Source of the DNA: Candidatus Omnitrophota bacterium
Lineage (GTDB): Bacteria; Omnitrophota; Gorgyraeia; 1-14-0-20-64-10
Direction of reading: 5' to 3'
DNA length: 64,000 nucleotides
Assembly: GCA_023248155.1 (NCBI GenBank)
Contig: JAHFFE010000003.1
Span: 80,042 to 144,041, forward strand
Part shown: piece by piece, positions 1 through 64,000 of the stretch
Position numbering within the stretch: position 1 is the first letter of the stretch
How the letters are laid out: the number at the start of each line of letters is the position of its first letter
The notes under the pieces: generated by a model
Databases searched by the model: none
Told to the model about the DNA's origin: nothing
Seen by the model: the letters and a program-made list of their open reading frames with translations, nothing else
Translations under genes and position numbers: made by a program

Positions 1-1
1 A

Positions 2-406
2 TTGGATAAAGGCGAGATTGACCGGATGGTCCGTGAAGCCGAGCAGTTTGCCAGCTCCGATGTGAAGCGCAAGGAAGAAGTTGAGATGAAGAACCAGGCC
101 GATACGCTGGTCTATTCGACCGAGCGCTCGCTGAAAGATTACGGCGACAAGATTTCCGCTGAAGACAAGGCGCAGATCGAAGAAAAAACAAAAGCGCTGA
201 AAGAACTGCTCAAGGGCGATGATGTCGCGGCGATTAAAAAGGGAATGGATGAGTTGATGTCCGTTTCTCATAAATTGGCGGAAGCCGTTTATAAATCGTC
301 GGCGGAGAAACCGGGTGAAGGCGGAAACGCCGCCGGCGGAGCTGAACCTGAAGCCAAGAGCAAGGATGAAGTGATCGACGCCGAGTTCAAGTCGGAGAAT
401 AAGTAA
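2..406 (+). CDS. dnaK: Molecular chaperone DnaK, C-terminal fragment (5' end outside window)
   Basis: Translation ends in an acidic, GGxP-rich tail (…EVIDAEFKSENK) typical of Hsp70 lid/C-terminus. It lies immediately upstream of dnaJ. The ORF runs off the window start. Confidence 0.85.
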   Translation: MDKGEIDRMVREAEQFASSDVKRKEEVEMKNQADTLVYSTERSLKDYGDKISAEDKAQIEEKTKALKELLKGDDVAAIKKGMDELMSVSHKLAEAVYKSSAEKPGEGGNAAGGAEPEAKSKDEVIDAEFKSENK

Positions 407-409
407 GCA

Positions 410-1573
410 TTGCCTGCGTCGAAAAAAGATTACTACGAAGCATTGGGAGTTGGCCGGAACGCCTCGGAAGATGAAATAAAACAGGCGTTCCGGCGCCTTG
501 CTGTCAAGCACCACCCGGACCGAAACCCCGATAACAAGAAAGCATCCGAGGAGAAGTTCAAGGAAATCTCCGAGGCGTACGAGGTCTTAAGCGACGCCAA
601 GAAAAAATCGGCGTATGACCAGTATGGGCATGAAGGTGTCGGGTTCGGGCATCCGGGCGGATTCCAGTGGCAGGACTTCACGCATGCCCAGGATTTGAAT
701 GATATCTTTGGCGGCGGAGGACTCGAAGATCTTTTCGCCTCGATGGGGCTGGGCGATATCATGGGCGGCGCGCGCGGGGGCGGGCGGCGAGGATCTGGCG
801 CCGGAGCCAATCTGGAATACTCGCTGACACTCGAATTGGCCGAGGCGGCGGTTGGAAAAGAAGTTCCGGTCACATTCCACCGCAAAGAGGAATGTACTGC
901 CTGTAAAGGTCAGGGAACAAAAAGCGGTTCGGGCCGCACGACCTGTTCTGATTGTAAGGGGCAGGGACAAGTACGAATCTCGCAGGGCATTTTCGTGATG
1001 GCGTCGACCTGCCCGCGCTGTCACGGGGAAGGTTCCATCATTAAAGATCCGTGCGCATCCTGCCGCGGACAAGGCCGCGTATCGGCCGAGCGAAAAGTAA
1101 CCGTGAAAGTACCCGCCGGAATTGATTCCGGCATGCGGTTAAAACTGGCCGGTGAAGGAGAGGCCGGCGTTCGCGGAGCGCCTCGCGGCGATCTGTTTGT
1201 GCTGATCCGCGTGAAAGAGCACCCATTTTTTCATAGAGACGGACAGAGTATTATTTGCGAAATTCCGATCAGCATGACGCAGGCTTCACTCGGCTGCGAA
1301 CTTTCAGTCCCCACATTGTCGGGGCCGGTCACGATGAAAATTCCGGCCGGCACACAGCCGGGCCAGGTGCTGCGTCTGCGCGGGCGCGGGATGCCTTCGG
1401 TGCATGGCGGCGGCAAGGGCGATCAGCTGCTGCAGATCCGCGTCGAGATCCCCTCGAAACTGTCGTCTGCGCAAAAGCAACTGCTTGAACAATTTTCCAA
1501 GGAAGGCGATAATACTTCTTTTCCCGGTATTCATAAATTCTGGGACCAAGCCAAACGATGGATGGGTCATTAA
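410..1573 (+). CDS. dnaJ: Molecular chaperone DnaJ (J-domain, G/F-rich region, four CxxCxGxG zinc-finger repeats)
   Basis: Has the [10 protein letters not shown]-domain with HPD motif, and a Gly/Phe-rich linker. The repeats [32 protein letters not shown] are present. The start is TTG at 410, 4 nt after the dnaK stop. Confidence 0.95.
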
Positions 1574-1809
1574 TGCCTACTTACGAATACGAATGCAAAG
1601 CATGCAAGAACCGGTTCGACCTGGTACAGCCGATTACGTCCAAGCCGTCGGCGAAATGTCCCAAGTGCGGCAAAGCGTCGAAGCGATTAATTTCCGCCGG
1701 CGCGGGGCTGCTATTCAAGGGATCCGGTTTCTACATCACCGATAATCGCTCCTCCAGCTACAAAGCGAAAGCCAGCTCCGAATCGGCCAAGCCCAAACCT
1801 AAAGCATAA
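1573..1809 (+). CDS. FmdB-family zinc-ribbon putative regulatory protein
   Basis: [16 protein letters not shown]…CPKCG is a classic FmdB CxxC…CxxC zinc ribbon. The ATG overlaps the dnaJ stop (TAATG). Confidence 0.7.
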   Translation: MPTYEYECKACKNRFDLVQPITSKPSAKCPKCGKASKRLISAGAGLLFKGSGFYITDNRSSSYKAKASSESAKPKPKA

Positions 1810-3065
1810 TGCCGTTCATCAAGCCGTTCCGGGGTCTCCGGTATAATTTGAAAAAAGTTGGATCGATTAATTCGGTCGCAACGCCGCCCTACGACATCAT
1901 CTCTCCCGAACAGCAGCGCGCTTTTTACGCCAAACATCCAAACAATTTTATCCGCGTGGTTTACGGCAAGCCGCTTCCCGGCGATAACGATTCTTCGAAC
2001 ATTTATTCGCGCGCCAAGAAAACATTGGATGCCTGGGTTGCCGGCGGCATTTTATCGGCAGATAAAGAACCAAGTATTTATCCGTATCAGAAGGAATATA
2101 CGATCGGCGGAAAGAAATTTTCGCGGTGGGGAATTGTGACGCTGGTCCGTCTGGACCGGTCGGCCATCTATCCGCATGAAGAAACCCGCACGAAACCAAA
2201 ACAAGACCGGCTGAAACTTCTTGAAACATTGCAGGCATCGCTGAGCCCGTTGTTTGGTTTGATTCCGGACGGCAACCATGCCTACGAGAAACTGATCCGC
2301 GGCTGGGCCGGTAAGAAAAAACCGATGCTGACGGCGCGGCTGGATGGCGTGACGCACCGGGTCTGGGCAGTCAGCAAGCCGGCCGAGATTGCGCGGCTGA
2401 AGAAATTTCTTGCGGCCAAACCGCTGATTATCGCCGATGGACATCACCGCTGCGAAGCGGCGTTCATGTACCGCGACGCAATGAAGGCCAAGCAAAAAAA
2501 ATATTCGGCGGATGATCCGTCTAATTTTGCGATGTTTTATTTGTCAGCGGCCGGAGAAGAAGATCCGGGGCTTCTGCCGACGCACCGTGTTCTGCGCAAA
2601 GCAACGGCGGCCGGGCTAATCCAACTTGAGAAATCTATAACGAAAACTGCGCGGATTACCAAAGTGGCTACCTCGAAAGCGTTGCTGGAACGGCTGCATC
2701 GTTTGCGCGCAAAAGGGAAGGTGGCGGTCGGTTTTTACCGCAAGCGGGCGCCGCACTGGATCCTTGAAAGGAAAGCTGACAAACCCGGACAATTGGATGT
2801 AGAATGGTTGCATAACGATATCCTGATCCCATGGCTGGGATTAGCCGGGGACAAGGAACTCATTACTTTTACCCAGGATCCGCGCGAAGCGGTTGCCTGG
2901 GTAAAAAATAATAGGGCGGCCGCTGTTTTCTTTGTTCAACAGCCCCGCTTGACGGAAGTGTACCGGCGGGCGAAAGCACGGCAGCGGATGCCCCGCAAAA
3001 CAACCTATTTCCACCCGAAACCGCTGGCCGGGCTGGTGGAATATAAATTCGAGTTACCGGAATAA
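1809..3065 (+). CDS. DUF1015-family protein
   Basis: N-terminus MPFIKPFRGLRYN… and the ~420-aa length match the DUF1015 (COG4198) family. The start overlaps the upstream stop. Confidence 0.6.
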   Translation: MPFIKPFRGLRYNLKKVGSINSVATPPYDIISPEQQRAFYAKHPNNFIRVVYGKPLPGDNDSSNIYSRAKKTLDAWVAGGILSADKEPSIYPYQKEYTIGGKKFSRWGIVTLVRLDRSAIYPHEETRTKPKQDRLKLLETLQASLSPLFGLIPDGNHAYEKLIRGWAGKKKPMLTARLDGVTHRVWAVSKPAEIARLKKFLAAKPLIIADGHHRCEAAFMYRDAMKAKQKKYSADDPSNFAMFYLSAAGEEDPGLLPTHRVLRKATAAGLIQLEKSITKTARITKVATSKALLERLHRLRAKGKVAVGFYRKRAPHWILERKADKPGQLDVEWLHNDILIPWLGLAGDKELITFTQDPREAVAWVKNNRAAAVFFVQQPRLTEVYRRAKARQRMPRKTTYFHPKPLAGLVEYKFELPE

Positions 3066-3069
3066 TCCT

Positions 3070-3918
3070 ATGGCATTGTTTGGCAAGCCGAAGTACACGA
3101 TGGTTCAGGTCAAGAAGCGGGACATTCCCGAAGGACTCTGGACCAAGTGCGAAGAATGCGGCGAAATTGTCTACAATAAAGCCCTCGAAGACAACCTCAA
3201 AGTTTGCCCCAAATGCCAGTATCATTTCACGCTGACGGCCCAGGAGCGGATCGATCAGCTGATTGACGCGGGCACCTTCAAAGAACAGGACACCGGACTG
3301 CGCTCGGTTGACCCGCTGAAATTCAAAGGGCCGAAGACCTATGTCGAAAAAATGCAGCTCGACCAGGCGGCGACCGGCATGCATGAAGCGGCCATTTCCG
3401 GCGAAGGAAAACTTGGCGAAAAAACCATCGTCATTACCGTCACCGATTCGCGCTTCATCATGGGCTCGATGGGTTCAGTCGTAGGTGAGAAAATTACACG
3501 GGCGATTGACCGGTCGATCAAACTGCGTGTGCCGCTGGTGATTGTTTCCGGATCGGGCGGCGGCGCGCGCATGTACGAAGGAATGTTTTCGCTGATGCAA
3601 ATGGCGAAAACATCGGTCGCGCTGCAGCGCCACCACGAAGCGGGTCTGCCGTTTATTTCAGTGCTGACCAACCCGACAATGGCCGGCGTCATGGCCAGCT
3701 ACGCGAGTTTGGGCGATATTATTTTAGCCGAACCGAAAGCGCTGCTCGGGTTTACCGGTCCGCGCGTGATTGAGCAGACGATCCGCCAGAGGCTTCCGGA
3801 AGGTTTTCAGAAATCCGAATTTTTGATGGCGCATGGCATGGTGGACCAGGTGGTTCATCGGAAAGATCTTAAAGAGACGATTGGGATGATGCTTGGTTAT
3901 TTTCAGGGGGCTCAATAA
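3070..3918 (+). CDS. accD: Acetyl-CoA carboxylase carboxyltransferase subunit beta
   Basis: Has the N-terminal zinc ribbon CEECGEIVYNK…CPKCQYH followed by a carboxyltransferase fold (GSMGSVVGEKI, SGSGGGARMYEG). Confidence 0.92.
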   Translation: MALFGKPKYTMVQVKKRDIPEGLWTKCEECGEIVYNKALEDNLKVCPKCQYHFTLTAQERIDQLIDAGTFKEQDTGLRSVDPLKFKGPKTYVEKMQLDQAATGMHEAAISGEGKLGEKTIVITVTDSRFIMGSMGSVVGEKITRAIDRSIKLRVPLVIVSGSGGGARMYEGMFSLMQMAKTSVALQRHHEAGLPFISVLTNPTMAGVMASYASLGDIILAEPKALLGFTGPRVIEQTIRQRLPEGFQKSEFLMAHGMVDQVVHRKDLKETIGMMLGYFQGAQ

Positions 3919-3920
3919 GC

Positions 3921-5024
3921 ATGGCACAGGTTCGTCTGGAAGAAGTCTCAAAGGTCTATGACGGCGGCGTCAAAGCGGTTGACCGCGTCAGCATTGATGT
4001 TGATTCAAAAGAATTTATGGTGTTGGTGGGGCCTTCCGGCTGCGGAAAATCAACCACGCTGCGGATGATCGCCGGCCTGGAAGACGCCACCAGCGGAAAA
4101 ATTTTTATCGGCGACCGCCTGGTGAACCATGTGCCTGCGAAAGACCGCGACATCGCGATGGTGTTCCAGAACTACGCGCTTTACCCGCACATGACGGTGT
4201 TTGAGAACATGGCGTTTGGATTGTCGCTGCGCGGATATCCCAAATGGGAAATCGGGAACCGCGTGAAAGAGGCGGCCGACATTCTGGGCATCGCCCGGCT
4301 GCTGAACCGCAAACCGCGCGAACTCTCGGGCGGTGAACGCCAGCGCGTGGCGCTCGGCCGCGCGATCGTGCGCAAGCCGCTGGTCTTTTTGTTCGATGAG
4401 CCGCTTTCAAACCTGGACGCCAAACTGCGCGGGTTCATGCGCACGGAGCTCAATAAACTGCATTTGCGTTTGCAATCGACGATGGTCTATGTCACGCACG
4501 ACCAGATGGAAGCGATGACGCTGGGCAACCGGATTGCCGTGATGAACCAGGGACTCGTTCAGCAGATCGCCGATCCCGCCACGCTTTATGCGAAACCAAC
4601 CAACCGGCTGGTGGCCAGCTTCATTGGTTCGCCGCCGATGAATTTCATTGAAGGCCGCATACTTCGCCGCAACGGGCGGATGTTTTTTGAGGACGCGCTC
4701 TGCAAGGTGAAAGTCGTGGATGAGATGGTGCCGAAGCTGATCCGTTACGACGGAAAGAAAATTACGCTGGGCATCCGCCCCGAAGATATTTACGACAAGC
4801 TGTTTGTTCAGTACGCTCCTCCGGAGAATACCGTGACGGCCACCGTCGAAGTGGTTGAGCCGGTCGGGGCGGAAGTTTATCTGCATCTTCTGGTCGGCGC
4901 GCATCCGGTCACCGCGCGCGTCGGCGGACATGAGCGGCCGCGCGCCGGACAGGACATGGATGTCGTGTTTGACATGGCCAAAGTGCATTTCTTCGATCCC
5001 GAAACGGAAAACGCGGTTCTTTAA
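3921..5024 (+). CDS. ABC transporter ATP-binding protein, MalK/UgpC/MsmX-like (carbohydrate importer ATPase)
   Basis: Walker A GPSGCGKST, signature LSGGERQRVA, Walker B LFDEPLS. Has a C-terminal TOBE/MalK regulatory domain. No cognate permease or SBP genes are adjacent. Confidence 0.85.
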   Translation: MAQVRLEEVSKVYDGGVKAVDRVSIDVDSKEFMVLVGPSGCGKSTTLRMIAGLEDATSGKIFIGDRLVNHVPAKDRDIAMVFQNYALYPHMTVFENMAFGLSLRGYPKWEIGNRVKEAADILGIARLLNRKPRELSGGERQRVALGRAIVRKPLVFLFDEPLSNLDAKLRGFMRTELNKLHLRLQSTMVYVTHDQMEAMTLGNRIAVMNQGLVQQIADPATLYAKPTNRLVASFIGSPPMNFIEGRILRRNGRMFFEDALCKVKVVDEMVPKLIRYDGKKITLGIRPEDIYDKLFVQYAPPENTVTATVEVVEPVGAEVYLHLLVGAHPVTARVGGHERPRAGQDMDVVFDMAKVHFFDPETENAVL

Positions 5025-5029
5025 ACGCC

Positions 5030-6490
5030 TTGACTGCCCCGAACCTTGAAATATCGGGTGCCAGTATTCACGCCACAGCCGCTCAAAAAAAACGGATTCT
5101 TTTTTTTACCGCCGTTATTTTTCTTCTGATTCTTTTTTCTTCCCGCATCGGGCCGTGGGGTCCGCTTCTTCCTAAAGCCGTTTTATTCTGGTCGGCCCAT
5201 CTGTCGCTGCTGCTGTTGTTCATCTCATTTGCCTGGTATGGACCGGTCTGGGGCGTATTAACGCTGCTGGGAACGCTGGCGATTCTGCTGATGGTAGGGT
5301 TGGCCAGCCGCGACTGGTTGATGTTCGCGCTGCCGTTTCAGGCCGCTCTGTTGGGAGCCATTGCCTACTGGGGCGTTGAGCAGCATCGGAAACCATACCA
5401 GGAAACATCGGTGGCTCTGGAGAAGCAGTTGCAGGAAGTCAACAGTTTGCAAAGTGATCTGGCGCATCTGGAAGAATTACACCGGGGATCGGTTCAGCGG
5501 TTGAGCCGCTATCAGCATTTGCGCCGGATTGCCAACGCACTGAACCTGACGCTCGATACGGAAGCGCTTCTGGAAGTCATCGTGCAGTCGAGCAGTGAAC
5601 TGGTCAAAAACGCCGATCATGTGCTGCTCTATTTGGCCGACGACAAGGGGCTGGAGCTGCGTAAAGTCTGGCGGCGCGCCGGAACGCTGACGATTAAAGC
5701 CAAGCGCGGCGATGCGCTGGATCAGTGGGTGATGCGCCACGCACAGCCGCTGCTGGCCGAAGAATTGCGCCACGATTTTCGTTTTCCGGAAATTACGCCG
5801 GAACTGCTGGAACGGCCCTGCGGAGCGGTGCTGGCGGTTCCTCTGGTGAGTGAACACCGTTTTTTGGGCGTGCTGCGGCTGGAATCAGTGCAGGAACGGG
5901 GGCTTTTCTCGGATGACTTGCGGCTGATCCGAATTTTGGGTGACCTGGCGTCATTGAGTATTGAGAATGGCACGCTGTACGAACGGATGGCCCAGCTGGC
6001 GATGACGGATGACCTGACCGGCTTGATGGTTCGCGAGCAGTTCCTGAAGCAGTTCAAGCAGGAAATTCTCAACAGCCAGAAGACCCAAAAACCGTTTGCT
6101 GTCCTGTTGATCGATATGGACCATTTCAAAAGCTACAATGACCGGTTCGGCCACTCGGCCGGCGATAAACTGCTGAAACAGATCGCCCGTATTCTGAATA
6201 ATTTCCGAAGGCCCGGCGACGCGGCCGGCCGCTACGGCGGAGAGGAATTCGTTTCGTTGTTCTGCCAGACCGACCGCGATGAAGCAATCAAGCGGGCAGA
6301 GAACATCCGCGAGCGGATCGCTTCGACGCCGATTGAACTGCGCCGAGAAGTGGCGCAGGTCAGTGTTTCGATCGGCGTTGCGTTTTATCCCGAGGATGGC
6401 ACCGACCCGATGGTGCTGCTCGGGGCGGCGGACAAGCGGCTGTATCAAGCCAAAGCGCAGGGAAGGAATCGCGTATGCCATTCCGGATAA
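5030..6490 (+). CDS. Membrane-anchored GAF-GGDEF diguanylate cyclase
   Basis: N-terminal hydrophobic helices, a coiled-coil, a GAF-like segment and a GGDEF domain. The active site is RYGGEEF and an upstream RxxD I-site (RPGD) is present. The TTG start is uncertain. Confidence 0.8.
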   Translation: MTAPNLEISGASIHATAAQKKRILFFTAVIFLLILFSSRIGPWGPLLPKAVLFWSAHLSLLLLFISFAWYGPVWGVLTLLGTLAILLMVGLASRDWLMFALPFQAALLGAIAYWGVEQHRKPYQETSVALEKQLQEVNSLQSDLAHLEELHRGSVQRLSRYQHLRRIANALNLTLDTEALLEVIVQSSSELVKNADHVLLYLADDKGLELRKVWRRAGTLTIKAKRGDALDQWVMRHAQPLLAEELRHDFRFPEITPELLERPCGAVLAVPLVSEHRFLGVLRLESVQERGLFSDDLRLIRILGDLASLSIENGTLYERMAQLAMTDDLTGLMVREQFLKQFKQEILNSQKTQKPFAVLLIDMDHFKSYNDRFGHSAGDKLLKQIARILNNFRRPGDAAGRYGGEEFVSLFCQTDRDEAIKRAENIRERIASTPIELRREVAQVSVSIGVAFYPEDGTDPMVLLGAADKRLYQAKAQGRNRVCHSG

Positions 6491-7695
6491 CCCGCTACTG
6501 GCTGCTGGTGCTGGTCATCGGGCTTGCGATCAAAACAATTTTTATTCCGGTGCAGTTCATCGGCGTCTGCGTTGACTCGCTGGTGCTGGCCATCGTCATT
6601 ATTGGTTTAATCTATTCGATGAGCCTTGCGCAGTGGCTGGCAGTCGCGATGGCCGGCATTTCTATTTTTCGCGTGATCGAATCGGGGTATCCGGCCTGGA
6701 AACTGGCCGGCCCCTGGACCATCGCTATCGCGCTGATCTTTTTACTGCGCGTAAAAGACCGGCAGATCGCCCTCGTGCTGGATCGCGTCAAAACACAGGA
6801 CCAGGTATCAGTCCGCGAAGCGCTGACTTTCCTGACCGAGCACCGCAAGCAGCTGCGCGCCTCGATTACCGAGAAAGATGAGTTAATTCAGGAAATCAGC
6901 CAATTGTATCAGCTCTCGAAAGAATTTTTGGGAACGCTCGCTCCGGAAGACGCGCTGCGGCTGACGTCCGATTCGCTGGCCCGCCACGTTCCGTCGCTCA
7001 ATGAAACCGACCGGGCCGCCGCTATTGAAAAAATCAGAGCATTGGTGAATCAGGATAAGGTTTCCGTTGAGGCGATTATTCAAATGGTTCCGATGGCCGG
7101 GACCAATTTGCCGGTGCGCGAGCGGTGGGGTATCGTAGCCGGGCAGCTGGCGCTGGGACTGCAGCGCGCTTCCCTTTACCGCCAGGTCCAGGAATCGGCC
7201 ACGCATGACGGGCTCACGAAACTGCTGGTGCGCCGGCACTTTCTGGAACGGCTGACCGAAGAAGTCGGGCGGGCTGCCCGCCGCAGCATGGCGCTTTCGT
7301 TTTTAATGATCGACCTCGACTATTTCAAGCGGATCAACGATACCTACGGACATTTAGTCGGCGATGTAGTTTTGAAGGAAATTGCCGGGTTGATTCACGG
7401 ATCGGTCCGCGAAATGGATTTGGTCGGCCGCTATGGCGGGGAAGAGTTTGCCGTGATCCTGCCGGAAGCCGATCCGGTACTGGCGGTGCAGATTGCCGAC
7501 CGTATCCGATTAATGGTGGAAACCTCCCCGATTCGGGCTTATGATGAAGAGATTCGCGTGACGGTCTCCGTGGGTGTTTCGTCTTATCCGTCGAGCGCTT
7601 CCAGTGTGGAAGAGTTAATTGAGCAGGCGGATCAGGCGATGTACCGTGCCAAAACCGGAGGCCGTAACAAAACCAGCGTGGCATGGGAACCTTAA
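6475..7695 (+). CDS. Membrane-anchored GGDEF diguanylate cyclase (paralog of upstream gene)
   Basis: N-terminal TM helices, a coiled-coil/GAF-like region, a GGDEF domain with RYGGEEF and an REMD I-site. It overlaps the preceding gene by 16 nt. Confidence 0.8.
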   Translation: MPFRITRYWLLVLVIGLAIKTIFIPVQFIGVCVDSLVLAIVIIGLIYSMSLAQWLAVAMAGISIFRVIESGYPAWKLAGPWTIAIALIFLLRVKDRQIALVLDRVKTQDQVSVREALTFLTEHRKQLRASITEKDELIQEISQLYQLSKEFLGTLAPEDALRLTSDSLARHVPSLNETDRAAAIEKIRALVNQDKVSVEAIIQMVPMAGTNLPVRERWGIVAGQLALGLQRASLYRQVQESATHDGLTKLLVRRHFLERLTEEVGRAARRSMALSFLMIDLDYFKRINDTYGHLVGDVVLKEIAGLIHGSVREMDLVGRYGGEEFAVILPEADPVLAVQIADRIRLMVETSPIRAYDEEIRVTVSVGVSSYPSSASSVEELIEQADQAMYRAKTGGRNKTSVAWEP

Positions 7696-9992
7696 ACCTT
7701 AAAACAATCCAATCATTTCTGATGTTGATTCTTTTTCTGGCCAGCCCGATACCGGCGCTGGCGCTTGAAAAAGAACGAGAGCCGGTTATCGTCAAGGCCG
7801 ACCAGGTTGATTACATCGACAGCGCCAAAAAAGTAATCGCGACCGGCCATGTCGAAGCGGTTTACAAAGATATGAAGGTCACCTGCGATGAAGCGACAAT
7901 CTACACGGAAACCAAAGACGCTTATCTGAAAGGCCGCGTCCGCCTGGTACAGATCGACGGCTTGCTCAAGGGCGGAGAGATTTTGTACAACTTTGAAACG
8001 CAAAAGGGAACCATTCTCGACTCCGAGGTGGAAGCCGGGCCCTGGCGCGCGTCCGGCGCCCGCGCAGAAAAAATTTCGAGCGACAGCGTTTTAAATCAGG
8101 ACGGTTACCTGACCAGCTGCGATTTTGAAGATCCGCATACGAAGGTCCGCGCCAAAACAATCCAGGTTTATCTGGGCGACAAGGTTGTTTTAAAGAACGC
8201 GGTGATCTATGTGGGGCATATGCCGCTAATCTATCTGCCGTCCTACACGCATCTGCTCGATGACAAGCGTCCGCGCGTAACGATTACCCCCGGAAATAAA
8301 AAGGACTGGGGCCTGTTCCTGCTGACCTCGTGGCGAATCTACTTTAATGAAAATCTGCAGGGCCGGCTGCACATCGACTACCGCGAACGGCGCGACCTGG
8401 CGACCGGACTGGATTTAAAATACCGGCTGCCGGTCGGCGGCAAAGGCGTTTTTCGCGAATATTACATGAATGAACGGCTTTTTTCGCAGAGCCACCAGTG
8501 GGATCGGCTGATTGATCCTGATAAAAGCAAGCCGACGACGGAAAAAGAACGGTTTCGCGTGCAGGTGCGCCACGTCTGGGATCTCGACGATTTTACGAAA
8601 GCAACGGTGGAATACAACCGCGCGAAAGACCCCACCTTCATTCATGATTATTTTGAGCAGGAATACGATGAAAATACCGCTTCACCGCTGAGTTATTTTC
8701 AGGTCATCCGGACTTCAACCTGGTACGGACTCACTTTTTTAATGAACAAACGAACGAACCGGTTCGATTCGGTGACCGAACAGCTGCCGTTTGTCCGCCT
8801 GGACTTGAGGCCGCTGAAGCTGGACTGGCTGCCGACACTCGACTGGTTTAAACCGTTTCGGCCGGGAATGAGTTCCGGCTACAAGAATCCATCCGGCTGG
8901 TTCTACCAGTCGGCCTACAGCTTCGAGCGGTCAAATGCGGCAAAACCGCTGCTGGGGACCGAGGCGGGGCTGACCACGCTGGACACCACGCAGGAACTGT
9001 TCTACCCGATGCGCGTTTTTAAGAGTGTGAATCTGCGCCCGTTTTTCCAGTTCCGGGAAACCGCGTTTTCTCAGACGCTCAATGACACCGGCGCGAAGAC
9101 GCGGCAGGCGTTCACCAGCGGTTTTGATATGAATACGAAATTCTTCCGCGTTTTTCCATGGGATATTACCGGATACGGCCTCGATATTCACCGCATACGG
9201 CATGTGCTGACGCCGAATTTGCGTTATGAGTACCGGTCCAACCCGACGATCACGCCGAACGAACTGATCCGGTCGGATGGATTCGGAAAAAGCAACATTG
9301 TTACGCCGGGCCTGGAACAAAAACTTCAGACGAAACGGCAGGTCGGTACTCGCAGCAGTACCGTTGATCTGGCGCGGCTGCTGACCTCGATGCCGTTTGA
9401 CATCGAAGGGTTGAACGGCAGCGGATCGGAATGGGATCCTCTGCGTATTGACCTGGAAACGCTGCCGTATCCCTGGCTTCGTTTTGAGACCGATGCCGAT
9501 CTTGACCCGCACATTGGGCAGTGGACCGCCATCAATTTTGATATCGTCGCCCATCCGGTTTTTGAAAATGCATGGAAGGGAACTACCATCGGAGAAACAG
9601 TGAATCAAGAAACCGGCGAAATCAAAGAATTCCCATGGTCGGTGGGCGCTGGATGGCGCTATCAGCGCGAGATCAGCACGCAGCTGACGCTGGAAACCGC
9701 TTTTGACCTAAACAAGAAATGGCGCATCGGCATCTATAATATTTTTGATTTGAAGCGGTTTGAAACCGAGACGCGGGACGGTTCCAACCGCCTCGTCAAG
9801 CAAGTTAACAACTTTTCGGAGATTGAATACCGCCTCCGGCGCGATCTGCACGAATGGTGGGCCGAGCTGGTCTACAGCCACCGCCGCCAGGGCGGCGACA
9901 GCTTCTTGTTATTGTTCCGCTTAAAAGATGCGCCCGAACTTCCGTTCTCGCTTCAGCGCAGCTACCACCAGCCCAAAACACGCCGGAATTAA
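7683..9992 (+). CDS. lptD: LPS-assembly outer membrane protein LptD (OstA)
   Basis: Signal peptide, an OstA-like N-terminal domain (VIVKADQVDYIDSAKKVIATGHVEAVYKDMKVTCDEATIY…) and a long C-terminal beta-barrel region. 769 aa. Confidence 0.85.
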   Translation: MGTLNLKTIQSFLMLILFLASPIPALALEKEREPVIVKADQVDYIDSAKKVIATGHVEAVYKDMKVTCDEATIYTETKDAYLKGRVRLVQIDGLLKGGEILYNFETQKGTILDSEVEAGPWRASGARAEKISSDSVLNQDGYLTSCDFEDPHTKVRAKTIQVYLGDKVVLKNAVIYVGHMPLIYLPSYTHLLDDKRPRVTITPGNKKDWGLFLLTSWRIYFNENLQGRLHIDYRERRDLATGLDLKYRLPVGGKGVFREYYMNERLFSQSHQWDRLIDPDKSKPTTEKERFRVQVRHVWDLDDFTKATVEYNRAKDPTFIHDYFEQEYDENTASPLSYFQVIRTSTWYGLTFLMNKRTNRFDSVTEQLPFVRLDLRPLKLDWLPTLDWFKPFRPGMSSGYKNPSGWFYQSAYSFERSNAAKPLLGTEAGLTTLDTTQELFYPMRVFKSVNLRPFFQFRETAFSQTLNDTGAKTRQAFTSGFDMNTKFFRVFPWDITGYGLDIHRIRHVLTPNLRYEYRSNPTITPNELIRSDGFGKSNIVTPGLEQKLQTKRQVGTRSSTVDLARLLTSMPFDIEGLNGSGSEWDPLRIDLETLPYPWLRFETDADLDPHIGQWTAINFDIVAHPVFENAWKGTTIGETVNQETGEIKEFPWSVGAGWRYQREISTQLTLETAFDLNKKWRIGIYNIFDLKRFETETRDGSNRLVKQVNNFSEIEYRLRRDLHEWWAELVYSHRRQGGDSFLLLFRLKDAPELPFSLQRSYHQPKTRRN

Positions 9993-10001
9993 GCCTCCCA
10001 A

Positions 10002-10009
10002 AGCCCCCT
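10002..10009. repeat. Left copy of 8-bp direct repeat AGCCCCCT (putative target-site duplication)
   Basis: An identical 8-mer lies at 12768-12775, immediately outside the terminal inverted repeats of the AT-rich insertion. Confidence 0.6.
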
Positions 10010-10036
10010 GGTAGTGGGTCAGTTTGAATCAACAAG
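10010..10036 (+). repeat. Left terminal inverted repeat (IRL) of the element
   Basis: See the alignment in the mobile_element entry. Confidence 0.65.
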
Positions 10037-10139
10037 AACTATCAAACTACATCAAATTATAGCAAGATATGGCCAATTGGTATAAAAAGTAGTACAAAGT
10101 GCCATAGCAGATGCTATACTTACTCTGTGGGCTTCTACA

Positions 10140-10388
10140 ATGTCAATTAAAACCATCGAATCTCAAGTAAAACACCAATCTATACTTTTGGCAAAAGAAC
10201 TGCCAAACCTCATTGCTTCTTCTTTGATGGTTGGCAAGTTTATTGCTTTCTTTAATGGTCAAACAGTCATTAAAGACACTCACGAAGAATGTTTTAAAGA
10301 AGCTGAAAAGTATTTCGGAAGCAGTGGCTTTGTTATTTCCGAAGTTACAGTGAAGAAGCTAATGGTTTCTTCGCTTGTAAAGTTTTAA
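10140..10388 (+). CDS. Small hypothetical protein (82 aa), possibly DUF5678-like, translationally coupled to the downstream protease
   Basis: The stop TAA is directly followed by the ATG of the next ORF. The segment VGKFIAFFNGQTVIKDTHEECFKEAEKYFG resembles, from memory, small partner proteins found next to clan-AA proteases. Not verifiable here. Confidence 0.4.
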   Translation: MSIKTIESQVKHQSILLAKELPNLIASSLMVGKFIAFFNGQTVIKDTHEECFKEAEKYFGSSGFVISEVTVKKLMVSSLVKF

Positions 10389-10757
10389 ATGCTGGCTGCT
10401 CGTACCCCGGATGGTCTCTATACTTTCCCGTTAACAATCGCATTTAAAGGCCCTATTAAAAAGCTCACAGGACTTGTTGATACCGGAAGCAATATATGTG
10501 TATGCACATATAAAATTCCTACCACTCTTAAAGCTAGAGCGACCAGCTTCGGTCCAATTTCAAGCGCTGTTTCTACTAAGACAGTCCAGGCATTTGGATA
10601 TTCTTTAAATGTCGGATTTGATGGAAAATCTGTGATGACGCATGTATATCGCCTGCCGTTAAATATGCCCGGCATAGACTTTATTCTGGGAATGCCTATC
10701 CTCTCTAAGTGCAATACTACGATAAAAGCTGACTGTATGGAGATCGAGTGGATTTGA
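10389..10757 (+). CDS. Retropepsin-like (clan AA) aspartic protease, single domain
   Basis: Catalytic LVDTGSN (D-T-G-S) motif plus the downstream hydrophobic-hydrophobic-Gly motif GIDFILGMPIL typical of retropepsins. The 122-aa size fits a homodimeric single-domain protease. Confidence 0.65.
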   Translation: MLAARTPDGLYTFPLTIAFKGPIKKLTGLVDTGSNICVCTYKIPTTLKARATSFGPISSAVSTKTVQAFGYSLNVGFDGKSVMTHVYRLPLNMPGIDFILGMPILSKCNTTIKADCMEIEWI

Positions 10758-10780
10758 GGGTTGCTTCGTAGGTATTTCCA

Positions 10781-11029
10781 GTGTATAGTGTGTTTATGCC
10801 TAAGCGGTCAAGTAAGGAAAAAGACGAGAACGAAATAGCCCGCTCTATCCTAGAGCAGGTAACACAGTCCGCGTCAGATCACCCACAAAAAAATCCTGCT
10901 GCTGTAGCACTCGGGCGCCTTGGCGGCCTCAAGGGAGGCAATGCCCGAGCGGCTTCATTGTCCTCTGAAAAACGAAAATCCATTGCCAAGCGTGCTGCCA
11001 AAGCCCGCTGGTCAAAGAATCAAAGATAG
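10781..11029 (+). CDS. Small basic protein with a C-terminal GGLKGG…ARW (KGG-like) motif
   Basis: LGRLGGLKGGNARAASLSSEKRKSIAKRAAKARW is a widespread motif in small proteins of unknown function from phage and mobile contexts. Which of two in-frame ATGs (10781, 10796) is the true start is uncertain. Confidence 0.5.
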   Translation: MYSVFMPKRSSKEKDENEIARSILEQVTQSASDHPQKNPAAVALGRLGGLKGGNARAASLSSEKRKSIAKRAAKARWSKNQR

Positions 11030-11089
11030 AAAAAATCCTTGCACGAATGAATAAATCTATGTATACTGCATTTCGTGGAGGAATACAAA

Positions 11090-11623
11090 ATGGATATGTT
11101 CAAATTGAGGTTAAAAATCGGTCTCAATGAATTCGAGGCCGAAGGTGATCGTGAAATTGTTCTGAAGCAAAAAGAGTGGTGGTTTGAGAAAGTACAAGTA
11201 GCGCCTGCCGTAGTAGTTCCCCTGAAAACTGGTGTGTTTTCTCCTACATCAAAAAAACATTCTTCCGATGACGCACCTGCGGTTCCTTCTGAATTAGATC
11301 GTGTTCTGTCTGTTCAGAAAGGAAAGGTTGTATTGCAGGCAAAATTACCCGGAGACGGAAAAGAGGGCGATATCATTCTGATGATTTTGCTTGGTTATAA
11401 AGAACTTCTGAATGTAGAGCCCGTTTCTGCGGTTGCTCTTGGAAAAAGCCTTCGTCTTTCTGGGGTAGGGATTTCGAGAGCGGATAAATATATTTCCGAA
11501 TTAAATGAAAAGAAGTTTGTTCTAACATCTGGTTTTCGGGTTGGATCGAAACATACGCTCACTATACCCGGAATTGCTAAAGCTAAGGAATCCGTGAGGG
11601 AGATTATGGCTTTACTAGAATAA
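11090..11623 (+). CDS. Hypothetical protein (178 aa)
   Basis: A strong RBS (GGAGGA) lies 7 nt upstream of the ATG at 11090. The six-frame track starts at GTG 11075. No recognisable family. It is followed by a GC-rich hairpin. Confidence 0.5.
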   Translation: MDMFKLRLKIGLNEFEAEGDREIVLKQKEWWFEKVQVAPAVVVPLKTGVFSPTSKKHSSDDAPAVPSELDRVLSVQKGKVVLQAKLPGDGKEGDIILMILLGYKELLNVEPVSAVALGKSLRLSGVGISRADKYISELNEKKFVLTSGFRVGSKHTLTIPGIAKAKESVREIMALLE

Positions 11624-11649
11624 AAAACCGGGGAGTTCTAGCTCCCCGG
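11622..11649 (-). terminator. Intrinsic-terminator-like hairpin oriented for minus-strand transcription
   Basis: A-tract 11622-11627, then stem CCGGGGAG / CTCCCCGG with loop TTCTAG (11628-11649). On the minus strand this reads as a hairpin followed by UUUUUU. On the plus strand no U-tract follows. Confidence 0.45.
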
Positions 11650-11685
11650 CTAAACCTATAACATTGCACCCTGTGGAGGAATACA

Positions 11686-11745
11686 ATGTTCGCCCTTTTA
11701 TGGGCGGTTGGCTTCATTCATATTCTAGCTAGACCGCCACCATAA
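11686..11745 (+). CDS. Possible 19-aa hydrophobic micro-ORF (MFALLWAVGFIHILARPPP)
   Basis: It is preceded by GGAGGA with a 5-nt spacer. The 14-nt stretch GTGGAGGAATACAA is identical to the translation-initiation region of the 11090 ORF. Speculative. Confidence 0.25.
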   Translation: MFALLWAVGFIHILARPPP

Positions 11746-11774
11746 GTCAACGAGTAGCCTTTGGTTACCTCGGT

Positions 11775-11828
11775 AAAAAAATAAAAGGGGATAGCGGATT
11801 TGCTTTTCTACGGCTGACCGCTATCCCC
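11775..11828 (-). terminator. Strong intrinsic-terminator-like hairpin oriented for minus-strand transcription
   Basis: A-tract AAAAAAATAAAA (11775-11786), then an 11-bp perfect stem GGGGATAGCGG / CCGCTATCCCC (11787-11797 / 11818-11828) with a 20-nt loop. On the minus strand it is followed by a U-rich tract. Confidence 0.45.
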
Positions 11829-11889
11829 ACCCCGAGTGTAACTTGATTGAAATTTACCATAGCCGCCTAATCATTTACAAATGTTTTGT

Positions 11890-11918
11890 TTGACAATGCT
11901 TGAGCGGTCAAGTATAAT
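11890..11918 (+). promoter_or_regulatory. Consensus sigma70 promoter for the transposase (TTGACA-17nt-TATAAT), predicted leaderless transcript
   Basis: -35 TTGACA at 11890-11895, an exact 17-nt spacer, -10 TATAAT at 11913-11918. The ATG at 11925 lies 7 nt downstream of the -10, with no Shine-Dalgarno. Confidence 0.6.
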
Positions 11919-11924
11919 ACTAAT

Positions 11925-12752
11925 ATGAACAAGTTAACCACACAAAAACAAACTGCGATTCTTTCCGCTCTCATAGAGGGGAACTCCATTAGGGCTACTT
12001 GCCGAATGACTGGCGTAGCCAAAGGAACCGTTCTGTCTCTCTTAGGGCGTGTAGGGCTGGCGTGCGCCGAGTATCAGAACATAACTCTTAAGAACCTGAA
12101 CTGTAAGCGGATTCAGTGCGACGAAATCTGGGCGTTCTGCTACGCAAAAGAAAAGAATGTGCCTAAGAAGCTACAGGGCAAGTTTGGCTACGGCGATATG
12201 TGGACTTGGACAGCATTGGACGCTGATAGCAAACTGATCGTCTCTTTCCTTGTAGGGAACCGAGACGCTTACACTGGTCGGATATTTATGCAGGACTTGG
12301 CTTCTCGATTATCCAACAAGGTTCAGTTGACTACGGACGGACACAGGGTTTATTTAGAAGCGGTCGAATATGCCTTCGGTGGGGATATTGATTACGCCCA
12401 GATAGTCAAGATTTACGGAACAGAACCCCAACCCCAGAATACACGCTATAGTCCTTCAAAGTGCTTGGGAACTCAGCAGATTAAAATTAACGGGGAACCT
12501 GATCTTCGGCATACCTCTACCAGCTATGTTGAACGGCAGAACCTAACTATGCGGATGAGTATGCGTCGGTTTACTCGGCTGACCAATGCTTTCTCAAAGA
12601 AGGCAGATAATTTGAAGCACGCCGTAGCCCTGCATTTCATGTATTATAACTTCTGCCGGATTCATCAGACCTTGAGGGTTACTCCGGCTATGGAAGCAGG
12701 CGTTACAAACCGAATGTGGGCGTTAGAGGACATTTTACGGCTTGCTAATTGA
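11925..12752 (+). CDS. IS1-family transposase, single-ORF fused InsA(HTH)-InsB(DDE) form
   Basis: The N-terminal HTH ILSALIEGNSIRATCRMTGVAKGTVLSLL aligns with the IS1 InsA helix-turn-helix. The DDE regions QCDEIWAFCYAK, LTTDGHRVY and YVERQNLTMRMSMRRFTRLTNAFSKK…YYNF parallel IS1 InsB ([42 protein letters not shown]…). Confidence 0.85.
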   Translation: MNKLTTQKQTAILSALIEGNSIRATCRMTGVAKGTVLSLLGRVGLACAEYQNITLKNLNCKRIQCDEIWAFCYAKEKNVPKKLQGKFGYGDMWTWTALDADSKLIVSFLVGNRDAYTGRIFMQDLASRLSNKVQLTTDGHRVYLEAVEYAFGGDIDYAQIVKIYGTEPQPQNTRYSPSKCLGTQQIKINGEPDLRHTSTSYVERQNLTMRMSMRRFTRLTNAFSKKADNLKHAVALHFMYYNFCRIHQTLRVTPAMEAGVTNRMWALEDILRLAN

Positions 12753-12767
12753 AATTGAACCACTACC
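12741..12767 (-). repeat. Right terminal inverted repeat (IRR) of the element
   Basis: The reverse complement matches IRL at 22/27 positions. It contains the transposase stop codon. Confidence 0.65.
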
Positions 12768-12775
12768 AGCCCCCT
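12768..12775. repeat. Right copy of 8-bp direct repeat AGCCCCCT (putative target-site duplication)
   Basis: Identical to 10002-10009. IS1-family elements make 8-9-bp duplications. Confidence 0.6.
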
Positions 12776-12841
12776 CATTTCCTAGACGGCTGTCGTTCGT
12801 CATGATAAAATATTCTTTTTAACCCCGCTCAAGGAGTTTTC

Positions 12842-14149
12842 ATGAATATCTGTGTCGTCGGCGCCGGACATGTGGGCCTGGTCACCGCGGTTGGATTCGC
12901 GGAAATGGGGCATTCCGTTATTTGTATGGATACGGACCCCAAGAAACTGGCTCTTCTACGGAAAGGCAAGCCCTGGTTTTTCGAGCCGGGACTGGCGCCT
13001 CTGCTGGTTAAAAATCTCAAGAAAAAACGGCTTTCATTCACCGATAAAATCGCCGATGGCGTGAAGAAATGTCCGATTTTGTTTATCGCGGTTGGTACGC
13101 CTCCGCTGGCCTCCGGCGAGGCCGATTTAACCGCCGTCGAAGATGTCGTGCGGCAAATTGCCGATTCGGCCACCGAATACCGGTTGATCGTTGAGAAATC
13201 AACCGTCCCGGTGGAAACCGGCCGCCGCGTCAAGCAGGTGCTGGGTCTGGCGATGCGCCGCAAAATACAGATCGACGTGGCCTCGAATCCAGAATTTTTA
13301 CGCGAAGGATCAGGCGTGGAAGATTTCTTCCATCCGGAGCGGATCGTGATCGGCGTCGAAACAGCCCGTTCACGCCAGCTGCTGGAACAGTTGTACAAGC
13401 CATTTAAGGTTCCGCTGGTTGTGACCGATATCGCCAGCGCCGAATTAATCAAGCATTCCTCGAACGCCTTCCTTTCAATGAAAATCTCTTTTATTAACGC
13501 GGTCTCCGTTCTGTGCGATAAAGTGGGCGCTGATGTTTCCCGTGTGGCCGAAGGGATGGGGTACGATTCCCGCATCGGTAAATCATTTTTGAATGCCGGG
13601 GCCGGTTATGGCGGTTTCTGCTTTCCGAAAGACCTTGAAGCTTATATCCGGATCGCCGACAAACTCGGTTATGACTTTCAATTACTGAAGGCGGTCAAGC
13701 AGGTTAATGACGGCCAGCGCAAGATCGTGGTGCAAAAAATCGAACGTGAATTGTGGAACCTGAAGGGAAAAGTGATCGGCGTGCTGGGGTTGTCATTTAA
13801 GCCGGACACTGACGACCTTCGGTTTTCGCCGGCACTGGAAGTGATCGAGATGCTGCTGAAGGCGCAGGCCTCGGTGCGCGTCTATGATCCGGAATCGATG
13901 GCAGGCGCCCGCGCGATGCTGAAGAAAAGCGTTGCCTATGCCAAGGATGCGTACGCGGCCGCGCGCGACGCCGACTGTCTGGTACTGATGACTGAATGGG
14001 CGGAATTCAAAAAACTGGATTTTAAGAAACTGCGCGATTTAATGAAACAGCCGGTGCTGATGGATGCGCGCAACCTGTATGATCCGGACCGGGTGCGCCT
14101 GGCCGGATTACGCTATCTGGGCATGGGCCGCGGGGGCGACTCGAAATGA
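12842..14149 (+). CDS. ugd: UDP-glucose 6-dehydrogenase
   Basis: N-terminal NAD-binding ICVVGAGHVGLVTA, the catalytic Cys region GGFCFPKD, and a UDP-binding C-terminal domain. A perfect AAGGAG RBS lies upstream. Confidence 0.85.
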   Translation: MNICVVGAGHVGLVTAVGFAEMGHSVICMDTDPKKLALLRKGKPWFFEPGLAPLLVKNLKKKRLSFTDKIADGVKKCPILFIAVGTPPLASGEADLTAVEDVVRQIADSATEYRLIVEKSTVPVETGRRVKQVLGLAMRRKIQIDVASNPEFLREGSGVEDFFHPERIVIGVETARSRQLLEQLYKPFKVPLVVTDIASAELIKHSSNAFLSMKISFINAVSVLCDKVGADVSRVAEGMGYDSRIGKSFLNAGAGYGGFCFPKDLEAYIRIADKLGYDFQLLKAVKQVNDGQRKIVVQKIERELWNLKGKVIGVLGLSFKPDTDDLRFSPALEVIEMLLKAQASVRVYDPESMAGARAMLKKSVAYAKDAYAAARDADCLVLMTEWAEFKKLDFKKLRDLMKQPVLMDARNLYDPDRVRLAGLRYLGMGRGGDSK

Positions 14150-14883
14150 AAGGCGTTATTTTAGCCGGCGGTCTGGGTTCCCGCATGCGTCCGCTGACGC
14201 TGGTCACGAATAAACATCTGCTGCCGGTTTACAACCGGCCGATGATCTATTTCCCGATTCAGGCGCTGGCCGATGCCGGCATCGATGAAATTTTACTGGT
14301 AACCGGAGGCAACAGCGCCGGTGATTTTCTGCGATTGATTGGAAACGGCTCTCAGTTTGGATTAAAGCATATGAGTTACGCCTATCAGAAAGGCGAGGGC
14401 GGCATTGCCGAAGCGCTGGGGCTGGCCGAGCATTTCGCTGCCGGGGACCGGATTCTCGTCATGCTGGGCGATAATATCATTCAGGGCAATATCGGGCCGC
14501 ATGTTCGTTCCTATCTGAAGCAGTCGTCTGGCGCAAAAATCCTATTAAAGAAAGTTTCGGATCCAGAACGGTTCGGCGTCGCGGTTCTTAAAGGCAAGAA
14601 GGTAATCGGGATTGAAGAAAAGCCGAAGAAACCGAAATCAAACTGCATCGTGACCGGCATCTACATGTATGACCAGCAGGTATTCCAGATTATTAAAACA
14701 CTTAAGCCTTCAGGCCGCGGCGAGCTGGAAATTACGGACGTAAACAACGCCTATATCCGTATGGGACAGATGTCGTACGATGTTTTAAGCGGATTCTGGT
14801 CCGATTGCGGTACCTTCGAATCGCTGTTGAATGCCACGAACCTGGTTGCCCGCAGTGAAACCCGCAAGGGAAAACGCTCATGA
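14146..14883 (+). CDS. Sugar-1-phosphate nucleotidyltransferase (glucose-1-phosphate thymidylyltransferase-like, short form)
   Basis: MKGVILAGGLGSRMRPLT…NKHLLPV is the nucleotidyltransferase signature. 245 aa. It precedes RmlB/RmlD-like genes. Confidence 0.8.
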   Translation: MKGVILAGGLGSRMRPLTLVTNKHLLPVYNRPMIYFPIQALADAGIDEILLVTGGNSAGDFLRLIGNGSQFGLKHMSYAYQKGEGGIAEALGLAEHFAAGDRILVMLGDNIIQGNIGPHVRSYLKQSSGAKILLKKVSDPERFGVAVLKGKKVIGIEEKPKKPKSNCIVTGIYMYDQQVFQIIKTLKPSGRGELEITDVNNAYIRMGQMSYDVLSGFWSDCGTFESLLNATNLVARSETRKGKRS

Positions 14884-15854
14884 AATTATTCGTCACCGGC
14901 GGCGCCGGATTTATCGGATCGAATTTCGTCCGCTGGATGCTGCGCCGCAATTCGGACCTTCAGATCGTCAACTTCGACAAACTGACCTATGCCGGCAATC
15001 TCGAGAACCTGCGCGAACTTGAGGGAAATGCCCGATACCGTTTTGTGCGCGGCGATGTCGCCAATGCCGCCGAAGTGGAAGAAGCGATGCGCGGCTGTGA
15101 TGCCGCCGTTCATTTCGCGGCCGAAACGCATGTCGACCGATCGATCCGCGACGCGTTCGAATTTCTGCGCACGAATCTGCAGGGCACCTATGTCATGCTC
15201 GAAGCGGCGCGCAAACTGGGCATCAAACGCTATGTCCAGATTTCCACCGACGAAGTGTATGGTTCTCTGCCCGAAGGGGCCGCCGATGAGCAGGGACATA
15301 TCCAGCCCAACAGCCCGTACGCCGCCAGCAAAGCCGGCGCCGATCATCTGGTCCGCTCGTACCATGTCACGTTTGGGCTTCCATGCCTGGTCGTGCGCGC
15401 CTCCAATAATTACGGGCCGTACCAGTTCCCAGAGAAATTTCTTCCACTATTGATCACCAATGCGATGGACAACCAGTCGCTGCCGATTTACGGCGATGGA
15501 AAATATGTGCGCGAATGGCTGTTTGTCGAAGATTTCTGCTCGGCGATCGAGCTTGTTTTGAGCAAGGGTACCGTTGGACAAATTTATAATGTCGGATCTG
15601 AAGTTCATAAAATAAATCTCGATGTTGTTCAGGCCGTCTTGAAGCGGATGGGCAAACCGGAAACGCTGGTACGGCATGTTCAGGATCGGCCCGGACATGA
15701 CCGGCGCTATGCGATCGTTTCGAACAAGGTTCGCGCGCTCGGATGGAAACCCAGCTGCACTTTTGAAGAGGGACTCGATCGAACCATCGCCTGGTATCAG
15801 GCGAATGAAGCCTGGTGGCGGCCGTTAAAGCAGAAGGTTATGTCGGTCGCGTGA
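14880..15854 (+). CDS. rmlB: dTDP-glucose 4,6-dehydratase
   Basis: Extended SDR with [24 protein letters not shown] (YxxxK) and a conserved RmlB-type C-terminus. Confidence 0.85.
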   Translation: MKLFVTGGAGFIGSNFVRWMLRRNSDLQIVNFDKLTYAGNLENLRELEGNARYRFVRGDVANAAEVEEAMRGCDAAVHFAAETHVDRSIRDAFEFLRTNLQGTYVMLEAARKLGIKRYVQISTDEVYGSLPEGAADEQGHIQPNSPYAASKAGADHLVRSYHVTFGLPCLVVRASNNYGPYQFPEKFLPLLITNAMDNQSLPIYGDGKYVREWLFVEDFCSAIELVLSKGTVGQIYNVGSEVHKINLDVVQAVLKRMGKPETLVRHVQDRPGHDRRYAIVSNKVRALGWKPSCTFEEGLDRTIAWYQANEAWWRPLKQKVMSVA

Positions 15855-16771
15855 AAATTGTTTTGACCGGCTGTGCCGGAATGCTGGGGCGGCCGCTCGC
15901 AGAACTGCTCTCGGCAAAGGCGGAAGTGACTGGGATCGTCTTAACGATGCCGGAGGAAAAGCCGAAGGGCGTTTCTCGGTTGATCTCGGGGGATGTAGCC
16001 GATCCGGTCTGGGCCGATGAAATCCGCCGGATTAACCCGGACTGGGTGATTCATTCGGCCGCGATGACCGACGTGGACGGCTGTGAGAAAAATCCGGATG
16101 AAGCACTCCGGGTCAACGGTAAAGCCACGGAAAACTGGGCGAAGATCTGTCGTGATCTGGACAAGCCGCTGCTCTATGTGAGCACCGATTATGTTTTCGA
16201 TGGATCGAAGCAGGGCGCTTATGAGGAAACAGACCCGACTCATCCGGTCAGCGCGTACGGAGCGTCGAAACTGGCTGGAGAAACCGCGGCGCTGGCGCTG
16301 GTACCCAAGGTGCTGGTGGCCCGGACCGCCTGGACCTACGGTGCCGGCGGAAAAAATTTTATCGATCAGATTCTGGCGCGCGCAACGCAAAATCTGGAAC
16401 TGCGCGTGGTAGATGATCAAGTCGGATCACCGTCATATACGAATGATGTGGCTGATGGGATCGTCCGATTAATGGGCGCCTTTGAACAAAACGGTTTTTC
16501 GCCGGAAGCGCGCGGTGTTTATCATATTGTGAACAACGGTTCCTGTTCGCGCTGGGAACTGGCGGTAAAAATTCTGGAATTAACGGGGATCCGGATGCCC
16601 GTGCAGAAAATCGGATCGGCCGAGATTCAGCGGCCGGCGAAACGACCGGCAAACTCGGTATTATCGACCGAGCGGTTTAATCGCCTGACCGGGCAAGCGC
16701 TGCGGCCGTGGCAGGAAGCGCTTTACAGCTATTTACATAAGACAAGGAGGGTTGGAGCGTGCGTGTCTTAA
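15851..16771 (+). CDS. dTDP-4-dehydro-6-deoxyhexose reductase (RmlD family)
   Basis: GCAGMLG…, SAYGASKLAGE and the typical RmlD length. The GTG start overlaps the rmlB stop (GTGA). No RmlC-like gene is present in the locus. Confidence 0.75.
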   Translation: MKIVLTGCAGMLGRPLAELLSAKAEVTGIVLTMPEEKPKGVSRLISGDVADPVWADEIRRINPDWVIHSAAMTDVDGCEKNPDEALRVNGKATENWAKICRDLDKPLLYVSTDYVFDGSKQGAYEETDPTHPVSAYGASKLAGETAALALVPKVLVARTAWTYGAGGKNFIDQILARATQNLELRVVDDQVGSPSYTNDVADGIVRLMGAFEQNGFSPEARGVYHIVNNGSCSRWELAVKILELTGIRMPVQKIGSAEIQRPAKRPANSVLSTERFNRLTGQALRPWQEALYSYLHKTRRVGACVS

Positions 16772-17745
16772 TTACAGGAATCACCGGGTTTGCCGGATCG
16801 CATTTGACCGAATTGCTGCTGAAGAAGGGCGGCATCGAAGTATACGGAATCCAGCGCTGGCGTTCAAAGACGGACAACATTGACCACTTGAAGGGAAAGA
16901 TCCATCTGCTTGAATGCGATTTGCGCGATGCTTCTTCGGTTCTTCACGCGATCGAAAAGATCCGCCCCGAACGGATTTTTCATCTGGCCGCGCAATCGTT
17001 CGTTCCGGCTTCCTGGTCGGCGCCGGCTGAAACGCTTTCCACCAACCTGATCGGCCAGTTGAATATTTTCGAAGCGGTTCGTAAGGCCGGACTTTCGCCG
17101 CGTATCCAAATTGCCGGAAGTTCGGAAGAGTACGGCCTGGTGCTTCCCAACGAAGTTCCGATGACCGAAAACAATCCGCTGCGTCCGTTGAGCCCGTACG
17201 CGGTTTCCAAAGTAGCCCAGGATTTCCTGGGGTACCAGTACCATATGAGCTACAAAATATTTATCGTCCGCACTCGCGGATTCAATCATACCGGACCGCG
17301 GCGCGGCGATGTATTTGCCGAATCAAACTTCGCGATGCAGATCGCGCGCATTGAGGCCGGATTGCAGGAACCGATCATCCGCGTCGGCAACCTGGAAGCG
17401 CAGCGCGATTACACCGATGTGCGCGACATGGTCGAAGGCTATTGGCTTTCGCTGGAAAAGGGAACGGCCGGCGAAGTCTACAACATCGCCAGCGGAAAAA
17501 CCTGGTCGATTCAGAAAACGCTGGATATGCTGCTCAGCCACAGCTCGATCAAGGTCAAGATTATGCAGGATCCCGAGCGGATGCGGCCGTCCGACGTACA
17601 GATTTTGCTGGGCGACAACACGAAATTCGTGCAGGCAACCGGATGGAAACCGAAAATTCCGTTTGAAACAACGCTGAAAGATCTGCTCGACTATTGGCGC
17701 GAAAAAACCAAGTCGTCGGCTGCTCATGCCGAGTCTGCTCGATAA
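16759..17745 (+). CDS. GDP-mannose 4,6-dehydratase-family extended SDR (Gmd/Rmd-like)
   Basis: ITGITGFAGSHL, SPYAVSKV, NHTGPRRG and a Gmd-like overall arrangement. Dehydratase versus reductase cannot be decided. Confidence 0.65.
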   Translation: MRVLITGITGFAGSHLTELLLKKGGIEVYGIQRWRSKTDNIDHLKGKIHLLECDLRDASSVLHAIEKIRPERIFHLAAQSFVPASWSAPAETLSTNLIGQLNIFEAVRKAGLSPRIQIAGSSEEYGLVLPNEVPMTENNPLRPLSPYAVSKVAQDFLGYQYHMSYKIFIVRTRGFNHTGPRRGDVFAESNFAMQIARIEAGLQEPIIRVGNLEAQRDYTDVRDMVEGYWLSLEKGTAGEVYNIASGKTWSIQKTLDMLLSHSSIKVKIMQDPERMRPSDVQILLGDNTKFVQATGWKPKIPFETTLKDLLDYWREKTKSSAAHAESAR

Positions 17746-19054
17746 TTTAAACAAGAAAATCGCCGCCCGCAAAGCCCGGATTGCCGTCATCGGCCTGGGC
17801 TACGTGGGGCTGCCGCTGGCTGCGGCGTTTGCCTCAAAAGGATTTACGGTCTCCGGAATTGATCTCGATGAGGGGCGCGTTAAGCGCCTTCGCCGCAACG
17901 ATTCGTACATTCCCGATCTCGATTCCGGTTTTTTAAAGACGCTTTCGGACTCCGGCCGTTTTTCCGCTTCGCAAAAACCAGACGCGCTGAAAGAAGCCGA
18001 TGCCGTAATCATCTGCGTGCCAACGCCCGTAAAGCTCAACGTGAAAGGGGAGCGGCTCCCGGATCTGCACTGCCTTGAACAGGCAGCCGAACTGGTCGCC
18101 CGGAATTTTAAGCACGGCCAGCTGATTATTCTTGAAAGCACCACTTATCCGGGAACCACCGAAGAAATGATCCCGCCGCTGCTAAAAAAGAAGGGGCTGG
18201 TTCCGGACCGCGATTTTTTCCTGGCGTTCTCACCGGAGCGGATTGACCCGGGCAATCAGCGCTATTCGCTGGAGGCGATCCCGAAAATCGTCGGCGGCAT
18301 TACGCCGAAATCGACCCAGCTGGCCGAAGCGCTCTACGCCACGATTGTTCCGAAGGTGATCGCGGTTTCCTCGAGTATGACCGCTGAAATGGTGAAACTG
18401 CTCGAAAACACATTTCGCATCGTCAATATCGGCCTGGCCAACGAATTCGCGCTGATCTGCCATAAAATGGGCGTCGATGTGTGGGAAGTGATCGAGGCGG
18501 CCAAATCAAAACCATTCGGTTTCATGGCGTTTTCACCCGGGCCCGGAATCGGCGGCCATTGCATTCCGTCCGATCCGCATTATCTGACCTGGCGCGCAAA
18601 GAAGGAAGGCGCAGAGACGCGCCTAATTGATATCGCGGCGCGCGTGAATGCTCAGATGCCGCAGGCGATTGTGACCCGGACCGCGGAGCTGCTGAGCCGC
18701 AAGAAAAAAATCCTGAAAAATTCATCCGTTCTTTTGCTGGGCATGGCCTACAAACGCGATGTCAATGACACGCGCGAATCACCGGCCATTGAAATCTTTG
18801 AAGGGCTGAAAAGCCGCGGCGCCCGCGTGGTTTATCATGATCCCTGGGTGGAGTCGGTCCGAATAGGTAAAGCCACGGTTCGTTCTGCGGTATTAACGCC
18901 GGCGCTGCTGAAAAAAAGCGATTGCGTGATTATCACGACCGATCATTCCGACATTGATTATGCGCTGGTGGCAAAATCGGCGCCGCTGATATTCGATACA
19001 CGAAACGCGTACCGCGAATTTAAAAAGGTCCCGAAAAATGTCGTCCGCCTCTAA
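17726..19054 (+). CDS. UDP-N-acetyl-hexosamine 6-dehydrogenase (WbpA/WecC/TviB family nucleotide-sugar dehydrogenase)
   Basis: IAVIGLGYVGLPLA NAD-fold and a catalytic Cys region GGHCIPSDP. Its ~440-aa length fits the UDP-GlcNAc/ManNAc dehydrogenase clade. Confidence 0.8.
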   Translation: MPSLLDNLNKKIAARKARIAVIGLGYVGLPLAAAFASKGFTVSGIDLDEGRVKRLRRNDSYIPDLDSGFLKTLSDSGRFSASQKPDALKEADAVIICVPTPVKLNVKGERLPDLHCLEQAAELVARNFKHGQLIILESTTYPGTTEEMIPPLLKKKGLVPDRDFFLAFSPERIDPGNQRYSLEAIPKIVGGITPKSTQLAEALYATIVPKVIAVSSSMTAEMVKLLENTFRIVNIGLANEFALICHKMGVDVWEVIEAAKSKPFGFMAFSPGPGIGGHCIPSDPHYLTWRAKKEGAETRLIDIAARVNAQMPQAIVTRTAELLSRKKKILKNSSVLLLGMAYKRDVNDTRESPAIEIFEGLKSRGARVVYHDPWVESVRIGKATVRSAVLTPALLKKSDCVIITTDHSDIDYALVAKSAPLIFDTRNAYREFKKVPKNVVRL

Positions 19055-20186
19055 GACAATGCATGTGCCGTACATTGATCTGGGAATCCAGTACCGGAAC
19101 CTGAAGTCCGAGATCGATCCGCTGATCGAAAAAATTCTTGCCAGCGGGTCGTACATTCTGGGCGAGCATGGCGCTGCGCTCGAAAAAGAATATGCCGCGT
19201 ATCAGGGTGTCGCGCACGCCGTCGGCGTTGCCTCCGGAACCGACGCCATTGAGCTGGCGCTGCGCGCGGCCGGAATCGGAGCCGGCGATGAAGTGATCGT
19301 GCCTTCGTTTACCTTTGTGGCCACGGCCGAAGCGGTGATGCATGTGGGAGCCAGGCCGGTGTTTGTCGATATCGAGCCGGATACCTACGGCATTGATCCG
19401 GCGCAGACTGAAACCGCCGTAACGTCGAAAACTAAAGCGATTATTCCGGTTCATTTATATGGGCATCCCTGCACGATGGAGCCGATTCTTTCGCTGGCCA
19501 AATCAAAAGGATTACAGGTTATTGAAGACTGCGCGCAGGGGACCGGCGCTTCGATCGGAAACAAAAAGGTCGGTTCGCTGGGCCGGCTGGGGGCGTTCAG
19601 TTTTTTTCCGACGAAAAACCTGGGCGCCTGCGGCGACGCCGGCATCATCGTAACTGACCGGGCCGACGACGCCGAAAAACTGCGCTGGCTTCGCAATCAC
19701 GGAAGCCCGAAAAAATATCAGCATGAAATTCTGGGGCGAAACAGCCGGCTCGATGAAATTCAGGCGGCGATCCTGCGCGTCAAGCTGAAGCACCTGGACC
19801 GCTGGAATCAGGAGCGTATTCGCGTCGCCGGTTGGTACGACAAAGCCTTCAAAGCGCTCCCTCCGGCTGTTCTCAAAAAATTAACGCTTCCGTCGACGCG
19901 GTCCGGCCTGTCGCATGTCTATCATATTTACGCGCTGTTAACGGCTCAGCGGGATGCGCTGTGGGAGCATTTGAAAACAAAAACAATTGATGCGGCAGTC
20001 CATTATCCGGAACCGTTGCACCGGCAGCCGGTGATGCGATCGATCGTTTCTGCGGGGCTTTCATTGCCGGTCAGCGAGCGTGTAGCGCGGGAAGTTCTTT
20101 CATTGCCTATTTATCCGGAGATGACGGAAGCGATGGTACTCTATGTCGTGGAGGCCATTCATGACTATTACCGGGCAGGGAATTAG
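19038..20186 (+). CDS. DegT/DnrJ/EryC1/StrS-family PLP-dependent sugar aminotransferase
   Basis: Has the family-wide motifs [25 protein letters not shown] and [14 protein letters not shown]. Confidence 0.85.
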
Positions 20187-20187
20187 C

Positions 20188-21123
20188 ATGCGCGCTGTTG
20201 TTACCGGAGGGGCGGGGTTTATCGGGTCGCACCTTTGCACTCGGCTGCTGCGTGACGGCAATTCGGTCCTCTGTATCGATAATTTCCTGACAGGGCAGGA
20301 GGCCAATATAACGCCTCTGCGCGCCAACGCCCAATTTTCGTTCCTGAATCACGATGTCAGCGAGCCGATTTCCGTTGAGGGCCCGGTCGATCTCATTTTT
20401 CATCTGGCTTCCGCGGCCAGCCCGATCCATTACCAGAAATACCCCATTCAAACACTGAAAGTCGGTTCGCTCGGAACGCATCACGCGCTGGGTCTGGCTA
20501 AATCGAAAAAATCGGCGTTCTTCCTGGCTTCGACAAGTGAAGTGTATGGAGATCCTCTGGTCAATCCGCAGCCGGAAAGTTACTGGGGCAATGTGAACCC
20601 GGTCGGTCCGCGCGGCGTTTACGATGAAGCCAAGCGGTTCGCCGAAGCGATGACGATGGCTTATCACCGGGTTCATGGCGTTAACACGCATATCGCGCGC
20701 ATTTTTAATACGTTCGGCCCGCGCATGCAGGAAGAGGATGGCCGCGTGGTGCCGGCTTTTATCACGCAGGCGCTTACGAACAAACCGCTGACGGTATTCG
20801 GCGACGGCAGTCAGACCCGTTCATTCTGCTATGTGGATGATCTGGTGGAGGGAATCCTGCGGCTGGTCAAGTCGGATGCGCATGATCCGGTGAACCTGGG
20901 TGTTCCGAGCGAGATGACTGTTCTTCAAATCGCGCAAAAGATCATTCAATTGACCGGATCAAAAAGCGTGATCGAATACCGGACGCTTCCAGTGGATGAT
21001 CCTAAAGTACGCCGGCCGGATATCACGCGCGCGCGGCAGCTGCTGGGCTGGGAACCTACGCATCCGCTCGACGACAGTCTGCGCGCCACGATCGCCTACT
21101 TTAAGTCCCGCCTTTCGCGATGA
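20188..21123 (+). CDS. uxs: UDP-glucuronate decarboxylase (UDP-xylose synthase)
   Basis: [24 protein letters not shown] and [11 protein letters not shown] closely parallel UXS1 ([22 protein letters not shown]…[11 protein letters not shown]). The ATG at 20188 lies 1 nt after the upstream stop. Confidence 0.85.
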
Positions 21124-22412
21124 GCCTTCTGGAAGAAATCATCCGGCCCGGCATCTGGATTCTTTTGGGAACGGCGCTGGTCAATGTCGCCAACTTGCTC
21201 TATCAGATTGGCATGGTCCGCTTTCTTTCTCCGGTACAATACGGCGAGCTCAACGCGCTGATGGCATTTCTTGTGGTGATCACCGTTCCGGCCTGCACCG
21301 CGCAAACTACCGTATCGCAGACTGTTTCGCAGCAACTCGCACAAAAAGATCTTTCGCGCATCCATCTGTTTATCCGAAAAATGCTGGCAACCTTCGGCTT
21401 ATTTGGAATTGCCGGGTTTGCGGCGGTGGTTATTTTCCGGCATTCAATTGCCGATTTTCTGCAGCTGGATGATCCGGGTCTTATTTTACCCTGGGGAGCA
21501 GCGGCATTCTTCTTTTTGATTGCGCCGGTTGCGCTGGGATCGTTGCAGGGCCTACAGCAATTTTTCTCGTTCGGCGCCAATACGGCGCTGGGCGGAATTT
21601 TAAAATTAACACTGGGAATCGCGGCGGTCTGGATGGGGCGGGGTGTGTTGGGTGCCATGAATGCGTTTTGGATCGGCGCGCTGCTGACGCTGGCGATCGC
21701 GCTAATCCAGCTGAACGGCGCTTTGTATCGAATGAAGCCGGTGCCGTCCGAACGGCAAGAGAAAGGCTGGCTGCTGTTTTTCAGCGGGTGGATGGAAGAG
21801 GCAGTCGGCGTACTGCGCAGTTCGTGGCGCGTGCCGCACTACACGGCCTGGGCCGCGGCCGGAATTTTTTCGTACACCTGCCTGACCAACCTCGATGTCG
21901 TGCTGGCCAAACATTATCTGGAACCTCAGCAGGCCGGCTATTACGCCATTTCAGCAATGGTGGCGCGCATGGTGCTGTTTTTGCCGTCGGCATTTTCAAT
22001 CATCTTTTTTCCGAAGGTGGCCTATGCCGCCGCGCGCGGGGAACCAACGCAGCCGCTGCTGACTAAAATTCTGACAATCACGGCATTGCTCAGCGGCGCC
22101 GGAGCTGCGCTGCTGTTTTTCATGCCGGCGCTGGGGCTGTCCATATTGACGGGTAAAGCACATTCGGATTGTTTGTCACTGGTACGGATTTTATCCGCGG
22201 GAATGCTCGGCATGGCATTGGCCAACGTGGGACTGGTGTATCTGCTGGGCGTTCAAAAAGTCCGCAAAATAATTCCTTATCTGATCGGAGCGGCCGCGCA
22301 GGCCGCCGGAATCGTCCTGTTTCATCAATCGGCGTTGTCGGTGGCTTGGGTGACTTCATCGATCGCATGGCTGCTGGCACTCTACGCATTCTGGGTGGCC
22401 CGCCGTGGATAA
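21120..22412 (+). CDS. Polysaccharide flippase/transporter (Wzx-like, MOP superfamily)
   Basis: 430 aa with ~12 predicted hydrophobic helices. It sits among glycan genes. Confidence 0.6.
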
Positions 22413-23160
22413 AGCGCTGGAGATTTCAATCGTAATGCCGGCCTACAATGAGGCCTCGCACATTATTCCCAGCATTCGCGAGACCGCCAAAACATTTGAC
22501 GGATTCGGCTGGGATTATGAAATTATCACCGTCGACGACGGAAGCAGTGACGACACCTACAAACACTTGAATGAACTGGCCCGGGAAAACAAACGGATCG
22601 TTCCGGTTCATATTCCAAAAAATGCCGGCAAAGGCAACGCGCTTCGCCAGGGGTTTAAGTCGAGCACGAAAGGGGATCTGGTTGTTTTTCTTGATTGCGA
22701 TCTGGATCTGCATCCGCGGCAAGTCGAGACGCTTGTGCAAATCATGAAACGGACCGGCGCCGATATTGTCATTGGCGCAAAGAGGCATCCCCGGTCAGTC
22801 GTAGAATATCCCTGGCACCGCCGTATCATCAGTTCCATCTATTTTTTTGTTGTTCAAATTTTATTTGGAATGCCTCTGCGAGATACGCAAACAGGGCTAA
22901 AACTGTTCCGCCGGGAAGTGCTCGAAAAAGTTCTGCCGAAACTGCTGGTCAAGCGGTGGGCATTTGATTTGGAACTGCTGGCGCTGGCCCATTATTATGA
23001 ATACCGCATCGCGCACGCACCGGTGATCATTCAATCGCAGCGCGACCGAAGCCGGATTCCAATGACCGCAATGATTCATATGTGCATGGACACCGTAGCC
23101 GTTTTTTACCGCCTGAGAATCATGCGTTGGTACCAGAAACAGGACGATTTTCACGCCTGA
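22405..23160 (+). CDS. GT2-family glycosyltransferase (DPM1-like)
   Basis: SIVMPAYNE, TVDDGSSD and a DCDLD (DxD) motif. Confidence 0.8.
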   Translation: MDKALEISIVMPAYNEASHIIPSIRETAKTFDGFGWDYEIITVDDGSSDDTYKHLNELARENKRIVPVHIPKNAGKGNALRQGFKSSTKGDLVVFLDCDLDLHPRQVETLVQIMKRTGADIVIGAKRHPRSVVEYPWHRRIISSIYFFVVQILFGMPLRDTQTGLKLFRREVLEKVLPKLLVKRWAFDLELLALAHYYEYRIAHAPVIIQSQRDRSRIPMTAMIHMCMDTVAVFYRLRIMRWYQKQDDFHA

Positions 23161-23181
23161 AAATGGTAGAATAGTTTCATC

Positions 23182-24711
23182 ATGAAGATCGCTGTTGCTT
23201 ATGCCCCCATCGAGTCTCCCAAAGGAACCGCTCTGCTTTCGCAGAACCGGCAATTTCAGTATTTTAACGCGCCCACTTATATCTATCCGATGGTCCCGGC
23301 CTATGCGGCAACCCATTTAAAATCAAAAGGTTACGATGTGGTCTGGATGGATGCCATCGCGCAGCGCAAGACCTACGCGCAATTTTTGGAAGAGCTGGAG
23401 CATGAGAAGCCGGACCTGATCATGATGGAAACCAAAACGCCGGTGATCAAGAAGCATTGGAAGCAGATTACCGATCTGAAGGCTCGGTTTCCTGAGATGA
23501 AAATTGTGCTGGTGGGCGACCATGTGACCTGGAACCCCGAAGAAACGCTGCGCGCTTGTCCCGTTGATTACATCCTGACCGGCGGCGATTATGATTTTGC
23601 GATCGTAAATCTGGTGCGCGCGCTGGAAGGCCGCGAAGATATGGAAGGCGGCGTTTACTGGAAAGAAGGCGACCAGATAAAAAATTCCGGCGCGATGAAG
23701 CTGAAAACGCACAAGCTGGACGATCTGCCGATGGTCGACCGAGATCTGACGCAGTGGAAAAATTACGCCTATCATAACGGCAACTACAAATATTTTCCCG
23801 GAACTTACATGTACACCGGCCGCGACTGCTGGTGGAACCGCTGCACCTTCTGTGTATGGGATCACACGCTCTATCCGCAGGGGACTTTCCGCGCGCACTC
23901 TCCGGAACGGGCGCTCGATGAAGTCGGGCATTTAATCGAGAAGTACGGCGTTAAAGAAATCTTTGATGACTGCGGAACGCTGCCGATCGGCGCCTGGCTC
24001 AAGAAATTCTGCGAAGGAATGATCGAGCGGGGCTATCACAAGAAAGTCCGCTACGGGTGCAACATGCGCGTGAACGCATTGACGCAGGCGGAATACGACC
24101 TGATGGGCAAGGCGCGATTCCGGTTTATTCTCTACGGCATTGAATCGGGTAACCAGAAGACGCTGGATATGCTCGATAAGGGCTGCAAGGTTGAAGAGAT
24201 CGAGCAGGGCCTTAAGATGGCCAAGCAGGCCGGACTTGAACCGCACATCACCGTGATGATGGGCTATCCGTGGGAAGATGCCGCCGATTCACAGCGGACC
24301 GTTGATCTGACGCACCGGCTTTTCCGGAAAGGGTATGTTGATACGCTGCAGGGAACGATCGTGGTTCCGTATCCGGGCACGCCGCTCTATAAATTATGCA
24401 AAGAGAAGGGCTGGCTGAAAACCGAGGATTGGGACCGGTACGATATGCGCGAATCGGTGATGCTCAATCCCGTGACGGACGAACAGATTCGCGCGTTCAC
24501 GCAGGATCTTTACAAATCATTCATGAGTCCGCAGTTTATCAGCCGAAAATTAATGTCGATCCGTTCGCTGGATGACATGAAGTTCTTCGCAATCGCCGGA
24601 AAAAAATTCGCGGGACATTTGCTGGACTTCAAGAAGAAGCAGCCGGCTTACCTGGCCGATCAGTCCAGCAGCCATACGCCCGCGATGCCGGTATCGCAAA
24701 CCGCCGCATAA
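23182..24711 (+). CDS. B12-binding-domain radical SAM enzyme
   Basis: An N-terminal cobalamin-binding Rossmann-like domain, then a radical-SAM cluster motif CWWNRCTFC (Cx4Cx2C). 509 aa. Confidence 0.8.
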   Translation: MKIAVAYAPIESPKGTALLSQNRQFQYFNAPTYIYPMVPAYAATHLKSKGYDVVWMDAIAQRKTYAQFLEELEHEKPDLIMMETKTPVIKKHWKQITDLKARFPEMKIVLVGDHVTWNPEETLRACPVDYILTGGDYDFAIVNLVRALEGREDMEGGVYWKEGDQIKNSGAMKLKTHKLDDLPMVDRDLTQWKNYAYHNGNYKYFPGTYMYTGRDCWWNRCTFCVWDHTLYPQGTFRAHSPERALDEVGHLIEKYGVKEIFDDCGTLPIGAWLKKFCEGMIERGYHKKVRYGCNMRVNALTQAEYDLMGKARFRFILYGIESGNQKTLDMLDKGCKVEEIEQGLKMAKQAGLEPHITVMMGYPWEDAADSQRTVDLTHRLFRKGYVDTLQGTIVVPYPGTPLYKLCKEKGWLKTEDWDRYDMRESVMLNPVTDEQIRAFTQDLYKSFMSPQFISRKLMSIRSLDDMKFFAIAGKKFAGHLLDFKKKQPAYLADQSSSHTPAMPVSQTAA

Positions 24712-24721
24712 ACGAATCCGA

Positions 24722-27568
24722 ATGCGGATAGTAATCTTTAACTGGCGGGATGTCCGCAATCCGCTGGCCGGCGGCGCCGAAGTGCTGATGCAGGAATCGG
24801 CGCGCCGCTGGATCGCAGAGGGGCATTCGGTTTCCTGGATCACCAGCCGTTTTCCCGGATCATCCGAACAGGAAACGATCGACGGCGTTCAGGTTTTTCG
24901 TACTGGAAATTCCCGCTCCGTCTACTGGAAAGCGGCCCGCCTGTTTAAACAAAAATTCGCCGGGCAATGCGACCTGGTCATCGATACCGTCAACACGCTT
25001 CCGTTTTTTACGCCCTGGTTTGTCAAAGAGCCAATCGTCATGCATTTCAACCAGCTGGCGCGCGAGGTCTGGTTTTACGAATGCCTCTGGCCGATGGCCG
25101 TGGTTGGGTTCATTCTGGAGCCGCTCTGGCTGAAAATCTACCGCAAGATTTATACGGTAACAATCTCGCGCAGTTCGCGGCTGGATCTGCTGCGGCTCGG
25201 ATTTGATCGGGCACAGGTGCAATTGCTGCCGATGCCGACAAAACCGTATTCGGCTCCCACGACCGATGCGCGCGCCCAAACACCAACATTTATTTATCTG
25301 GGACGGCTGAAGCGATCCAAGCGGGTTCATCATGCCATTATTGCGTTTGCCCGCGTGCATGCCCGGATTCCGAATTCGCGGCTCTGGATCGTCGGCGACG
25401 GTGACCGCTCTTACCGGACTTACCTGAAAAAAATGGTTGAACGCCTGGACCTGGGCCCCTCAGTTACTTTTTTTGGCCAAGTGCCGGAACAGAAAAAAGA
25501 ACGCCTGCTTCAGGAAGCCCACGCGCTCGTGGTTCCTTCGGTACGTGAAGGATGGGGAATCGTTGTTAATGAAGCCAACTCCAAGGGAACACCCGCTATT
25601 GTTTATCCGGTGCCGGGACTGGTCGATTCAATCGATAATCAGGTGACGGGACTGGTTTGTCGGGAACCGACTCCGCGCGCATTGGCCGATCAGATGATTG
25701 ATATGGCGGAAAACAAGGCGCTCTGGAAACGCTTGAGTACGCCCGAGAATTTTTCGAGACCGGCTGTTTCATGGGATGACACGGCCCGGAGTTATCTGCA
25801 ATTTCTCAAATACCGGATGGGCGAAAAGCCTGCGCCGGCCAGTTTCTCAAAATTGTCGATCGTCATTCCGGGCTGTCTTTGGAACGGAACGGTTCGAAGC
25901 GGAGTTCAGGAAGCAGCCCAGCTCGCGGATACGCTGCAGGGAAAGTATGAACTTCTGATCGTAGCCGATCTTTCCGATGACCGGCTGCAGTCTCTTCTGA
26001 AGCAGCGGGGAATTGCGGAAGATAAAATCCGACAGATCGCTCCGGATCGCTTCCTTGGAGAATCGTACTCGCTGGTATTGGCCGCGCGCAAGGCCTCGGG
26101 AGACATGCTGCTGTATGTAGACCCCAACGCGGATATCGCGACAGGCGAATTGCTCGGGTTGATTGAATCATGGAAAGAAACACCGACCGATCTGGTGGTC
26201 GCTTCACGGCGGCACAGTGAAGACTGGCGGCGGCGTCCCTGGTTGTGGCGATTTTTTTCCGATGCCTATCACTCGGCGGTTCGCCGGCTTTTTGGCGCGG
26301 AAATGGGCGATGTGCAGACCGGAATTAAACTGTTCCGCACCCCAATTCTCCGGCAGGTGCTGCAGCGGCTCGTGGTTAAGGAATACGCATTCGATATGGA
26401 GCTGCTGGCTGTTGCGCACCGGTCCGGATTTACAATCGCGGTTTGTCCGATCCGCGTACTGCAGGGAACGCCTCAGCGCCGGGCACATCTGCTGGATATG
26501 TTTCATCTGTTCATGGATACGCTTTCGATCTGGTACCGAATGTTCTGTTTGCGCTATTATGACCGGCCGATCATTGTCCTTCCGCCCAAGCGCACGGTTT
26601 CCATCGTAATTCCGTGCAAAGCGCCAACCCCTTACTTAACGGAATGTTTGCAGGCTTGCTCCGAACTGGATTATCCGAAAGAGTTAATTCAGATCATTGT
26701 GCTGACCGATGAACCGGCAACGCTTCCGTCTCCGCAGGCAGTTTGCGTTCCCAGCGGACCGGTCGGGCCGGGGAAGAAACGGGATATGGCGCTTGCGCAT
26801 TGCACCGGAGAGATCGTGGCATTTATTGATGATGACACCATTCCGCGGTGGGACTGGCTGCGGAACGCCATGCGCTGGTTTGAAGACGAACGGATTGGAG
26901 CGGTAGGCGGTCCGGCGCCGACGCCGGCGACCGATTCTCTGCGCCGCGCCGCCAGCGGAGCGGTTTATTCATCCTGGCTGGTCGCAGGAACGCAAAGCTA
27001 CCGCTATTTTCCGGCAGTCGGACGCTGGGTGGATGATTATCCTTCGTGTAATTTATTTATCCGAAAAGAAGTGCTGACGCAAGTGGGTGGATTCGATACG
27101 GCATTTTGGCCAGGGGAAGACACGATTCTCTGCGCCAAAATTACGCAGGATCTGAAAAAGAAAATCTGGTATGACCCGGACGCGGTGGTTTATCATCACC
27201 GCCGGGCGCTGTTCCGCGGCCACCTCTATCAGATCCAGAGGTACGCCGAGCACCGCGGTTATTTTGTGAAACGATACCCGGCGACCTCGCTGCGGGTTCC
27301 TTATTTTTTGCCGTCCTGTCTGGTCTTTTTCTTTATCTTTGGCGCTTTGCTCGCGGTGATGTTTCCGCCGTTAAGGATTACATACGCAGCGATCGTGCTG
27401 GCTTATCTGACACTCGTAATGCTCTGGGCCGCGCTAAGTCTGAATATCCGGATGGCCGCGCTGGTTTTTCTTGGAATTATTGCAAGCCATTGGGCCTATG
27501 GGATCTATTTTTTAAAAGGTCTTCTGTCAACATCTATGGCCGAGGAGTTTAAGCGTGAACCTGTCTAA
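24722..27568 (+). CDS. Tri-domain glycosyltransferase fusion (GT4 – GT2-like – GT2, C-terminal TM helices)
   Basis: N-terminus with the GT4 EGWGIVVNEANSKGTPAI (E-x7-E) motif. A middle GT2-like domain carries DMELLAVAH. The C-terminal GT2 has SIVIPC…, DDD and a hydrophobic tail. Confidence 0.75.
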   Translation: MRIVIFNWRDVRNPLAGGAEVLMQESARRWIAEGHSVSWITSRFPGSSEQETIDGVQVFRTGNSRSVYWKAARLFKQKFAGQCDLVIDTVNTLPFFTPWFVKEPIVMHFNQLAREVWFYECLWPMAVVGFILEPLWLKIYRKIYTVTISRSSRLDLLRLGFDRAQVQLLPMPTKPYSAPTTDARAQTPTFIYLGRLKRSKRVHHAIIAFARVHARIPNSRLWIVGDGDRSYRTYLKKMVERLDLGPSVTFFGQVPEQKKERLLQEAHALVVPSVREGWGIVVNEANSKGTPAIVYPVPGLVDSIDNQVTGLVCREPTPRALADQMIDMAENKALWKRLSTPENFSRPAVSWDDTARSYLQFLKYRMGEKPAPASFSKLSIVIPGCLWNGTVRSGVQEAAQLADTLQGKYELLIVADLSDDRLQSLLKQRGIAEDKIRQIAPDRFLGESYSLVLAARKASGDMLLYVDPNADIATGELLGLIESWKETPTDLVVASRRHSEDWRRRPWLWRFFSDAYHSAVRRLFGAEMGDVQTGIKLFRTPILRQVLQRLVVKEYAFDMELLAVAHRSGFTIAVCPIRVLQGTPQRRAHLLDMFHLFMDTLSIWYRMFCLRYYDRPIIVLPPKRTVSIVIPCKAPTPYLTECLQACSELDYPKELIQIIVLTDEPATLPSPQAVCVPSGPVGPGKKRDMALAHCTGEIVAFIDDDTIPRWDWLRNAMRWFEDERIGAVGGPAPTPATDSLRRAASGAVYSSWLVAGTQSYRYFPAVGRWVDDYPSCNLFIRKEVLTQVGGFDTAFWPGEDTILCAKITQDLKKKIWYDPDAVVYHHRRALFRGHLYQIQRYAEHRGYFVKRYPATSLRVPYFLPSCLVFFFIFGALLAVMFPPLRITYAAIVLAYLTLVMLWAALSLNIRMAALVFLGIIASHWAYGIYFLKGLLSTSMAEEFKREPV

Positions 27569-30500
27569 GCAAAAAGCTGTTTTCTGGATAAGCCTCGGGA
27601 TTATTTTGTTTTGGGGAATGATCGTTCTGACCTGGTTTAAGCCGGGCCATTTTATTATGGGGCCGGATCTTCATGTGCCGGTCGATATGCACCGGTGGCT
27701 GCGTCAATGCTGGGCATGGAACGACGAGTGGGGAACAGGCCAGGAATGGAGCGTCGGTTTTTCGAATCTGATTTTTTCGGCGGTCTCGGCCGCTGTTTCA
27801 CTCATGACACCGTCGCTGCTGTTCGTTCAGCGAATGCTGTTTGTCTTCTGGTTCGTTCTCCCGGGGCTGACCTGTTTTGCGCTCGCAATGGAACTGGTTC
27901 CCGATCCGAAGAAGTGGGCGTTCCGTCTGGGCATGGTCAATTTTTACATGTTCAACTTGTACCTTCAGGCGCTGTGGGGAGGGAATGAGGCGGGACTGGG
28001 CGCCTACGCGGCGCTGCCGCTAATGATGATGCTTTATCTGCGAGGTTTGCGGACGCGCCGTCTTTTGTTCCACGCGCTTCTATTGGGTCCGACGTCGCTG
28101 CTGCTTTCATCGGCAAGCATGAATATCCCATTAATGGTGGTAGTCTTCATGGCCTGCGGAATTTTTATTCTGGTCTATATCATCCGCGAACAGGTTTACC
28201 GTTCTATCTCCGAAATTTTTAGGCTTCTGATCTACACCGCCGGCGCCGCATTGCTGATGCTTTTATGCAACACATTCTGGGCGCTTCCGCAGCTGCTCGT
28301 CAATACGACAAAAATCCAGGTGCCCGCCTATTCAACCAGCATGATGGCCGAGGCCAGGGGCTGGCTCTATGGAATGAGCAGCGATACAAGCCTGGCCAAT
28401 ATTTTCCGCATGCAGGGGGACTGGACCTGGTATCAGGGGTGGTACGAACCGTACCGCAATTATGCGGCGTTCTACCGGCACAATCCCTGGATGATCGCCT
28501 TAAGCTGGTTCATTCCGGCAATCGTTCTGGTCGGCGCTTTCGTCAGCCGTCAACGGCTGAAAGCGGCGTTCATACTTTTTGCGGTGCTCGGCGTGATTCT
28601 GGGAACCGGCGTCCATGCGCCATTTGAAGCAACCTATCTCTGGCTCGTCGATCATCTTCCGTTCTTCTGGGTTTTTCGCAGTCCCTGGTTTAAGTTCACG
28701 ATTCTGACCTGCCTGGGCTATGCCTTTTTGTTTGGGGAAGGGGCCGAATATCTGGCCGGTCTCATCGGAAAAAACAGGCCGCGCCTGCTGATTTTTTCGT
28801 TCGGTGTATTGCTGGCCGCCAATATGCTGTACGCATTTCCGATCACTTTCGGAAAAATGCATCCCACGGCAGCCGAGCGGCTGAAACTAAAACCGGTTCA
28901 TATCGCCATGCCCTCGTATGAATACGACCTGGCCCGCTGGGTGAACCAGCAACCCGGTTTTTTCAGAGTTCTTTTTATGCCGCTGCGAATGAATTCCACC
29001 TCGGTCTATCCGTGGGGTCTTTCCAGTACAGCACCGGCCGCTTATCCGTTTTTGCGGAAGCCGTTCCTGTTTGATAATTGGGGATCGGCCACCGATTTCG
29101 GAAACCGGCTGACGGGTCTTTTCTGCCGGGCCGTCTATGGACCACGATCGCTGGATGCCACGCGGATCGCTCAGATGATGGGGGCGCGTTATCTGATCCA
29201 GGAGAATGATTTCGATTACGATTATTACGAAGCAACCCCCAACTATCCGTTTTTCGGTGATACGCCCGAGTTTGTGCGGCAACGGCTGGCGCAGCAGAAA
29301 GGACTTCGACTGATCCAGTCATTCGGTCCGCTGGAAATTTATGAAATCGCATCTCCGCGGAACCGATTTGAGTCCGCCTCCAAAGCGGTTGCCGTGCTGG
29401 GACCGCTGGAAAGCATGGCCGATATCGCCGATACTGATCTTCTGCAGGAAGGAAAAGCGCTTATTTTTCTGAATGGCTTGGAAGGGGAGAAAGCGCTTGA
29501 TGCGCTGGAGCGGCTCAATGAATTGGGAATGCTGGATTCCGTCGTTACCGTCGGCCTGCCCGACCCCGAACATCAGGCGCTGGCCAAAAAATGGTCGCAG
29601 AAAGCCTCGTCTGTTTTTGTTTTGCAAACCACTGAAGGTTTCAAGCCGCTGCTTGAAAAGAATCCGTCTGATCTGGTGCCGATTTCCGGAATCAGCGCGC
29701 GGTGGCTGGGCGGGCTTTCAGACGCTGAAGGGTTGGACAACGGAACGGGATGGAAGTGGGTGGAGACCAACCAGAAGGAATCGTTCGCGCATGTGGAACT
29801 GTTCAATGCGCTCGATCATCCGGTCCGCATCAATCTGGGGCTGAATATCCGCTCGTACCAGCGGATGCGGGATCTTTTTCTGTATATGAATGGGGAACTT
29901 TTCACGCCCGCACCGAGAATACTGGCCAATGATCCTCAGGAACTTTTGCTGTCGGAATATATTCTTCCGCCCGGAAAAACGAGCGTGCGGTTTTATACGC
30001 CGTATCAAACCGATCCGTATGGAAATCTTTCTGTCACCTTCGCCGTTCAGCCCGGTTCACTGCGGATCGGCCTGTTGACATACCAGGGCAGCGCCTGGAT
30101 TCCCAACGCAGGATCGTATCAGGTGGTCGTGCAGGCGATTCCTATTCCGGAAACAGTCAGCGGTTCTTTGGAAATGCGCGTCGGTGATGATTCTGTCGTA
30201 TTGCAGGCCGACCCGGAAAATAAGCGCTACGTCGCCAACGACCTTTCATTAAAAGAGGGGATTGTTCCGATTTCTCTCATGCAAAAAACCGTGGGAGGCC
30301 ATTACAGGATCCGCTTCTTCCGCACAAGTTCCGCCGCCGGTCAGGCCGTTGAACCAATGCCGGTACTGAAGGAACTCAAATCGACCCCGGTCCATCATGA
30401 GGTTGCTTTTGAAAATCAGGCGCCGGCGATTTTCATTTTCCATGATTCCTATTTTCCGCTCTGGCAGGCGGCCGACAAAACCACCGGCGAAAAATACAGC

Positions 30501-30680
30501 CGTCATTTTATCGTCAACGGTTTTGCGAACGGATTTCTGGTCGAACGACCGGGAAAGCATCAGGTAGAGATTTCCTACCAGGTTCAGCAGCGGTTTGAGG
30601 TCGGGTGGCGCGTGGCGCTGGCGACAACAATTTTTTGTCTGATCGGCGCCTTGTTTCTAATAAAAAGGACAAATAAATAA
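27555..30680 (+). CDS. Large GT-C-fold membrane glycosyltransferase, AftD/YfhO-like (paralog 1 of 3)
   Basis: 1041 aa. It has an N-terminal polytopic domain with conserved QGDWTWYQGWYEPYRNYAAFY and HAPFE…LPFFWVFRSPWFKF segments. A large beta-rich extracytoplasmic domain follows. The C-terminal motif is SYFPLW…HFIVNGFANGF followed by one TM helix. These features are shared with the other two paralogs. Confidence 0.55.
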   Translation: MNLSKQKAVFWISLGIILFWGMIVLTWFKPGHFIMGPDLHVPVDMHRWLRQCWAWNDEWGTGQEWSVGFSNLIFSAVSAAVSLMTPSLLFVQRMLFVFWFVLPGLTCFALAMELVPDPKKWAFRLGMVNFYMFNLYLQALWGGNEAGLGAYAALPLMMMLYLRGLRTRRLLFHALLLGPTSLLLSSASMNIPLMVVVFMACGIFILVYIIREQVYRSISEIFRLLIYTAGAALLMLLCNTFWALPQLLVNTTKIQVPAYSTSMMAEARGWLYGMSSDTSLANIFRMQGDWTWYQGWYEPYRNYAAFYRHNPWMIALSWFIPAIVLVGAFVSRQRLKAAFILFAVLGVILGTGVHAPFEATYLWLVDHLPFFWVFRSPWFKFTILTCLGYAFLFGEGAEYLAGLIGKNRPRLLIFSFGVLLAANMLYAFPITFGKMHPTAAERLKLKPVHIAMPSYEYDLARWVNQQPGFFRVLFMPLRMNSTSVYPWGLSSTAPAAYPFLRKPFLFDNWGSATDFGNRLTGLFCRAVYGPRSLDATRIAQMMGARYLIQENDFDYDYYEATPNYPFFGDTPEFVRQRLAQQKGLRLIQSFGPLEIYEIASPRNRFESASKAVAVLGPLESMADIADTDLLQEGKALIFLNGLEGEKALDALERLNELGMLDSVVTVGLPDPEHQALAKKWSQKASSVFVLQTTEGFKPLLEKNPSDLVPISGISARWLGGLSDAEGLDNGTGWKWVETNQKESFAHVELFNALDHPVRINLGLNIRSYQRMRDLFLYMNGELFTPAPRILANDPQELLLSEYILPPGKTSVRFYTPYQTDPYGNLSVTFAVQPGSLRIGLLTYQGSAWIPNAGSYQVVVQAIPIPETVSGSLEMRVGDDSVVLQADPENKRYVANDLSLKEGIVPISLMQKTVGGHYRIRFFRTSSAAGQAVEPMPVLKELKSTPVHHEVAFENQAPAIFIFHDSYFPLWQAADKTTGEKYSRHFIVNGFANGFLVERPGKHQVEISYQVQQRFEVGWRVALATTIFCLIGALFLIKRTNK

Positions 30681-30682
30681 CG

Positions 30683-32197
30683 ATGAACTGGCTGATCGGA
30701 ATCGCCGTAACAGGATTAAGCTTCCTTCTGCAGGTAAGGCCGCGCCTGATCAAAAAAGCGTTTGGCGTTGATTCATGGCGGCATTTGGATGAAGCCGATT
30801 ATATCCGCCGGTTCCGCCATCTTCCGCGCGGAATGGCGGAACGGTATTTAATCGATAAACCGTCTGATTATCCGCCGTTTTTGCGGATTGTTCTGGCGCT
30901 GGTCCCCAAAAAAATGCTGGAACAATTTGAGTGGATGGTTGCCCCGATCTTCGACGCGTGCCATATTCTGTTGTTATTCGGAGCCGTTTTGATCTGGACC
31001 GGGCGGGTGGAAATGGCTGTCTGCGCGCAGCTGACGTACGCGCTCAGTCCATTGGTGATCATGGAGAATTCCAATTTGACGACGCGCTCGTTCGCGTCGC
31101 TTCTGTTCACGCTGGGCTGGCTGCCGCTGATGCTTTATCGGGCCGGGCAGGGTACCGAATGGCTGGCCGCCGGTATTTTCTTTTTGGCTGTTCTTTTTCT
31201 GACGCACCGGCTGGCATTGCAGGCGCTCTTTTTTCTTTCGATTGCCTGGTCGATTTTTGAAAAAACCTGGTTCTTTGCCGGAGCCATTTCAACGGCGATT
31301 TTTGCGGCGATGATTTTCTCGGGCGGATTTTATCTGAAAGTGCTCTGGGGCCAGCTGACGATGCTGAACTATTGGAGAATCAACAGCAAGAACCGGTTTG
31401 CCCATCAGATCCGCGGCCTGCCGAAATCCAGCGAACAGGAACCGGATATTGTTTTTCGCATCTATCAGACAATTCGCAAAGCGCCGTTCCTCGCGATTAT
31501 GGGAGCGAATCCATTTATGGTCTTTCTGCTGCCATGGCTTTTTCATCCGGAATGGCTTCATCAGGATCTATTTGGAATTCCGGCCATGGTATTGTCGCAA
31601 TTTTTCTTCTGGGCCTGCGCGCTTTGGGTGATCGGTCTGATCATCCGGCAATGGGAACCGGTTCGTTTCATGGGAGAAGGGGAACGCTACCTGGAATATG
31701 CCTGTTTTCCAACAGCCGTTCTCACAGCTGTTTTACTGGCCAGACAATCGTCAGAACCCGGATTCCTGTTATGGATCGCGGCCTTCGCGGTTGTGGCGAT
31801 CGCCGGCGGATTGATTCCGGGGATATTCCTGCAGCAACAGGTGATCGTTCAAGATACGGAACGTTCTGTAACGCCGGTGCTGCAAAAGGTTTTCGATGAA
31901 TTGAATCGGATGCCGGACGAAGTCAGGATTTTCACCATTCCGCTTTATCTGGCCAGCGCCACGGTTCATTTCACGAAAGATCGTGTGAAGGTTTTGACGA
32001 CCGACAGTTCGTATGCCCATTTGACTGATCTGAAAGATATTCTGCCCGTTTTAAAAATTCCTCTGTCCGAAGTAAGCCAACGGTACCGGTTGACCCATAT
32101 GTTAATCAGTGAACGGTATGTAACGCTAAGCGAACTCGGACTTTCAGAAAAACAGCTGATCTTACGCTCAGGTCAGTTTTGTCTTCTCACGCTATGA
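30683..32197 (+). CDS. Polytopic membrane protein of unknown function (possible glycan polymerase/GT-C)
   Basis: 504 aa with many hydrophobic helices and no recognisable catalytic motif. Confidence 0.4.
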   Translation: MNWLIGIAVTGLSFLLQVRPRLIKKAFGVDSWRHLDEADYIRRFRHLPRGMAERYLIDKPSDYPPFLRIVLALVPKKMLEQFEWMVAPIFDACHILLLFGAVLIWTGRVEMAVCAQLTYALSPLVIMENSNLTTRSFASLLFTLGWLPLMLYRAGQGTEWLAAGIFFLAVLFLTHRLALQALFFLSIAWSIFEKTWFFAGAISTAIFAAMIFSGGFYLKVLWGQLTMLNYWRINSKNRFAHQIRGLPKSSEQEPDIVFRIYQTIRKAPFLAIMGANPFMVFLLPWLFHPEWLHQDLFGIPAMVLSQFFFWACALWVIGLIIRQWEPVRFMGEGERYLEYACFPTAVLTAVLLARQSSEPGFLLWIAAFAVVAIAGGLIPGIFLQQQVIVQDTERSVTPVLQKVFDELNRMPDEVRIFTIPLYLASATVHFTKDRVKVLTTDSSYAHLTDLKDILPVLKIPLSEVSQRYRLTHMLISERYVTLSELGLSEKQLILRSGQFCLLTL

Positions 32198-35100
32198 TTT
32201 CAAAACGGAAATTAGATTGGCTGGAGTTGGGACTGTTACTGATAATGTCCCTCATTCCGCTCATCTGGTTCCGCCACGGTGCATTTCTCGCCTCGGCCGA
32301 TACGCTCTTGCCGCAAACGTGGGCAGACAATCTGGAGTTTCTCGGCCCCTGGAACCGCCACCTCGGTACCGGGACACTCTACATTTTTGACGGGGCCGCA
32401 TTTTTATTTAATCTGCTTCCGGCGATAGTATTGCGGTTAGGAGGTTCTCTCTTGCAGGCGCAGGTGGTTGAATTCTGTTTCTGGTACGGCCTGGCCCTTT
32501 TCAGCATGAATGGAATGATGCGCCTGGTTTATCAGGGAGCTTATCCACGCCTGGCCCGGATTGCCGCCACTGTTTTTTATGCGTCCAACTTTTATGTGGC
32601 CCCGATCTGGACCGGATTCAATAAACCGAACATTGTTCTTTATGCTGTGTTTCCTCTTTTCCTGGCCGGCACTATTCGCATGCTGGAGGGCGAGGGGCGC
32701 CGGCTTTTCCTGCTCGTTTGCCTCGCGCTCTTTTCCATTCTTGCTTCTGCCGTAGGAACCAACACGCCGATTGTCGGCGTCGCCTGGGTCGGATTAGGCG
32801 TCACAACCGTCGTACTGCTGATTTCCAATTTGAGAGCAGGCAAGATTGCGTTATTCGGTAAAAATTTATTAAGCGTGGCACTATTGGTTGCAGCGATCGC
32901 CTGCCTGCACGCATTTTGGATTCTTCCGCAAATTTGGGGAGGATTGACCAGCGCGTCAACGCTTCCGCTGGAAGCGGCGAGGACTCAGTCGCTGGCCTGG
33001 CTGGACGGAATCAGCCGGATGACCAGTTTCTGGAATGTGCTCCGGATTCAGGGAGACTGGTCCTGGTACAGCGGCGTCGGAGATCCGTATGTGCTCTATG
33101 CGGCCCGCTATCTGCATAATCCATTCTGGATTATTTTAAGCTGGTCAATCGCAGGGTTGATGCTGACCGGTATTTGTACAGCCGGAAAAAGAAAAGGGGT
33201 TTTTCTGGCACTGCTGTTGTCCGGACTTTTCTTAAGTATGGGCACGCATCCGCCGACCGGCTGGATTTTCCGATGGGCAGTCATGCATTTGCCGGGTTTC
33301 TGGATGTTCCGAAGCGCTTGGTTCAAATTCATGCTGCTGACCTGCGTGGCCTACGCATTTTTTCTGGGGGCAGGAGTTGCCTGGGCCTGTCAGCGCTTTC
33401 AGCGCTATTCGGCGCGGCGGATCGGCCTGCTGGCGATTTTTCTGATCGCTCTCTACGGAGTTCCGGTCATTGCGGGAACCATGTTCCCAACCGCAAAAGA
33501 CCGGGCAATACTGCCGCCGCTTCAATTCAAAACGCCTGCTTACGTGATACAAACAGCCGAATGGTTCAGAAACCGGCCCGATACCGAACGGGTTTTTGTG
33601 CTGCCCGGCACCGGTGTCGACACGACTCGGTGGGGGTATGCCGGTTTCTTCCCTTATATCCGTTATCTGACCAATCAGCCTTTTGTGTATGCATTTGAAC
33701 CGGCGTTTCAGATGCTGTCGCAAGGAGGGCCTCATCCATCCATCTCAATGATTCTGGATATCCGGCAGGGATTCAATGTCTACGGCGGGGAACTTTCGCC
33801 GCGCATGGACCGGCTGCTGGCGCTTCTGGGCGTGCGCACCATTCTTCATGAAGGTGACTATCGTTACGAACAACTTCCTCAGCACGATACGCCCGAGCAG
33901 ATGCGCGCCCGAATCCTTCGCCATCCGGCCATCACCGCTGTGAAACAATTCGGTCCCTGGGAACTTTATGCAGTCCCCGGAACGCTGCCGCACTGGTTCA
34001 CAGCGAAACAGGCCGCCTGGATTTCCGGGGATTCCAGACAAACGCTTCAGCTCAGCCGTTCTGCATGGTTTGACCGTACAATTCTTTGCTGGGACCGCGA
34101 TATTCCGGCCTCAATAAAAGAAACGCTTTTGAAAAACAATTTTATCCGGCGATCGGTTTTTCTGGAAGGCTCAGCAGCAGGTGAAACGATCCCGGAAGGA
34201 TTCGATGGAGCAGTTTCCCTGATTTTCTCGACGGATAAATCATCCGATCCTGAAAATCTGGTGAGCCGCTGGCCGCCGCGTCTGGAGAAAAACGGAATCC
34301 GGTGGGAGTGGGCGGAAGGATCGAGCTGGCAGAAAAATTCCGATCCGGAATGGCGCTGGCTTGTTTCCGGAAATAATGAGTCGCTTGTCGTATGGAATCC
34401 GCATCCGTGGCCCGTGGCGGTGATGCTCTGCTGTGAAATCAAAACGGCCGGCGGGGTTCCCCGGACACTTTACTTTTTTATGAATGACAAAGCGATCACG
34501 CTGGACAAGGAAAACATATCGCAAACAATCCGGGTCGGCGAAACGATTCAAAAAGTTCTTATCCCGCGAATACCGCTTCAGCCCGGACGAAACGCAATAC
34601 GGCTTGCAACCACCGAACCGTCAATCCGTCAGCCGGAGGCATTACCCGGAGAACCGCAGGAACTTTCGTTTGCATTCCGCGATATTCAATTGGGAGATCC
34701 GGTGATTGAGGCCGTCCAGCACCTGCCGCGCGAGGGCAATTACCGGCTGATTATTTACCCGCAATTTAACGGCGCGGTGTCCGACAGGGAAACCGTCTAT
34801 TTTAAAAATATGCGAACCATCCGGCTGAACGGGCAGCCGGTTTCGTGCACGCTTAAGCAGGATGATTTTAAGTTGCGCTACTGGGAATCCGGTGCCATCG
34901 CACTTCCAAAAGGACCGCTCACAATAGAGATCGGTCCCTATATGGGAGAGCATTATTTATTTGAAATCACCGACGAAGCCGGTCCGGCAGGCGGCGAACT
35001 TGGCAGCGTCAAAGTAAAAAGAGAATCACCGGCATCCTATCGGGCATCGATTGAATTGACGGCGCCCAAGATTTTAGTGTTTAATGAATCGTTCAATCCC

Positions 35101-35328
35101 GGCTGGACGGCCAGCCGCATCGCGCCGGACGGGACCCGCTCGGCCGTCGGGGACCATTTCAAGGCAAATGGTTTCGCAAACGCCTGGGTTATTCCCGAGG
35201 GGACTTACACACTCCATCTGGAATTCGCTCCAAAACGATGGTGGAAACTGGGGCAACAGATCTCTCTTGTAACCGCCGCGGGACTGTTGCTTCTTCTCGC
35301 GGGACTGCTTTTACTGCGGAGGATTTAG
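32179..35328 (+). CDS. Large GT-C-fold membrane glycosyltransferase, AftD/YfhO-like (paralog 2 of 3)
   Basis: 1049 aa. It has QGDWSWYSGVGDPYVLYAARY and HPPTGWIFRWAVMHLPGFWMFRSAWFKF. The C-terminus is SFNPGW…HFKANGFANAW plus a TM anchor. Confidence 0.55.
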   Translation: MSSHAMISKRKLDWLELGLLLIMSLIPLIWFRHGAFLASADTLLPQTWADNLEFLGPWNRHLGTGTLYIFDGAAFLFNLLPAIVLRLGGSLLQAQVVEFCFWYGLALFSMNGMMRLVYQGAYPRLARIAATVFYASNFYVAPIWTGFNKPNIVLYAVFPLFLAGTIRMLEGEGRRLFLLVCLALFSILASAVGTNTPIVGVAWVGLGVTTVVLLISNLRAGKIALFGKNLLSVALLVAAIACLHAFWILPQIWGGLTSASTLPLEAARTQSLAWLDGISRMTSFWNVLRIQGDWSWYSGVGDPYVLYAARYLHNPFWIILSWSIAGLMLTGICTAGKRKGVFLALLLSGLFLSMGTHPPTGWIFRWAVMHLPGFWMFRSAWFKFMLLTCVAYAFFLGAGVAWACQRFQRYSARRIGLLAIFLIALYGVPVIAGTMFPTAKDRAILPPLQFKTPAYVIQTAEWFRNRPDTERVFVLPGTGVDTTRWGYAGFFPYIRYLTNQPFVYAFEPAFQMLSQGGPHPSISMILDIRQGFNVYGGELSPRMDRLLALLGVRTILHEGDYRYEQLPQHDTPEQMRARILRHPAITAVKQFGPWELYAVPGTLPHWFTAKQAAWISGDSRQTLQLSRSAWFDRTILCWDRDIPASIKETLLKNNFIRRSVFLEGSAAGETIPEGFDGAVSLIFSTDKSSDPENLVSRWPPRLEKNGIRWEWAEGSSWQKNSDPEWRWLVSGNNESLVVWNPHPWPVAVMLCCEIKTAGGVPRTLYFFMNDKAITLDKENISQTIRVGETIQKVLIPRIPLQPGRNAIRLATTEPSIRQPEALPGEPQELSFAFRDIQLGDPVIEAVQHLPREGNYRLIIYPQFNGAVSDRETVYFKNMRTIRLNGQPVSCTLKQDDFKLRYWESGAIALPKGPLTIEIGPYMGEHYLFEITDEAGPAGGELGSVKVKRESPASYRASIELTAPKILVFNESFNPGWTASRIAPDGTRSAVGDHFKANGFANAWVIPEGTYTLHLEFAPKRWWKLGQQISLVTAAGLLLLLAGLLLLRRI

Positions 35329-35329
35329 C

Positions 35330-36556
35330 ATGAAGCGTTTTATCTTGGGCGGGCTGTTCCTGATCGCAATACTGTTATCGGTCCAGGCAGCCGCACGGAT
35401 CGTGACTCCTGATTTTTCGCCGTCGGACAAACGGATTGATCTTTCCCGTGAATCGGATACCGCTCTGCTGGGATCCGACTGGGATATTCGTCCCGTTCCA
35501 AAATGGCGCGGCGTCGTGGAAGTCTTTGACCGCGGAAGCCCTGCCGTTATTCCAATTGAACTGCCTTCGGCAAATTCCTGGATGTTCCGTTTCAAACTCC
35601 TTTTCCTTAAACCGGACGCCAAAGTCCGTGTTTCTTTTAACGGAGAACCTCTGGGAACCTGGGAACCCAAACAGGTCGGGCAGGCTGAGAAATTCCAGGT
35701 TTTATTGCCTGCAACAGCGGTCAAGCCAGGGATTAATCAGATTGAGTTCACGCCGGCTGGAACTCCGGCTTCGGTGATTTATGAACAGGTCCGCCTGCTC
35801 AATTTCCGGTCAAAACTATGGAAACATCATCTCTATCTGATTCCCGCGTCCGAGCAAAGCAAGCCGGGGTTCCGGCCGGTTGTTTTCGCCGGTATTTTTG
35901 CGGCTGCCGCGCTGGGCGCTCTACTGCTCTGGTTTTTAACGGCGGGACTGGTCAGCATCATCGGCGCGTGGCAATTTTCCGGTGTCTTTGTAAAGCAATC
36001 GGCCGGATGGGTATTCGTCGCCGCCGTCGCTGCGACTCTCGGATATCTGCCGATTCTGAGCTCCTATCAATTGATTGGATCAGCGCTGGGTTACTGGGCA
36101 ATGATTACACTGATCTGGATCACAGCACAATTGCCGTTTTTTCTGGCGGCTGTCCTGCGTCGTATCAGCCAAATCATTCTAACGGGAAGCCAGCTCATTG
36201 ATGCCTACGGACCCGAAGGCCTGAATGCGCTTCAGCGGCTCGGGCGAATGATTTTCTGGTTTTTGAAACTGCTGCTCATTCTGATTTACCATCTGATTTA
36301 CCGCTTGCTCGTTCAAATCGTTCGCCTGTTCATTTGGGTTGTCCGCTGGATATGGAGAAACCAGCACCCATTCGGATATCTGAAGATGGCCGGCATTTTT
36401 CTCGCGGTTGCGCTGATCAGCCCCATCTTTAAATGGACTGCTTTTCATGACTCGATGTCGCACGCGGCAGGGGTCTGTGTGCTGATTGCCATGACCAAGG
36501 AAGCCCTTCGGTCGCTGAAAGCAGATTCCTCGGACAATCCGTCCGCGGTTCAATGA
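35330..36556 (+). CDS. Membrane partner protein of GT-C paralog 2 (N-terminal anchor, ~150-aa extracytoplasmic domain, C-terminal multi-TM region)
   Basis: 408 aa. It shares architecture and local motifs (…VSFNGEPLGTW versus …ISVNGHPW) with the ORF at 53114-54355, which follows GT-C paralog 3. Confidence 0.5.
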   Translation: MKRFILGGLFLIAILLSVQAAARIVTPDFSPSDKRIDLSRESDTALLGSDWDIRPVPKWRGVVEVFDRGSPAVIPIELPSANSWMFRFKLLFLKPDAKVRVSFNGEPLGTWEPKQVGQAEKFQVLLPATAVKPGINQIEFTPAGTPASVIYEQVRLLNFRSKLWKHHLYLIPASEQSKPGFRPVVFAGIFAAAALGALLLWFLTAGLVSIIGAWQFSGVFVKQSAGWVFVAAVAATLGYLPILSSYQLIGSALGYWAMITLIWITAQLPFFLAAVLRRISQIILTGSQLIDAYGPEGLNALQRLGRMIFWFLKLLLILIYHLIYRLLVQIVRLFIWVVRWIWRNQHPFGYLKMAGIFLAVALISPIFKWTAFHDSMSHAAGVCVLIAMTKEALRSLKADSSDNPSAVQ

Positions 36557-37623
36557 AATCTTCCACCGGACAATACTTTATAACGCTCGACCATGTCAGG
36601 GCTTTGGCGCTCTTCATGGTATTTGCATGGCATTTTACGCATGGCGGCCATGGTTCACCGGTGCCCTATAGTTATACGCCCTCTCTATTTCCGCTTGCGC
36701 TGCTCGATGAAGGCTATACGGGCGTCTCTCTTTTTATGACACTCAGCGGTTATCTATTCGCCAAACTTCTGGATGGCAAGCAGATTAAATACGGCGCGTT
36801 CCTCTGGAATCGGGCGATTCGCCTGCTGCCGCTGTTGATCGTCGTTATTATAATGAAGGGTATTTTTTTGTTTCTAAAAGGGGAGAGCATCGCTTCCTAC
36901 GTCGTATCGATCGGAACGGGAATCATCTTGCCCACGCTTCCGAATGGGGGATGGAGTATCACCACTGAATTTCATTACTATCTGTTATTGCCGATCTTCC
37001 TTTGGATGGTCAGAAAATCCCGCTTCTTGCCGCTCGCTCTGATTGGCGCTGCGATGGCAGTCCGGTTCGCCATCTTTCACTGGCACGGGGAAGTGCAAAC
37101 GTTCGCTTACTGGACAATCGCCGGCCGGATCGACCAGTTCGCGCTGGGAATGCTGGTCTTTCAATTCCGATCTTTTTTTTCGCGGCGCCATCTTTTGGCG
37201 ATCGCCACGCTCTCTCTGTTTTTTGTATTTTACGGGTGGTTCGATCGGCAGGGTGGTTTCTATCATCATCCTTCGTATCCGTCAACCAGCCCAATCTGGG
37301 TTTTTTTGCTGACGCTGGAAGGACTTGCCTACGCGATAGCGATTGCCTGGTATGACAGCTCTTTTACGCCTTCCTCCGATGGTATTTCCGGTTTTATCGC
37401 CAAGATCGGGACGTATACCTACTCGCTCTACCTTCTGCATTTCTTCGTGGTGTTCGACATGGCGAGATTTGTGCACCGGCATATTATGGATATTTCCAAC
37501 TTCTATTGGGCGGTCGCCTGGTCGGCCGTTTGCTTTATTCTGATTATGCCGCTGGGATATCTCAGCTTCCGTTTTATCGAATCACCGTTTTTCAAATTAA
37601 GAACCTCTTATGTCGTCAAATAA
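36553..37623 (+). CDS. Acyltransferase family 3 (OatA-like) membrane O-acyltransferase
   Basis: LDHVRALALFMVFAWHF… with ~10 TM helices, typical of Acyl_transf_3. Confidence 0.75.
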   Translation: MKSSTGQYFITLDHVRALALFMVFAWHFTHGGHGSPVPYSYTPSLFPLALLDEGYTGVSLFMTLSGYLFAKLLDGKQIKYGAFLWNRAIRLLPLLIVVIIMKGIFLFLKGESIASYVVSIGTGIILPTLPNGGWSITTEFHYYLLLPIFLWMVRKSRFLPLALIGAAMAVRFAIFHWHGEVQTFAYWTIAGRIDQFALGMLVFQFRSFFSRRHLLAIATLSLFFVFYGWFDRQGGFYHHPSYPSTSPIWVFLLTLEGLAYAIAIAWYDSSFTPSSDGISGFIAKIGTYTYSLYLLHFFVVFDMARFVHRHIMDISNFYWAVAWSAVCFILIMPLGYLSFRFIESPFFKLRTSYVVK

Positions 37624-38584
37624 AGTCAGCTGTATTCTTTGCGGCGGCAATAATTTCGAAAGAGTGCTGGCCATTTCCAAACCGGACGATCCGTTTCTGC
37701 GCGTTTTAACTCCGGATGGAAACGCCTGGATTGCGCGCTGCACCGGATGCGGCCTGAAAAGAACCGATCCATTTCCTGAAACTGCGAAAATTCCTCTCTT
37801 TTATCCTGAAGAAAGCTATCCGTGCTACCGCGAAGATAAAAACTCCGGACAGTTCAAGCGGACCATCCAGCGCTGGGTAGTTCGCTCAGCGGCGCCGGCC
37901 GGCTGGAATCCTTTCAACTGGCTGCGGAAACTTCTGCTGTTGCCGGTACGCCGGCGGGTGGGCGGTGTTCCAAAAACCAGATTGCAGGAACCCGTACTCG
38001 ATGCCGGCTGCGGCGACGGCACTTTTCTGGATCTGCTTAAAGAGGCTGGCTGGAAGGTTGAAGGCTTTGAGATGAGCCCTAAAGCGGCGGAAGCGGCCCG
38101 ACAACGCGGGTTACCGGTACAAACAGGAACGATTGAATCAATCCAATTCCCGGAGGGACGGTTTGCCGCCGTTCGGTTTTGGCACGTAGTCGAACATCTG
38201 CCCAATCCGGGTGCGGCGCTTGAAAAAGCAAAGCGCTGGATCCGGCCGGGCGGGGAACTGATCCTCGGAATTCCGAATGCCAACTCATTTTATGCCCGCC
38301 TTTTCGGTGCCCGCTGGAGCGCATGGGAACTCCCCCGGCATCTCTACCATTTTACTCCGGAAACAATCCGGCGCCTGCTTGAAAAAAACGGTTTTCATTC
38401 CATCCGGGTGATCCATTGTTCGGTCGGAACCGGCGTCTCGAGCCTCGGAGAAAAAGAAAGCCGTATCCTTCCTCTAAGGGTATTGGGACTTGCCGCCGAT
38501 TTTTTCTTGGACCTTCTGGGCCAGGGCGATTCATTGGAAGTCCGTGCAGTTCGACTAAATGACAAGGGGAATACCCGAACATGA
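37610..38584 (+). CDS. Class I SAM-dependent methyltransferase with N-terminal zinc-ribbon
   Basis: CILCGG…CTGCG ribbon, then SAM motif I VLDAGCGDGTF and a post-I acidic motif. Confidence 0.75.
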   Translation: MSSNKVSCILCGGNNFERVLAISKPDDPFLRVLTPDGNAWIARCTGCGLKRTDPFPETAKIPLFYPEESYPCYREDKNSGQFKRTIQRWVVRSAAPAGWNPFNWLRKLLLLPVRRRVGGVPKTRLQEPVLDAGCGDGTFLDLLKEAGWKVEGFEMSPKAAEAARQRGLPVQTGTIESIQFPEGRFAAVRFWHVVEHLPNPGAALEKAKRWIRPGGELILGIPNANSFYARLFGARWSAWELPRHLYHFTPETIRRLLEKNGFHSIRVIHCSVGTGVSSLGEKESRILPLRVLGLAADFFLDLLGQGDSLEVRAVRLNDKGNTRT

Positions 38585-39261
38585 AGCTCTCAGTGATTGT
38601 ACCCGTTTACAATGAACGTAAAACCATACTGACGGCAATTTCTCGGATCAAAAAAACCCCGTTCGAGAAGGAAATTATCATTGTCGATGATGCTTCGACG
38701 GACGGAACCTACGAACAGCTGGAAACCTTGTCGTCGGACTCCGAGGTAGTCATCCTTCGCCATCCGCGAAACAGGGGAAAGGGCGCGGCGCTTCAAACAG
38801 GTTTCGCCAAGGCAACCGGAGAGATTATCATCACGCAGGATGCGGACCTGGAGTATTGGCCTGAGGATTATCTGACGCTGATCGACTTGATAGACAGAGA
38901 TGCGGCCGATGTTGTCTACGGATCGCGATTTATCGGCCGGCACAGGGTATTTCTGTTTACGCACCGGATGGGCAATTTTTTCCTGAATATGCTGGCAAAT
39001 ATTTTATTCAACACGACGCTGACCGATCTTGAAACTGGATTAAAAGCCTTCCGCCGGGAAGTGCTGACGGGTTTCAATCTTAAATCAAACGATTTCAGCA
39101 TTGAAGTTGAGCTGACTGCTAAGGTCTGCCGGGGCGGTTATCGCCTGTACGAAGTTCCCATTCTCTATACAGGCCGAACTTACGCTGAAGGCAAGAAGCT
39201 GACCTGGCGTGACGGATTTCCGGCTCTCTGGGCGTTATTTCGATTCCGTTTTTGCGATTAA
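38581..39261 (+). CDS. GT2-family glycosyltransferase
   Basis: LSVIVPVYNE, VDDASTDGT and a QDADLE motif. Confidence 0.8.
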   Translation: MKLSVIVPVYNERKTILTAISRIKKTPFEKEIIIVDDASTDGTYEQLETLSSDSEVVILRHPRNRGKGAALQTGFAKATGEIIITQDADLEYWPEDYLTLIDLIDRDAADVVYGSRFIGRHRVFLFTHRMGNFFLNMLANILFNTTLTDLETGLKAFRREVLTGFNLKSNDFSIEVELTAKVCRGGYRLYEVPILYTGRTYAEGKKLTWRDGFPALWALFRFRFCD

Positions 39262-39340
39262 CGGATCACCCAAAAACTGACTTTCAAGAGCCGTTTTAAT
39301 GGGTTATACTCAATCTTTAACCCAGAGGCTGACTTCCCCC

Positions 39341-41131
39341 ATGTTCATCTTAGGAATTCATACCGGACACAACGCGACCGTCGCTTTGATGACAGACGGC
39401 ACGATAATTGCCTGCGCCAGCGAGGAGCGTTTTACCGGGAAAAAAAACTATCAGGGGTATCCCGCCAAGTCGATCGAATGGGTTTTGCGCTTCGGAAACA
39501 TTTCTTCCGCAGATCTGGATGAAGTAGCGCTGATCGGCTCTTTCGGCGCTCCGGTCTACGTTGGAGAAGAACCGCGCGAAAAACCGGTATTGATCCGTCT
39601 GATGGCTCTGCTCTGGAAACCGGCCGGGTGGGTCCGCAAAAGTTTTGATTCGCTGGCTTACCGGTTTTCCGGCATTCGTCCGATCGGGCTCTGGTTCTAC
39701 AACCTCTCCACCGATATCGTCGGAACCGTCGTCGCTGCCCAGGAACGCAAGGATATCGCCCAGAAACTGGGAATTTCTCAAGACCGCGTAAAACTGTATG
39801 AGCATCACTCCTGCCACGCCTATACGGCCGCCTGGGCCTCGCCTTATTCGGGACAGGACCAGCTGGTTCTCACGCTCGATGGTGAGGGCGATAAGTTGTG
39901 CGCGACCGTGAATGTTTTTCGCAATGGCCGGCTGGACCGCATCTCATCGACGCCGCTGGGAAATTCGATCGGCCAGGTTTACCGGAATTTGACCCGGTAC
40001 CTGGGCATGAAAGAGGGCGAACATGAATACAAGGTCATGGGCCTGGCCCCTTACGCGAAGCCGGAGAATGTCGACCGCGTTTACAAGAAAATTGAGAAAT
40101 TAGTCTGGCTTGACCCGAAGAACCCTCTCAAGCACCGGGGACTGATTGATACTCACCAGTCGTACCGATTTATGCGCGAGAAACTGGAACGATGCCGCTT
40201 TGACGATATCGCCGGTGCGTTTCAACGGCTGGTCGAGGAACTGCTTTGCGCCTGGGTGAAAGAAGCGGTGCGCCACACCGGCATTCGAACGCTCGCCGTA
40301 AGCGGCGGCGTATTCATGAATGTGAAGGCCAATCAGAAAATCGCGGAATTGCCCGAGGTCGACCGCCTTTTCGCGACACCGACCTGCGGCGACGAATCCA
40401 ACCAGATCGGCGCGGGATATCAGGCCTATCTTGGATTGTGCCGGCAGCGGGGAATTCATCCTGAAATACCGCCGTTCGACACGCTCTACTGGGGCCCGGA
40501 ATTTACCGATCAGGAAATAGCGGATTTTCTGGAGAAAGGAAACTATTCCCGGCGCTATCATGTTGAGCATGTTCCGGAAATCGAACAGCGAATGGCGCAG
40601 ATACTGGCAAAAGGCGGCGTGCTTGCCCGTCTATCGGGGCGAATGGAGTGGGGAGCCCGCTCTCTCGGGAACCGTTCGATTCTGGCACATCCGTCGGACC
40701 CCGACACGATCCGCATCATCAACGAATATATCAAGAACCGGGACTTCTGGATGCCGTTCGCGCCGTCGATACTCGCGGAACGGGCGGCCGATTATGTGGT
40801 TAATCCAAAGGGGATTCCGGCGCGGTTCATGGCCGTTACATTCGATTCTACGCCGCTGGCGCGCCGCGAATTAAAAGCGGCAATGCATCCGTACGACTTT
40901 ACGCTTCGCCCGCAGCTGGTCGACAGCCAAATGAATCCCGGTTATCACCGAATGATCCGGGAGTTTGAAAAACTGACCGGGATCGGAGCGGTACTCAACA
41001 CCTCTTTTAATTTGCATGGGGAACCGGTGGTGCTCGGTCCGGCCGAAGCGTTGAAGGCATTTGAAGAGTCCGGATTACCCCATTTGGCCATGGGCCACTA
41101 CCTTATTTCCAAAGCTCAGCCCAAGCTTTAA
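39341..41131 (+). CDS. Carbamoyltransferase (NodU/CmcH family)
   Basis: MFILGIHTGHNATVAL… matches the carbamoyltransferase N-terminal (ASKHA-like) domain, and the C-terminal YrdC-like region follows. ~597 aa from the internal ATG. Confidence 0.75.
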   Translation: MFILGIHTGHNATVALMTDGTIIACASEERFTGKKNYQGYPAKSIEWVLRFGNISSADLDEVALIGSFGAPVYVGEEPREKPVLIRLMALLWKPAGWVRKSFDSLAYRFSGIRPIGLWFYNLSTDIVGTVVAAQERKDIAQKLGISQDRVKLYEHHSCHAYTAAWASPYSGQDQLVLTLDGEGDKLCATVNVFRNGRLDRISSTPLGNSIGQVYRNLTRYLGMKEGEHEYKVMGLAPYAKPENVDRVYKKIEKLVWLDPKNPLKHRGLIDTHQSYRFMREKLERCRFDDIAGAFQRLVEELLCAWVKEAVRHTGIRTLAVSGGVFMNVKANQKIAELPEVDRLFATPTCGDESNQIGAGYQAYLGLCRQRGIHPEIPPFDTLYWGPEFTDQEIADFLEKGNYSRRYHVEHVPEIEQRMAQILAKGGVLARLSGRMEWGARSLGNRSILAHPSDPDTIRIINEYIKNRDFWMPFAPSILAERAADYVVNPKGIPARFMAVTFDSTPLARRELKAAMHPYDFTLRPQLVDSQMNPGYHRMIREFEKLTGIGAVLNTSFNLHGEPVVLGPAEALKAFEESGLPHLAMGHYLISKAQPKL

Positions 41132-41175
41132 TTGCTATAATAAAACAGATTCACAACGGAGGCAGACGATACGGA

Positions 41176-42138
41176 ATGATGAATTTGGACGAGATGATGT
41201 TGAGTGTGCGAAGCAATGTACGGGCGGCCGCGCGGTGGCAAAATCACCACGAACTGGCCAAAGGATCTGTTGAGCAGAAGAAACGATTCTGCGCGCTGCG
41301 GAGCCAGTTCCGGTCCCGCCTTGAAGCGCTCGAAAAATTTGATATCAGCCACTATACAACGCCCAATTGGAAGAACTTTAACGAGAAAGTCCGCGCTGCG
41401 CTTTTTCCGGAACCTTCATTCGCGTTCCTGAGAAACCCAACCGTGATGTACACCATGTTCCTGAGCCGCGGCGGAACAGCCATGAAGACCGAGCTGGACT
41501 ATCTTGAATCGAAACTGAAACCAGAAGAATTACAGCGGCTTCTCGCCGAAGACGGCACCGGCGCGCCGCTGCTGCTTAACAGCCGCTACCGGACTTCCCA
41601 TAACACGATCCATCATCTGCATCACCTGATCCGGTTTCAGGAGCGAACCGGCCGCGCGCTGAACAGCATCTCCAGCGTAATCGAGTGGGGCGGCGGCTAT
41701 GGAAATCTGGCCAAACTGTTCACGCGATTGGTGGGAAAACAGCGCACCTACACCATTATCGATACGCCTTTGTTCAGTTGTCTTCAGTGGCTCTATCTGT
41801 CCACGATTTTCGGAGAAGAGAACGTTAATTTGATCCAGAGCCCGCAGCAAACGATCCAGGAAGGGAAGATCAATCTGGTCCCGGTCTGCTTTATTCCTAA
41901 TCTTTCGTTACAGGCAGAACTGTTTATTTCCACCTGGGCGCTGAACGAAAGCTCCGTTGCTTCGCAGGACGCCGTGACCCAGAGGAACTGGTTCGGAGCA
42001 AAGCATCTTCTGCTGGCTTATCTCGAAAACTACCCGGGACTTCCGGATTCGGAAAGAGTCGCCAAAGCGGCTGTGGCGCGCGGAGCTTCCATCGAAGACA
42101 TTGAGTTCCTGCCAAAAAATCATTATGTCTTCTTATAG
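41176..42138 (+). CDS. Putative sugar O-methyltransferase (LIC12133/TIGR04325-like)
   Basis: Has an EWGGGYGNLA glycine-rich SAM-binding motif. Its overall size and its context in an O-antigen-type locus fit. The family call is from memory. Confidence 0.45.
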   Translation: MMNLDEMMLSVRSNVRAAARWQNHHELAKGSVEQKKRFCALRSQFRSRLEALEKFDISHYTTPNWKNFNEKVRAALFPEPSFAFLRNPTVMYTMFLSRGGTAMKTELDYLESKLKPEELQRLLAEDGTGAPLLLNSRYRTSHNTIHHLHHLIRFQERTGRALNSISSVIEWGGGYGNLAKLFTRLVGKQRTYTIIDTPLFSCLQWLYLSTIFGEENVNLIQSPQQTIQEGKINLVPVCFIPNLSLQAELFISTWALNESSVASQDAVTQRNWFGAKHLLLAYLENYPGLPDSERVAKAAVARGASIEDIEFLPKNHYVFL

Positions 42139-43207
42139 TCCGCCGGTATCGGTCATTATTCCGAACTACAACGGCCGCGCCTATCTGCAGGATTGCCTGG
42201 ATTCGTTGTCGCACCAGACATGGCCTGATTTTGAAACGATCCTGCTGGATAACGGCTCGTCGGATGGCAGCGCCGAATGGATCAAGCAATCGTTCCCGCA
42301 TTTAAAACTGATCGAGCTTTCGGAAAATCTCGGATTTGCCGGCGGATGCAATTATGCGGCAGCCCATGCCGGCGGAGAATGGCTCGTCTTTCTCAATAAC
42401 GACACAATCGCCGACCCCCATTGGCTGAAAAATTTAATGACCGCCGTAACGGCGGATCCGAAATCAGGGGCGGGGACCAGCAAGATATTGCTGGTGAATG
42501 ACCACGCGCGGCTCGATTCGATCGGATCGTATCTGACGGCCACCGGTTTTTTAAGCCATATCGGATTACTGGAAGCCGACCACGGCCAGTACGACACCAT
42601 CGAAAAGATTTTCTCGCCGAAGGGCGTTGCATTTGCAATCCGAAAAGACCTTTTCCAAAAGCTCGACGGATTCGATCATCAGTATTTTGCTTACTTTGAA
42701 GAGACCGACCTTTTCTGGCGCGTCTGGCTGGCCGGCTATCAAATTATCTTTGCACCCAAATCAGTGATCTATCACAAGGTGGGCGGAACCGCGTTGTCGT
42801 TTCATTTTTCATTTGTCGACTACCACAGTTTCAAAAACCGGATTCGCACGATCCTGAAGAATGCGCAGGGAACCACGCTGCTCTGGATGCTGCCGTTTCA
42901 TCTGGCCTGCTGCGCAGGCCTCGTGCTTGCCAATATGCTGCGCAGGGAACGCTGGCCGAACGCATGGGCCATTGTGCGCGCATTCGGCTGGAACATCCGC
43001 CATTTGCCGGAAACCTGGAAAGCCCGGCGCGCGATTCAAAAAAGCCGGCGAATCAGCGACCACGAATTATTTAAGAGCGCTCTGCATCCAATTCCGGTCC
43101 GTAATTTCTTTCAATACATGCACTGGATGATTTTTTCGCGCGAAAAACTACGCGCATCGATTCACTCAAAGCCGAATGAAGCGCCCCACGCGGTGGGTCA
43201 TCTTTAA
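42101..43207 (+). CDS. GT2-family glycosyltransferase (rhamnosyltransferase-like)
   Basis: VSVIIPNYNG, LDNGSSDGS and FLNNDT (DxD-equivalent) motifs. Confidence 0.8.
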   Translation: MSSCQKIIMSSYSPPVSVIIPNYNGRAYLQDCLDSLSHQTWPDFETILLDNGSSDGSAEWIKQSFPHLKLIELSENLGFAGGCNYAAAHAGGEWLVFLNNDTIADPHWLKNLMTAVTADPKSGAGTSKILLVNDHARLDSIGSYLTATGFLSHIGLLEADHGQYDTIEKIFSPKGVAFAIRKDLFQKLDGFDHQYFAYFEETDLFWRVWLAGYQIIFAPKSVIYHKVGGTALSFHFSFVDYHSFKNRIRTILKNAQGTTLLWMLPFHLACCAGLVLANMLRRERWPNAWAIVRAFGWNIRHLPETWKARRAIQKSRRISDHELFKSALHPIPVRNFFQYMHWMIFSREKLRASIHSKPNEAPHAVGHL

Positions 43208-43209
43208 AC

Positions 43210-44385
43210 ATGGAAGCGCTCATTCCTTCGAGCGTGATTCTGACGGCGCATTTGCTGGTAACGGGGCCGGCGCAGGAACTACAGCATTTCCTGAAAGACC
43301 GGTGCAAAAAGATCGTGCTGATTACGCATCCGCTGCAGCCGTTTACGCCTGTGGGCGACCACCGATCGGTCTGTCAGGTAGTGCGGAACGGGACCGTGGA
43401 ATCCGAGCGGTCGGTGGAACAATGGGCTTTACCGGCTTCGAATTGGGCCGAGTTGCTTTTTTTTGTCCGGCATTCGCTCTGGTCTTTTTCATGGTCGATT
43501 CGATACGGACGGGGAACCGAGCTTTTCGTCGGCATCAATCCACTTAACGCGTTCGTGGGTCTTTGCCTGAAACGGCTGGGCTGCGTTCAGCGCGTTGTTT
43601 ATTACACGATTGATTATGTTCCGAACCGTTTTTCAAACAAGCAGTTGAACCGGTTTTATCATTGGATCGACCGGACCTGCGTGCGCGGCTGCGACCAGAC
43701 ATGGAATCTTTCTTCGCGAATGGTAACGGCCCGGGAATCGCGCGGTATTGGAGCCGAATTCCGAAACAAGCAGATCACTGTCCCGATCGGAACCGATCTG
43801 CGCGTTCAACCGCTGCCGGTCGAGCAGATTGACCGAAACGCGATCGTTTATTTCGGGGGACTGATGGAAAAGCAGGGAGTCCAGCTGGGAATCGAAGCGT
43901 TGGCGCTTCTGCGCCGTTCCGTGCCGCAGGCGCGCATGGTGGTAATCGGCGGAGGTTCGCCCGACCGGATGAACCGGTTAAAAGAAATGGCGCGGTCGCT
44001 GGGAGTCGCGGATCAGATAGAGTTTACGGGCGTGATTGAAGACCATAGCGAGGCGCTGGAACGGATTTCTCGCGGCGCAGTCGGTATCGCGCCCTACACG
44101 GATGATCCGGATAATTTTACGCAATACACCGACCCGGGAAAACCGAAGGCCTATCTGGCCGCCGGACTGCCGGTGGTAATGACCGGTGTACCGGAAGTCG
44201 CGCAGACAATCGCGCAGGCCGGGGCCGGATTTGTGGTTCCATACGATGCGCAGGCGCTGGCTGACAGCTTAAGCCGCCTGCTGACCGATGAACTTCTTTT
44301 TGTTTCCTGCAGACAGAAGGCGCGTCTGCTGGCCGAGCAATACGACTGGGAAAAACTTTTTAATAACGCGTTTGAGCGGAGGTAA
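43210..44385 (+). CDS. GT4-family glycosyltransferase
   Basis: C-terminal GT-B nucleotide-binding domain (…GGLMEKQGV…, E-x7-E region). Confidence 0.7.
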   Translation: MEALIPSSVILTAHLLVTGPAQELQHFLKDRCKKIVLITHPLQPFTPVGDHRSVCQVVRNGTVESERSVEQWALPASNWAELLFFVRHSLWSFSWSIRYGRGTELFVGINPLNAFVGLCLKRLGCVQRVVYYTIDYVPNRFSNKQLNRFYHWIDRTCVRGCDQTWNLSSRMVTARESRGIGAEFRNKQITVPIGTDLRVQPLPVEQIDRNAIVYFGGLMEKQGVQLGIEALALLRRSVPQARMVVIGGGSPDRMNRLKEMARSLGVADQIEFTGVIEDHSEALERISRGAVGIAPYTDDPDNFTQYTDPGKPKAYLAAGLPVVMTGVPEVAQTIAQAGAGFVVPYDAQALADSLSRLLTDELLFVSCRQKARLLAEQYDWEKLFNNAFERR

Positions 44386-44388
44386 TTC

Positions 44389-45360
44389 ATGGCATCCATT
44401 CTGGTAACAGGCGGCGCAGGTTTTCTGGGTTCGTTCATTTGCGAGAAATTGCTCGCAATGGGGCATCAGGTCGTCGCATACGATATGTCGAACGGCGAAA
44501 AGATTGAGCACTTAATCGACAAGCCGGGCTTCCGGTTCGTGCAGGATTCGATCCTGAACTTCAGCTCCATGGAACGGGAGATTGATCGCGCCGATATCGT
44601 GGTCCATTTCGCGGCAATCGCCGATCCGAAACGGTATGTGCAGGAACCGTTGGTGACGATGGAAATCGATCTGCAGGGCGCCTTGAATGTTTTCAAGCTG
44701 GCCTCGAAAAAGAAAGCGAAGGTCTGCTTTGCTTCCACCTCCGAGATCTACGGAAAGAATCCGGCGATCCCGTGGAAAGAAGATGCCGAACGGGTGCTGG
44801 GCTCAACGCATATCAACCGGTGGTGCTATGGAACCGCCAAGGCCGCCGCCGAGCATTACTGCTATGCCTACGCGCATCAGGAAGGGATGCCGTTCGTCAT
44901 CTACCGGTTCTTTAATGTCTACGGCCCGCGGCTCGACGATCTCGGTTCCGGGCGCGTGCTTCCGATTTTCCTGAAGCAGTGTTTGCACGACGAACCGATT
45001 ACGATCCACGGTGACGGTCTGCAGACGCGCACGCTGGTTTACATTGAGGATGCCGTCGACTGCGTGGTTCGCGCAATCTTTAACGAAAAAGCAGTGGGCC
45101 AGGCGTTTAATATCGGAACCTCGCAGGAATTGAGCATGAAAGATCTCGCCTTAAAATTAAAAGAGGTCGGCGGATTCAAATCGGAAATCGTTTATGTTCC
45201 GCACAAGGAAGTATTCGGCGCCAGTTACGAGGATGTGCCGCGGCGCGTTCCGGATGTTTCAAAAGCCAAAAAACTTCTGGGTTGGGAAGCAACAACGACG
45301 CTGGAAGAAGGTCTTAAAAAGACAATCGCTTACTACAAGGAACAAATCGCGAACCGATGA
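44389..45360 (+). CDS. UDP-glucuronate oxidative decarboxylase, ArnA C-terminal-domain-like (UDP-4-keto-pentose forming)
   Basis: FVQDSILNF…ADIVVHFAAIADP…KVCFASTSEIYGK and YGTAKAAAE…FVIYRFFNVYGPRLDD closely track E. coli ArnA residues ~350-520 (FVEGDISIH…STSEVYGM…YSVSKQLLD…RPFNWMGPRLDN). Confidence 0.65.
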   Translation: MASILVTGGAGFLGSFICEKLLAMGHQVVAYDMSNGEKIEHLIDKPGFRFVQDSILNFSSMEREIDRADIVVHFAAIADPKRYVQEPLVTMEIDLQGALNVFKLASKKKAKVCFASTSEIYGKNPAIPWKEDAERVLGSTHINRWCYGTAKAAAEHYCYAYAHQEGMPFVIYRFFNVYGPRLDDLGSGRVLPIFLKQCLHDEPITIHGDGLQTRTLVYIEDAVDCVVRAIFNEKAVGQAFNIGTSQELSMKDLALKLKEVGGFKSEIVYVPHKEVFGASYEDVPRRVPDVSKAKKLLGWEATTTLEEGLKKTIAYYKEQIANR

Positions 45361-46115
45361 TTGAAAAACTGGATTGGGATACGCGCCATTTCGGTGTCCC
45401 GATGGGGCGGTTCAATTGGTCTGAGACCGGTCAGCCGCATACGGAATCAGTAGCAGCCGCAACGCAGCAGGCAAAACAGCTGGGACTGAAACAGTTGATG
45501 GCGCGCGCACACCCATCCGAGATGGAAAAAATCCACGCATTGGAAGCCGGCGGTTTTCGTCTCGTGGATACGCTGGTTACATTAACGATTGATTTGCGTA
45601 AAAATCCGCCGCCGTCGGCGAAGGATTCTTCCGTGCGAACCGCTCGCGCACAGGACCTTCCTGGGTTGACGGCCCTGGCGAAAACAGCGTTCGCCGACCG
45701 CTCGATCTGGCTGGACCGGTTTCACGCCGATCCGAAAATCCCGGAAGGGAAAGCCGACGCGCTGTACGAAGAATGGGTCCGTAACTCCGTTGCTCCGGCT
45801 TCAGCCGCCGCGTCGATGGCAGACCAGACATTCGTTTCGGAAATCGACGGAAAAATTGCCGGTTTTCTAACCTGCGTCCGCGGTTCCGAAACCGTTTACG
45901 GAAAAGTATCGCTCAACGCGGTTGACTCATCATTTCGGAAGAGAGGCATCTACCGGGCGATGATTGACCATGCGCTGGCCTGGTTTCTGCGTGAAAAGAG
46001 CCCTCTGGTCTCCGTAAGAACCAGTATTTTCAGCCATGCCGTTCAGCGCGCCTGGATCCGCATCGGCGCTGTCCCGTCAGATGTCGAGCACACCTTTCAC
46101 TGGTGGACCGACTGA
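45357..46115 (+). CDS. GNAT-family N-acetyltransferase, WecD (dTDP-fucosamine acetyltransferase)-like
   Basis: The N-terminal LDWDTRHFG resembles WecD (LTWENAFFG). A C-terminal acetyl-CoA-binding region is RKRGIYRAMIDHAL. Confidence 0.5.
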   Translation: MIEKLDWDTRHFGVPMGRFNWSETGQPHTESVAAATQQAKQLGLKQLMARAHPSEMEKIHALEAGGFRLVDTLVTLTIDLRKNPPPSAKDSSVRTARAQDLPGLTALAKTAFADRSIWLDRFHADPKIPEGKADALYEEWVRNSVAPASAAASMADQTFVSEIDGKIAGFLTCVRGSETVYGKVSLNAVDSSFRKRGIYRAMIDHALAWFLREKSPLVSVRTSIFSHAVQRAWIRIGAVPSDVEHTFHWWTD

Positions 46116-46118
46116 TTC

Positions 46119-47984
46119 GTGTGCGGCATTTGCGGAATCTTCGATCCCGATAAGATCAGCGACTCCTCAATTTCCTCTTTAATCCGGATGCGCGACCGGC
46201 TGCGCCTCCGCGGTCCCGATGATGAAGGGCTCTACCGCGATGAATCCGTCGCGCTGGGAATCCGCCGCTTAAGCGTGATTGATCTTAAAACCGGCCGTCA
46301 GCCGATTGCCAACGAAGATGACTCGGTCTGGGTGGTTCTCAACGGCGAAATCTACAATTACCGGGAACTGCGCCGCGATCTGGAACAAAAAGGCCACCGG
46401 TTCCGCACGCAGTCCGACACCGAAGTACTGGTCCATCTCTACGAAGAATCGGGAGAACGGTTGGTCGAATCGCTTCGCGGCATGTTCGCGTTTGCGCTTT
46501 GGGACAAACGCAAAAAAATGCTGATGCTGGCCCGCGACCGGTTCGGCATCAAACCTCTTTATTACGCGCAGCAGGGAAGCCGGCTGATTTTTTCTTCCGA
46601 ATTGCGCTCGCTGCTGCAGCATCCTGAAATTTCCCGGGAAACCGATCCGGATGCCGTTGATCTTTATCTGACGACCGGCTATATTCCATCGCCGCTTTCA
46701 ATCATCCGCGGAATTCAAAAAGTTCCGCCGGCAACGGTACTGACGGCCACCGCGCAAAAAATCGAACTTAAAAAATACTGGGCTCCCTCATTGCCGCAAC
46801 CGGATCTGAAATTGGATATTCCGGAACTCCAACAGCAGTTGAGCCGGCATCTGGCCGATTCGGTTGCTCTGCATCTGCGCAGCGACGTTCCAGTCGGCGT
46901 ATTGTTAAGCGGCGGACTCGATTCTTCGCTGATTCTTTCCGAAGTGGTGAAAGCATCCCAAAAACAGGTGACCGCGTTTACGATCGGCTTTGAAGAAGCC
47001 AGCTTCGACGAAACCGCGGCCGCCGCGCAGATTGCGCGCCATTTCGGGGTAGACCACCAGATTGAAACGATCGGAACCCGCGAACAGCTCGACCGCATTC
47101 CTGAAATCCTCGGCGCCTGCGATGAACCTTTGGCCGATTCGTCGGTAATCCCCACCTGGTTTTTAAGCCGGCTGGCCAAACGATCGGTCACCGTGGCGTT
47201 AAGCGGAGACGGCGGAGATGAGCTGTTCGGCGGATACCCCACCTATGCGGCACACCGGATCGCGCAGCGATTGGGTATTTTACCGCAACCGTTCTGGGCC
47301 GCGGCCCAATGGGCAGCGAACCGGCTGCCGGTATCGGATAAAAATTTCAGTTTTGATTTTATCGCCGGACAATTTTTACGCGGAGCGGGCCAGCCGCTGG
47401 TTCAGCGGCATTTCAGCTGGATGGGAATTTTTTCGGCGGACGAAAAAACAGCCTTAACAGGATCGGCGGGAGGGGCTTCAACCGCTTGGATTAAGAAACA
47501 ATCGGAAGAGCTGGCCGCATTTACTTTATCCGATCCGGCAGATGCCGCCGCCGGGCTCGATCAAAAGACTTATCTGCCGGATGACTTGCTGTTTAAAACC
47601 GACCGGCTCAGCATGCAGCACAGCCTGGAGCTGCGCGTTCCGCTGCTGGATCATCCGCTGGCTGAATTTGCCGGGACCATTCCGTCCCTGTTAAAAATCC
47701 AGGGAAGTTCCACGAAAATTTTGTTTCGCAAACTATTGGAAGAACGCATTCCAGGTTCGATTGCGCGTCATCCAAAAAAAGGATTCGGAGCGCCGGTGGC
47801 TGCCTGGCTGCGCGGGCCGCTGAAAGAATGGTCGGCCGATACGCTGGAAACCGCGCTGCACTCCAATAAATACGGGTGGAACAAAACCTATGTGCGAACA
47901 CTGCTGAAAGAACATGCGCAGGGCCGCCGCAACCATGCGCGGCGAATCTGGGCGCTGCTGGCGCTGGAGCAATGGCAATCATGA
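46119..47984 (+). CDS. Asparagine synthase-family glutamine amidotransferase (AsnB-like)
   Basis: N-terminal nucleophile (M)CGICGIF, and the synthetase-domain PP-loop SGGLDSS. GTG start. Confidence 0.85.
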   Translation: MCGICGIFDPDKISDSSISSLIRMRDRLRLRGPDDEGLYRDESVALGIRRLSVIDLKTGRQPIANEDDSVWVVLNGEIYNYRELRRDLEQKGHRFRTQSDTEVLVHLYEESGERLVESLRGMFAFALWDKRKKMLMLARDRFGIKPLYYAQQGSRLIFSSELRSLLQHPEISRETDPDAVDLYLTTGYIPSPLSIIRGIQKVPPATVLTATAQKIELKKYWAPSLPQPDLKLDIPELQQQLSRHLADSVALHLRSDVPVGVLLSGGLDSSLILSEVVKASQKQVTAFTIGFEEASFDETAAAAQIARHFGVDHQIETIGTREQLDRIPEILGACDEPLADSSVIPTWFLSRLAKRSVTVALSGDGGDELFGGYPTYAAHRIAQRLGILPQPFWAAAQWAANRLPVSDKNFSFDFIAGQFLRGAGQPLVQRHFSWMGIFSADEKTALTGSAGGASTAWIKKQSEELAAFTLSDPADAAAGLDQKTYLPDDLLFKTDRLSMQHSLELRVPLLDHPLAEFAGTIPSLLKIQGSSTKILFRKLLEERIPGSIARHPKKGFGAPVAAWLRGPLKEWSADTLETALHSNKYGWNKTYVRTLLKEHAQGRRNHARRIWALLALEQWQS

Positions 47985-48715
47985 GTGACGCGCGCAACAT
48001 CCAAAATGAGCAGGATCATTTCGATCAGGCTGCGCTTCGGTACCGATCTTCCTGGTGGGGGCAGAAAACGGCCGCGGGGCAGGTTCGTTTGCGCAAGCGG
48101 TATGCCCGGATTAATTCCGCGCTCGATCAAGCCGGCGCGAAAATAATTCTGGAGATCGGCTGCGGTTCCGGAATCCTGACCGAGGGAATCAGCCGGCCCG
48201 GGCGCCGGATATGGGCGCTCGATCTTTCGCAGGAGCTGCTGAGAATTGCGCGGGGGCGGCCGCTTTCCAATACGCTCTGGCTTCGTTCACTGGCCGACCG
48301 GCTGCCGTTTCCGGATCAATCATTCGACGCCGTCGTCGGAGACGGGATCCTGCACCACATTATTCCATTGGAGCCGGTGCTGGCTGACTTAAAGCGGGTT
48401 TTAAAACCATCCGGGTCCGGTTTCTTTTTCGAGCCGAACATGGCCAATCCGCAAATCTTCCTGGAACGAAAGATCGAGTGGATCCGGCGGCTGCATCAAA
48501 CGCCGGATGAAACCGCTTTTTTACGAGGTTCCATTCGAGCTCGACTTTTGAGATACTGGAAGCAGGTATCCGTCGAGCCGTTTGACTTTTTACACCCGTC
48601 TATTCCTCAGCCGCTGATCGGCATCGCGGAATCGCTCGGCGGAACACTGGAGCATTGTCCGGGAGTCCGGGAATTGGCCGGTTCTCTTCAAATTCAATTT
48701 AAGGAATCACGATGA
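47981..48715 (+). CDS. Class I SAM-dependent methyltransferase
   Basis: SAM motif I ILEIGCGSGIL and motif II FDAVVGDGILHH. The ATG overlaps the asnB-like stop (ATGA). Confidence 0.75.
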   Translation: MSDARNIQNEQDHFDQAALRYRSSWWGQKTAAGQVRLRKRYARINSALDQAGAKIILEIGCGSGILTEGISRPGRRIWALDLSQELLRIARGRPLSNTLWLRSLADRLPFPDQSFDAVVGDGILHHIIPLEPVLADLKRVLKPSGSGFFFEPNMANPQIFLERKIEWIRRLHQTPDETAFLRGSIRARLLRYWKQVSVEPFDFLHPSIPQPLIGIAESLGGTLEHCPGVRELAGSLQIQFKESR

Positions 48716-49692
48716 GTTCATTTTGGAAAGACAAGAAGGTGCTGGTGACCGGCGGTGCGGGGTTTATCGGAAGCTTCGCCACCGAACAACTGGTTGAGTC
48801 AGGCGCCCAGGTGACTGTGGTTTGCTACTCCGGAAAAGAAACGCCGGCCCGTCTTGCATCGGTAAAAGATTCCATTACGGTTTTGCATAAAGATTTACGG
48901 CGCAAAGAAGATTGCCGCGAGGCCCTCAAGGGAAACTCGATCGTGATCAACATGGCCGCGCGCGTCGCCGGTGTAGAATTTAACTCCAAGCATCCGGCCA
49001 CGATGCTGATGGAAAACGCCGTCATGGACATGAACCTTCTGGAAGCGGCGCGTGAAACAGGCGTGGAACGGTTTGAGGTGGTCAGCTCCGCCTGTGTTTA
49101 CCGCCGCAACTGCCTGATCCCGACACCGGAGAGCGAGGGGTTCATCGATCATCCGGAGCCGAGCAACTTCGGTTACGGATGGGCCAAGCGGATCGCTGAA
49201 GTGCAGGCGATGGCCTATGCCGAAGAGTATGGGATGAAAATCGGCATCGTCCGGCCCTACAATGCCTACGGTCCGCGCGATCATTTCGATCCGGCCATCT
49301 CCCATGTCATTGCCGCGCTGATCCGCCGTGTCTATGAGGGGGAAAATCCACTGAAAGTCTGGGGCAGCGGCGAGCAGACCCGAGCGTTTCTGTATGTTGA
49401 AGATTTCGCGCGCGGTGTTCTGGAAGGGGCCGAAAAATATCCGCAGGCCGATCCCGTCAATCTGGGAACCAGCGAAGAGGTGACTATCAAGGAACTGGTC
49501 CGGATGATCCTGGAGATTTCCGGGAAAAAACCGGAAGTGATTTTCGATACGACCAAGCCGGCCGGACAACCGCGCCGCAATTGCGACACGCGGAAGGCGG
49601 AAGAGAAGCTCGGCTTTAAACCCAAATTCTCTCTGCGCCAGGGACTCGAAAAAACAATCCGCTGGTACGAAAAGAACAAGGGTATCGCGTGA
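48712..49692 (+). CDS. GDP-L-fucose synthase-like NAD(P)-dependent epimerase/reductase (Fcl-like)
   Basis: [12 protein letters not shown], then MAARVAGVEFN…, VSSACVY, GYGWAKR and PYNAYGPRDHFDPAISHVIAALIRR parallel E. coli Fcl (AAKVGG…GSSCIYP…YAIAKI…[25 protein letters not shown]). Confidence 0.6.
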   Translation: MSSFWKDKKVLVTGGAGFIGSFATEQLVESGAQVTVVCYSGKETPARLASVKDSITVLHKDLRRKEDCREALKGNSIVINMAARVAGVEFNSKHPATMLMENAVMDMNLLEAARETGVERFEVVSSACVYRRNCLIPTPESEGFIDHPEPSNFGYGWAKRIAEVQAMAYAEEYGMKIGIVRPYNAYGPRDHFDPAISHVIAALIRRVYEGENPLKVWGSGEQTRAFLYVEDFARGVLEGAEKYPQADPVNLGTSEEVTIKELVRMILEISGKKPEVIFDTTKPAGQPRRNCDTRKAEEKLGFKPKFSLRQGLEKTIRWYEKNKGIA

Positions 49693-52600
49693 CACGATTC
49701 CTGCGCCAGCATGGACTGAATCTCTTATTTATTCTGCTGATCGGAATGATCCCGCTGCTCTGGTTCGGGCGCGGGGAACTGATCACCGGCGGCGATGTCG
49801 TCTATCCGCTGGATCCGGCCGGGTGGGTCTCCTTCCGGACGCATATGTGGAATTACCGGGTCAACGCCGGATTCGCGGCAGCCGTGAACGCCACGACGCT
49901 GATCTTTCACAGAATCCAGGCTTTCTTTGTTGGTCTGGGCTGCTCCGTACCGTGGGCACAGCGGTGGAGTTACGTATTCTGGAATCTGGCGATCTGCAGT
50001 TCCATCTACAGCCTTCTTTGGGTCACGCGGCCGGCTAAATCATCGGGGCGGCTTTATCTGGCAATCGGCATTTTACTTTACGCATTTAATCCATTTCTGT
50101 TTAACAGCTGGGAATCGGGCAAGGCCTCGATCCTTTCGGCTTTTTTCGCATTTCCGGCGATCCTCACTATTTTAATCGGCATTTTTCAGCGGCAGTGGCG
50201 GGTTTTGCCGTCATTGGCCTGCGTGGTGCCGGTGGCCATCGTGGCCGCGAGCATTGGCGCCGATCCTCCGGTTTGTGCGCTGTTACTGCTGCTGGTGGCG
50301 ATTTCGGTTCTTGTACTGGGCTGGCCCGGCAAAAACGAACCGAAACCGCTGCGGACGATATCACGCCTGATCTGGATTGGCATTTGGCTGATCGTTGTTT
50401 TACTGGCAGCCAGCAGTTCGTGGCTGATTCCTTACGGATGGGAATTGGCATTCAAAGCTAGCGCCTCAGCAGGATCCGGACTGGCCGTTTTTCAGATGGC
50501 CGACTGGCTGAAAGGGATCAGCACGCATACGAGCCTTTTTAATGTGTCCCGGCTTCAAGCCACCTGGGATTGGTACTACACCTGGAATAACGAACCGTAC
50601 ATTTCATACGCGGCACGTTATTTCAGCAATCCGTTTCTGATTGGCATCAGCATACTCTGGCCGTTACTGGCTTACGGCGCATTATTCGGCGTGCGCGACC
50701 GGGTCCTCTGGCTGTTCAGCATCCTGGCGCTGATCGGCACCTTCGGCGCGGCCGGCGCTCATCCGCCCAGCGGGGGAGTTTTCCTCTGGCTGGCCGATCA
50801 TTGTCCCGGATTTTTCGTTTTTCGCAGTCCGTACTATAAATTCGGAATTTTGGTTCCGCTCGCGTACGCCGTTCTGGTTCCGCGCGGATGGGAATGGATC
50901 AGCGCGCGTATTCAAAAGCCATCGAAGAAAATCGTGGGAATCGCGCTGCTGCTGTGCAATCTGGTTTACGCCTATCCGTTATTCAGCGGCGAAATCGTCT
51001 ATACGCACGAGAAACTGGCATCGATTCGGCTTAAAGTTCCCGGTTATATTTATCAGGTTAGTGACTGGCTCCAGCACGAAGCCGCTCCCGGGAAAATTTT
51101 ATCGCTGCCGCAGGAAGGCGCCGACATGTATACCTGGCGATACGGCTCGCTGGCGCATCTGTTGACGCTGATCTCCGACCGGGCTGTTTTTCACGGGATC
51201 GCCGACAACGAACCGGGCGGAAAAATACGGAACCTCTGCGTGCAAGCCGTTTATCAGGGGTTGACGCCGTACGCGGCCCATATGCTCGACTGGCTTGGCG
51301 TCCGCTATCTGTTGATCCGAAAAGACAGCTGGTATGATTTCTACGGTGACACCGATTCTCCCGCATGGATCGCCGGGCAGCTTCAGCACCAGCAGGGAAT
51401 AACTCCGGCGCGATCGATCGGTCCTTGGGAATTCTATACGGTAGAATCGCCCGCCCATAAACCGCTGATGATCCATTCGTCGTTGTCGGTCTGGTCCGGT
51501 TCCGCCGACGGGCTGTATGCCGCTTCGTATCCGGTCATCCGGCAATCACTGCAATCTCTTCTTTTACTGAACCGTCCGGAAAACAAAACAATTGTTGAAC
51601 AACTGAACGTTGGTTCTCCGGAATCACTGCGCTGGATTTTCTACTCCAGCAGTCCGGCCGACCTGGGCCTTGAGTTGGTTTCTTCCGGATTGCGCATCCC
51701 GTACGATTCAAAAAAACACCAGTGGGAATTTTCTATTAAAAATCCGGGGTATTACGAAATCTGGATCGTTCGTCCCGATGCGCCGGCCCGGCTCGATTTT
51801 TCAGCGCTGCTTCTGGATGAGCAGCAGCTGCTTCTGCCGGACGCCCATTCCGAATTCGCGAAAATTCCAAGTTTCTGCTGGATCCGCCTGACTCCCAAAT
51901 ATCTCATTCCGGGAAATCATCTGCTCCGGCCGCTGGAACCGACGTTAATGGATGAGATGCCGGGAATCGTGGCAGTGCCCCGGAACGACCTGCTGGAGTC
52001 GGTCCAGTTCTTCGCGAAATCAGTCGAAGCATCGCCGCATCCGTTAACCTATATTCAAAAAACAGAACCCTGCTTCGAGCGGCCGACACGGCCGATGGTT
52101 TCGGCCGTGGTCGCCCAGCCGTTCGGATTCGAACCGGGCGGTAAAACGATACAGGGGCATGGCAACGGATGGCAATGGCTTCATATCAACGCCGGATACC
52201 GCATCCATAATCAATCCAGCGAACCGGTCATTACCCATTTTCAGGCTGAAATCTTCGCGCCGCTGGATCGCACGCTGTATATGAATATGGACGGCCAGCT
52301 GATTAAACATTTCCGGTTAAAGGCAGGGACGGTGTTCCCGCTCATTTTTGACACGCTTTCGATTCCTCCCGGGGAACACAAGCTGACTTTTTATGTTTTG
52401 GAAGGCGGGTTTCTTCCTGACGGTATTTCGCCGGCCAATGCGACCGAAGCGGATTTGCTGACATTGGCGGTGCGCGCGCCCGGTTTCGATTCGGCCGATC
52501 TACAGGCCGATTTTCAAATCGGACGGAGCGGGGAGTACGCCGCTCATTTTTATCCGTTCCCTATTGCTGGAAATGGGCAGCTGGATCGCGGCAACCGGGT

Positions 52601-53117
52601 CGCCGATCTGGATGGGAAATCAATTTCTCTGAATTCAGAGGATGCCGCTTCTTCGGCATGGACCGCCGGACCGGTCCAACTGGAAAAAGGGGTCCATCAA
52701 ATACGGATTCCGCAGCAGGGATCGGAACGCTACTGGATTATTCTTCAGGAACAGCTGCCGGAAAAGCTGCCGGCAATGGATGCATCGGCCTGGCAATCGG
52801 ATGACCCGACTCGTTATCGGGCCGGTCCGCTTCCGGCCGATCCATCGATCCGCTTTCTGGTAACGCAGGATGGCTATGATCCTGCCTGGCGGGTAAAAAT
52901 GATTCCGGAGGAAAGAGCGGGGACCGCGCTCTCCGATCATTTTGAAGCGAACGGCTATTCCAATGCCTGGATTATCGATCCGACAGAGGAACCGGCGCGG
53001 ATTGAAGTCGATTATTTTCCGCAACAGTTATTCCGGATCGGAAGCGCGATTACAACGGCGGTCGCGGCCATTGCCATTTTTATCCTGCTGGCCGCGCTGG
53101 TGAAGAGGCCTCGATGA
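49689..53117 (+). CDS. Large GT-C-fold membrane glycosyltransferase, AftD/YfhO-like (paralog 3 of 3)
   Basis: 1142 aa. It has QATWDWYYTWNNEPYISYAARY and HPPSGGVFLWLADHCPGFFVFRSPYYKF. The C-terminus is GYDPAW…HFEANGYSNAW plus a TM anchor. Confidence 0.55.
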   Translation: MTRFLRQHGLNLLFILLIGMIPLLWFGRGELITGGDVVYPLDPAGWVSFRTHMWNYRVNAGFAAAVNATTLIFHRIQAFFVGLGCSVPWAQRWSYVFWNLAICSSIYSLLWVTRPAKSSGRLYLAIGILLYAFNPFLFNSWESGKASILSAFFAFPAILTILIGIFQRQWRVLPSLACVVPVAIVAASIGADPPVCALLLLLVAISVLVLGWPGKNEPKPLRTISRLIWIGIWLIVVLLAASSSWLIPYGWELAFKASASAGSGLAVFQMADWLKGISTHTSLFNVSRLQATWDWYYTWNNEPYISYAARYFSNPFLIGISILWPLLAYGALFGVRDRVLWLFSILALIGTFGAAGAHPPSGGVFLWLADHCPGFFVFRSPYYKFGILVPLAYAVLVPRGWEWISARIQKPSKKIVGIALLLCNLVYAYPLFSGEIVYTHEKLASIRLKVPGYIYQVSDWLQHEAAPGKILSLPQEGADMYTWRYGSLAHLLTLISDRAVFHGIADNEPGGKIRNLCVQAVYQGLTPYAAHMLDWLGVRYLLIRKDSWYDFYGDTDSPAWIAGQLQHQQGITPARSIGPWEFYTVESPAHKPLMIHSSLSVWSGSADGLYAASYPVIRQSLQSLLLLNRPENKTIVEQLNVGSPESLRWIFYSSSPADLGLELVSSGLRIPYDSKKHQWEFSIKNPGYYEIWIVRPDAPARLDFSALLLDEQQLLLPDAHSEFAKIPSFCWIRLTPKYLIPGNHLLRPLEPTLMDEMPGIVAVPRNDLLESVQFFAKSVEASPHPLTYIQKTEPCFERPTRPMVSAVVAQPFGFEPGGKTIQGHGNGWQWLHINAGYRIHNQSSEPVITHFQAEIFAPLDRTLYMNMDGQLIKHFRLKAGTVFPLIFDTLSIPPGEHKLTFYVLEGGFLPDGISPANATEADLLTLAVRAPGFDSADLQADFQIGRSGEYAAHFYPFPIAGNGQLDRGNRVADLDGKSISLNSEDAASSAWTAGPVQLEKGVHQIRIPQQGSERYWIILQEQLPEKLPAMDASAWQSDDPTRYRAGPLPADPSIRFLVTQDGYDPAWRVKMIPEERAGTALSDHFEANGYSNAWIIDPTEEPARIEVDYFPQQLFRIGSAITTAVAAIAIFILLAALVKRPR

Positions 53118-54355
53118 CTTTAAATCGAATACGTATAACAGTGATTGCGCTCATTGGCTGGCTGCTGCTGCAATGGACTGTTTCGTTCACCTTTAATCCG
53201 CAAGAGTTCAGCCTTGATCTGAGTATGATATCCAACCAGTCTCATCTGAAAGAAAACTGGAAAATTATCCCATCGCTCGCTTTCAAGGGAGTTATGGATG
53301 TTTCTGTTTCGCAGGCCCCCGGCGCGATTGATTTTTCCTTAAAAGAAGCGGACACACAGTATGTCCGGATTAAGGCCCGCCTTTTGGATCCAAAACAGGA
53401 ATTATCCATTTCCGTAAATGGACATCCTTGGAAAAATCTGCGCATCGGCCGAAAACCGGGCGTCCAGAAATGGTCGGGAACCGTTCCACCCGACATGCTC
53501 AACCAGGGCAAGAACCGGATTTTTTTTCAGTCGAGCACGCCGGCGCCGATCTTTATTGAAAAAGTCAGCATCCGGAATTATCGCTCCGATCCGGACATCT
53601 CCCGGTTCTTTATCGGGCTGGATCAGTCATTCCGCGGAAAACGATGGCTCTCCATCCAGTGGAATTCTTTTCCGTGGCTGCTGATATTGGCGCTGTTCCT
53701 TTGCGGCGTGGAACTCATTACAACCTACTTCTGGAACCATATTTACCGCGTACGAAAAGAAGTTTCGACCCAGCAAATTATCTGGACCGGGTTCATAGTA
53801 CCGCTTTTCCTATTTTTTGTTTTTATCTGCATTTCCTCGTTTACGCCCTATCTGGTTCTTCTGACAATGCCGACCTACTGGATGATCTGGGGGGCAGGGA
53901 TAGTCGCCGTTCATCTGATCTGCGCTTTGATAGGAATGATCCGCCGCTGGCTGGAACAGCTGGCTTTTTTCCTGGAGCAATCGTTCCTATCATCATCCAA
54001 GGTTTTTTCAAGCCGCCTCCATCGTTGGGCAGGATCGCTGCTTTTTCTCGGAAAATGGCTGTTTAAACGCCTTAAGCTGCTCGTTCAAAAAATCACACTC
54101 AATCCCCCGGGGGTCTACCGGATCTACGCGGGCAGTATGATTTTTGCCGCGGCCTGTCTGATTTTTCAGGCGCTTTTCTATCTTCTTCTGGTGGCTGATC
54201 CCGGAAAAATCGTGGACGCGCACGGAGCCTATCCGTTCCTGCGAAAAACCGCGGAAATGGTCGCCGACCTGGGAACGCTGCTGCTTCCGATTCTTGTTTT
54301 TACCAGTTTTCTCTCAAGAAATCGCCCTCAGTCCGATAAAAATTCGCTACAATAG
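53114..54355 (+). CDS. Membrane partner protein of GT-C paralog 3 (paralog of 35330-36556)
   Basis: 413 aa with the same architecture as the partner of paralog 2. Its extracytoplasmic domain contains …SISVNGHPWKNLRIG…. Confidence 0.5.
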   Translation: MTLNRIRITVIALIGWLLLQWTVSFTFNPQEFSLDLSMISNQSHLKENWKIIPSLAFKGVMDVSVSQAPGAIDFSLKEADTQYVRIKARLLDPKQELSISVNGHPWKNLRIGRKPGVQKWSGTVPPDMLNQGKNRIFFQSSTPAPIFIEKVSIRNYRSDPDISRFFIGLDQSFRGKRWLSIQWNSFPWLLILALFLCGVELITTYFWNHIYRVRKEVSTQQIIWTGFIVPLFLFFVFICISSFTPYLVLLTMPTYWMIWGAGIVAVHLICALIGMIRRWLEQLAFFLEQSFLSSSKVFSSRLHRWAGSLLFLGKWLFKRLKLLVQKITLNPPGVYRIYAGSMIFAAACLIFQALFYLLLVADPGKIVDAHGAYPFLRKTAEMVADLGTLLLPILVFTSFLSRNRPQSDKNSLQ

Positions 54356-54360
54356 AAGGC

Positions 54361-55308
54361 ATGTCTTTAGACCTTTCGCTGATCATTCCCGTCTATAACG
54401 AGCGGGACAATCTGGAAAAACTGCTGGCCGAGCTTCAGTCTGCCCTTCAACCGACTGGATGGACTCATGAAATCATCCTGGTCGACGATGCCAGCACCGA
54501 TGGAAGCACCGAACTGCTCAAAACACTGCAGAACCGTTATCCGGCACTGCGGCTGCTGCGGCTCATGCGGCACAGCGGCCAAACGCCGGCGCTGGCCGCC
54601 GGTTTCGATGCGGCGCGCGGGGAAGTGATCGTTACGATGGACGCCGATTTACAAAATGATCCGCGCGATATTCCGTTACTGGTGAACACGCTGCAGTCCG
54701 GCTACGATGTTGTCAGCGGCTGGAGAAAAGACCGCAAAGATTCCTGGCTGCGCTGTTTTATCTCGCGAATGGCCAATCGGATTTTGCGCCGCGCAACCGA
54801 GGTTGATCTGCACGATTTCGGGTGCAGTCTAAAAGCCTACCGCCGCTCGGTACTGCAGGGAATCGTTCCGTACGGGGAAATGCACCGGATTCTGCCGGCC
54901 TATCTGGCGGCGCTCGGATCACGAATTTCAGAGAAAGAAGTGCGCCACCGTCCGCGATTAAGCGGAAAATCAAAATACGGATTCGGCCGGACGCTGAAGG
55001 TGCCGTTTGATATCCTGGCCGTTTCGTTCTTGCTTCGCTATTCACGCACACCGATGCGCGCGTTGGGCGGTCTGGGGCTGTTGGGCCTGACCGGCGCCGC
55101 ATTGATAACGCTCTATGTTACGGTGCGCGCGCTGTTCTGGGGAGGCATCTGGGTCAGCCCGCTGCTGTTCGTCTCCACCATCCTTGCGCTGTTTGGGTTG
55201 CAATGCATCGCTTTGGGAATGTTCGCGGAAATGCTGCTCTGGATGCAGGCTACCGATCCGAAAAACCGGACTTATTCAGCAGAAGAGCTAAAACATGCGT
55301 CGAATTGA
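54361..55308 (+). CDS. Polyprenyl-phosphate sugar synthase, ArnC/GtrB-like GT2
   Basis: The N-terminal GT2 has LSLIIPVYNE, VDDASTDGS and DADLQND. It also has the two C-terminal TM helices characteristic of ArnC/GtrB. Confidence 0.75.
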   Translation: MSLDLSLIIPVYNERDNLEKLLAELQSALQPTGWTHEIILVDDASTDGSTELLKTLQNRYPALRLLRLMRHSGQTPALAAGFDAARGEVIVTMDADLQNDPRDIPLLVNTLQSGYDVVSGWRKDRKDSWLRCFISRMANRILRRATEVDLHDFGCSLKAYRRSVLQGIVPYGEMHRILPAYLAALGSRISEKEVRHRPRLSGKSKYGFGRTLKVPFDILAVSFLLRYSRTPMRALGGLGLLGLTGAALITLYVTVRALFWGGIWVSPLLFVSTILALFGLQCIALGMFAEMLLWMQATDPKNRTYSAEELKHASN

Positions 55309-56491
55309 ATTGGGATTTTTGCAGATCAGCGATACGGCAAAAGCCAATGTGGCGGAAGCGCTCAATAACAACCGGCTTTCCACCGGAAAATTCATTCAGG
55401 AATTTGAGCGGCTGTTTGCCGCGGCGCATGGATGCAAGCATGCGATCTTCTGCAACAGCGGAACCAGCGCTCTGCAGATCGCATTAGCCGCGCTCAAAGA
55501 AAAATACAATTGGGCGGATGGCGATGAGGTCCTGGTGCCGGCGCTCACATTCATCGCCAGCAGCAACATCATTCTACAAAACAACCTGAAACCGGTTTTC
55601 GTCGACGCCGATCCGGTCTATTACAACATCGATCCGCTTCAAATTGAACGGCACATCACGCCGCGCACGCGCGCCATAATCCCGGTTCATCTGTTTGGAC
55701 AGTCCTGCGACATGGATCCGATCCGCGCCATCGCCAAGAAACGGAATTTGAAGATCCTCGAGGATTCCTGTGAAACCATGTTCGCCCGTTATAAAAACGA
55801 ATGGGTCGGTTCGATGGGGGACCTGGCCTGTTTTTCAACCTATGTCGCGCACCTGCTGGTGACCGGCGTAGGCGGCCTGGTCACCACCAATTCTGACGAG
55901 CTGGCGCTGATGTCGCGCAGCATCATGGCGCACGGCCGGGATTCCATTTATCTGACAATCGACGACGATGATAATTTGAAAGACAATCAGGCGCTGCGCC
56001 GCATCATCGAGCGCCGCTTCTCGTTCGTCCGCATGGGCTACAGTTTCCGGGGAACCGAGCTGGAAGGGGCGCTCGGTGTCGCCGCGATGCAAAGCAAAGA
56101 CGCCATGATCGCGCGCCGCAGGGAAAACGGCCGGATCCTGACTGAAAAATTAAAGTCGTTGGAAGAGTACTTGCAGCTTCCCAAAATTCTTCCGGGAGCC
56201 GAGCATTCGTTTATGATGTTCCCGGTCGTGCTCAAGCCCGGCCTGGACCGCGGCGCTTTCCTGGATTATCTGGAAACCAACGGCATCGAAACCCGCTACC
56301 TGATGCCGCTGTTAAGCCAGCCTTACTACCGGGAGCGGTTCGGTCCGATCGAAAACGATTATCCGGCCGCCAAGCATTTGAGCGGGCAAGGTTTTTACAT
56401 CGGCTGCCACCAGGGATTAAAAACCGAAGACCTCGATTACATCGCGCATGTCTTTGCCGAATATTTCAGGCATGCCAAACTTCCTGCCTAA
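55295..56491 (+). CDS. DegT-family PLP-dependent aminotransferase, ArnB-like
   Basis: AIFCNSGTSALQIAL, VPALTFIASSN. Lies directly downstream of the arnC-like gene. Confidence 0.75.
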   Translation: MRRIELGFLQISDTAKANVAEALNNNRLSTGKFIQEFERLFAAAHGCKHAIFCNSGTSALQIALAALKEKYNWADGDEVLVPALTFIASSNIILQNNLKPVFVDADPVYYNIDPLQIERHITPRTRAIIPVHLFGQSCDMDPIRAIAKKRNLKILEDSCETMFARYKNEWVGSMGDLACFSTYVAHLLVTGVGGLVTTNSDELALMSRSIMAHGRDSIYLTIDDDDNLKDNQALRRIIERRFSFVRMGYSFRGTELEGALGVAAMQSKDAMIARRRENGRILTEKLKSLEEYLQLPKILPGAEHSFMMFPVVLKPGLDRGAFLDYLETNGIETRYLMPLLSQPYYRERFGPIENDYPAAKHLSGQGFYIGCHQGLKTEDLDYIAHVFAEYFRHAKLPA

Positions 56492-58286
56492 AATCGGGAC
56501 TCGCAAGTTTTTCGCAGGAATTCTTTTATTCATTTTCTTCCTGATTTTTTATGCGTTCTGGCTCTGGCCGCTGCCGATGGAAATGAGCCGCCGCATTTTG
56601 TATCTCACCAACCCCGGTGATGCGTTTAATTCCATATGGTCCACCTGGTGGTGGAAACATGCACATGAATTCGGCCAATCATTCTCCGATTGCCGCGTGG
56701 TTGGTTATCCGCTGGGCGTTCAACTTGGATTAAGCCCGGCGCAGCCGCTGCTGGAACCGTTTCTGCGCGGTTCGGCTTTTTTCCTTTCTGAAATCAGTGC
56801 GTACAATCTCTGGATTCTGCTGAGCGGCGCTCTCTCCGCGCTTTCGATGACCTGGCTGGCCTGGCTGCTGACGCGGGATCTGCCATCATCGGTGATTGCA
56901 GGGCTGGGGTTTCTCTGCGCGCCGTACCGGGCCGCCCATCTGCCGCAGATCGGACTGGCAGCGACTCATTGGATTCCGCTGACGCTGGCGACTTATTGGA
57001 ATGTAACTCAATCCGTCCGGCCGGCACGATGGGGGATTGGTCTGGGCATCGCGCTGGCCTGCACAGCGCTCTCCAATTATTATTACGGTTATGTGGCCGG
57101 AATAGTGCTGCTGCTGGCGCTGGTTTCTGATGGACTGCTGCGGATGCGCGCAGAACCGGCCGCTTATAAAAGAACGGTGCGCGCGGCGGCAACGGGAATA
57201 GTTCTGGCGGTTGTCATCGTCGGCGCGTTCGTGGCAGCCGCTCCTCAGGGTCTTTCACAAATATCAAAAGGACTTGCCGGTTATGCCCAGAAAGATCTTT
57301 TTGTTTTCTCGGCCAAACCGTGGGACTATCTGCTGCCGCCGGCGAACCATCCCTGGCTGGGCCGGTGGACGGGGCCGTTTATCCAATCCCATTTATACGG
57401 AAGTAATCTGACCGAACAAACGCTCTATCTGGGCTGGACATTACTGTTCTGCGCAATAATTCTGTTGTGGCTGCGCGCACGCAATAAACTTCCGGCAGAG
57501 CAGCAGACTGCCGTCGCCTGGTTGTCGCTGATCGCGCTGGGAGGAATTCTCTGGTCATTTCCTCCGTTTATCCCCATCGGGCCATTCGAAGTGATCAACA
57601 ACGAAATCATCTGCCGGTGGAAGTGGCCTTTTCCTTCTTATCTCATGCACCGGATTCTTCCGATGTTCCGCGTCTACAGCCGGTTCGGCATTATTCCGTT
57701 GATCGCGCTCTGCGCGCTGCTGGCCGTCGGGCTGGCTCAGCTTCGAAAAAAACAGGGGATGGTTCGCCGATGGGCTCTGCCCGCACTGGTCGCTCTCGTC
57801 ATGCTGGCGGAATTCAGCCTTCGGTTAACTACGTTTGACGCATCGGCCGTTCCGCCGGTGTACGAATGGCTGAAAAACCGGCCGGAAACCGGAGCCATTG
57901 TGGAATATCCGTGGCGCGAATCAACCCATTATGAAAATTACCGCTACCAGTTTTTTCAGCGGATTCACCGCCGGCCGATGCTCAATGGCGGCTGGCCTGG
58001 TTCTATGTCGGATAAAATCAGAATTCAATGCCGCAACATTGAGGATCCTGCCGTCGTTCCGATTTTGGAAAAATGGGGCGCGCGGTTCATCATCGTTCAC
58101 GCGGATGCGTATCGCTGGGACGAAGACATTCTGCCTTCTTCTTTTTCAGCGTTAGGGAAGTCATTCCCGATCAAGCCCAAACGGCTGCAGGAACAGCTCC
58201 CGCCGCCATCCAAAAACAGCAATCGCGCTCTGCGTTTAATCGCTGAATTTGGCGAGACCTGGGTTTACGAACCGGCTATCGAATGA
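56448..58286 (+). CDS. Polytopic membrane protein with C-terminal extracytoplasmic domain; candidate GT-C glycosyltransferase (ArnT-position)
   Basis: 612 aa. The N-terminal ~400 aa are highly hydrophobic and a soluble domain follows. It comes after arnC-like and arnB-like genes. No motif confirmation. Confidence 0.35.
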   Translation: MSLPNISGMPNFLPKIGTRKFFAGILLFIFFLIFYAFWLWPLPMEMSRRILYLTNPGDAFNSIWSTWWWKHAHEFGQSFSDCRVVGYPLGVQLGLSPAQPLLEPFLRGSAFFLSEISAYNLWILLSGALSALSMTWLAWLLTRDLPSSVIAGLGFLCAPYRAAHLPQIGLAATHWIPLTLATYWNVTQSVRPARWGIGLGIALACTALSNYYYGYVAGIVLLLALVSDGLLRMRAEPAAYKRTVRAAATGIVLAVVIVGAFVAAAPQGLSQISKGLAGYAQKDLFVFSAKPWDYLLPPANHPWLGRWTGPFIQSHLYGSNLTEQTLYLGWTLLFCAIILLWLRARNKLPAEQQTAVAWLSLIALGGILWSFPPFIPIGPFEVINNEIICRWKWPFPSYLMHRILPMFRVYSRFGIIPLIALCALLAVGLAQLRKKQGMVRRWALPALVALVMLAEFSLRLTTFDASAVPPVYEWLKNRPETGAIVEYPWRESTHYENYRYQFFQRIHRRPMLNGGWPGSMSDKIRIQCRNIEDPAVVPILEKWGARFIIVHADAYRWDEDILPSSFSALGKSFPIKPKRLQEQLPPPSKNSNRALRLIAEFGETWVYEPAIE

Positions 58287-59119
58287 GCGCCCATCCGCGC
58301 GTTTCACTCATTCTCGTTAATTACAACACCACCGACTGGCTTGCAAACTGCCTGGATTCATTAAAATCCGGACTGGATCTCCCGCATGAGATTTTCGTGG
58401 TCGATAACGCGTCAACCAACAGGGAAGCCATATCGGGCTTGATGGCTCTGCATCCAGAAGCCCGATTTATACAAAATGATTCCAACCGCGGATTCGCTGC
58501 GGCCAATAATCAGGCACTGCCGCTTTGTTCCGGAGACTGGATCTGGCTGCTTAACCCTGACACCAAAATCGGCGGCGGCTCATTACAACAATGGCTGGAA
58601 CCGCTGGAACAGGATCCAAAGATCGGGATCGCCGGCAACACGCTCCGTTATCCGGAAGGGCATATCCAGGTGTCGTGTGGAAAAATGCCCGGACTGGTTT
58701 CGGAATTCTTTCAGAAAAATTTCTGGAATAAAAAAGAAGCGAGCCCGGCCGGCCGGCAATGGCTGGAACGCTATGCGCAAACCGGACGGGAGGTTGACTG
58801 GGTGCTGGGCGCCAGCCTGTTTATCCGCCGGAAAACATGTGAAACCATCGGCCCGCTCGACGAACAGTTTTTTATCTATTTTGAGGAAACCGACTGGTGC
58901 GCGCGCGCAAAAAAAGCGGGCTGGAGCGTGGTCTACCAACCGGGATTTACCGTGATCCATTGGCGCGAACGGGCCACTTCGCAGAAACCCCGGGAAATGG
59001 GGCAGGCCTACCGGAAAAGTCAGCTTCTTTTCTACCGGAAACATCACGGAATAATTCAGGCCGCCGGGCTTGCGCTCTATTTGCGCATTAAATATGGTTT
59101 CAAAAGGGCTCTTCCATGA
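58283..59119 (+). CDS. GT2-family glycosyltransferase
   Basis: VSLILVNYNT, VDNASTN and NPDTKI motifs. Confidence 0.8.
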   Translation: MSAHPRVSLILVNYNTTDWLANCLDSLKSGLDLPHEIFVVDNASTNREAISGLMALHPEARFIQNDSNRGFAAANNQALPLCSGDWIWLLNPDTKIGGGSLQQWLEPLEQDPKIGIAGNTLRYPEGHIQVSCGKMPGLVSEFFQKNFWNKKEASPAGRQWLERYAQTGREVDWVLGASLFIRRKTCETIGPLDEQFFIYFEETDWCARAKKAGWSVVYQPGFTVIHWRERATSQKPREMGQAYRKSQLLFYRKHHGIIQAAGLALYLRIKYGFKRALP

Positions 59120-60237
59120 AGCGAGTCGTGCTGGATGCCCGGATGATCGGCCATACCGGAATCGGCCGATACCTTCAATGTTTAATCCCTGAACTGGATG
59201 ATCCGGCCTACCGGCTTGAACTTTTAGGCGATCCTGATCGATTGTCGGTGGTTGGGGGCGGGGACCGGAGAATCCTCCATCCTCTGTCGACACCGGTTTA
59301 CGGGTTATCCGAATTGTGGAGCGTATCCAGCGCAGCGGCCGGAGCAGATCTCCTGCATTGCCCGCACTTTAATATTCCATTATCGATCCCGAAGAAAACG
59401 CGGCTCGTCGTTACAATACACGACCTGATTTATGTCAGGATCCCTGAATCGATGCCGTCGCCGGCGGGGCGATGGTATGTCCGAACCCAGCTGATGCGCG
59501 TCGCGCGCCGCGCCGATGAGATTATCGCGGTCTCCGAATTCACGAAAAACGATTTTTGTGATTATACCGGGTGCGATCCGTCCAAAGTAACCGTCGTCCA
59601 CTCGGGGGTATCCGAAGAGCTGCGTCCGGTAACCGATCCGGCCTTAAGAGAAAACCAACGGCGCGCGCTGAATCTGCCGGCCCGCTATCTTCTCTGGGTC
59701 TCGGCCATCAAGCCGCATAAAGATCTGCCTCTCATGGCTGAAGCATTCCGCCGCATCCGAGAAAAAGATTCGCAACTGCACTGGGTCATCATTGGGAAGC
59801 CGGATAAACTGATGCAGACTTATTTTGAGCAGCTCTTAAAAGACCCCGCGCTGGCGCCGGCGATTCACTGGTTCCCAAGCGTTGAACCAGAAAAACTGCT
59901 CTGGTTTTATAATCTGGCGGAACTGTTCGTAACGCCTTCGCGGTACGAGGGGTTCGGTTTTCCTCCACTGGAGGCGATGGCCTGCGGCGTTCCGGTAGCG
60001 GCAGCAAAAACCGCATCACTTCCGGAAATTCTGGGTGAAGCGGCCGCCTGGTTTCCGCCGGGAAACATTGAAGCGCTCGTCGAAACCGTCTATAATGTTC
60101 TATCTGACCCGACCGTACGGCAACGGCTGATCGAGCGGGGAACAGAGCAAGCCCGGCGTTATTCCTGGAAACAAACCGGCCGGGCGACGCGACAAATCTA
60201 TGAGCGATGGCTTTCCCGAGGTAGCGTTCGTCCATGA
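59116..60237 (+). CDS. GT4-family glycosyltransferase
   Basis: Has the GT-B C-terminal domain with the [18 protein letters not shown] motif. Confidence 0.8.
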
Positions 60238-61324
60238 CTGGCTGGTTACGATGCGCGGCGGAGAACAAGTTCTGGCGATTCTCCATCGCAACTGGCCGGA
60301 TGCTCCCATTTACACACTTCTTTCCGACCGCAAACGACTGACATCGGGCCTGAAAAACGCCGATCTTCGGCATTCCTATCTGCAAAAAATTCCCGGACTC
60401 AGCCGGTTCCACCGATGGCTGCTTCCGTTTTATCCGGCGGCCGCTAAAAAACTCCAAATCAATACGGGGCCCTCCATTGTCATCAGCGTCAGCCATTCGT
60501 TCGCCAAGGGGGTTCCCAAACCGTACGGAACATTTCACCTTTGTTACTGCCTGACGCCGATGCGCTACGCCTGGCAGCATCCCGAACTTTATTTTCCAAA
60601 ACCGCTGCAAATCCTCGGGATCTCAAATCGGTGGAGCCGGAAACTCAAGCAATGGGATCTGGAATCCAACCGGAATGTCGACCGGTTTGTGGCGATATCA
60701 ACCGTCGTACAAAAACGGATTAAAGAATGGTACGGCAGGGAATCAGATCTGATTTATCCGCCGGTTCATACCGAACGATTTCTGCACGCGGAAAGAGCGC
60801 CTCAGGATTTCTATCTGGTGGTCAGCGCGCTGGTGCCGTACAAACGAGTCGATCTGGCGATAGCCGCCTGCAAGCGGCTGGGCAAGAAACTGGTGATTGC
60901 CGGCGACGGACCCTGCCGCAAGGCGCTGCAGATTCAGGCGCAGGGATCGGAAGTGGAATTCCTCGGTTATTGCCCGACGCAAACGCTCGAATCGCTCTAC
61001 GCAAAAGCGAGGGCGCTGATCTATCCTCAGGAAGAAGATTTCGGAATCGCCTCCGTTGAAGCGCAAGCGGCCCGCTGTCCCGTCATAGCGTTCCGGGCGG
61101 GCGGAGCGTTGGATACCGTCATCGAAAACGAAACCGGCCTCTTTTTTGATTATCAGTCCGATGAATCGCTGATGGACGCCATGGAACGTTTCGAAAAGAC
61201 AGCGTTCGATCCATGGGCGATCCGGCGCAACGCGTTCCGGTTTGATGAAAAAGTGTTTGAGCAATCGTTCCGGGAATTAGTCCGCAAAATCCGGGACGGG
61301 AGCCTGCGCTCCGATGTCGGATAG
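60200..61324 (+). CDS. GT4-family glycosyltransferase
   Basis: Has the EDFGIASVEAQAARCPVIA E-x7-E motif. Confidence 0.75.
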   Translation: MSDGFPEVAFVHDWLVTMRGGEQVLAILHRNWPDAPIYTLLSDRKRLTSGLKNADLRHSYLQKIPGLSRFHRWLLPFYPAAAKKLQINTGPSIVISVSHSFAKGVPKPYGTFHLCYCLTPMRYAWQHPELYFPKPLQILGISNRWSRKLKQWDLESNRNVDRFVAISTVVQKRIKEWYGRESDLIYPPVHTERFLHAERAPQDFYLVVSALVPYKRVDLAIAACKRLGKKLVIAGDGPCRKALQIQAQGSEVEFLGYCPTQTLESLYAKARALIYPQEEDFGIASVEAQAARCPVIAFRAGGALDTVIENETGLFFDYQSDESLMDAMERFEKTAFDPWAIRRNAFRFDEKVFEQSFRELVRKIRDGSLRSDVG

Positions 61325-62717
61325 ATTCCGCCGAACACCCGCCGCCCCGATTTTCCTGCTGATCGCTCTGGACACGGCCAGCATCGTCACCGGTGTATTG
61401 GCATCCTACTGGATCCGCTTTTTCAGCGGAAAAATTCCGCTGCTTCTGGCAGTTCCGCCGCTGGAATGGTACACGCGGGCGCTTGGCATTATCACCGGCG
61501 TATTTCTTCTGGCGCTGCATTCAGAACAACTGTACAACATGGACCGTCCGCGCAGCGCGTCCGAAGAATGCGGCGCTGTTTTCTGGGGCGTAACCAAGGC
61601 TGTTTTCGCGTTGATGGCGCTGACATTTTTGGCGCGCGAATTTTCTTACTCCCGCGCGACGCTGATTCTCGCCTGGGGGCTGATCACCGGATTCCTGATC
61701 ATTGAACGGCTCTTGTTCGGAAGATTTTTTTCCGCCTGGAAAAATGCTCGGGGGCAAGTCCGCCGCGTTCTGCTGGTGGGACAAAATCCTGCCGCCGGGC
61801 GGATTCTGCAGCAGCTTCAAAACAACCCGCGCTGGGGATACCGTTTGATCGGCCGCGTTGAAACCGAATCGGCCAAGCCCGCTTCCGGAACAGGACTTCG
61901 TTCACTGGGCAGTTTAGCCCATATACCGGAAATACTGCAGCAGCATCAGGTCACCGATCTGCTGCTGCTTGACCCATTATTGCCGCGCGAACAGATCGGC
62001 TCGATCGTGCTGGCCTGCGAAAAAGAAATGGTTTCTTTCCGGATGCTTCCGGACATCATCGGCATGATGACAATCCCGCTGTCCGTTGAACAGTGGACCG
62101 GCCTTCCGCTGCTGGGAATCAAAATGCCTCCATTGGATGATCCCTGGAATCGTTTTCAAAAACGGGTAATGGACATCACCGTTTCATTGATCGCGCTGGT
62201 CATTTTACTGCCGTTGCTTATTCTGATCGCGCTGGCGGTCCGTTTCGAATCCAACGGACCGGTTTTTTACCGGCAGGAACGGCTCGGGCAGGACGGAAAA
62301 ATATTCCGGATCCTAAAATTCCGGACCATGCGCGCCAATGCCGAAGCCGCGACCGGACCGGTCTGGGCCCAACAAAACGATCCGCGGCGCACGGCGCTGG
62401 GCGGATTTCTGCGCCGCACCAATCTGGATGAACTGCCTCAACTGTGGAATGTACTGTCGGGTGAAATGAGCCTGGTCGGACCCCGCCCCGAACGGCCGCA
62501 TTTCGTGAATCAGTTCAAGGAAGAGATCCCGCGGTACATGGCGCGGCACCGGATCAAATCGGGTATCACGGGCTGGGCGCAAATTCACGGATTGCGCGGA
62601 GACACCTCGATTGAAGAGCGAACCCGGTACGATCTTTATTACGCGGAGCGCTGGTCTCTGACGCTTGATCTTCTCATTATGGCCCGTTCCCTCGGAGCGG
62701 TCAAAAATGCCTATTAA
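61314..62717 (+). CDS. Polyprenyl-phosphate hexose-1-phosphate transferase (WbaP/EpsB-type bacterial sugar transferase)
   Basis: N-terminal TM helices plus the C-terminal catalytic domain YRQERLG…KFRTM…DELPQLWNVL…MSLVGPRP. Confidence 0.85.
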   Translation: MSDRFRRTPAAPIFLLIALDTASIVTGVLASYWIRFFSGKIPLLLAVPPLEWYTRALGIITGVFLLALHSEQLYNMDRPRSASEECGAVFWGVTKAVFALMALTFLAREFSYSRATLILAWGLITGFLIIERLLFGRFFSAWKNARGQVRRVLLVGQNPAAGRILQQLQNNPRWGYRLIGRVETESAKPASGTGLRSLGSLAHIPEILQQHQVTDLLLLDPLLPREQIGSIVLACEKEMVSFRMLPDIIGMMTIPLSVEQWTGLPLLGIKMPPLDDPWNRFQKRVMDITVSLIALVILLPLLILIALAVRFESNGPVFYRQERLGQDGKIFRILKFRTMRANAEAATGPVWAQQNDPRRTALGGFLRRTNLDELPQLWNVLSGEMSLVGPRPERPHFVNQFKEEIPRYMARHRIKSGITGWAQIHGLRGDTSIEERTRYDLYYAERWSLTLDLLIMARSLGAVKNAY

Positions 62718-63936
62718 ACAGGCGGAACGCTGGGCGGCACGTTGGTTTGAATTCTGCCTTTACTTGATCCTGATCGGAATCCCCGTCTCGCGCGCGCTCG
62801 TTGAAATCGGGTCGACGGGTGCTTTGGCCGGATGGATTTGGCTTGGATTCATCCGAAAAAACTGGGGGTTCCGGTCATCACCGGTCTTCTGGCCTCTGCT
62901 GGGCTATACGCTTTTTTCGGGACTTTCTTATTTCTGGAGCGGACACCGCGACGCGACGCTTTCATCCTGGGTAGGAAAAACAATTCAATATTCCGGACTT
63001 TATCTGGCTGCCTGGGGCGGACTGCGCGACTTAAAAACGATCCGGCGGCTGCTCTGGGCAACACTGGTCATCGCCGCGATCATCTGCGCGGACGGTCTCT
63101 ATCAGATAGCGACCGGACATGATTTTTTTCTCGGTTACGGAGCCGGTCTGCTCGCGGAGGGCCGGCGAATGACGGCGACGCTGAAATATCCAAATGACCT
63201 GGGCGCTTATCTGGGTTTTGTTTTCTGGATCGGAGCCGGAATTCTGTGGGCCGACCTGCGCGCGAAACGAGTCCGTTGTCTGATGCTGTCATTGCTGTTG
63301 ACCATCATCGCCGGTTGCGTGGTGCTGACCTATTCGCGATCGGCCTGGATGGGTTTGGGTGCCGCGCTGTTTTTCTTCACGCTTTTAAGCCGCAAGAAAA
63401 AAATGGCCTGGATCGCGGCGATCGGCCTGATGACGCTGGCCGCGCTGCTTCCGACCCGCTTCATGAACCGCGGTTCCGGTTTTTTTGACATTCACGCCGG
63501 TTCCTCTTCTGAGGAGCGCCTGCTGGTCTGGGATGCCACCTGGAAAATGATCCAGGACCGTCCCGTCGCCGGAAGCGGATTAAATACGTTCAACGCCGAA
63601 TTTCGCAAATACAAACCGGAACAGGTCTGGGGAAATCCATACGTCCACAATTCCTATCTGCAGATGACGGCAGAGCAGGGGTTCATCGGGCTGATCCTTT
63701 TCCTATCGATCCTCGTCGGTTTTTTTTCATACGGCCTGGTGATCAATCCCGGACTCTCGATCGAAGGACGGCTGGCGCATGGCCTCTCGGCCGGACTGGT
63801 CGGTTATCTGGTCCATAGTTTCTTTGATTCAAATCTCTATATCCTTCCGCTGGCCGCGCTGTTCTGGACTTTTATGGGAATCACCAGCCGCCTGCACGCG
63901 CTGGCCGCCGTGAGCACCCGTCCGGAAAAATCATGA
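62707..63936 (+). CDS. O-antigen ligase/polymerase-family membrane protein (Wzy_C domain)
   Basis: Polytopic, with the TYSRSAWMGLGAALFF segment typical of O-antigen-ligase domains. It overlaps the upstream stop by 11 nt. Confidence 0.65.
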   Translation: MPIKQAERWAARWFEFCLYLILIGIPVSRALVEIGSTGALAGWIWLGFIRKNWGFRSSPVFWPLLGYTLFSGLSYFWSGHRDATLSSWVGKTIQYSGLYLAAWGGLRDLKTIRRLLWATLVIAAIICADGLYQIATGHDFFLGYGAGLLAEGRRMTATLKYPNDLGAYLGFVFWIGAGILWADLRAKRVRCLMLSLLLTIIAGCVVLTYSRSAWMGLGAALFFFTLLSRKKKMAWIAAIGLMTLAALLPTRFMNRGSGFFDIHAGSSSEERLLVWDATWKMIQDRPVAGSGLNTFNAEFRKYKPEQVWGNPYVHNSYLQMTAEQGFIGLILFLSILVGFFSYGLVINPGLSIEGRLAHGLSAGLVGYLVHSFFDSNLYILPLAALFWTFMGITSRLHALAAVSTRPEKS

Positions 63937-64000
63937 ACCGGATCGCGGTGATCCGCACCGACCGGATCGGGGACCTGTTAATGACGATGCCGGCCGTCGG
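63934..64000 (+). CDS. GT9 ADP-heptose:LPS heptosyltransferase, N-terminal fragment (continues beyond window)
   Basis: MNRIAVIRTDRIGDLLMTMPAV matches the GT9 heptosyltransferase N-terminus. The start overlaps the upstream stop (ATGA). Confidence 0.55.

Follow-up and report, generated by a model that had tools for sequence, protein, structure and literature searches.

Gene content of the region downstream of lptD

Between positions 12842 and 63936 of the window, by which we mean the entire 64,000-nucleotide stretch of DNA that was analyzed, ORF listing and junction analysis reveal 38 complete ORFs on the plus strand, followed by a partial 39th that represents a GT9 gene. Neighboring genes overlap by 4 nt (ATGA or GTGA) at no fewer than 14 junctions, and the widest intergenic gaps measure 44 nt (41132-41175), 37 nt (39262-39298), and 21 nt (23161-23181). 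The original prediction of more than 35 consecutive, tightly packed plus-strand genes with no gap above about 80 nt is thereby borne out. Its extent, 12842-64000, is an accurate description of the chain inside the window but not of its end: in an independent assembly (L009), which matches the window without a mismatch across 12,687 shared bases, the chain runs on with two further abutting genes, the order after g38 being a GT9 gene (312 aa), a methyltransferase gene, a 238-nt gap at about window-equivalent position 65,701, and a PEP-mutase fusion gene. In total, the locus comprises about 40 co-directional, translationally packed surface-sugar genes and spans about 53 kb (about 52.9 kb). Long minus-strand ORFs within it were treated as shadows since they overlap plus-strand ORFs with strong Pfam matches.

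The first eight genes form a conserved nucleotide-sugar "head" (g01-g08; 12842-21123, plus strand), assigned through Pfam and NCBIfam:

12842-14149, plus strand: g01, ugd
14146-14883, plus strand: g02, RmlA-like
14880-15854, plus strand: g03, 4,6-dehydratase
15815/15851-16771, plus strand: g04, RmlD-type reductase
16759-17745, plus strand: g05, SDR dehydratase
17726-19054, plus strand: g06, UDP-ManNAc/GlcNAc dehydrogenase family
19038-20186, plus strand: g07, DegT aminotransferase
20143-21123, plus strand: g08, SDR epimerase

The ugd, rmlA, and rmlB genes are 66-73% identical to their counterparts in a related genome (L016); rmlC is absent from the head and gave no tblastn match. The body of the locus harbors genes for glycosyltransferases and tailoring enzymes, among them the tailoring block g17-g20 (36553-41131) and the run g21-g28 (41176-49692):

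22405-23160, plus strand: g10, small GT2 with a polyprenyl-phosphate sugar synthase-like catalytic domain, paralog of g19 and g31
23182-24711, plus strand: g11, B12-binding radical SAM enzyme, HpnJ/BchE-like (Pfam/NCBIfam, under cut-offs)
24722-27568, plus strand: g12, three-domain glycosyltransferase (GT4 + GT2 + GT2), 948 aa, three C-terminal TM helices; an ortholog lies at the matching position in the related locus L011
36553-37623, plus strand: g17, Acyl_transf_3 (Pfam)
37610-38584, plus strand: g18, SAM methyltransferase (Pfam)
38581-39261, plus strand: g19, DPMS/ArnC-like GT2 (DPMS 5MLZ, E = 4e-24)
39299-41131, plus strand: g20, carbamoyltransferase (Pfam)
41176-42138, plus strand: g21, NanM-like sugar O-methyltransferase (weak; g21-g28 by Pfam/NCBIfam)
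42101-43207, plus strand: g22, GT2
43210-44385, plus strand: g23, GT4
44389-45360, plus strand: g24, SDR epimerase
45357-46115, plus strand: g25, GNAT
46119-47984, plus strand: g26, AsnB-type amidotransferase
47876/47981-48715, plus strand: g27, methyltransferase
48712-49692, plus strand: g28, SDR, GDP-fucose-synthase-like
54361-55308, plus strand: g31, ArnC/GtrB-type polyprenyl-phosphate glycosyltransferase, two C-terminal TM helices (full-length ArnC 9HWJ, E = 4e-51; GtrB 5EKP, 1e-34)
55295-56491, plus strand: g32, DegT/ArnB-type aminotransferase (Pfam)
58283-59119, plus strand: g34, GT2, cytoplasmic Leloir glycosyltransferase (Pfam)
59116-60237, plus strand: g35, GT4, cytoplasmic Leloir glycosyltransferase (Pfam)
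60200-61324, plus strand: g36, GT4, cytoplasmic Leloir glycosyltransferase (Pfam)

Interspersed with these are genes for GT-C enzymes and associated membrane proteins:

27555-30680, plus strand: g13, AftD-like GT-C glycosyltransferase, 1,041 aa (AF2 model, Foldseek, profile)
30683-32197, plus strand: g14, conserved membrane protein, 504 aa, always between the two GT-C genes
32179-35328, plus strand: g15, AftD-like GT-C glycosyltransferase, 1,049 aa, probable start 32194 (Pfam GT-C_AftD, 31.1 bits, cut-off 26)
35330-36556, plus strand: g16, membrane protein, 408 aa, paralog of g30
49689-53117, plus strand: g29, third AftD-like GT-C glycosyltransferase, 1,142 aa (paralogy, TM topology)
53114-54355, plus strand: g30, membrane protein, 413 aa, paralog of g16
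56448-58286, plus strand: g33, YfhO-like GT-C glycosyltransferase, 612 aa (AF2 model, Foldseek, family matches)

The AF2 model of g13 (pLDDT 87.9) retrieves AftD (6W98) as its top Foldseek match (E = 2e-22), followed by STT3, PglB, AftA, and ArnT, and AftD is the sole PDB match of the g13 family profile. Its paralog g15 (E = 3e-85) and g29, a paralog of both (E = 2e-56 and 8e-54 to g13 and g15, respectively, with shared TM topology), complete this set. For g33 (pLDDT 91), the best 26 Foldseek PDB matches are all GT-C enzymes; 12 of its 50 family members match Pfam YfhO, five match PMT_2, and the profile matches STT3 at 5e-5. Family and profile searches returned no family match for g14, g16, or g30. 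Counterparts of g14 in L011 and L012 are 63 and 44% identical to it, and its weak hhalign match to the profile of YfhO-like proteins has a probability of 28%; g16 aligns with the periplasmic beta-domain of the AftD-like family at an hhalign probability of 48%. The core block g09-g12-g13-g14-g15-g16 recurs in L011, and similar loci are present in L012. Together with the ArnC/GtrB-like lipid-sugar synthases, the three AftD-like enzymes and the YfhO-like enzyme point to extensive periplasmic glycosylation.

Four genes bear on initiation, flipping, and polymerization or ligation:

21120-22412, plus strand: g09, probable divergent Wzx/MOP-type flippase (weak), 430 aa, about 10-12 TM helices
61314-62717, plus strand: g37, WcaJ-type initiating polyprenyl-phosphate hexose-1-phosphate transferase (NCBIfam)
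62665-63936, plus strand: g38, Wzy_C-family membrane protein (Pfam Wzy_C, 89.6 bits; gene-caller start 62707)
63933-64000, plus strand: 5' end of a GT9 heptosyltransferase-family gene, overlapping the stop codon of g38

The assignment of g09 draws on a homolog of 83% identity that JGI lists as "O-antigen/teichoic acid export membrane protein", a distant match carrying PF13440, and one homolog each matching MatE and Polysacc_synt at about 1e-3; a PDB search gave no match. Pfam and NCBIfam confirm the predicted ugd gene at the head and the Wzy_C (O-antigen ligase family) and GT9 genes at the tail. The tail phosphotransferase had been called WbaP-type. In NCBIfam it scores 434.5 bits with the WcaJ model TIGR03023, whose cut-off is 410.75, and 453 bits with TIGR03025, whose cut-off is 295.55, but stays under that of the WbaP model; it is therefore assigned to the WcaJ type. 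Judged from its family, g38 could be a WaaL-type ligase, a Wzy polymerase, or a PglL-type transferase; its NCBIfam matches lie under the cut-offs. Family searches across the locus found no Wzz, clear Wzy polymerase, ABC transporter, or small GtrA/GtcA/ArnEF-type flippase, so that the route of export and polymerization is incomplete.

The lptD-ugd junction, its insertion sequence, and promoter-like elements

The junction between lptD and ugd contains the following features:

7683-9992, plus strand: lptD (start at 7722 according to gene callers)
10003-10008, no strand: left copy of the target-site duplication GCCCCC (6 bp; boundary analysis)
10009-12768, plus strand: cargo-carrying IS1-family IS, 2,760 bp (inverted-repeat pair, target-site duplication, related termini)
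10009-10036 and 12741-12768: left and right inverted repeats (inverted-repeat-pair search)
10140-11623, plus strand: four passenger ORFs (10140-10388, 10389-10757, 10781-11029, 11075-11623)
11612-11716, minus strand: candidate small structured antisense RNA (promoter-like site, three hairpins, terminator)
11890-11918, plus strand: transposase-gene promoter, perfect sigma-70 consensus TTGACA-17-TATAAT
11925-12752, plus strand: intact single-ORF IS1-family transposase, 275 aa, co-directional with the locus
12769-12774, no strand: right copy of GCCCCC (6 bp; boundary analysis)
12783-12811, plus strand: native ugd promoter-like element, intact downstream of the IS (motif conservation in five genomes)

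The identification of lptD combines weak Pfam LptD_2/LptD_N matches, 92 homologs that stem from Omnitrophica in every named case and are called LptD by their sources, and synteny in L003, L006, L014, and L016. In four of the five relatives, lptD is directly followed by ugd across a spacer of 16-48 nt that lacks an IS. The adjacency noted in the original prediction is real; by this comparison it is ancestral in the clade and not a product of the IS.

An IS at the 5' boundary of the locus is genuine and can be delimited exactly through its inverted repeats (29 nt, with 83% complementarity and all nine terminal positions identical) and the duplicated GCCCCC. Its GC content is 43.5% vs. 54% for the host, and 73 nt separate its right end from the downstream ugd ATG. 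The transposase is 55-58% identical to annotated IS1-family transposases over 99-100% of its length, with an NCBIfam transpos_IS1 score of 60.5 bits (under the cut-off of 100). The second passenger ORF is weakly retropepsin-like, and the other three gave no match in family searches. The antisense RNA candidate has a minus-strand promoter-like site (11750-11722), a terminator (11651-11626), and a predicted fold of -44.1 kcal/mol (z = -5.09); no Rfam family matched it. Because the transposase ATG follows its -10 element by 6 nt, a leaderless mRNA is suggested. The perfect duplication, the low GC content, and the intact transposase suggest a recent insertion. In the independent assembly, 12768 is the exact first position of the ugd contig, and the lptD contig stops at 12670 and shows two mismatches; scans of JGI metagenomes, a collection that does not include the source sample, yielded neither an IS-free allele nor a second IS copy.

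The closest known counterparts are cargo-carrying single-ORF IS1-family elements such as the one of 3,372 bp on Mesorhizobium loti plasmid p_1 (CP050295.1, 470342-473713), with a 58% identical transposase. The two elements have nearly identical termini (GGTAGTGGGTCAGTTTGAA; 20/21 positions match the perfect inverted repeats of the Mesorhizobium element), each duplicates 6 bp of its target, and in each the cargo ORFs precede a transposase gene at the right end; the cargo (here four small ORFs, one of them retropepsin-like), the length of 2,760 bp, and the host phylum differ. Classical IS1 measures 768 bp, carries two ORFs joined by a frameshift, and generates an 8-9-bp duplication, whereas this IS has a single-ORF transposase, 2,760 bp, and a 6-bp duplication.

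To our knowledge, no promoters have been characterized so far in the Omnitrophota; our promoter calls are motif-based and rely on the strict extended -10 motif TGnTAwAAT. Each of the five genomes compared has this motif between lptD and ugd, against a chance expectation of about 0.007. In the window it reads TGATAAAAT at 12803-12811, 34 nt beyond the IS end, preceded by the -35-like TAGACG at 12783-12788. The claim that the IS sits in the promoter thus finds no support. Elsewhere on the plus strand of the 64-kb window, the strict motif has a single copy, TGCTATAAT (41133-41141, plus strand), which lies in the largest internal gap, where a GGAGG Shine-Dalgarno sequence and the g21 ATG follow, and marks a candidate internal promoter; an extended -10-like variant, TGGTAGAAT (23164-23172, plus strand), lies in the 21-nt gap between g10 and g11. 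A relaxed version of the motif is overrepresented in the 60 nt that precede gene starts (5/18, binomial P = 0.0013). With the second strict copy lying inside the locus, several promoters are likely.

A putative surface-glycan pathway and related systems

In our view, the region probably constitutes the main undecaprenyl-phosphate-based LPS/O-antigen-type surface-glycan locus of this uncultured Candidatus Omnitrophota bacterium, arranged as a co-directional, multi-promoter array whose IS is recent and promoter-sparing. The head would provide UDP-GlcA, dTDP-6-deoxyhexoses, and amino and uronic-acid sugars. The WcaJ-type phosphoglycosyl transferase would then prime undecaprenyl phosphate, onto which GT2/GT4 Leloir enzymes, including the 948-aa g12, would assemble a lipid-linked glycan in the cytoplasm. 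Tailoring would involve methyl-, carbamoyl-, acyl/acetyl-, and amidotransferases and the B12-radical-SAM enzyme, and the MOP-like g09 might flip the product. In the periplasm, the four GT-C enzymes would add or extend sugars, with polyprenyl-phosphate sugars made by the ArnC/GtrB/DPMS-like g31, g19, g10, and the middle domain of g12 as presumed donors. The Wzy_C protein encoded beside the GT9 gene may attach the glycan to lipid A-core; export would follow through the Lpt pathway, whose outer-membrane component LptD is encoded immediately upstream of the locus.

With rfb-type O-antigen/LPS clusters, the locus shares ugd and rml genes in first position, many GT2/GT4 genes, an initiating phosphoglycosyl transferase, a Wzy_C-family protein, an adjoining GT9 gene, and a co-directional, tight array with a conserved head and a variable body behind it. 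It differs from them in lacking a recognizable Wzz, Wzy, or ABC transporter, in its four GT-Cs and three to four lipid-sugar synthase domains, and in its anchoring beside lptD. Leptospira rfb loci are likewise very long and almost unidirectional; for the Omnitrophota, an uncultured nanobacterial phylum, we know of no LPS structure. Four membrane GT-C enzymes predicted to add sugars outside the cytoplasm make the locus unusual among LPS/O-antigen-type loci.

Glycosylation by multi-component GT-C systems is established, with three-component extracytoplasmic systems represented by GtrA/GtrB/GtrC of Shigella and Salmonella, CsbB/GtcA/YfhO of Bacillus and Listeria, and ORF15/14/12 (GT136) of Citrobacter (PMC11127046, PMC5836110, PMC7389260). 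Here, too, a GtrB/ArnC/CsbB-type enzyme with two C-terminal TM helices (g31) is encoded two genes from the YfhO-like g33, and the AftD-like enzymes possess beta-rich periplasmic domains, as in CBM-bearing GT-Cs. In contrast, no GtrA, GtcA, or MATE flippase was recognized in this locus, the membrane proteins g16/g30 and g14 sit at the expected flippase position, and four GT-Cs occur in one locus instead of a single add-on module. For g13/g15/g29, the top match in both structure and profile comparisons (E = 2e-22 and 3e-9) is the mycobacterial arabinofuranosyltransferase AftD (6W98; bioRxiv 10.1101/2019.12.22.885152). Shared features are a GT-C membrane domain at the N terminus and an extensive beta-rich part in the periplasm, together with a lysine (K380) that is invariant and an aspartate in the first loop outside the cytoplasm (D38) that is nearly so. 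The proteins studied here are shorter (1,040-1,140 vs. about 1,400 aa), 12-13% identical to AftD, and end in a single C-terminal TM helix instead of the ACP-binding TM bundle; the window contains no DPA-pathway genes, and the host, a diderm that has LptD, does not belong to the actinobacteria. The Arn system for L-Ara4N modification of lipid A has ugd, an ArnB-type (g32), an ArnC-type (g31, E = 4e-51), and a GT-C enzyme (g33) in common with the locus, where g31-g33 are contiguous. However, this module lies inside an O-antigen-type locus, the searches turned up no ArnA (formyltransferase/decarboxylase fusion), ArnD, or ArnE/F, and ArnT ranks 18th among the structural matches of the YfhO-like g33.

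Alternative readings of the product, the transcription unit, and the IS

If g38 were a polymerase or a protein O-oligosaccharyltransferase, the locus could produce a capsule or else a glycan of proteins or the S-layer. This non-LPS reading (capsule/EPS, or protein or S-layer O-glycan) would render the proximity of lptD and GT9 coincidental. It could appeal to the best matches of g37, which are to the EPS-type models TIGR03025 (EPS_sugtrans) and WcaJ, to the best NCBIfam match of g38 ("putative O-glycosylation ligase, exosortase-associated", under the cut-off), and to the Wzy_C domain being common to ligases, polymerases, and PglL. We regard it as unlikely, given that the lptD-ugd adjacency is kept in four of five relatives, that the GT9 gene overlaps the Wzy_C gene, and that Pfam searches found no Wza, Wzc, or exosortase genes in the window.

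A similarly improbable reading takes the 51-kb block as a super-operon whose single promoter has been disrupted or replaced by the IS, on which expression would then depend. No element resembling an intrinsic terminator was found in any intergenic spacer, no gap exceeds 44 nt, the IS severs ugd from an lptD gene that is 16-48 nt away in relatives, and the perfect-consensus transposase promoter points toward ugd with neither a terminator nor a stable structure found in between. Set against this are the conserved extended -10 element left intact downstream of the IS and the recurrence of this rare motif, and of its variant, in internal gaps. Moreover, every one of the window's approximately 50 ORFs lies on the plus strand, those from dnaK to lptD are packed just as tightly, and the syntenic regions of relatives are likewise one-stranded and overlap-dense; packing alone, therefore, does not define one transcription unit, and the term "super-operon" loses its meaning as a special property of the locus. 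As far as sequence motifs can tell, a single promoter is unlikely, which is the direction the original prediction had named as its refutation (many internal promoters). Under the multi-promoter reading that we prefer, transcription most likely starts at the conserved extended -10 promoter, which precedes ugd by 30 nt, and anew at one or two extended -10 sites within the locus (41133, possibly 23164), which would make the locus a co-directional gene array and not one operon. The IS would uncouple ugd from any lptD read-through while sparing the core promoter. Alternatively, it might be a neutral passenger in a permissive spacer, without any effect on expression and possibly confined to part of the population, a possibility that we take seriously although we lean against it. 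Both flanking ORFs and the promoter-like element are spared, the duplication is perfect, the GC content is low, and the independent assembly breaks at the IS; an empty-site allele was, however, not found in the scanned collection. Of the proposed influence of the IS on the locus, interference with the native promoter-like element finds no support, and read-through remains as a physically possible contribution: the strong outward transposase promoter, unobstructed by a terminator, makes some transcription from the IS into ugd likely.

Extent and packing of the glycan locus

An LPS/O-antigen-type glycan locus of very large size is indeed present downstream of lptD, and an insertion sequence (IS) lies at its 5' edge. 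The original prediction of a one-strand glycan locus running from ugd to a phosphotransferase, an O-antigen-ligase-family protein and a GT9 enzyme is confirmed and sharpened by our ORF and junction tables and by Pfam and NCBIfam searches. Positions 12842-63936 hold 38 complete + strand ORFs (g01 to g38), after which the window includes 22 codons from the start of a 39th, GT9 (MNRIAVIRTDRIGDLL...). Between locus ORFs, the widest gaps amount to 44, 37, 21 and 10 nt, and canonical 4-nt ATGA or GTGA overlaps are present at at least 14 junctions when sensible start codons are chosen. Pfam and NCBIfam support both end-points of the locus (g11 is listed for later reference):

12842, + strand: start of ugd (g01), UDP-glucose dehydrogenase family
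23182-24711, + strand: g11, B12-binding radical SAM enzyme, HpnJ/BchE-like below cut-offs
61314-62717, + strand: large PGT (g37)
62665/62707-63936, + strand: Wzy_C protein (g38)
from 63933, + strand: GT9 gene

L009, a contig from an independent ENA assembly of the same organism with 0 mismatches to the window over 12,687 shared bases, carries the chain on through the GT9 (312 aa) and a methyltransferase (274 aa) gene to a 238-nt gap with a promoter-like site, TTGACG-17-(TG)GAAAAT. Because L009 reveals where the chain stops, the tight chain can be put at about 40 genes and 52.9 kb. The next + strand gene past this gap encodes a PEP-mutase/nucleotidyltransferase fusion (L009 14388-16068; window-equivalent ~65,701-67,381), which suggests a possible phosphonate decoration of a glycan or lipid.

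The entire 64-kb window is one + strand chain. The same-strand genes upstream, (hrcA-grpE-)dnaK-dnaJ-Zn-ribbon-DUF1015-accD-ABC ATPase-GAF/GGDEF-GGDEF-lptD, are joined by junctions as tight as those in the locus, and the overlap-dense packing on one strand is therefore a trait of this genome region and no hallmark of the glycan locus. Both the co-directional packing and the presence of an IS are ordinary, and nothing in the locus overturns current concepts. The seeming 235-nt gap between dnaJ and DUF1015 (1573-1809) holds a 78-aa Zn_ribbon_8 ORF, which lies below the ORF-length threshold of the window listing and is called in L002, another independent-assembly contig, and in the relatives. Directly upstream of lptD, and syntenic in all relatives, are tandem diguanylate cyclase genes (GAF-GGDEF and GGDEF, 5030-7695) that may link c-di-GMP signalling to envelope genes.

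The insertion sequence and the lptD-ugd junction

The placement of the locus next to lptD had been singled out as notable; the adjacency is real, but it is ancestral. The order GGDEF-ROK-lptD-ugd-rmlC-rmlA-rmlB-rmlD is kept in four of five relatives (LptD 53-59% identical), the fifth having an unrelated giant gene after lptD. All LptD homologues derive from Candidatus Omnitrophica/Omnitrophota wherever source names are given (one entry, on a 280-kb contig, is 100% identical), and a contig scan with LptD found solely one distant (30%) Omnitrophota locus, which has no glycan genes after its lptD. In the four syntenic relatives (L003, L006, L014 and L016), the spacers between lptD and ugd measure 48, 16, 37 and 48 nt, and none of them contains an IS.

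In the window, a discrete low-GC stretch of 2,760 bp (10009-12768; GC 43.5% vs. 54%) lies between the two genes. Its ends are 29-nt terminal inverted repeats whose core is identical at 9/9 positions (TGGTAGTGG), and a perfect 6-bp direct repeat, GCCCCC, is found on both flanks. These exact ends and the target duplication bear out the predicted insertion at the 5' boundary of the locus; removal of the element and one GCCCCC copy leaves a spacer of 83 nt (reconstructed empty site ...CCCAAAGCCCCCTCATTTCC...). The following features are pertinent to this region:

10140-11623, + strand: four small IS cargo ORFs (82 aa; 122 aa, weakly retropepsin-like, RVP; 82 aa; 182 aa)
11612-11750, - strand: small RNA candidate within the IS, located after the final cargo ORF and before the transposase gene
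11890-11918, + strand: transposase promoter, perfect TTGACA-17-TATAAT, pointing at ugd
12783-12788, + strand: -35-like TAGACG, downstream of the IS end
12803-12811, + strand: extended -10, TGATAAAAT
L003, lptD-ugd junction: extended -10, TGCTATAAT
L006, L014 and L016, lptD-ugd junctions: extended -10, TGATATAAT

The first cargo ORF abuts the weakly RVP-like one via a TAAATG junction, and the 82-aa and 182-aa ORFs downstream of the latter gave no family match; the cargo is possibly a toxin-antitoxin or defence-like pair. After the cargo and a 300-nt non-coding stretch, the right end of the element is occupied by an intact gene for a 275-aa transposase of the IS1-type DDE class, sharing 55-58% identity along its whole length with annotated IS1-family transposases. 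Its NCBIfam transpos_IS1 score of 60.5 bits lies below the cut-off of 100, and its Pfam DDE_Tnp_IS1 score is 26.2 bits. Classical IS1 measures about 770 bp, encodes InsA and InsB joined by a -1 frameshift and generates an 8-9-bp target-site duplication; the window element departs from this layout with its single 275-aa ORF, its 2,760 bp including cargo, and its 6-bp duplication. The closest annotated transposase relative belongs to a 3,372-bp element on a Mesorhizobium loti plasmid, whose perfect 23-nt inverted repeats (GGGTAGTGGGTCAGTTTGAAATT) match the terminus of the window IS at 20/21 positions and which likewise has a 6-bp duplication and cargo ORFs upstream of its transposase gene. Since termini, duplication length and cargo layout agree, the window IS falls into a recognisable cargo-bearing, single-ORF subgroup of IS1. 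Its non-coding stretch has, on the - strand, a promoter-like TTGACT-17-TAGAAT (11750-11722) that points towards a strong terminator on that strand (11651-11626). The intervening antisense segment of ~100 nt folds at -44.1 kcal/mol (z = -5.1); an Rfam search of the IS region returned no family for this candidate small RNA, only one sub-threshold chance match to a snoRNA.

We reject an assembly chimera at the IS, given the perfect target duplication and the second assembly, which repeats the left IS junction. In that assembly the ugd contig starts exactly at 12768 and the lptD contig (L002) ends at 12670, breaks that are repeat-type assembler behaviour. Its two mismatches to the window, at 12659 and 12665, fall in the final 12 bases of the contig, inside the transposase gene, and would fit reads that stem from another IS copy of slightly different sequence. 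Scans of JGI metagenomes detected neither a further IS copy (by the inverted-repeat consensus) nor an IS-free empty site; these scans are uninformative rather than negative because the source sample comes from ENA/NCBI and lies outside JGI.

The IS had been thought to sit in the promoter region of the locus. Our data place it instead upstream of an intact and phylogenetically conserved, predicted promoter element. An extended -10 motif is present at the lptD-ugd junction of the window and of all four syntenic relatives (5/5). The strict form, TGnTAwAAT, occurs six times on the + strand in the 131 kb examined, five of these occurrences being lptD-ugd junctions; the chance expectation in the spacers is about 0.007 matches. 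With both the extended -10 and the -35-like TAGACG located downstream of the IS end (12768), the core ugd promoter-like element is intact. The IS parts ugd from lptD and ends any read-through coupling between them. Read-through from the IS into ugd is conceivable, because the perfect transposase promoter faces ugd and no terminator-like element or significant structure lies between the transposase stop and the ugd ATG; such transcription would not, however, be required for expression of the locus. The transposase ATG follows its -10 by 6 nt, with no Shine-Dalgarno sequence (11890-11927), and a leaderless mRNA is therefore implied. TATAAT also precedes the ugd ATG by 7-12 nt in L006 and L016, so leaderless starts may be common in this lineage. 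In L016 (12380-12430), the true ugd start probably lies upstream of the called one: 12 nt after TATAAT, an in-frame ATG opens the peptide MKICVIGAG, which fits the conserved ugd N-terminus. The conserved TGnTAwAAT offers a testable promoter signature for Omnitrophota, and the precisely mapped IS a natural experiment on whether transposition alters surface-glycan expression.

Is the locus a single super-operon of more than 51 kb, as originally proposed? Its genes are co-directional, no gap exceeds 44 nt, and all terminator-like matches lie inside ORFs; to this extent the proposal stands. A sole 5' promoter, on the other hand, is not what we find, at least at the level of sequence. The sixth strict TGnTAwAAT, at 41133, lies in the largest internal gap (g20/g21), followed by GGAGG and the ATG of g21; the 21-nt gap between g10 and g11 contains an extended -10 variant (TGGTAGAAT, 23164); and matches to the relaxed extended -10 fall more often than expected in the 60 nt before start codons (5/18, P = 0.0013). 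Generic sigma-70 and terminator scans found the spacers otherwise at or below shuffle expectation. The recurrence of the strict motif, the g10/g11 variant and the enrichment of relaxed motifs therefore favour a co-directional array with at least two or three predicted promoters; super-operon status is not established, and these motifs lean against it.

Sugar-nucleotide, tailoring and membrane glycosyltransferase genes

The head of the locus (g01-g08) encodes Ugd, RmlA/B/D-like enzymes, a second NDP-sugar dehydratase, an enzyme of the UDP-ManNAc/GlcNAc-dehydrogenase family, a DegT aminotransferase and an epimerase. With 66-73% identity to their counterparts in relatives, Ugd, RmlA and RmlB are better conserved than LptD. 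In contrast to all four syntenic relatives, the window has no ROK-family gene before lptD and no rmlC after ugd (7695/7683; 14149/14146), and neither this gene nor rmlC (dTDP-sugar 3,5-epimerase) gave a tblastn match anywhere in the window. Because rmlC is absent from it, the rmlA/B/D trio cannot make dTDP-L-rhamnose from window genes. According to Pfam and NCBIfam, the body of the locus combines Leloir GT2/GT4 enzymes, among them the 948-aa GT4-GT2-GT2 protein g12 with its C-terminal TM helices, with two further epimerases, the B12-radical-SAM enzyme g11, which may catalyse C-methylation or ring rearrangement of a sugar, three SAM methyltransferases, a weakly NanM-like sugar O-methyltransferase, an Acyl_transf_3 protein, a GNAT enzyme, a carbamoyltransferase and an AsnB-type amidotransferase. 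The tail consists of two GT4 enzymes, a WcaJ-type PGT, the Wzy_C protein, the GT9 enzyme and a methyltransferase. From this inventory we would expect an LPS-type glycan with heavy decoration by methyl, carbamoyl, amide and acyl groups; phosphonate genes follow closely downstream.

The most interesting content of the locus is the concentration of AftD-like and YfhO-like GT-C enzymes together with lipid-sugar synthases and conserved membrane partners. The proteins g13 (1,041 aa), g15 (1,049 aa) and g29 (1,142 aa) are paralogues (mutual E = 1e-54 to 1e-85) in which about nine TM helices at the N-terminus are followed by a large soluble region and, at the C-terminus, one more TM helix. Single-sequence PDB searches with g15 and g33 gave no match, so that profiles and structure prediction were needed. 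g15 passes the Pfam GT-C_AftD cut-off, and a profile of the 30-sequence AftD-like family matched only mycobacterial AftD in the PDB (E = 3e-9). The AlphaFold model of g13 (pLDDT 87.9, pTM 0.83) retrieved AftD in Foldseek (6W98; E = 2e-22, TMq 0.55), followed by STT3, PglB, AftA and ArnT. On this evidence, the three proteins are AftD-like GT-C enzymes with a GT-C membrane domain and a large periplasmic, predicted carbohydrate-binding region. AftD itself has about 1,400 aa, a C-terminal ACP-binding TM bundle and a decaprenyl-phospho-arabinose donor pathway; g13, g15 and g29 differ from it in being shorter and in having one C-terminal TM helix, and the window holds no DprE1/E2- or UbiA-type genes. 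In the family alignment, D38 of the first extracytoplasmic loop is near-invariant, and K380 and R375 are invariant. Essential active-site residues of AftD are K39, D41, E251, K361 and D474 (bioRxiv 10.1101/2019.12.22.885152), and D38/K380 are compatible with D41/K361 but do not prove residue equivalence, the HMM alignment over the TM region being not significant.

The fourth GT-C candidate is g33 (612 aa). Its family, large and unnamed, has 3,075 representatives, and members of it match YfhO, PMT_2 and PTPS_related; the top of the fold-search list for its model (pLDDT 91) contains only GT-C enzymes. g31 is a full-length polyprenyl-phosphate glycosyltransferase of the ArnC/GtrB type (ArnC E = 4e-51; GtrB 1e-34), and its catalytic domain is common to g19, g10 and the middle domain of g12; these proteins are plausible donor synthases matching the GT-C enzymes. 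g33 and g13/g15/g29 provide the GT-C component of three-component glycosylation; the locus contains no Pfam family for GtrA, GtcA, ArnE/F or MATE and no room for a small ORF. The genes g31 (ArnC-like), g32 (ArnB-like) and g33 (GT-C) are contiguous, a layout reminiscent of Arn and CsbB/YfhO systems (PMC5836110, PMC7389260, PMC11127046). We rejected a full Arn (Ara4N) pathway, given that ArnA, ArnD and ArnE/F are absent and g33 is YfhO-like.

Assembly and export of the glycan

The initiating polyprenyl-phosphate glycosylphosphotransferase, g37, passes the TIGR03023 (WcaJ) and TIGR03025 (EPS-sugar-transferase) cut-offs. It remains below that of the WbaP model; the WbaP-type designation made at the outset accordingly gives way to WcaJ type. 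A Wzy-dependent route would call for Wzy together with Wzz; we found no recognisable Wzy polymerase in the locus and no Wzz match by Pfam or NCBIfam among its 38 complete ORFs and the GT9 fragment. The single Wzy_C protein, g38 (89.6 bits), translationally coupled to the GT9 gene, could be Wzy or WaaL, not both; the Wzy_C family is common to ligase, polymerase and PglL, and g38 could be any of these, which sequence alone does not separate. For an ABC-transporter-dependent route, 12842-64000 offers no ABC_tran or ABC2_membrane (Wzm/Wzt) match, the sole ABC ATPase of the window being MalK-like (3921-5024). g09 itself matched nothing in Pfam, NCBIfam or PDB; a Wzx/MOP flippase identity is weakly supported by weak MatE and Polysacc_synt matches in homologues and by the name that one source gives to a homologue.

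No Pfam, NCBIfam or PDB match allowed us to assign g09, g14 or g16/g30. Their positions are those in which one would look for a polymerase, a lipid-sugar flippase or an accessory subunit of a GT-C, and we point to these three conserved membrane-protein families, which lack annotation, as candidates for the polymerase or flippase functions that are missing. For the lipid-sugar flippase they are putative, positional candidates only; profile-profile comparisons were weak (probabilities of 28% for g14 and 48% for g16), and naming any of them confidently Wzx, Wzy or flippase was rejected. g14 (504 aa, 30683-32197; counterparts at 7447-8976 in L011 and 13933-15411 in L012, two other Omnitrophota glycan loci) is more conserved across genomes (63% and 44% identity) than the flanking GT-C enzymes (48% and 32%) and has a dense run of invariant charged motifs (FGVDSWRHL...DKPSDYPP).

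One could picture the bulk of the surface heteroglycan of this diderm nanobacterium being built outside the cytoplasm, in a manner resembling that of mycobacterial arabinan. A WcaJ-primed, lipid-linked primer would be extended by the three AftD-like and the one YfhO-like GT-C from polyprenyl-phosphate sugars, two previously undescribed conserved membrane-protein families (g14; g16/g30) would replace the missing Wzy, Wzz and flippase functions, and ligation of the product to lipid A-core would follow, with export through the neighbouring Lpt machinery. If true, this would add a fourth route of O-antigen assembly to the Wzy-, ABC- and synthase-dependent ones; we regard the scheme as a whole as rather unlikely. 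The locus varies a known theme, periplasmic glycosylation by several components. It does so in Omnitrophota, a phylum of ultra-small, uncultured bacteria that probably depend on hosts, and we know of no account of their envelope or cell-surface chemistry. For a small genome, about 53 kb is a great deal to commit to one locus. AftD-type GT-C enzymes have, to our knowledge, so far been studied only in Actinobacteria, and they are here extended into diderm LPS-type loci. The Leptospira rfb loci, very long and almost unidirectional, offer a further comparison. Comparable arrangements recur within the phylum: the block g09-g12-g13-g14-g15-g16 has the same order in L011, and L012, from a further Omnitrophica MAG, has a comparable locus that is likewise dense in overlaps and encodes an AftD-like GT-C, AsnB, a carbamoyltransferase and a YfhO-like protein. 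A recent preprint describes polysaccharide cassettes of Omnitrophota as hyper-variable (bioRxiv 10.64898/2026.05.20.726742).

Follow-up and report, generated by a model that had tools for sequence, protein, structure and literature searches.

Three giant membrane proteins are encoded within a single polysaccharide locus of an Omnitrophota genome, two of them with a smaller membrane protein immediately downstream, which raises the question of what reaction they would catalyse and what the smaller partner contributes. The window (the whole 64,000-nucleotide stretch of DNA that was analysed) contains a tightly packed cell-surface polysaccharide operon of 51 kb and 38 genes and also encodes LptD, the host being a diderm, non-actinobacterial organism. 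The genes at the centre of the question are as follows.

27555..30680, + strand: P1, AftD-like GT-C glycosyltransferase, 1041 aa (BLASTP to P2, conserved residues)
30683..32197, + strand: X504, 504-aa polytopic membrane protein of an unnamed family (ORF between P1 and P2)
32194..35328, + strand: P2, AftD-like GT-C glycosyltransferase, 1044 aa (ATG start at 32194)
35330..36556, + strand: partner A, 408 aa (N-terminal domain paralogous to that of partner B)
49689..53117, + strand: P3, AftD-like GT-C glycosyltransferase, 1142 aa (BLASTP to P1 and P2, conserved residues)
53114..54355, + strand: partner B, 413 aa (ATGA overlap with the P3 stop)
56448..58286, + strand: u612, 612 aa, short distant relative of the AftD-like GT-Cs (hhalign)

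Paralogy and family assignment of P1, P2 and P3

The original prediction of three 1041-1142-aa paralogs at 27555, 32179 and 49689 was confirmed by ORFs at those coordinates with pairwise identities of 27-29% and BLASTP E-values ranging from 2e-86 (P1 against P2, 27% identity over the full length) through 1e-57 (P1 against P3) to 5e-55 (P2 against P3), which places their paralogy far beyond chance. The P2 ORF as listed (32179-35328, 1049 aa) begins at TTG 32179; the true start is most likely ATG 32194, which shares an ATGA with the stop codon of the preceding 504-aa gene and yields the 1044 aa also found in the ENA gene call. The motifs quoted for the three proteins were likewise present, except that P3 reads QATWDWY in place of QGDW[TS]WY, and P1 is indeed followed by a 504-aa polytopic protein (30683-32197) that is unrelated to the partner. 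The three proteins are old paralogs and not the products of a recent triplication. In related metagenome contigs a separate ortholog exists for each copy, at 48% identity for P1 and 43% for P2 in contig L002 and at 80-81% for P2 and P3 in contigs L020/L023 (P3 at 80% in L023, inside a conserved module).

Assignment of these proteins was drawn from profile and structural comparison with AftD (Pfam PF11847 GT-C_AftD, formerly DUF3367; PDB 6W98, 6WBX and 6WBY). The PF11847 model scored 31.1 bits for P2, above its gathering threshold of 26, whereas P1 and P3 on their own reached no Pfam model, and only three of the 12 aligned clade members matched PF11847. AftD was the sole PDB profile match (E 3e-7), in three collinear stretches that include the C-terminal W...NG..N.W and TM segment, and was also matched by Foldseek (E 3e-21, TM 0.56), with STT3, PglB and PMT as the second-best fold matches. 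HMM, profile and fold evidence all support placement of P1-P3 in the AftD branch of GT-C, rather than in a non-glycosyltransferase family. The YfhO half of the predicted AftD/YfhO-like affiliation holds only at the superfamily level, since PF09586 gave no match to P1-P3 at E<=0.1.

In P1, a polytopic N-terminal domain precedes a soluble periplasmic domain, beta-sandwich domains and one C-terminal TM helix; all three proteins bear several CBM-like beta-sandwiches. The residues conserved family-wide (P2 numbering: D41, N137, R289, H357, R378, W485, D560 and N1001) are retained in P1 and P3, P1 retaining every one, and conservation over 140 cluster representatives was 99% for D41, 99% for N137, 100% for R378 and 96% for D560. 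P1-P3 are thus predicted to be catalytically competent, with an active site that would comprise D41, the invariant Asp of the first loop, together with the HxP...FR(S) region. Residue by residue, the N-terminal TM domain did not align significantly to AftD, so the equation of this D41 with the essential D41 of AftD is presumptive. Clustered at 50% identity, the GT-C clade has about 13,000 representatives; its members come from MAGs of Omnitrophota and Patescibacteria, often as tandem copies, and the nearest named relatives of P1-P3 are from Omnitrophota. These are neither rare nor odd enzymes but an already known type, apparently distantly related to actinobacterial AftD and belonging to a clade mostly from uncultured lineages. 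A candidate fourth GT-C is u612, which aligned to family positions 304-549 (hhalign probability 87%, E 3.9e-6), a span that takes in the final TM helices together with the HxP...FR motif and soluble domain; u612 has no CBM region. Its homologs occur directly after giant AftD-like genes (L004 and L007) and after the P3 module (L022 and L023).

Donor synthases, operon context and the proposed pathway

The remainder of the operon includes many cytoplasmic GT2/GT4 enzymes together with the following genes.

21120..22412, + strand: 430-aa protein, about 11 TM helices, candidate Wzx/MOP-type flippase (TM profile only)
22405..23160, + strand: GT2, 251 aa, candidate polyprenyl-phosphate sugar synthase (best NCBIfam matches ArnC and PgfS; Pfam Glycos_transf_2)
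38581..39261, + strand: GT2, 226 aa, candidate polyprenyl-phosphate sugar synthase of DPM1/PpgS/AglJ type (Pfam Glycos_transf_2, NCBIfam)
54361..55308, + strand: ArnC/GtrB-type undecaprenyl-phosphate glycosyltransferase, 315 aa (NCBIfam NF007986)
55295..56491, + strand: DegT/ArnB-family sugar aminotransferase (Pfam DegT_DnrJ_EryC1, E 2.9e-93; NCBIfam matches)
61314-62717 (locus entry 61314..63936), + strand: WcaJ-type initiating phosphoglycosyltransferase (TIGR03023, Pfam Bac_transf)
62665-63936, + strand: Wzy_C-family protein (Pfam Wzy_C)

The WcaJ-type initiator (TIGR03023, 434.5 bits against a cut-off of 410.75) and the Wzy_C protein mark the locus as the maker of an Und-PP-linked glycan. 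The 430-aa protein at 21120 has a homolog in L002 and matched nothing in family searches; it may be the Wzx/MOP-type flippase. Among the donor synthase candidates, the GT2 at 54361 matched NF007986 (ArnC) over its full length (E 5.8e-56) and PgfS (E 3e-36), both below equivalog cut-offs, and has two C-terminal TM helices (235-253 and 268-286). It lies directly after partner B, a position conserved in L023, where it is 93% identical, and is probably the donor synthase of the P3 module. The five best NCBIfam matches of the GT2 at 38581 were AglJ, PpgS, dolichyl-P hexose transferase, ArnC and PgfS, all below equivalog cut-offs, making it a candidate supplier of the P2 donor, and the GT2 at 22405 would pair with P1. 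The gene order epimerase-P3-partner-GT2-DegT-u612 is conserved in L022 and L023, the DegT/ArnB gene at 55295 being a member of this conserved module with its position kept in both. Searches with X504 gave no Pfam, NCBIfam or PDB match, and hhalign did not relate it to the GT-C family. With 64% identity to the ortholog in L002, it is better conserved than the GT-Cs, and it was found in 32 metagenome loci, mostly adjoining a UXS/ArnA-like decarboxylase gene or DegT and dehydratase genes.

The lipid-carrier-dependent periplasmic glycosylation that had been predicted is strengthened by the presence of three DPM1/ArnC/PpgS-type GT2 genes. Nothing was found to support arabinan chemistry, with no arabinose-donor or decaprenyl-phospho-arabinose pathway genes in a Pfam scan of the locus genes. 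Together, the three GT2 genes and the lack of arabinose-donor genes lead to a best reading of three Gtr/Arn-style periplasmic glycosylation modules that decorate a Wzx/Wzy-type glycan. The WcaJ-type transferase would start the repeat unit on undecaprenyl phosphate and the cytoplasmic GT2/GT4 enzymes of the operon would lengthen it before export. In parallel, the GT2s at 22405, 38581 and 54361 would put single, probably modified, sugars on undecaprenyl phosphate, and once these donors are flipped each GT-C would move its own sugar to the glycan at the periplasmic face, gripping the acceptor with its own CBM35-like beta-sandwiches. On this reading, lipid-linked sugars are the probable donors of P1-P3 and the transfer takes place outside the cytoplasm; the donor lipid, each GT2/GT-C pairing and the acceptor are inferred.

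It is also conceivable, if unlikely, that P1-P3 are chain builders rather than side-chain decorators, which elongate or branch a periplasmic polymer from lipid-monophosphate sugars as AftD and Emb do, with the partners setting chain length or handing over the product. AftD, the closest characterised relative, works on long branched arabinan, and its several CBMs have a spacing suited to long glycans (bioRxiv 10.1101/2019.12.22.885152). Such a role would fit the several CBM-like beta-sandwiches of P1-P3 and an operon that encodes three donor synthases and as many as five candidate transferases of polytopic type. However, the cytoplasmic GT2/GT4 set, WcaJ-type initiator and Wzy_C protein suffice for a conventional repeat-unit pathway, and no UbiA-type phosphoribosyltransferase or DprE1/E2-type epimerase was matched among the genes scanned against Pfam, indicating that there is no dedicated pentofuranose donor pathway. 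Less likely still is glycosylation of proteins (S-layer, pilin or Ser/Thr-rich envelope proteins), as in the streptococcal PgfS/GT-C pathway or by PMT/STT3-type enzymes, for which the second-best fold matches, the PgfS match of the 54361 GT2 and the abundance of the clade in Patescibacteria, which are without LPS, could all be cited.

Partner proteins A and B

The paralogous ~410-aa partner predicted after both P2 and P3 was found in both places; the predicted overlap of stop and start holds for P3 and partner B (ATGA) but not for P2 and partner A, where a single c separates stop from start (TAG-c-ATG) and GGAGGA lies just upstream. Partner A comprises a signal peptide or anchor, a periplasmic beta-sandwich (approximately residues 60-160) and about five TM helices, and partner B an N-terminal anchor, a beta-sandwich and about five TM helices. 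Similarity between them (BLAST E 5e-17, 30% identity) is confined to the N-terminal ~140 residues, and among three partner types only the periplasmic domain is conserved. Searches of Pfam, NCBIfam and the PDB returned no family match, beyond a weak match of partner B to DUF7383 (E 0.0012, below gathering) and a marginal Pfam BcsB match for one homolog (E 0.1). The structural model of partner A was poor (pLDDT 55, pTM 0.29), so the CBM assignment depends on about 90 residues at pLDDT 60-80, which matched CBM35, CBM6 and BcsB carbohydrate-binding domains by Foldseek at E~1e-4; the domain is therefore assigned, at low confidence, as a CBM35/BcsB-like sandwich. A weak hhalign link (probability 38%) also connects it to the beta-sandwich of the GT-C itself.

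As had been anticipated, the partner is linked to GT-C genes elsewhere, each of its eight occurrences, which come from no more than about 4 related genomes, immediately following a giant GT-C gene. These include partner B orthologs after the P3 orthologs in L022 and L023 and one homolog after a different, YfhO-like 929-aa GT-C. It was missing from 16 other loci with clade members and from a JGI metagenome pattern scan, and is thus not a general requirement of the clade enzymes; P1 itself has no partner of the A/B type. Partners and GT-Cs, at 69-81% identity to relatives against 93-94% for neighbouring cytoplasmic enzymes, diverge faster than the latter. The partner is a new, previously unnamed element of the locus with a sugar-binding-like domain, and by analogy may be read as an acceptor-binding subunit. 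A and B would each be tied to one GT-C, with the fast-evolving helices docking on the cognate enzyme and keeping the CBM-like beta-sandwich at the membrane, where it would bind or position the acceptor polymer, like BcsB for BcsA.

Alternatively, the partner could be the missing flippase, its C-terminal multi-TM bundle flipping the Und-P-sugar for the adjacent GT-C in a GtrA, ArnE/F or MATE role with the beta-domain as an accessory. This would account for the absence of any recognisable GtrA-, SMR- or MATE-like small flippase gene from the 38-gene operon and for the location of the P3-module partner between the GT-C and the ArnC-like synthase. In some Patescibacteria loci the place of the partner, directly after the AftD-like gene, is taken by a small 4-TM gene (L006 12990-13388, L012 12993-13424). 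It is nonetheless considered improbable: conservation is lowest in the TM half, where BLAST shows no similarity between A and B, there is no transporter family match, the Patescibacteria proteins also lack a GtrA model match, and the 21120 protein or X504 could flip instead. The reading of P1-P3 as competent GT-Cs that use Und-P-sugars in the periplasm, with partners A and B as acceptor-binding subunits, is as a whole considered reasonably likely.

Comparison with known systems

P1-P3 resemble the YfhO family (PF09586) in their polytopic N-terminus, large extracytoplasmic domain and C-terminal TM helix. In a relative, the 929-aa GT-C encoded just ahead of a partner homolog matched the C-terminus of YfhO (E 3.9e-5, below gathering), and hhalign (90%) makes it a distant relation of P1-P3. 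AftD is by a wide margin the best sequence-profile and fold match. Common to both are an N-terminal GT-C domain of ~10-11 TM helices, a soluble GT-C domain in the periplasm, several beta-sandwiches of CBM type and a return to the membrane by a C-terminal TM helix after the common W...NG..N.W segment, and the length of P1-P3 is close to that of corynebacterial AftD (~1070 aa). However, identity to AftD is only 13-17%, and P1-P3 end after one C-terminal TM helix and so lack the TM13-16 module, the acyl carrier protein binder. Whereas AftD homologs in published surveys come from Actinobacteria only, here GT2-type lipid-P-sugar synthases replace the decaprenyl-phospho-arabinose genes in a non-actinobacterial diderm.

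BcsB carries two carbohydrate-binding/flavodoxin-like repeats and one TM helix, and works with a GT-A partner. It resembles the partner as a membrane-anchored periplasmic protein with a carbohydrate-binding beta-sandwich, encoded directly after its membrane glycosyltransferase, a likeness limited to one domain of a low-confidence model and with no homology detected at the sequence level. The solved chains of BcsB have ~650-700 residues, and the partner differs in its single beta domain, its roughly five TM helices and the GT-C encoded beside it.

Three-component periplasmic glycosylation is well described and widespread in Gram-negatives (PMC11127046, PMC8035078), and given also the very large clade and its common tandem copies, the description of this step as unusual was overstated. 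The systems compared were GtrA/B/C, ArnC-ArnE/F-ArnT, CsbB-GtcA-YfhO and the GT136 pentofuranose system of Citrobacter. Unlike these, the present locus has no recognisable flippase of GtrA, SMR or MATE type, its GT-C is AftD-type and roughly twice as large as GtrC, ArnT or GT136, the adjacent gene encodes the ~410-aa CBM-plus-TM partner, and there are three or four modules per operon. The common logic and gene linkage are nevertheless those in which a GT2 charges undecaprenyl phosphate with one sugar and a GT-C transfers it extracytoplasmically to a finished or growing glycan. The ArnC-like GT2, DegT and UXS/ArnA-like genes recall the Arn pathway in particular, and in GT136 and Emb proteins the GT-C bears CBMs, as in P1-P3 (PMC11127046, PMC8035078).

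Identity, architecture and relatives of the three GT-C paralogs

The three large ORFs, the two ORFs of approximately 410 aa and the 504-aa ORF were all located where they had originally been predicted, and are arranged as follows, together with a further polytopic protein:

27555-30680, + strand: P1, AftD-like giant GT-C paralog
30683-32197, + strand: X504, 504-aa polytopic protein
32194-35328, + strand: P2, AftD-like giant GT-C paralog (start previously placed at 32179)
35330-36556, + strand: partner A, 408 aa
49689-53117, + strand: P3, AftD-like giant GT-C paralog
53114-54355, + strand: partner B, 413 aa
56448-58286, + strand: u612, 612-aa polytopic protein

The start of P2 is probably the ATG at 32194, where P2 overlaps the end of the 504-aa gene by ATGA; the resulting protein of 1044 aa matches the ENA gene call. 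P1, P2 and P3 are paralogous end to end, as had been proposed (E 2e-86, 5e-55 and 1e-57, at 27-29% identity), and the motifs quoted for them were found, except that P3 reads QATWDWY instead of the expected QGDW(T/S)WY. Assignment as AftD-type GT-Cs was borne out at the Pfam level for P2, which matched PF11847 over residues 236-593 (31.1 bits against a gathering threshold of 26, E 7.8e-8); P1 and P3 individually gave no match to this model, and both are full-length homologs of P2. PF11847 matched three of twelve clade members taken singly, and the clade is thus peripheral within GT-C_AftD. When a profile of the three paralogs and nine homologs was searched against the whole PDB, the sole match was mycobacterial AftD (E 3e-7), in three collinear stretches, among them the soluble GT-C domain as well as the W...NG..N.W motif near the C-terminus with its TM segment. 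The AlphaFold2 (AF2) model of P2 (pLDDT 79.5, pTM 0.72) likewise matched AftD in Foldseek (E 3e-21), and the AftD domain order is present, i.e. TM domain, soluble GT-C domain, CBM beta-sandwiches and C-terminal TM helix. The alternative label of YfhO-like did not hold, with no match of P1-P3 to PF09586 at E<=0.1. Pfam, profile, Foldseek and topology evidence together predict P1-P3 to be GT-C fold transferases on the periplasmic face; the original prediction was right in substance, and the three proteins are further members of a known enzyme type.

In AftD, the acidic residue D41, which follows TM1 in the first periplasmic loop, is essential (bioRxiv 10.1101/2019.12.22.885152). An Asp of P2 at position 41 lies right after TM1, is present in 99% of 140 clade representatives and is kept in P1-P3; as the TM-domain alignment to AftD itself is not significant, this Asp is a putative counterpart of the AftD residue. 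The positions conserved over these representatives are D41 (99%), N137 (99%), R289, H357, R378 (100%), W485, D560 and N1001, and as all eight are retained in P1, P2 and P3, all three are probably active enzymes, as judged from sequence. AftD also carries a C-terminal four-helix membrane module, TM13-16, which binds acyl carrier protein (bioRxiv 10.1101/2019.12.22.885152), whereas P1-P3 are without this module, their chains stopping 5-25 residues past the single C-terminal TM helix.

A word-index search had suggested that the GT-C clade was rare (nine relatives, six partners), which was overturned by an exhaustive profile search returning 12,959 cluster representatives at E<=1e-3 and 3,136 at E<=1e-30, with clusters counted at 50% identity. 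More than 150 representatives had E<1e-149, most of them 950-1200 aa in length. Hosts among GTDB representative genomes include Omnitrophota, many Patescibacteria MAGs and MAGs labelled as uncultured Gammaproteobacteria, and clade members often occur two or three in tandem, amid other polytopic proteins and GT2 genes. Patescibacteria MAGs carry two or three AftD-like GT-C genes head to tail (L014 9950-18371, L009 9239-13899), indicating that several clade copies per locus are common elsewhere. Two other Patescibacteria loci (L004 35-5443, L007 3779-9661) encode fusion proteins of 1802 and 1960 aa, each an AftD-like GT-C preceded by an additional N-terminal stretch of approximately 750-900 aa that contains several TM helices. 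Experimental knowledge of AftD is limited to Actinobacteria, where it is a cell-wall arabinan enzyme; its relatives here form a very large clade of uncultured diderm and Patescibacteria lineages, at approximately 13,000 clusters at 50% identity.

Partner proteins that follow the giant GT-Cs

The predicted stop/start overlap between GT-C and partner genes was seen for P3 and partner B (ATGA); P2 and partner A are instead one base apart, with GGAGGA upstream. The two partners have only their N-terminal ~140 residues in common (E 5e-17, 30% identity). No relatives were found in Pfam, NCBIfam or the PDB, the PDB profile search being without a match at E<=10, and the sequence matches obtained were marginal (DUF7383 0.0012, CBM-like 0.038, BcsB 0.1). 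Eight partner occurrences were identified: two in the window, two in the related metagenome contig L020 and one each in contigs L002, L021, L022 and L023. Genomic linkage to giant GT-Cs was upheld outside the window, since the partner gene lies right after a giant GT-C in every occurrence but the one in L002, in which the two are separated by a small methyltransferase gene, within a sample of approximately four related genomes; one occurrence adjoins a different GT-C, YfhO-like and of 929 aa. A partner HMM found nothing in 16 other GTDB loci with clade members and no GT-C-partner fusions among the 150 best GT-C representatives, and a partner pattern scan of JGI metagenomes also returned nothing.

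Across the three partner types, only the periplasmic domain is conserved. The AF2 model of the partner, built from six sequences, was poor (pLDDT 55 overall), and only its beta-domain matches were used, cautiously: the seven-stranded domain (pLDDT 60-80) matched CBM35, CBM6 and BcsB carbohydrate-binding domains in Foldseek (E 6e-5 to 1e-3). There was a weak hhalign link to a beta-sandwich of the GT-C itself (probability 38%). In the sister genome, identity is 69-81% for the GT-Cs and partners and 93-94% for the adjacent GT2 and DegT proteins. The occurrence, conservation and beta-domain evidence favours an acceptor-binding subunit, which would be docked on its own GT-C by fast-evolving helices in a BcsB-like manner; the partner is accordingly described as a narrowly distributed accessory, itself undescribed, with this putative role. 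It poses the question of whether GT-Cs, like cellulose synthase with BcsB, enlist a subunit of its own for carbohydrate binding. Practical reach is limited by the few related genomes in which the partner occurs and by an uncultured organism.

A bolder and rather doubtful reading is that the partner founds a new class of dedicated GT-C accessory subunit, a membrane-embedded, CBM-bearing protein that would pair with one giant GT-C as an obligate heterodimer and would present the acceptor glycan or flip the Und-P-sugar donor. X504 would then be another polytopic transferase not yet described, linked to a sugar derived from UDP-GlcA decarboxylase. If this were true, the GT-Cs of the clade would be two-subunit machines whose specificity is partly set by an exchangeable partner.

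The polysaccharide operon and two further polytopic proteins

From approximately 12.8 kb to the window end run 38 tightly packed genes, all on the + strand, which constitute a large surface-polysaccharide operon. Its annotated members (Pfam/NCBIfam, all + strand) include:

operon: two UDP-glucose/GDP-mannose-type dehydrogenases
operon: nucleotidyltransferase
operon: several SDR epimerases/dehydratases, one of them UXS/ArnA-C-like at 44389
operon: two DegT aminotransferases
23182-24711: B12-radical SAM enzyme (best match HpnJ-like, E 1.6e-49, far under cut-off)
39299-41131: carbamoyltransferase
46119-47984: AsnB-type amidotransferase
36553-37623: Acyl_transf_3 O-acyltransferase
operon: GNAT protein; methyltransferases
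operon: many GT2/GT4 enzymes, among them a 948-aa GT4-GT2 fusion
operon: WcaJ-type initiating phosphoglycosyltransferase (NCBIfam, 434.5 bits against a cut-off of 410.75)
operon: Wzy_C protein

The carbamoyltransferase, amidotransferase and O-acyltransferase indicate a glycan that is probably carbamoylated, amidated (uronamide) and O-acylated, and the B12-radical SAM enzyme hints at a sugar that is C-methylated or rearranged in an unusual way. Homologs of the latter recur in many X504 loci, and in L020 and L021 a carbamoyltransferase lies directly 3' of the partner A ortholog. Upstream of the operon are housekeeping genes and an LptD homolog, which marks the organism as diderm; shortly before lptD comes a pair of neighbouring GGDEF diguanylate cyclases (5030-7695), one of which also has a GAF domain, and no tRNA genes were found in the window. 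Between lptD and the operon is a low-GC island (10000-12800, GC 0.42 vs ~0.54), which could be the scar of an insertion at the edge of the operon and contains:

10389-10757: retropepsin-like aspartyl protease ORF, 122 aa (RVP, E 4e-5)
11925-12752: IS1/IS240-like DDE transposase remnant

X504, the protein following P1, is unrelated to the partners, as predicted, and also to the GT-Cs. Searches of Pfam, NCBIfam and the PDB gave no match, and hhalign did not connect it with the GT-Cs either; at the sequence level, the idea of a diverged partner or GT-C homolog was consequently dropped. X504 is 64% identical to its L002 ortholog, above the conservation of the GT-Cs, and belongs to a widespread, unnamed family found at 32 JGI metagenome loci (L024-L055). 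A UXS/ArnA-C-like UDP-GlcA decarboxylase homolog is nearby in half of these loci (16/32), mostly immediately downstream, and DegT and dehydratase-like genes are directly upstream in approximately 9-11 other loci; the association with AftD-like genes is loose (~8/32). X504 may act much as ArnT does, as a so far undescribed enzyme that transfers a pentose or an amino-sugar.

The second polytopic protein, u612, aligns to positions 304-549 of the GT-C family (hhalign 87%, E 3.9e-6) and is a putative fourth GT-C, i.e. a short, distant AftD-like relative lacking the CBM region. In the Patescibacteria loci L004 and L007, its homologs come immediately after giant AftD-like genes, and it is the last gene of the conserved P3 module (epimerase, P3, partner B, GT2, DegT, u612) in L022 and L023.

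Candidate donor synthases and comparison with known glycosylation systems

Three-component extracytoplasmic glycosylation is an established pathway (PMC11127046; PMC8035078). Three GT2 enzymes of the operon resemble its donor synthases in their NCBIfam matches, all of which fall under the equivalog cut-offs:

22405, + strand: GT2, 251 aa; top matches ArnC and PgfS
38581, + strand: GT2, 226 aa; top matches AglJ, PpgS, dolichyl-P hexose transferase, ArnC and PgfS
54361, + strand: GT2, 315 aa; ArnC model NF007986 (E 5.8e-56, full length), also PgfS

The 54361 enzyme has two C-terminal TM helices and lies directly 3' of partner B, one gene past P3, a placement after GT-C and partner that is kept in L022 and L023. 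The candidate lipid-phosphate sugar synthases are thus equal in number to the GT-Cs, three of each, and each synthase would presumably serve one GT-C.

The locus differs from the three-component pathway in the absence of a recognisable flippase: there was no Pfam/NCBIfam match to GtrA/GtcA, SMR-type ArnE/F or MATE proteins among the genes, and the operon leaves no intergenic room for a small flippase gene. This raises the question of what replaces the flippase where GtrA, SMR and MATE genes are absent. That the partner is itself the flippase is considered unlikely, and the acceptor-binding subunit remains the preferred reading. Separately, small 4-TM genes following AftD-like genes in Patescibacteria were tested for GtrA without a match, and so are not called flippases.

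Relative to AftD, the DPA pathway genes are absent, with no UbiA-type phosphoribosyltransferase or DprE1/E2-like gene in Pfam scans of the window's genes; arabinofuranose chemistry is therefore not supported, and the lipid-sugar synthase candidates are the GT2 enzymes. The apparent Gtr/Arn-style modules offer a concrete function proposal for many giant membrane proteins annotated as 'hypothetical'. In linking a GtrB/ArnC/DPM1-type GT2 to a GT-C, the locus resembles the Gtr/Arn systems, and its modular GT-C/GT2 arrangement is a variant of the known pathway.

Follow-up and report, generated by a model that had tools for sequence, protein, structure and literature searches.

The window, by which we mean the whole 64,000-nt stretch analysed, holds a glycan operon of about 50 kb. 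All the genes named in an earlier note on this DNA lie in it on a single strand (+), where that note had placed them. Table 1 lists the genes, which are referred to below by their first nucleotide. The gene at 12842, previously read as ugd, agrees with that reading in its Pfam domains and its NCBIfam matches (TuaD 507 bits; NDP-sugar dehydrogenase subfamily 442 bits, above cutoff). RmlA (14146) and RmlB (14880, exceeding its NCBIfam cutoff) lie downstream of it, and the second 6-dehydrogenase, 17726, matches the UDP-ManNAc dehydrogenase models at 304 and 262 bits and TviB at 205 bits, all below cutoff.

Table 1. Sugar-nucleotide, transferase and membrane-protein genes of the operon (window positions)
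Position	Strand	Feature	Basis
12842..14149	+	Ugd, UDP-glucose 6-dehydrogenase (Ugd/TuaD-like), UDP-GlcA supply	three Pfam UDPG_MGDP_dh domains
16759..17745	+	NDP-hexose 4,6-dehydratase-like SDR (Gmd/LegB-like)	GDP_Man_Dehyd 9.5e-88; NCBIfam gmd 201 bits, below cutoff
17726..19054	+	second nucleotide-sugar 6-dehydrogenase, UDP-HexNAc dehydrogenase-like	NCBIfam
19038..20186	+	DegT sugar aminotransferase	DegT 7.5e-120; Lys kept in FSFFPTKNL
20143..21123	+	bona fide UDP-xylose synthase (UXS)	TSEVYG and YDEAK motifs; identity; tree
22405..23160	+	second polyprenyl-P-type GT2	ArnC 81, PgfS 73, PpgS 65 bits
30683..32197	+	ArnT-fold GT-C glycosyltransferase, family mem504	AF2 model and Foldseek
38581..39261	+	third polyprenyl-P-type GT2 (AglJ/PpgS-like)	AglJ 114, PpgS 91 bits
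44389..45360	+	SDR*, stand-alone UDP-uronic acid C4-oxidase/decarboxylase-like SDR	motifs, NCBIfam, tree, neighbourhoods
45357..46115	+	WecD-like GNAT	full-length alignment to WecD PRK10975, 70 bits, E 2.5e-19, below cutoff
46119..47984	+	AsnB-type glutamine amidotransferase	Asn_synthase and GATase domains; TIGR03108 561 bits
47876..48715	+	class I SAM methyltransferase	Methyltransf_11/25
48712..49692	+	GDP-L-fucose synthase (Fcl)/ColC-like SDR	NCBIfam Fcl 195 bits, below cutoff
49689..53117	+	large polytopic membrane protein, paralogous to 27555 and 32179 (AftD-like GT-C)	~8 TM segments; no Pfam match
53114..54355	+	413-aa membrane protein, related to 35330	~6 TM segments; no Pfam/NCBIfam match
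54361..55308	+	ArnC/GtrB-like polyprenyl-phosphate sugar synthase, GT2	two C-terminal TM helices, segments at 234-290
55295..56491	+	His-type DegT enzyme, probable PMP-dependent sugar 3-dehydratase (ColD-like)	motif alignment
56448..58286	+	GT-C fold glycosyltransferase, rare family	AF2 pLDDT 84.6; Foldseek

The extended SDR encoded by 44389 has TSEIYG (T117-S118-E119), Y147xxxK151 and R214, all invariant across its clade, and the catalytic T-S-E and YxxxK described in the earlier note are indeed present. The strong similarity to ArnA described there is not: identity to E. coli ArnA is 28-29% (149 bits), and human UXS1 scores higher (195 bits, ~37-40% identity; top PDB score). Identity to UXS is 37-38%, to a Bacillus UXNAcS-like enzyme 38% and to a U4kpxs 30%. 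Among NCBIfam models U4kpxs is best at 211 bits (cutoff 294), with ArnA at 167 bits, also below cutoff, RmlB and LegB at 133-135 bits and gmd at 27 bits. Of the nearest characterised enzymes, nearly all decarboxylate UDP-uronic acids (UXS1, UAXS, ArnA, U4kpxs). Two insertions and the motifs IAxPxxY and RWxY, missing from UXS, are common to 44389, ArnA and U4kpxs. Phylogenetic placement, set beforehand as the test that could refute the assignment, put 44389 outside UXS and the epimerases: in a NJ tree its clade stands alone, apart from UXS, with bootstrap 99, while its grouping with ArnA (bootstrap 70) could be long-branch attraction. It is 20143 that nests within the UXS clade (bootstrap 100; human UXS1 is 54% and a Rhizobium UXS 52% identical to it), so that redundancy of the two enzymes is unlikely. 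44389 heads a distinct, uncharacterised clade, here called SDR*, and we propose that it releases UDP-4-keto-pentose, although release versus reduction to xylose is not legible from the sequence. GDP-mannose 4,6-dehydratase is reported to have a T-S-E motif too, and the motif alone is therefore no proof of decarboxylation. 44389 could also act on UDP-GlcNAcA supplied by 17726 instead of on UDP-GlcA.

We surveyed 43 loci carrying SDR* and scored the genes within three of it. An aminotransferase, N-acyltransferase or methyltransferase lies within this distance in 32 loci. N-acetyltransferases of two unrelated folds do so in 26, mostly adjacent to SDR*: 45357-type GNAT homologues in 17 loci (again mostly adjacent), and PglD-like LbH acetyltransferases, standing in for the GNAT, in nine others. 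No RmlB-type gene was found in these neighbourhoods. The order of two PMT_2 GT-Cs, ArnB-like, ArnC-like and SDR* recurs in L093, L103, L115 and L123 (one PMT_2 GT-C is visible in L123, whose contig ends early), and a PglD-like LbH acetyltransferase follows SDR* in all of these but L115, whose contig stops at SDR*. In these four loci the ArnB-like proteins score 344-360 bits to E. coli ArnB and the ArnC-like proteins 307-311 bits. Three further loci (L105, L112, L116) have the order SDR*-GNAT-aminotransferase and one (L005) aminotransferase-SDR*-GNAT; about nine have the GNAT-SDR* pair with no aminotransferase nearby. Every SDR*-linked aminotransferase in other loci carries the lysine and is ArnB-like (320-360 bits). 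Thus ArnB-like, WecD-like or PglD-like, ArnC-like GT2 and ArnT-family or ArnT-fold GT-C genes adjoin SDR* on many unrelated contigs, and these neighbourhoods make an Ara4N-like pathway, with N-acetylation replacing N-formylation, well supported for the SDR* clade. The core of the scheme first put forward, a stand-alone ArnA-type decarboxylase with an N-acetyltransferase in place of the formyl cycle and a lipid-linked donor for GT-C enzymes, is strongly supported for the clade, but its gene assignments in this window (55295, 56448) were partly wrong.

In the window 45357 shares 4 nt with the end of 44389, and the WecD-like GNAT previously placed directly after the decarboxylase gene is matched over its full length by PRK10975; we propose it as the N-acetyltransferase of a nucleotide-linked 4-amino sugar. 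Homologues of formyltransferase, ArnD, ArnT, ArnE and ArnF were found neither by Pfam on the ORFs (47/47), nor by phmmer on the ORF set, nor by tblastn in six frames (best E 0.4), in agreement with the formyl cycle having been described as missing. A deacetylase was identified neither in the window nor in the examined SDR* loci, and the acetyl group may therefore stay on the final sugar. The following gene, 46119, probably amidates a carboxyl group, e.g., of a uronic acid, and genes of its type also stand beside SDR*-GNAT in L004, L095, L103, L108 and L109. L004 is a 73%-identical relative that shows synteny with the block 44389-58286 as far as the 54361 homologue, where that locus ends; its 1158-aa orthologue matches 49689, 27555 and 32179, the last of which scores 31 bits to GT-C_AftD, above cutoff.

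The reading of 54361 as an ArnC/GtrB-like synthase is consistent with a 291-aa alignment to E. coli ArnC at 34% identity, a PRK10714 score of 190 bits (below cutoff) and its C-terminal TM helices. Its nearest relatives (277-288 bits) adjoin GNAT-SDR* in L108 and L109; the sugar that it loads is ambiguous because it adjoins 55295. Orthologues of 22405 occur near mem504-SDR* in L097, a locus that, like the window, has UXS as well as SDR*, and in L107. The mem504 family of 30683 has no Pfam model, and not one of the 62 homologues carries a Pfam domain. The AF2 model of 30683 (pLDDT 91.4) has ArnT 5f15 as its top Foldseek match (E 5.6e-7, TM 0.53), and its homologues directly adjoin SDR* in nine loci. 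The protein that had been put in the ArnT position, 56448, is polytopic with a GT-C fold (Foldseek STT3 8e-8, AftD 1e-6, ArnT 6e-5), and this part of the description stands. It has only 20 homologues, some with DUF6311 or YfhO and with D58 invariant, and none is linked to SDR* in other loci. Genetically, the membrane enzyme that goes with the SDR* clade is 30683 and not 56448; the latter more likely serves a deoxy-sugar branch.

Neither the 64 kb nor the 4.6 kb that follow contain the ArnB-like aminotransferase family seen with SDR* elsewhere. The ArnB-like aminotransferase proposed at 55295 is not borne out: the protein has a DegT fold, but His replaces the Schiff-base Lys (FSTYVAHLL versus FSFHAIKNI in ArnB). 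In alignments with E1 and the 9wvy dehydratase this His falls on theirs, and the protein has their insertion, though E1's Cys motif is missing. His occurs in 106 of 123 motif matches from the 150 best representatives of the family. The top NCBIfam match is RfbH; ColD and E1 score only 149-176 bits, and perosamine synthase scores higher (215 bits). Some homologues carry a fused polyprenyl-P-type GT2 domain (P0204, P0284, P0292) and others a fused Fcl-like or RmlD-like SDR (P0213, P0218, P0338), the SDR domains in P0213 and P0218 being weakly similar to 48712. We consider 55295 a probable PMP-dependent sugar 3-dehydratase, with 48712 as its candidate epimerase/reductase partner and 16759 as a possible source of its 4-keto-6-deoxyhexose. 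The sole DegT sugar aminotransferase with the lysine in the window is 19038, which is also the top match of E. coli ArnB there (34% identity). By its scores (WecE-type 239 bits, the best; PseC 231; ArnB 218) it is a candidate 4-aminotransferase for the keto-pentose and/or dTDP-4-keto-6-deoxyglucose; it sits beside UXS and RmlA/RmlB, 25 kb upstream of 44389, and could belong to the route of another sugar.

We see about an even chance that the region encodes parts of at least two nucleotide-sugar branches, an amino-pentose and a deoxy sugar, feeding periplasmic GT-C glycosyltransferases; the catalytic steps of both are all inferred. In the first branch, UDP-GlcA from Ugd would be oxidised at C4 and decarboxylated by 44389, which, unlike UXS 20143, would release UDP-4-keto-pentose. 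A PLP aminotransferase, with 19038 as the only candidate in the window, would give UDP-4-amino-4-deoxy-pentose. N-acetylation by 45357 would then supply the thermodynamic pull that formylation gives in the Arn pathway. Loading onto polyprenyl phosphate would be the task of 54361, or possibly of 22405, and transfer to the acceptor that of 30683. In the second branch, a 4,6-dehydratase (16759 or 14880), the 3-dehydratase 55295 and the reductase 48712 would make a colitose-like deoxy sugar, probably lipid-loaded too and then used by 56448. The cell-surface sugar cluster is probably LPS-associated, and its product is probably an N-acetylated amino-pentose, made by a variant of the polymyxin-resistance lipid A modification pathway.

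It is unlikely, in our estimate, that 44389 is instead a second UXS/UXNAcS-type decarboxylase making UDP-xylose or UDP-XylNAc, with the GNAT belonging to an RmlA-RmlB-19038 route to dTDP-Fuc4NAc/Qui4NAc and no amino-pentose formed. The PDB match to UXS1, the identity to the Bacillus enzyme, the HexNAc-type dehydrogenase 17726, the presence of RmlA and RmlB, and the WecE- and WecD-type best families of 19038 and the GNAT would all fit. A genuine UXS is already there, however, and the N-acetyltransferases by SDR*, often with ArnB-, ArnC- and ArnT-type genes, are never accompanied by an RmlB-type gene. Distinctly less probable is a role of 44389 as 4,6-dehydratase, its T-S-E being like that reported for GMD, on the way to a 4-acetamido-4,6-dideoxyhexose (bacillosamine- or viosamine-like) and not to a pentose. 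Dehydratase, DegT aminotransferase and PglD- or WecD-like acetyltransferase are the standard layout for such sugars, which the neighbourhoods fit, and the RmlB and LegB models still score 133-135 bits; but the top family and PDB matches of 44389 are decarboxylases, the gmd model gives only 27 bits, it has ArnA-type motifs and indels, the accompanying aminotransferases and GT2s are closest to ArnB and ArnC (~310 bits) specifically, and the GT-Cs by SDR* are PMT_2/ArnT-like.

The scheme as first written, in which the roles of ArnC, ArnB and ArnT fall to 54361, 55295 and 56448 in one pathway with 44389 and 45357 and the His-type 55295 transaminates, we regard as very improbable. ColD-type enzymes are reported to regenerate PMP by a transamination half-reaction, the GT-C fold of 56448 and the 54361 relatives in L108 and L109 are compatible with it, and the L004 synteny also favours it, though only to the 54361 homologue, any 55295 and 56448 equivalents falling beyond the end of L004. 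Against it stand the family-wide His and the dehydratase-type alignment and insertion of 55295, the uniformly Lys-bearing, ArnB-like aminotransferases of other SDR* loci, and the SDR*-linked GT-C there, which is of the 30683 type and never a 56448 homologue.

Compared with known systems, the amino-pentose branch resembles Arn of E. coli and Salmonella (PmrHFIJKLM; lipid A L-Ara4N) in its Ugd, C4-oxidative decarboxylation, 4-amination, N-acylation, ArnC-type loading and GT-C transfer, and related loci retain the ArnB-ArnC-decarboxylase order with PMT_2 (ArnT-family) GT-Cs. It differs in a stand-alone decarboxylase only ~28% identical to the ArnA C-terminal domain, in N-acylation by a WecD-like GNAT or PglD-like LbH enzyme, and in a GT-C with the ArnT fold but without detectable ArnT sequence similarity. 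Like UXS, Ralstonia-type U4kpxs (PRK11908) and Bacillus UXNAcS, 44389 belongs to the extended SDRs and has T-S-E and YxxxK, yet it lies in a clade apart from them. 55295 has the DegT fold, Schiff-base-position His and insertion of ColD (GDP-4-keto-6-deoxymannose 3-dehydratase) and E1/RfbH (CDP-4-keto-6-deoxyglucose 3-dehydrase), and, as in the ColD pathway, genes for a 4,6-dehydratase and an Fcl/ColC-like SDR accompany it in the cluster. An arrangement like that of 55295, with a polyprenyl-P GT2 on one side, a GT-C on the other and GT2-fused homologues, was not seen for ColD or E1 among the data examined. The pairing of a polyprenyl-P sugar synthase with a GT-C recalls the three-component systems (GtrA/GtrB/GtrC; CsbB/YfhO, whose YfhO domain recurs in some 56448 homologues; Francisella FlmF2/NaxD/FlmK; Bordetella LgmABC), but those load hexosamines directly from UDP-HexNAc and not a decarboxylated amino-pentose, and neither a small flippase gene nor a deacetylase gene turned up in the window. 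For acetyl instead of formyl, the nearest precedent is the use of N-acetylated, lipid-linked amino sugars as donors in Francisella and Bordetella. Four genes of the operon had escaped the earlier note: UXS 20143, the ArnT-fold GT-C 30683 and the polyprenyl-P-type GT2s 22405 and 38581.

An earlier note on this DNA had proposed an Ara4N-like amino-pentose pathway without the formyl cycle, and all the genes it listed are present. They belong to a single plus-strand array of about 47 genes that runs across the window (see the table). The E. coli K-12 Arn proteins were used as probes against the window ORF set and in six-frame tblastn. ArnC matched 54361 at 34% identity, ArnB matched 19038 (34%) better than 55295 (32%), and the C-terminal domain of ArnA matched 44389 at 28% identity only, so the strong similarity to ArnA claimed for 44389 was not borne out. 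The ArnA formyltransferase domain, ArnD, ArnT, ArnE and ArnF had no match in either search (best E 0.4). The proposed absence of the formyl cycle stands, because probes for the formyltransferase domain and ArnD matched nothing in the window. The low-GC stretch upstream of ugd is possibly an insertion scar or island boundary where the glycan cluster starts.

Features of the window, by position (Pfam/NCBIfam, assignment by these libraries)
Position	Strand	Feature	Basis or remark
	+	DnaJ, AccD, two GGDEF proteins, LptD_2-like protein	Housekeeping genes opening the window
5030-7695		Two diguanylate cyclases (GAF-GGDEF, then GGDEF), then 769-aa LptD_2-like protein	Just upstream of glycan cluster
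10000-12752		IS1-like transposase fragment in low-GC stretch (0.42 vs ~0.54)	Immediately upstream of ugd
12842 to window end	+	Glycan-biosynthesis operon	Continuous
12842		Ugd	Pfam/NCBIfam
20143-21123		UXS	
23182-24711		B12-binding radical SAM enzyme	Within glycan cluster
27555-30680		Membrane protein	
30683-32197		Membrane protein, 504 aa	
32179-35328		Membrane protein	
39299-41131		NodU/CmcH-type carbamoyltransferase	Within glycan cluster
44389		Extended SDR	Pfam/NCBIfam
45357		GNAT	Pfam/NCBIfam; sub-threshold WecD match, full-length
46119		AsnB-type amidotransferase	Pfam/NCBIfam
47876		Methyltransferase	Pfam/NCBIfam
48712		Fcl-like SDR	Pfam/NCBIfam
49689-53117		Membrane protein	No Pfam domain
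53114		Membrane protein	No Pfam domain
54361		ArnC-like GT2	Pfam/NCBIfam
55295		DegT-fold protein	Pfam/NCBIfam
56448		Membrane protein	No Pfam domain

The 44389 product is a single-domain protein of 323 aa with the motifs TSEIYG, YGTAK and QTR. No formyltransferase is fused or adjacent to it, and no frame of the window has one. ArnA residues T432-S433-E434, Y463, K467 and R619 are matched by T117-S118-E119, Y147, K151 and R214, all invariant in the clade of 44389. The T-S-E triad has also been reported in GDP-mannose 4,6-dehydratase. Arg214 was rejected as a decarboxylase marker; it is not discriminating because non-decarboxylase SDRs of the alignment (RmlB-like, Gmd-like and GalE-like) have Arg too. 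Among the NCBIfam models, 44389 reaches 210.6 bits to U4kpxs PRK11908 (Ralstonia-type bifunctional UDP-4-keto-pentose/UDP-xylose synthase), below the cutoff of 294, and 167 bits to ArnA PRK08125, below the cutoff of 777. Its best PDB matches are human UXS1 (195 bits), a Thermotoga GalE-type epimerase (160), UAXS (152) and ArnA (140).

The placement of 44389 was examined in a neighbour-joining tree (200 bootstraps) with references from annotated records: E. coli ArnA, Sulfuricella U4kpxs, Rhizobium UXS, a Streptomyces homologue, human UXS1, TM0509, and a B. thuringiensis enzyme in a UXNAcS-type operon (GT2-dehydrogenase-SDR-GT2). Together with its metagenomic relatives 44389 forms a clade of its own (bootstrap 99), with 37-38% identity to UXS and UXNAcS-like enzymes and about 28-30% to ArnA/U4kpxs. 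It does not fall inside the ArnA clade in this tree; the 44389 clade is weakly sister to ArnA plus U4kpxs (support 70). The UXS clade (bootstrap 100) includes 20143 and excludes 44389, a placement by which the amino-pentose proposal of the earlier note could have failed and did not. In the alignment 44389 and ArnA/U4kpxs share the motifs IAxPxxY and RWxY and two insertions, which are partly present in UXNAcS-like enzymes and missing from UXS. Since the locus holds an ordinary UXS (20143) and 44389 belongs to a separate clade, 44389 is something else. In the proposed pathway it would release UDP-4-keto-pentose and NADH rather than reduce the intermediate to UDP-xylose. Omnitrophota MAGs supply nearly all of its closest homologues, and Deltaproteobacteria a few. 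The UXS, whose gene the earlier note did not mention, has the motifs TSEVYG and YDEAK and 54% identity to human UXS1; its gene directly follows 17726 (a HexNAc-type dehydrogenase) and 19038 (an aminotransferase), and this dehydrogenase-aminotransferase-decarboxylase trio is Arn-like in layout.

The neighbourhoods of 44389-type SDRs were compared in other contigs. A first contig search with the clade alignment picked generic SDR peptides (GxGxxG, RFFNVYGP), and the resulting relatives (L013-L092, at most 43% identity) were left out of the synteny. Metagenome contigs were searched with a clade-specific DNA pattern for YGPxxDDLGxGRV, which gave 40 loci, 40/40 with a clade member; three more from exact look-up made 43. 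Each locus ORF was classified by its phmmer matches to the full set of window proteins, to the Arn proteins of E. coli and to a few proteins from the loci, with Pfam for unknowns. In 32 of the 43 loci a gene for an aminotransferase, N-acyltransferase or methyltransferase is no more than three genes away from the SDR. An N-acetyltransferase is found at this distance in 26, and the remaining loci are mostly on contigs that end early. Homologues of the WecD-like GNAT 45357 occur within three genes, mostly adjacent, in 17 loci. In four loci (L093, L103, L115 and L123) two GT-Cs of PMT_2, the Pfam family of ArnT (one in L123, at a contig end), are followed by an ArnB-like aminotransferase, an ArnC-like GT2 and then the SDR; the aminotransferases score 344-360 bits and the GT2s 307-311 bits to their E. 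coli counterparts ArnB and ArnC. A PglD-like LbH N-acetyltransferase follows the SDR in L093, L103 and L123, while the L115 contig ends inside the SDR gene. The arnB-arnC-arnA order of E. coli is thus kept in these four loci, with an acetyltransferase in place of the formyltransferase. Linkage to ArnB-, ArnC- and ArnT-type genes is present there, whereas the window itself has only the ArnC-like and GT-C components.

Compact cassettes were also observed: SDR-GNAT-aminotransferase in L105, L112 and L116, aminotransferase-SDR-GNAT in L005, and a variant with a methyltransferase, SDR-methyltransferase-aminotransferase, in L094 and L120. The aminotransferases linked to the SDR group in a single ArnB-like family: they score 320-385 bits against one another and against ArnB, versus 115-200 bits against the two DegT proteins of the window; the exception is the L108 aminotransferase, equidistant from all four references. 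GNAT and LbH acetyltransferases of the types found here are typical of enzymes acetylating the 4-amino group of nucleotide sugars. The strongest argument comes from two unrelated acetyltransferase folds occupying the same slot beside the SDR, which suggests that the product of the SDR gains an amino group at C4 by transamination and that this amino group is then acylated. Some GNAT-SDR pairs are isolated, and Pfam analysis of their flanks found unrelated genes and no hidden aminotransferase. One such pair (L121, Ga0307423_1004690, 2526-6316) is located between a DM9-repeat protein and an EF-hand protein, a context that may be non-bacterial.

In the window the acetyltransferase position is taken by 45357, residues 2-250 of which align to positions 7-229 of the 232-position WecD model (70 bits vs a cutoff of 219). 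The 54361 product has a GT2 catalytic domain and two C-terminal TM helices and scores 190 bits to PRK10714 (cutoff 529). By its sequence it is ArnC-like, as had been proposed, and not an ArnC equivalog. The sugar that it loads is ambiguous: adjacency and gene fusions tie it to 55295, and the neighbourhoods of its orthologues tie it to the GNAT-SDR pair. The GT2s most like 54361 (277-288 bits) are found with AsnB beside GNAT-SDR in L108 and L109.

The 55295 product, which has a DegT fold, had been taken for an ArnB-like aminotransferase. Its Schiff-base position was read from a MAFFT alignment and from all of its phmmer alignments with aminotransferases in the PDB. The motif is FSFHAIKNI in ArnB (K188), FSFFGNKIITTGEGG in perosamine synthase (K186) and FSTYVAHLLVTGVGG in 55295, which has His at the Lys position in all alignments to these and other aminotransferases. 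This His aligns with the His of the PMP-dependent 3-dehydratases E1 (ypaHH) and 9wvy (yagHH), and the aminotransferase assignment was rejected on these grounds. An insertion of about 23 residues in E1 and 9wvy is also found in 55295, and its best NCBIfam match is RfbH. The [2Fe-2S] cysteine motif of E1 is absent from 55295 (YLTIDDDDNLK vs YCAPGCDNTCKK in E1), which therefore would be ColD-like rather than E1-like. A ColD-like 3-dehydratase is the most economical reading of the sequence. The enzyme would act with a 4,6-dehydratase (16759 or RmlB 14880) and the Fcl/ColC-like 48712, and the deoxy sugar would then be loaded on a lipid. Among the DegT proteins of the window 19038 alone has the lysine; its gene lies between those of the HexNAc-type dehydrogenase and UXS. 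A DegT-fold gene should thus be checked for the catalytic lysine before it is annotated as an aminotransferase.

The histidine is a property of the family. When 1.84 billion cluster representatives were searched with 55295, the Schiff-base motif was found 123 times in the best 150 matches: 106 have His, 15 have Lys, and Cys and Gln occur once each. Representatives more than about 40% identical to 55295 have His, with the exceptions of P0221 (Cys), P0227 (Gln) and P0310 (Lys). Several homologues are fusions: P0204 joins an ArnC-like GT2, a middle region (methyltransferase-like by eye) and a His-type DegT domain; P0284 and P0292 combine the latter with a polyprenyl-P-type GT2; and in P0213 and P0218 (Fcl-like) and P0338 (RmlD-like) an SDR is joined to it. 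In P0211 the His-type DegT domain is fused to a GT4. These fusions suggest an undescribed lipid-linked deoxy-sugar pathway.

Two membrane proteins compete for the role of ArnT. Neither 56448, to which the earlier note had assigned it, nor 30683, outside the locus drawn there, showed PF13231 membership or ArnT similarity by Pfam, phmmer or tblastn with E. coli ArnT. The models of both have a GT-C fold, with Foldseek probability 1.0 to ArnT, STT3, AftD and DPY19. The AF2 model of 56448 (pLDDT 84.6) also matches AftA at probability 1.0, and on this model the protein is a GT-C. It has about 20 homologues, some annotated as DUF6311 or YfhO, and they adjoin GT2s, Ugd, small EamA proteins and other large membrane proteins. 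In the loci examined they never occur beside a 44389-type SDR, and 56448 was for this reason set aside as the counterpart of ArnT in the amino-pentose branch. The model of 30683 (pLDDT 91.4) has ArnT 5f15 as its top structural match (E 5.6e-7, TM 0.53); none of its approximately 62 homologues has a Pfam domain. The better candidate is 30683, preferred because its homologues are directly beside the SDR in nine loci (L095, L097, L107-L109, L112, L116, L120 and L131), so the ArnT role probably belongs to this gene. Members of its family are nearly always next to a 44389-type SDR. The ArnT-fold 30683 is flanked by AftD-like paralogues: 27555, 32179 and 49689 encode three paralogous membrane proteins of 1040-1140 aa, of which 32179 alone reaches the GT-C_AftD Pfam threshold. 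At L134 6925-7728, two 124-aa EamA/TMEM234 proteins beside a 56448-type GT-C, a GT2 and Ugd resemble the ArnE/ArnF flippase pair; no such pair was found within the window.

Taken together, an amino-pentose route with acetylation instead of formylation that feeds GT-C enzymes, the catalytic steps of which we infer, is well supported for the protein family and plausible for the window. This part of the original proposal survives; the aminotransferase gene was wrong, and at least part of the 54361-58286 triad probably serves a separate deoxy-sugar branch. We tentatively propose, at somewhat less than an even chance, a widespread Arn counterpart in Omnitrophota and several other uncultured lineages, in which the 44389-type SDR and a GNAT or LbH acetyltransferase lead to UDP-4-acetamido-4-deoxy-pentose, which passes to polyprenyl phosphate and by a 30683-type GT-C probably onto LPS. 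An N-acetyltransferase of either fold would replace the formyl/deformyl cycle beside a stand-alone decarboxylase, and the acetylated sugar, once loaded on polyprenyl phosphate, would be installed by the ArnT-fold family of 30683, which had not been recognised before. In a stronger version the His-type 55295 would also act on the keto-pentose to give a 3-deoxy amino-pentose. Resistance to polymyxin and cationic peptides arises mainly through modification of lipid A with L-Ara4N, and the formylation and deformylation steps of Arn are believed to be required to drive an unfavourable transamination. If the proposal is true, a natural version with acetylation and no deformylase would indicate that the Arn chemistry has a modular character. 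The bacterial glycome would gain a new amino-pentose, and three unannotated families (those of the 44389 SDR, of the 30683 GT-C and of the His-type DegT proteins with GT2 fusions) would gain a function. The pathway would also provide a first handle on Omnitrophota cell-envelope chemistry. The searched literature, with most subscription journals outside its coverage, held no report of 4-acetamido-4-deoxy-pentose or of such a pathway variant, and nothing relevant on PDB entries 8VR2, 8VR3 and 8VR5.

Farther along the contig, shortly past the window end, are genes for a WaaL/Wzy_C-like protein, a GT9 heptosyltransferase and a PEP-mutase fusion; the glycan cluster is therefore probably LPS-associated. 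The fusion is a 481-aa ORF (L135 14626-16068, some 4 kb beyond the end of the window), by eye a PEP mutase fused to a nucleotidyltransferase, downstream of the WaaL/Wzy_C-like gene, the heptosyltransferase and a methyltransferase. If this reading by eye is right, it would indicate phosphonate decoration. The carbamoyltransferase 39299, present in two copies in the 73%-identical syntenic relative L004, implies O-carbamoylated glycan residues. The radical SAM enzyme 23182 may C-methylate or otherwise modify a sugar, and its type recurs in L108, L120, L123 and L133, near modules of the 30683 family with the SDR and near 56448 homologues.
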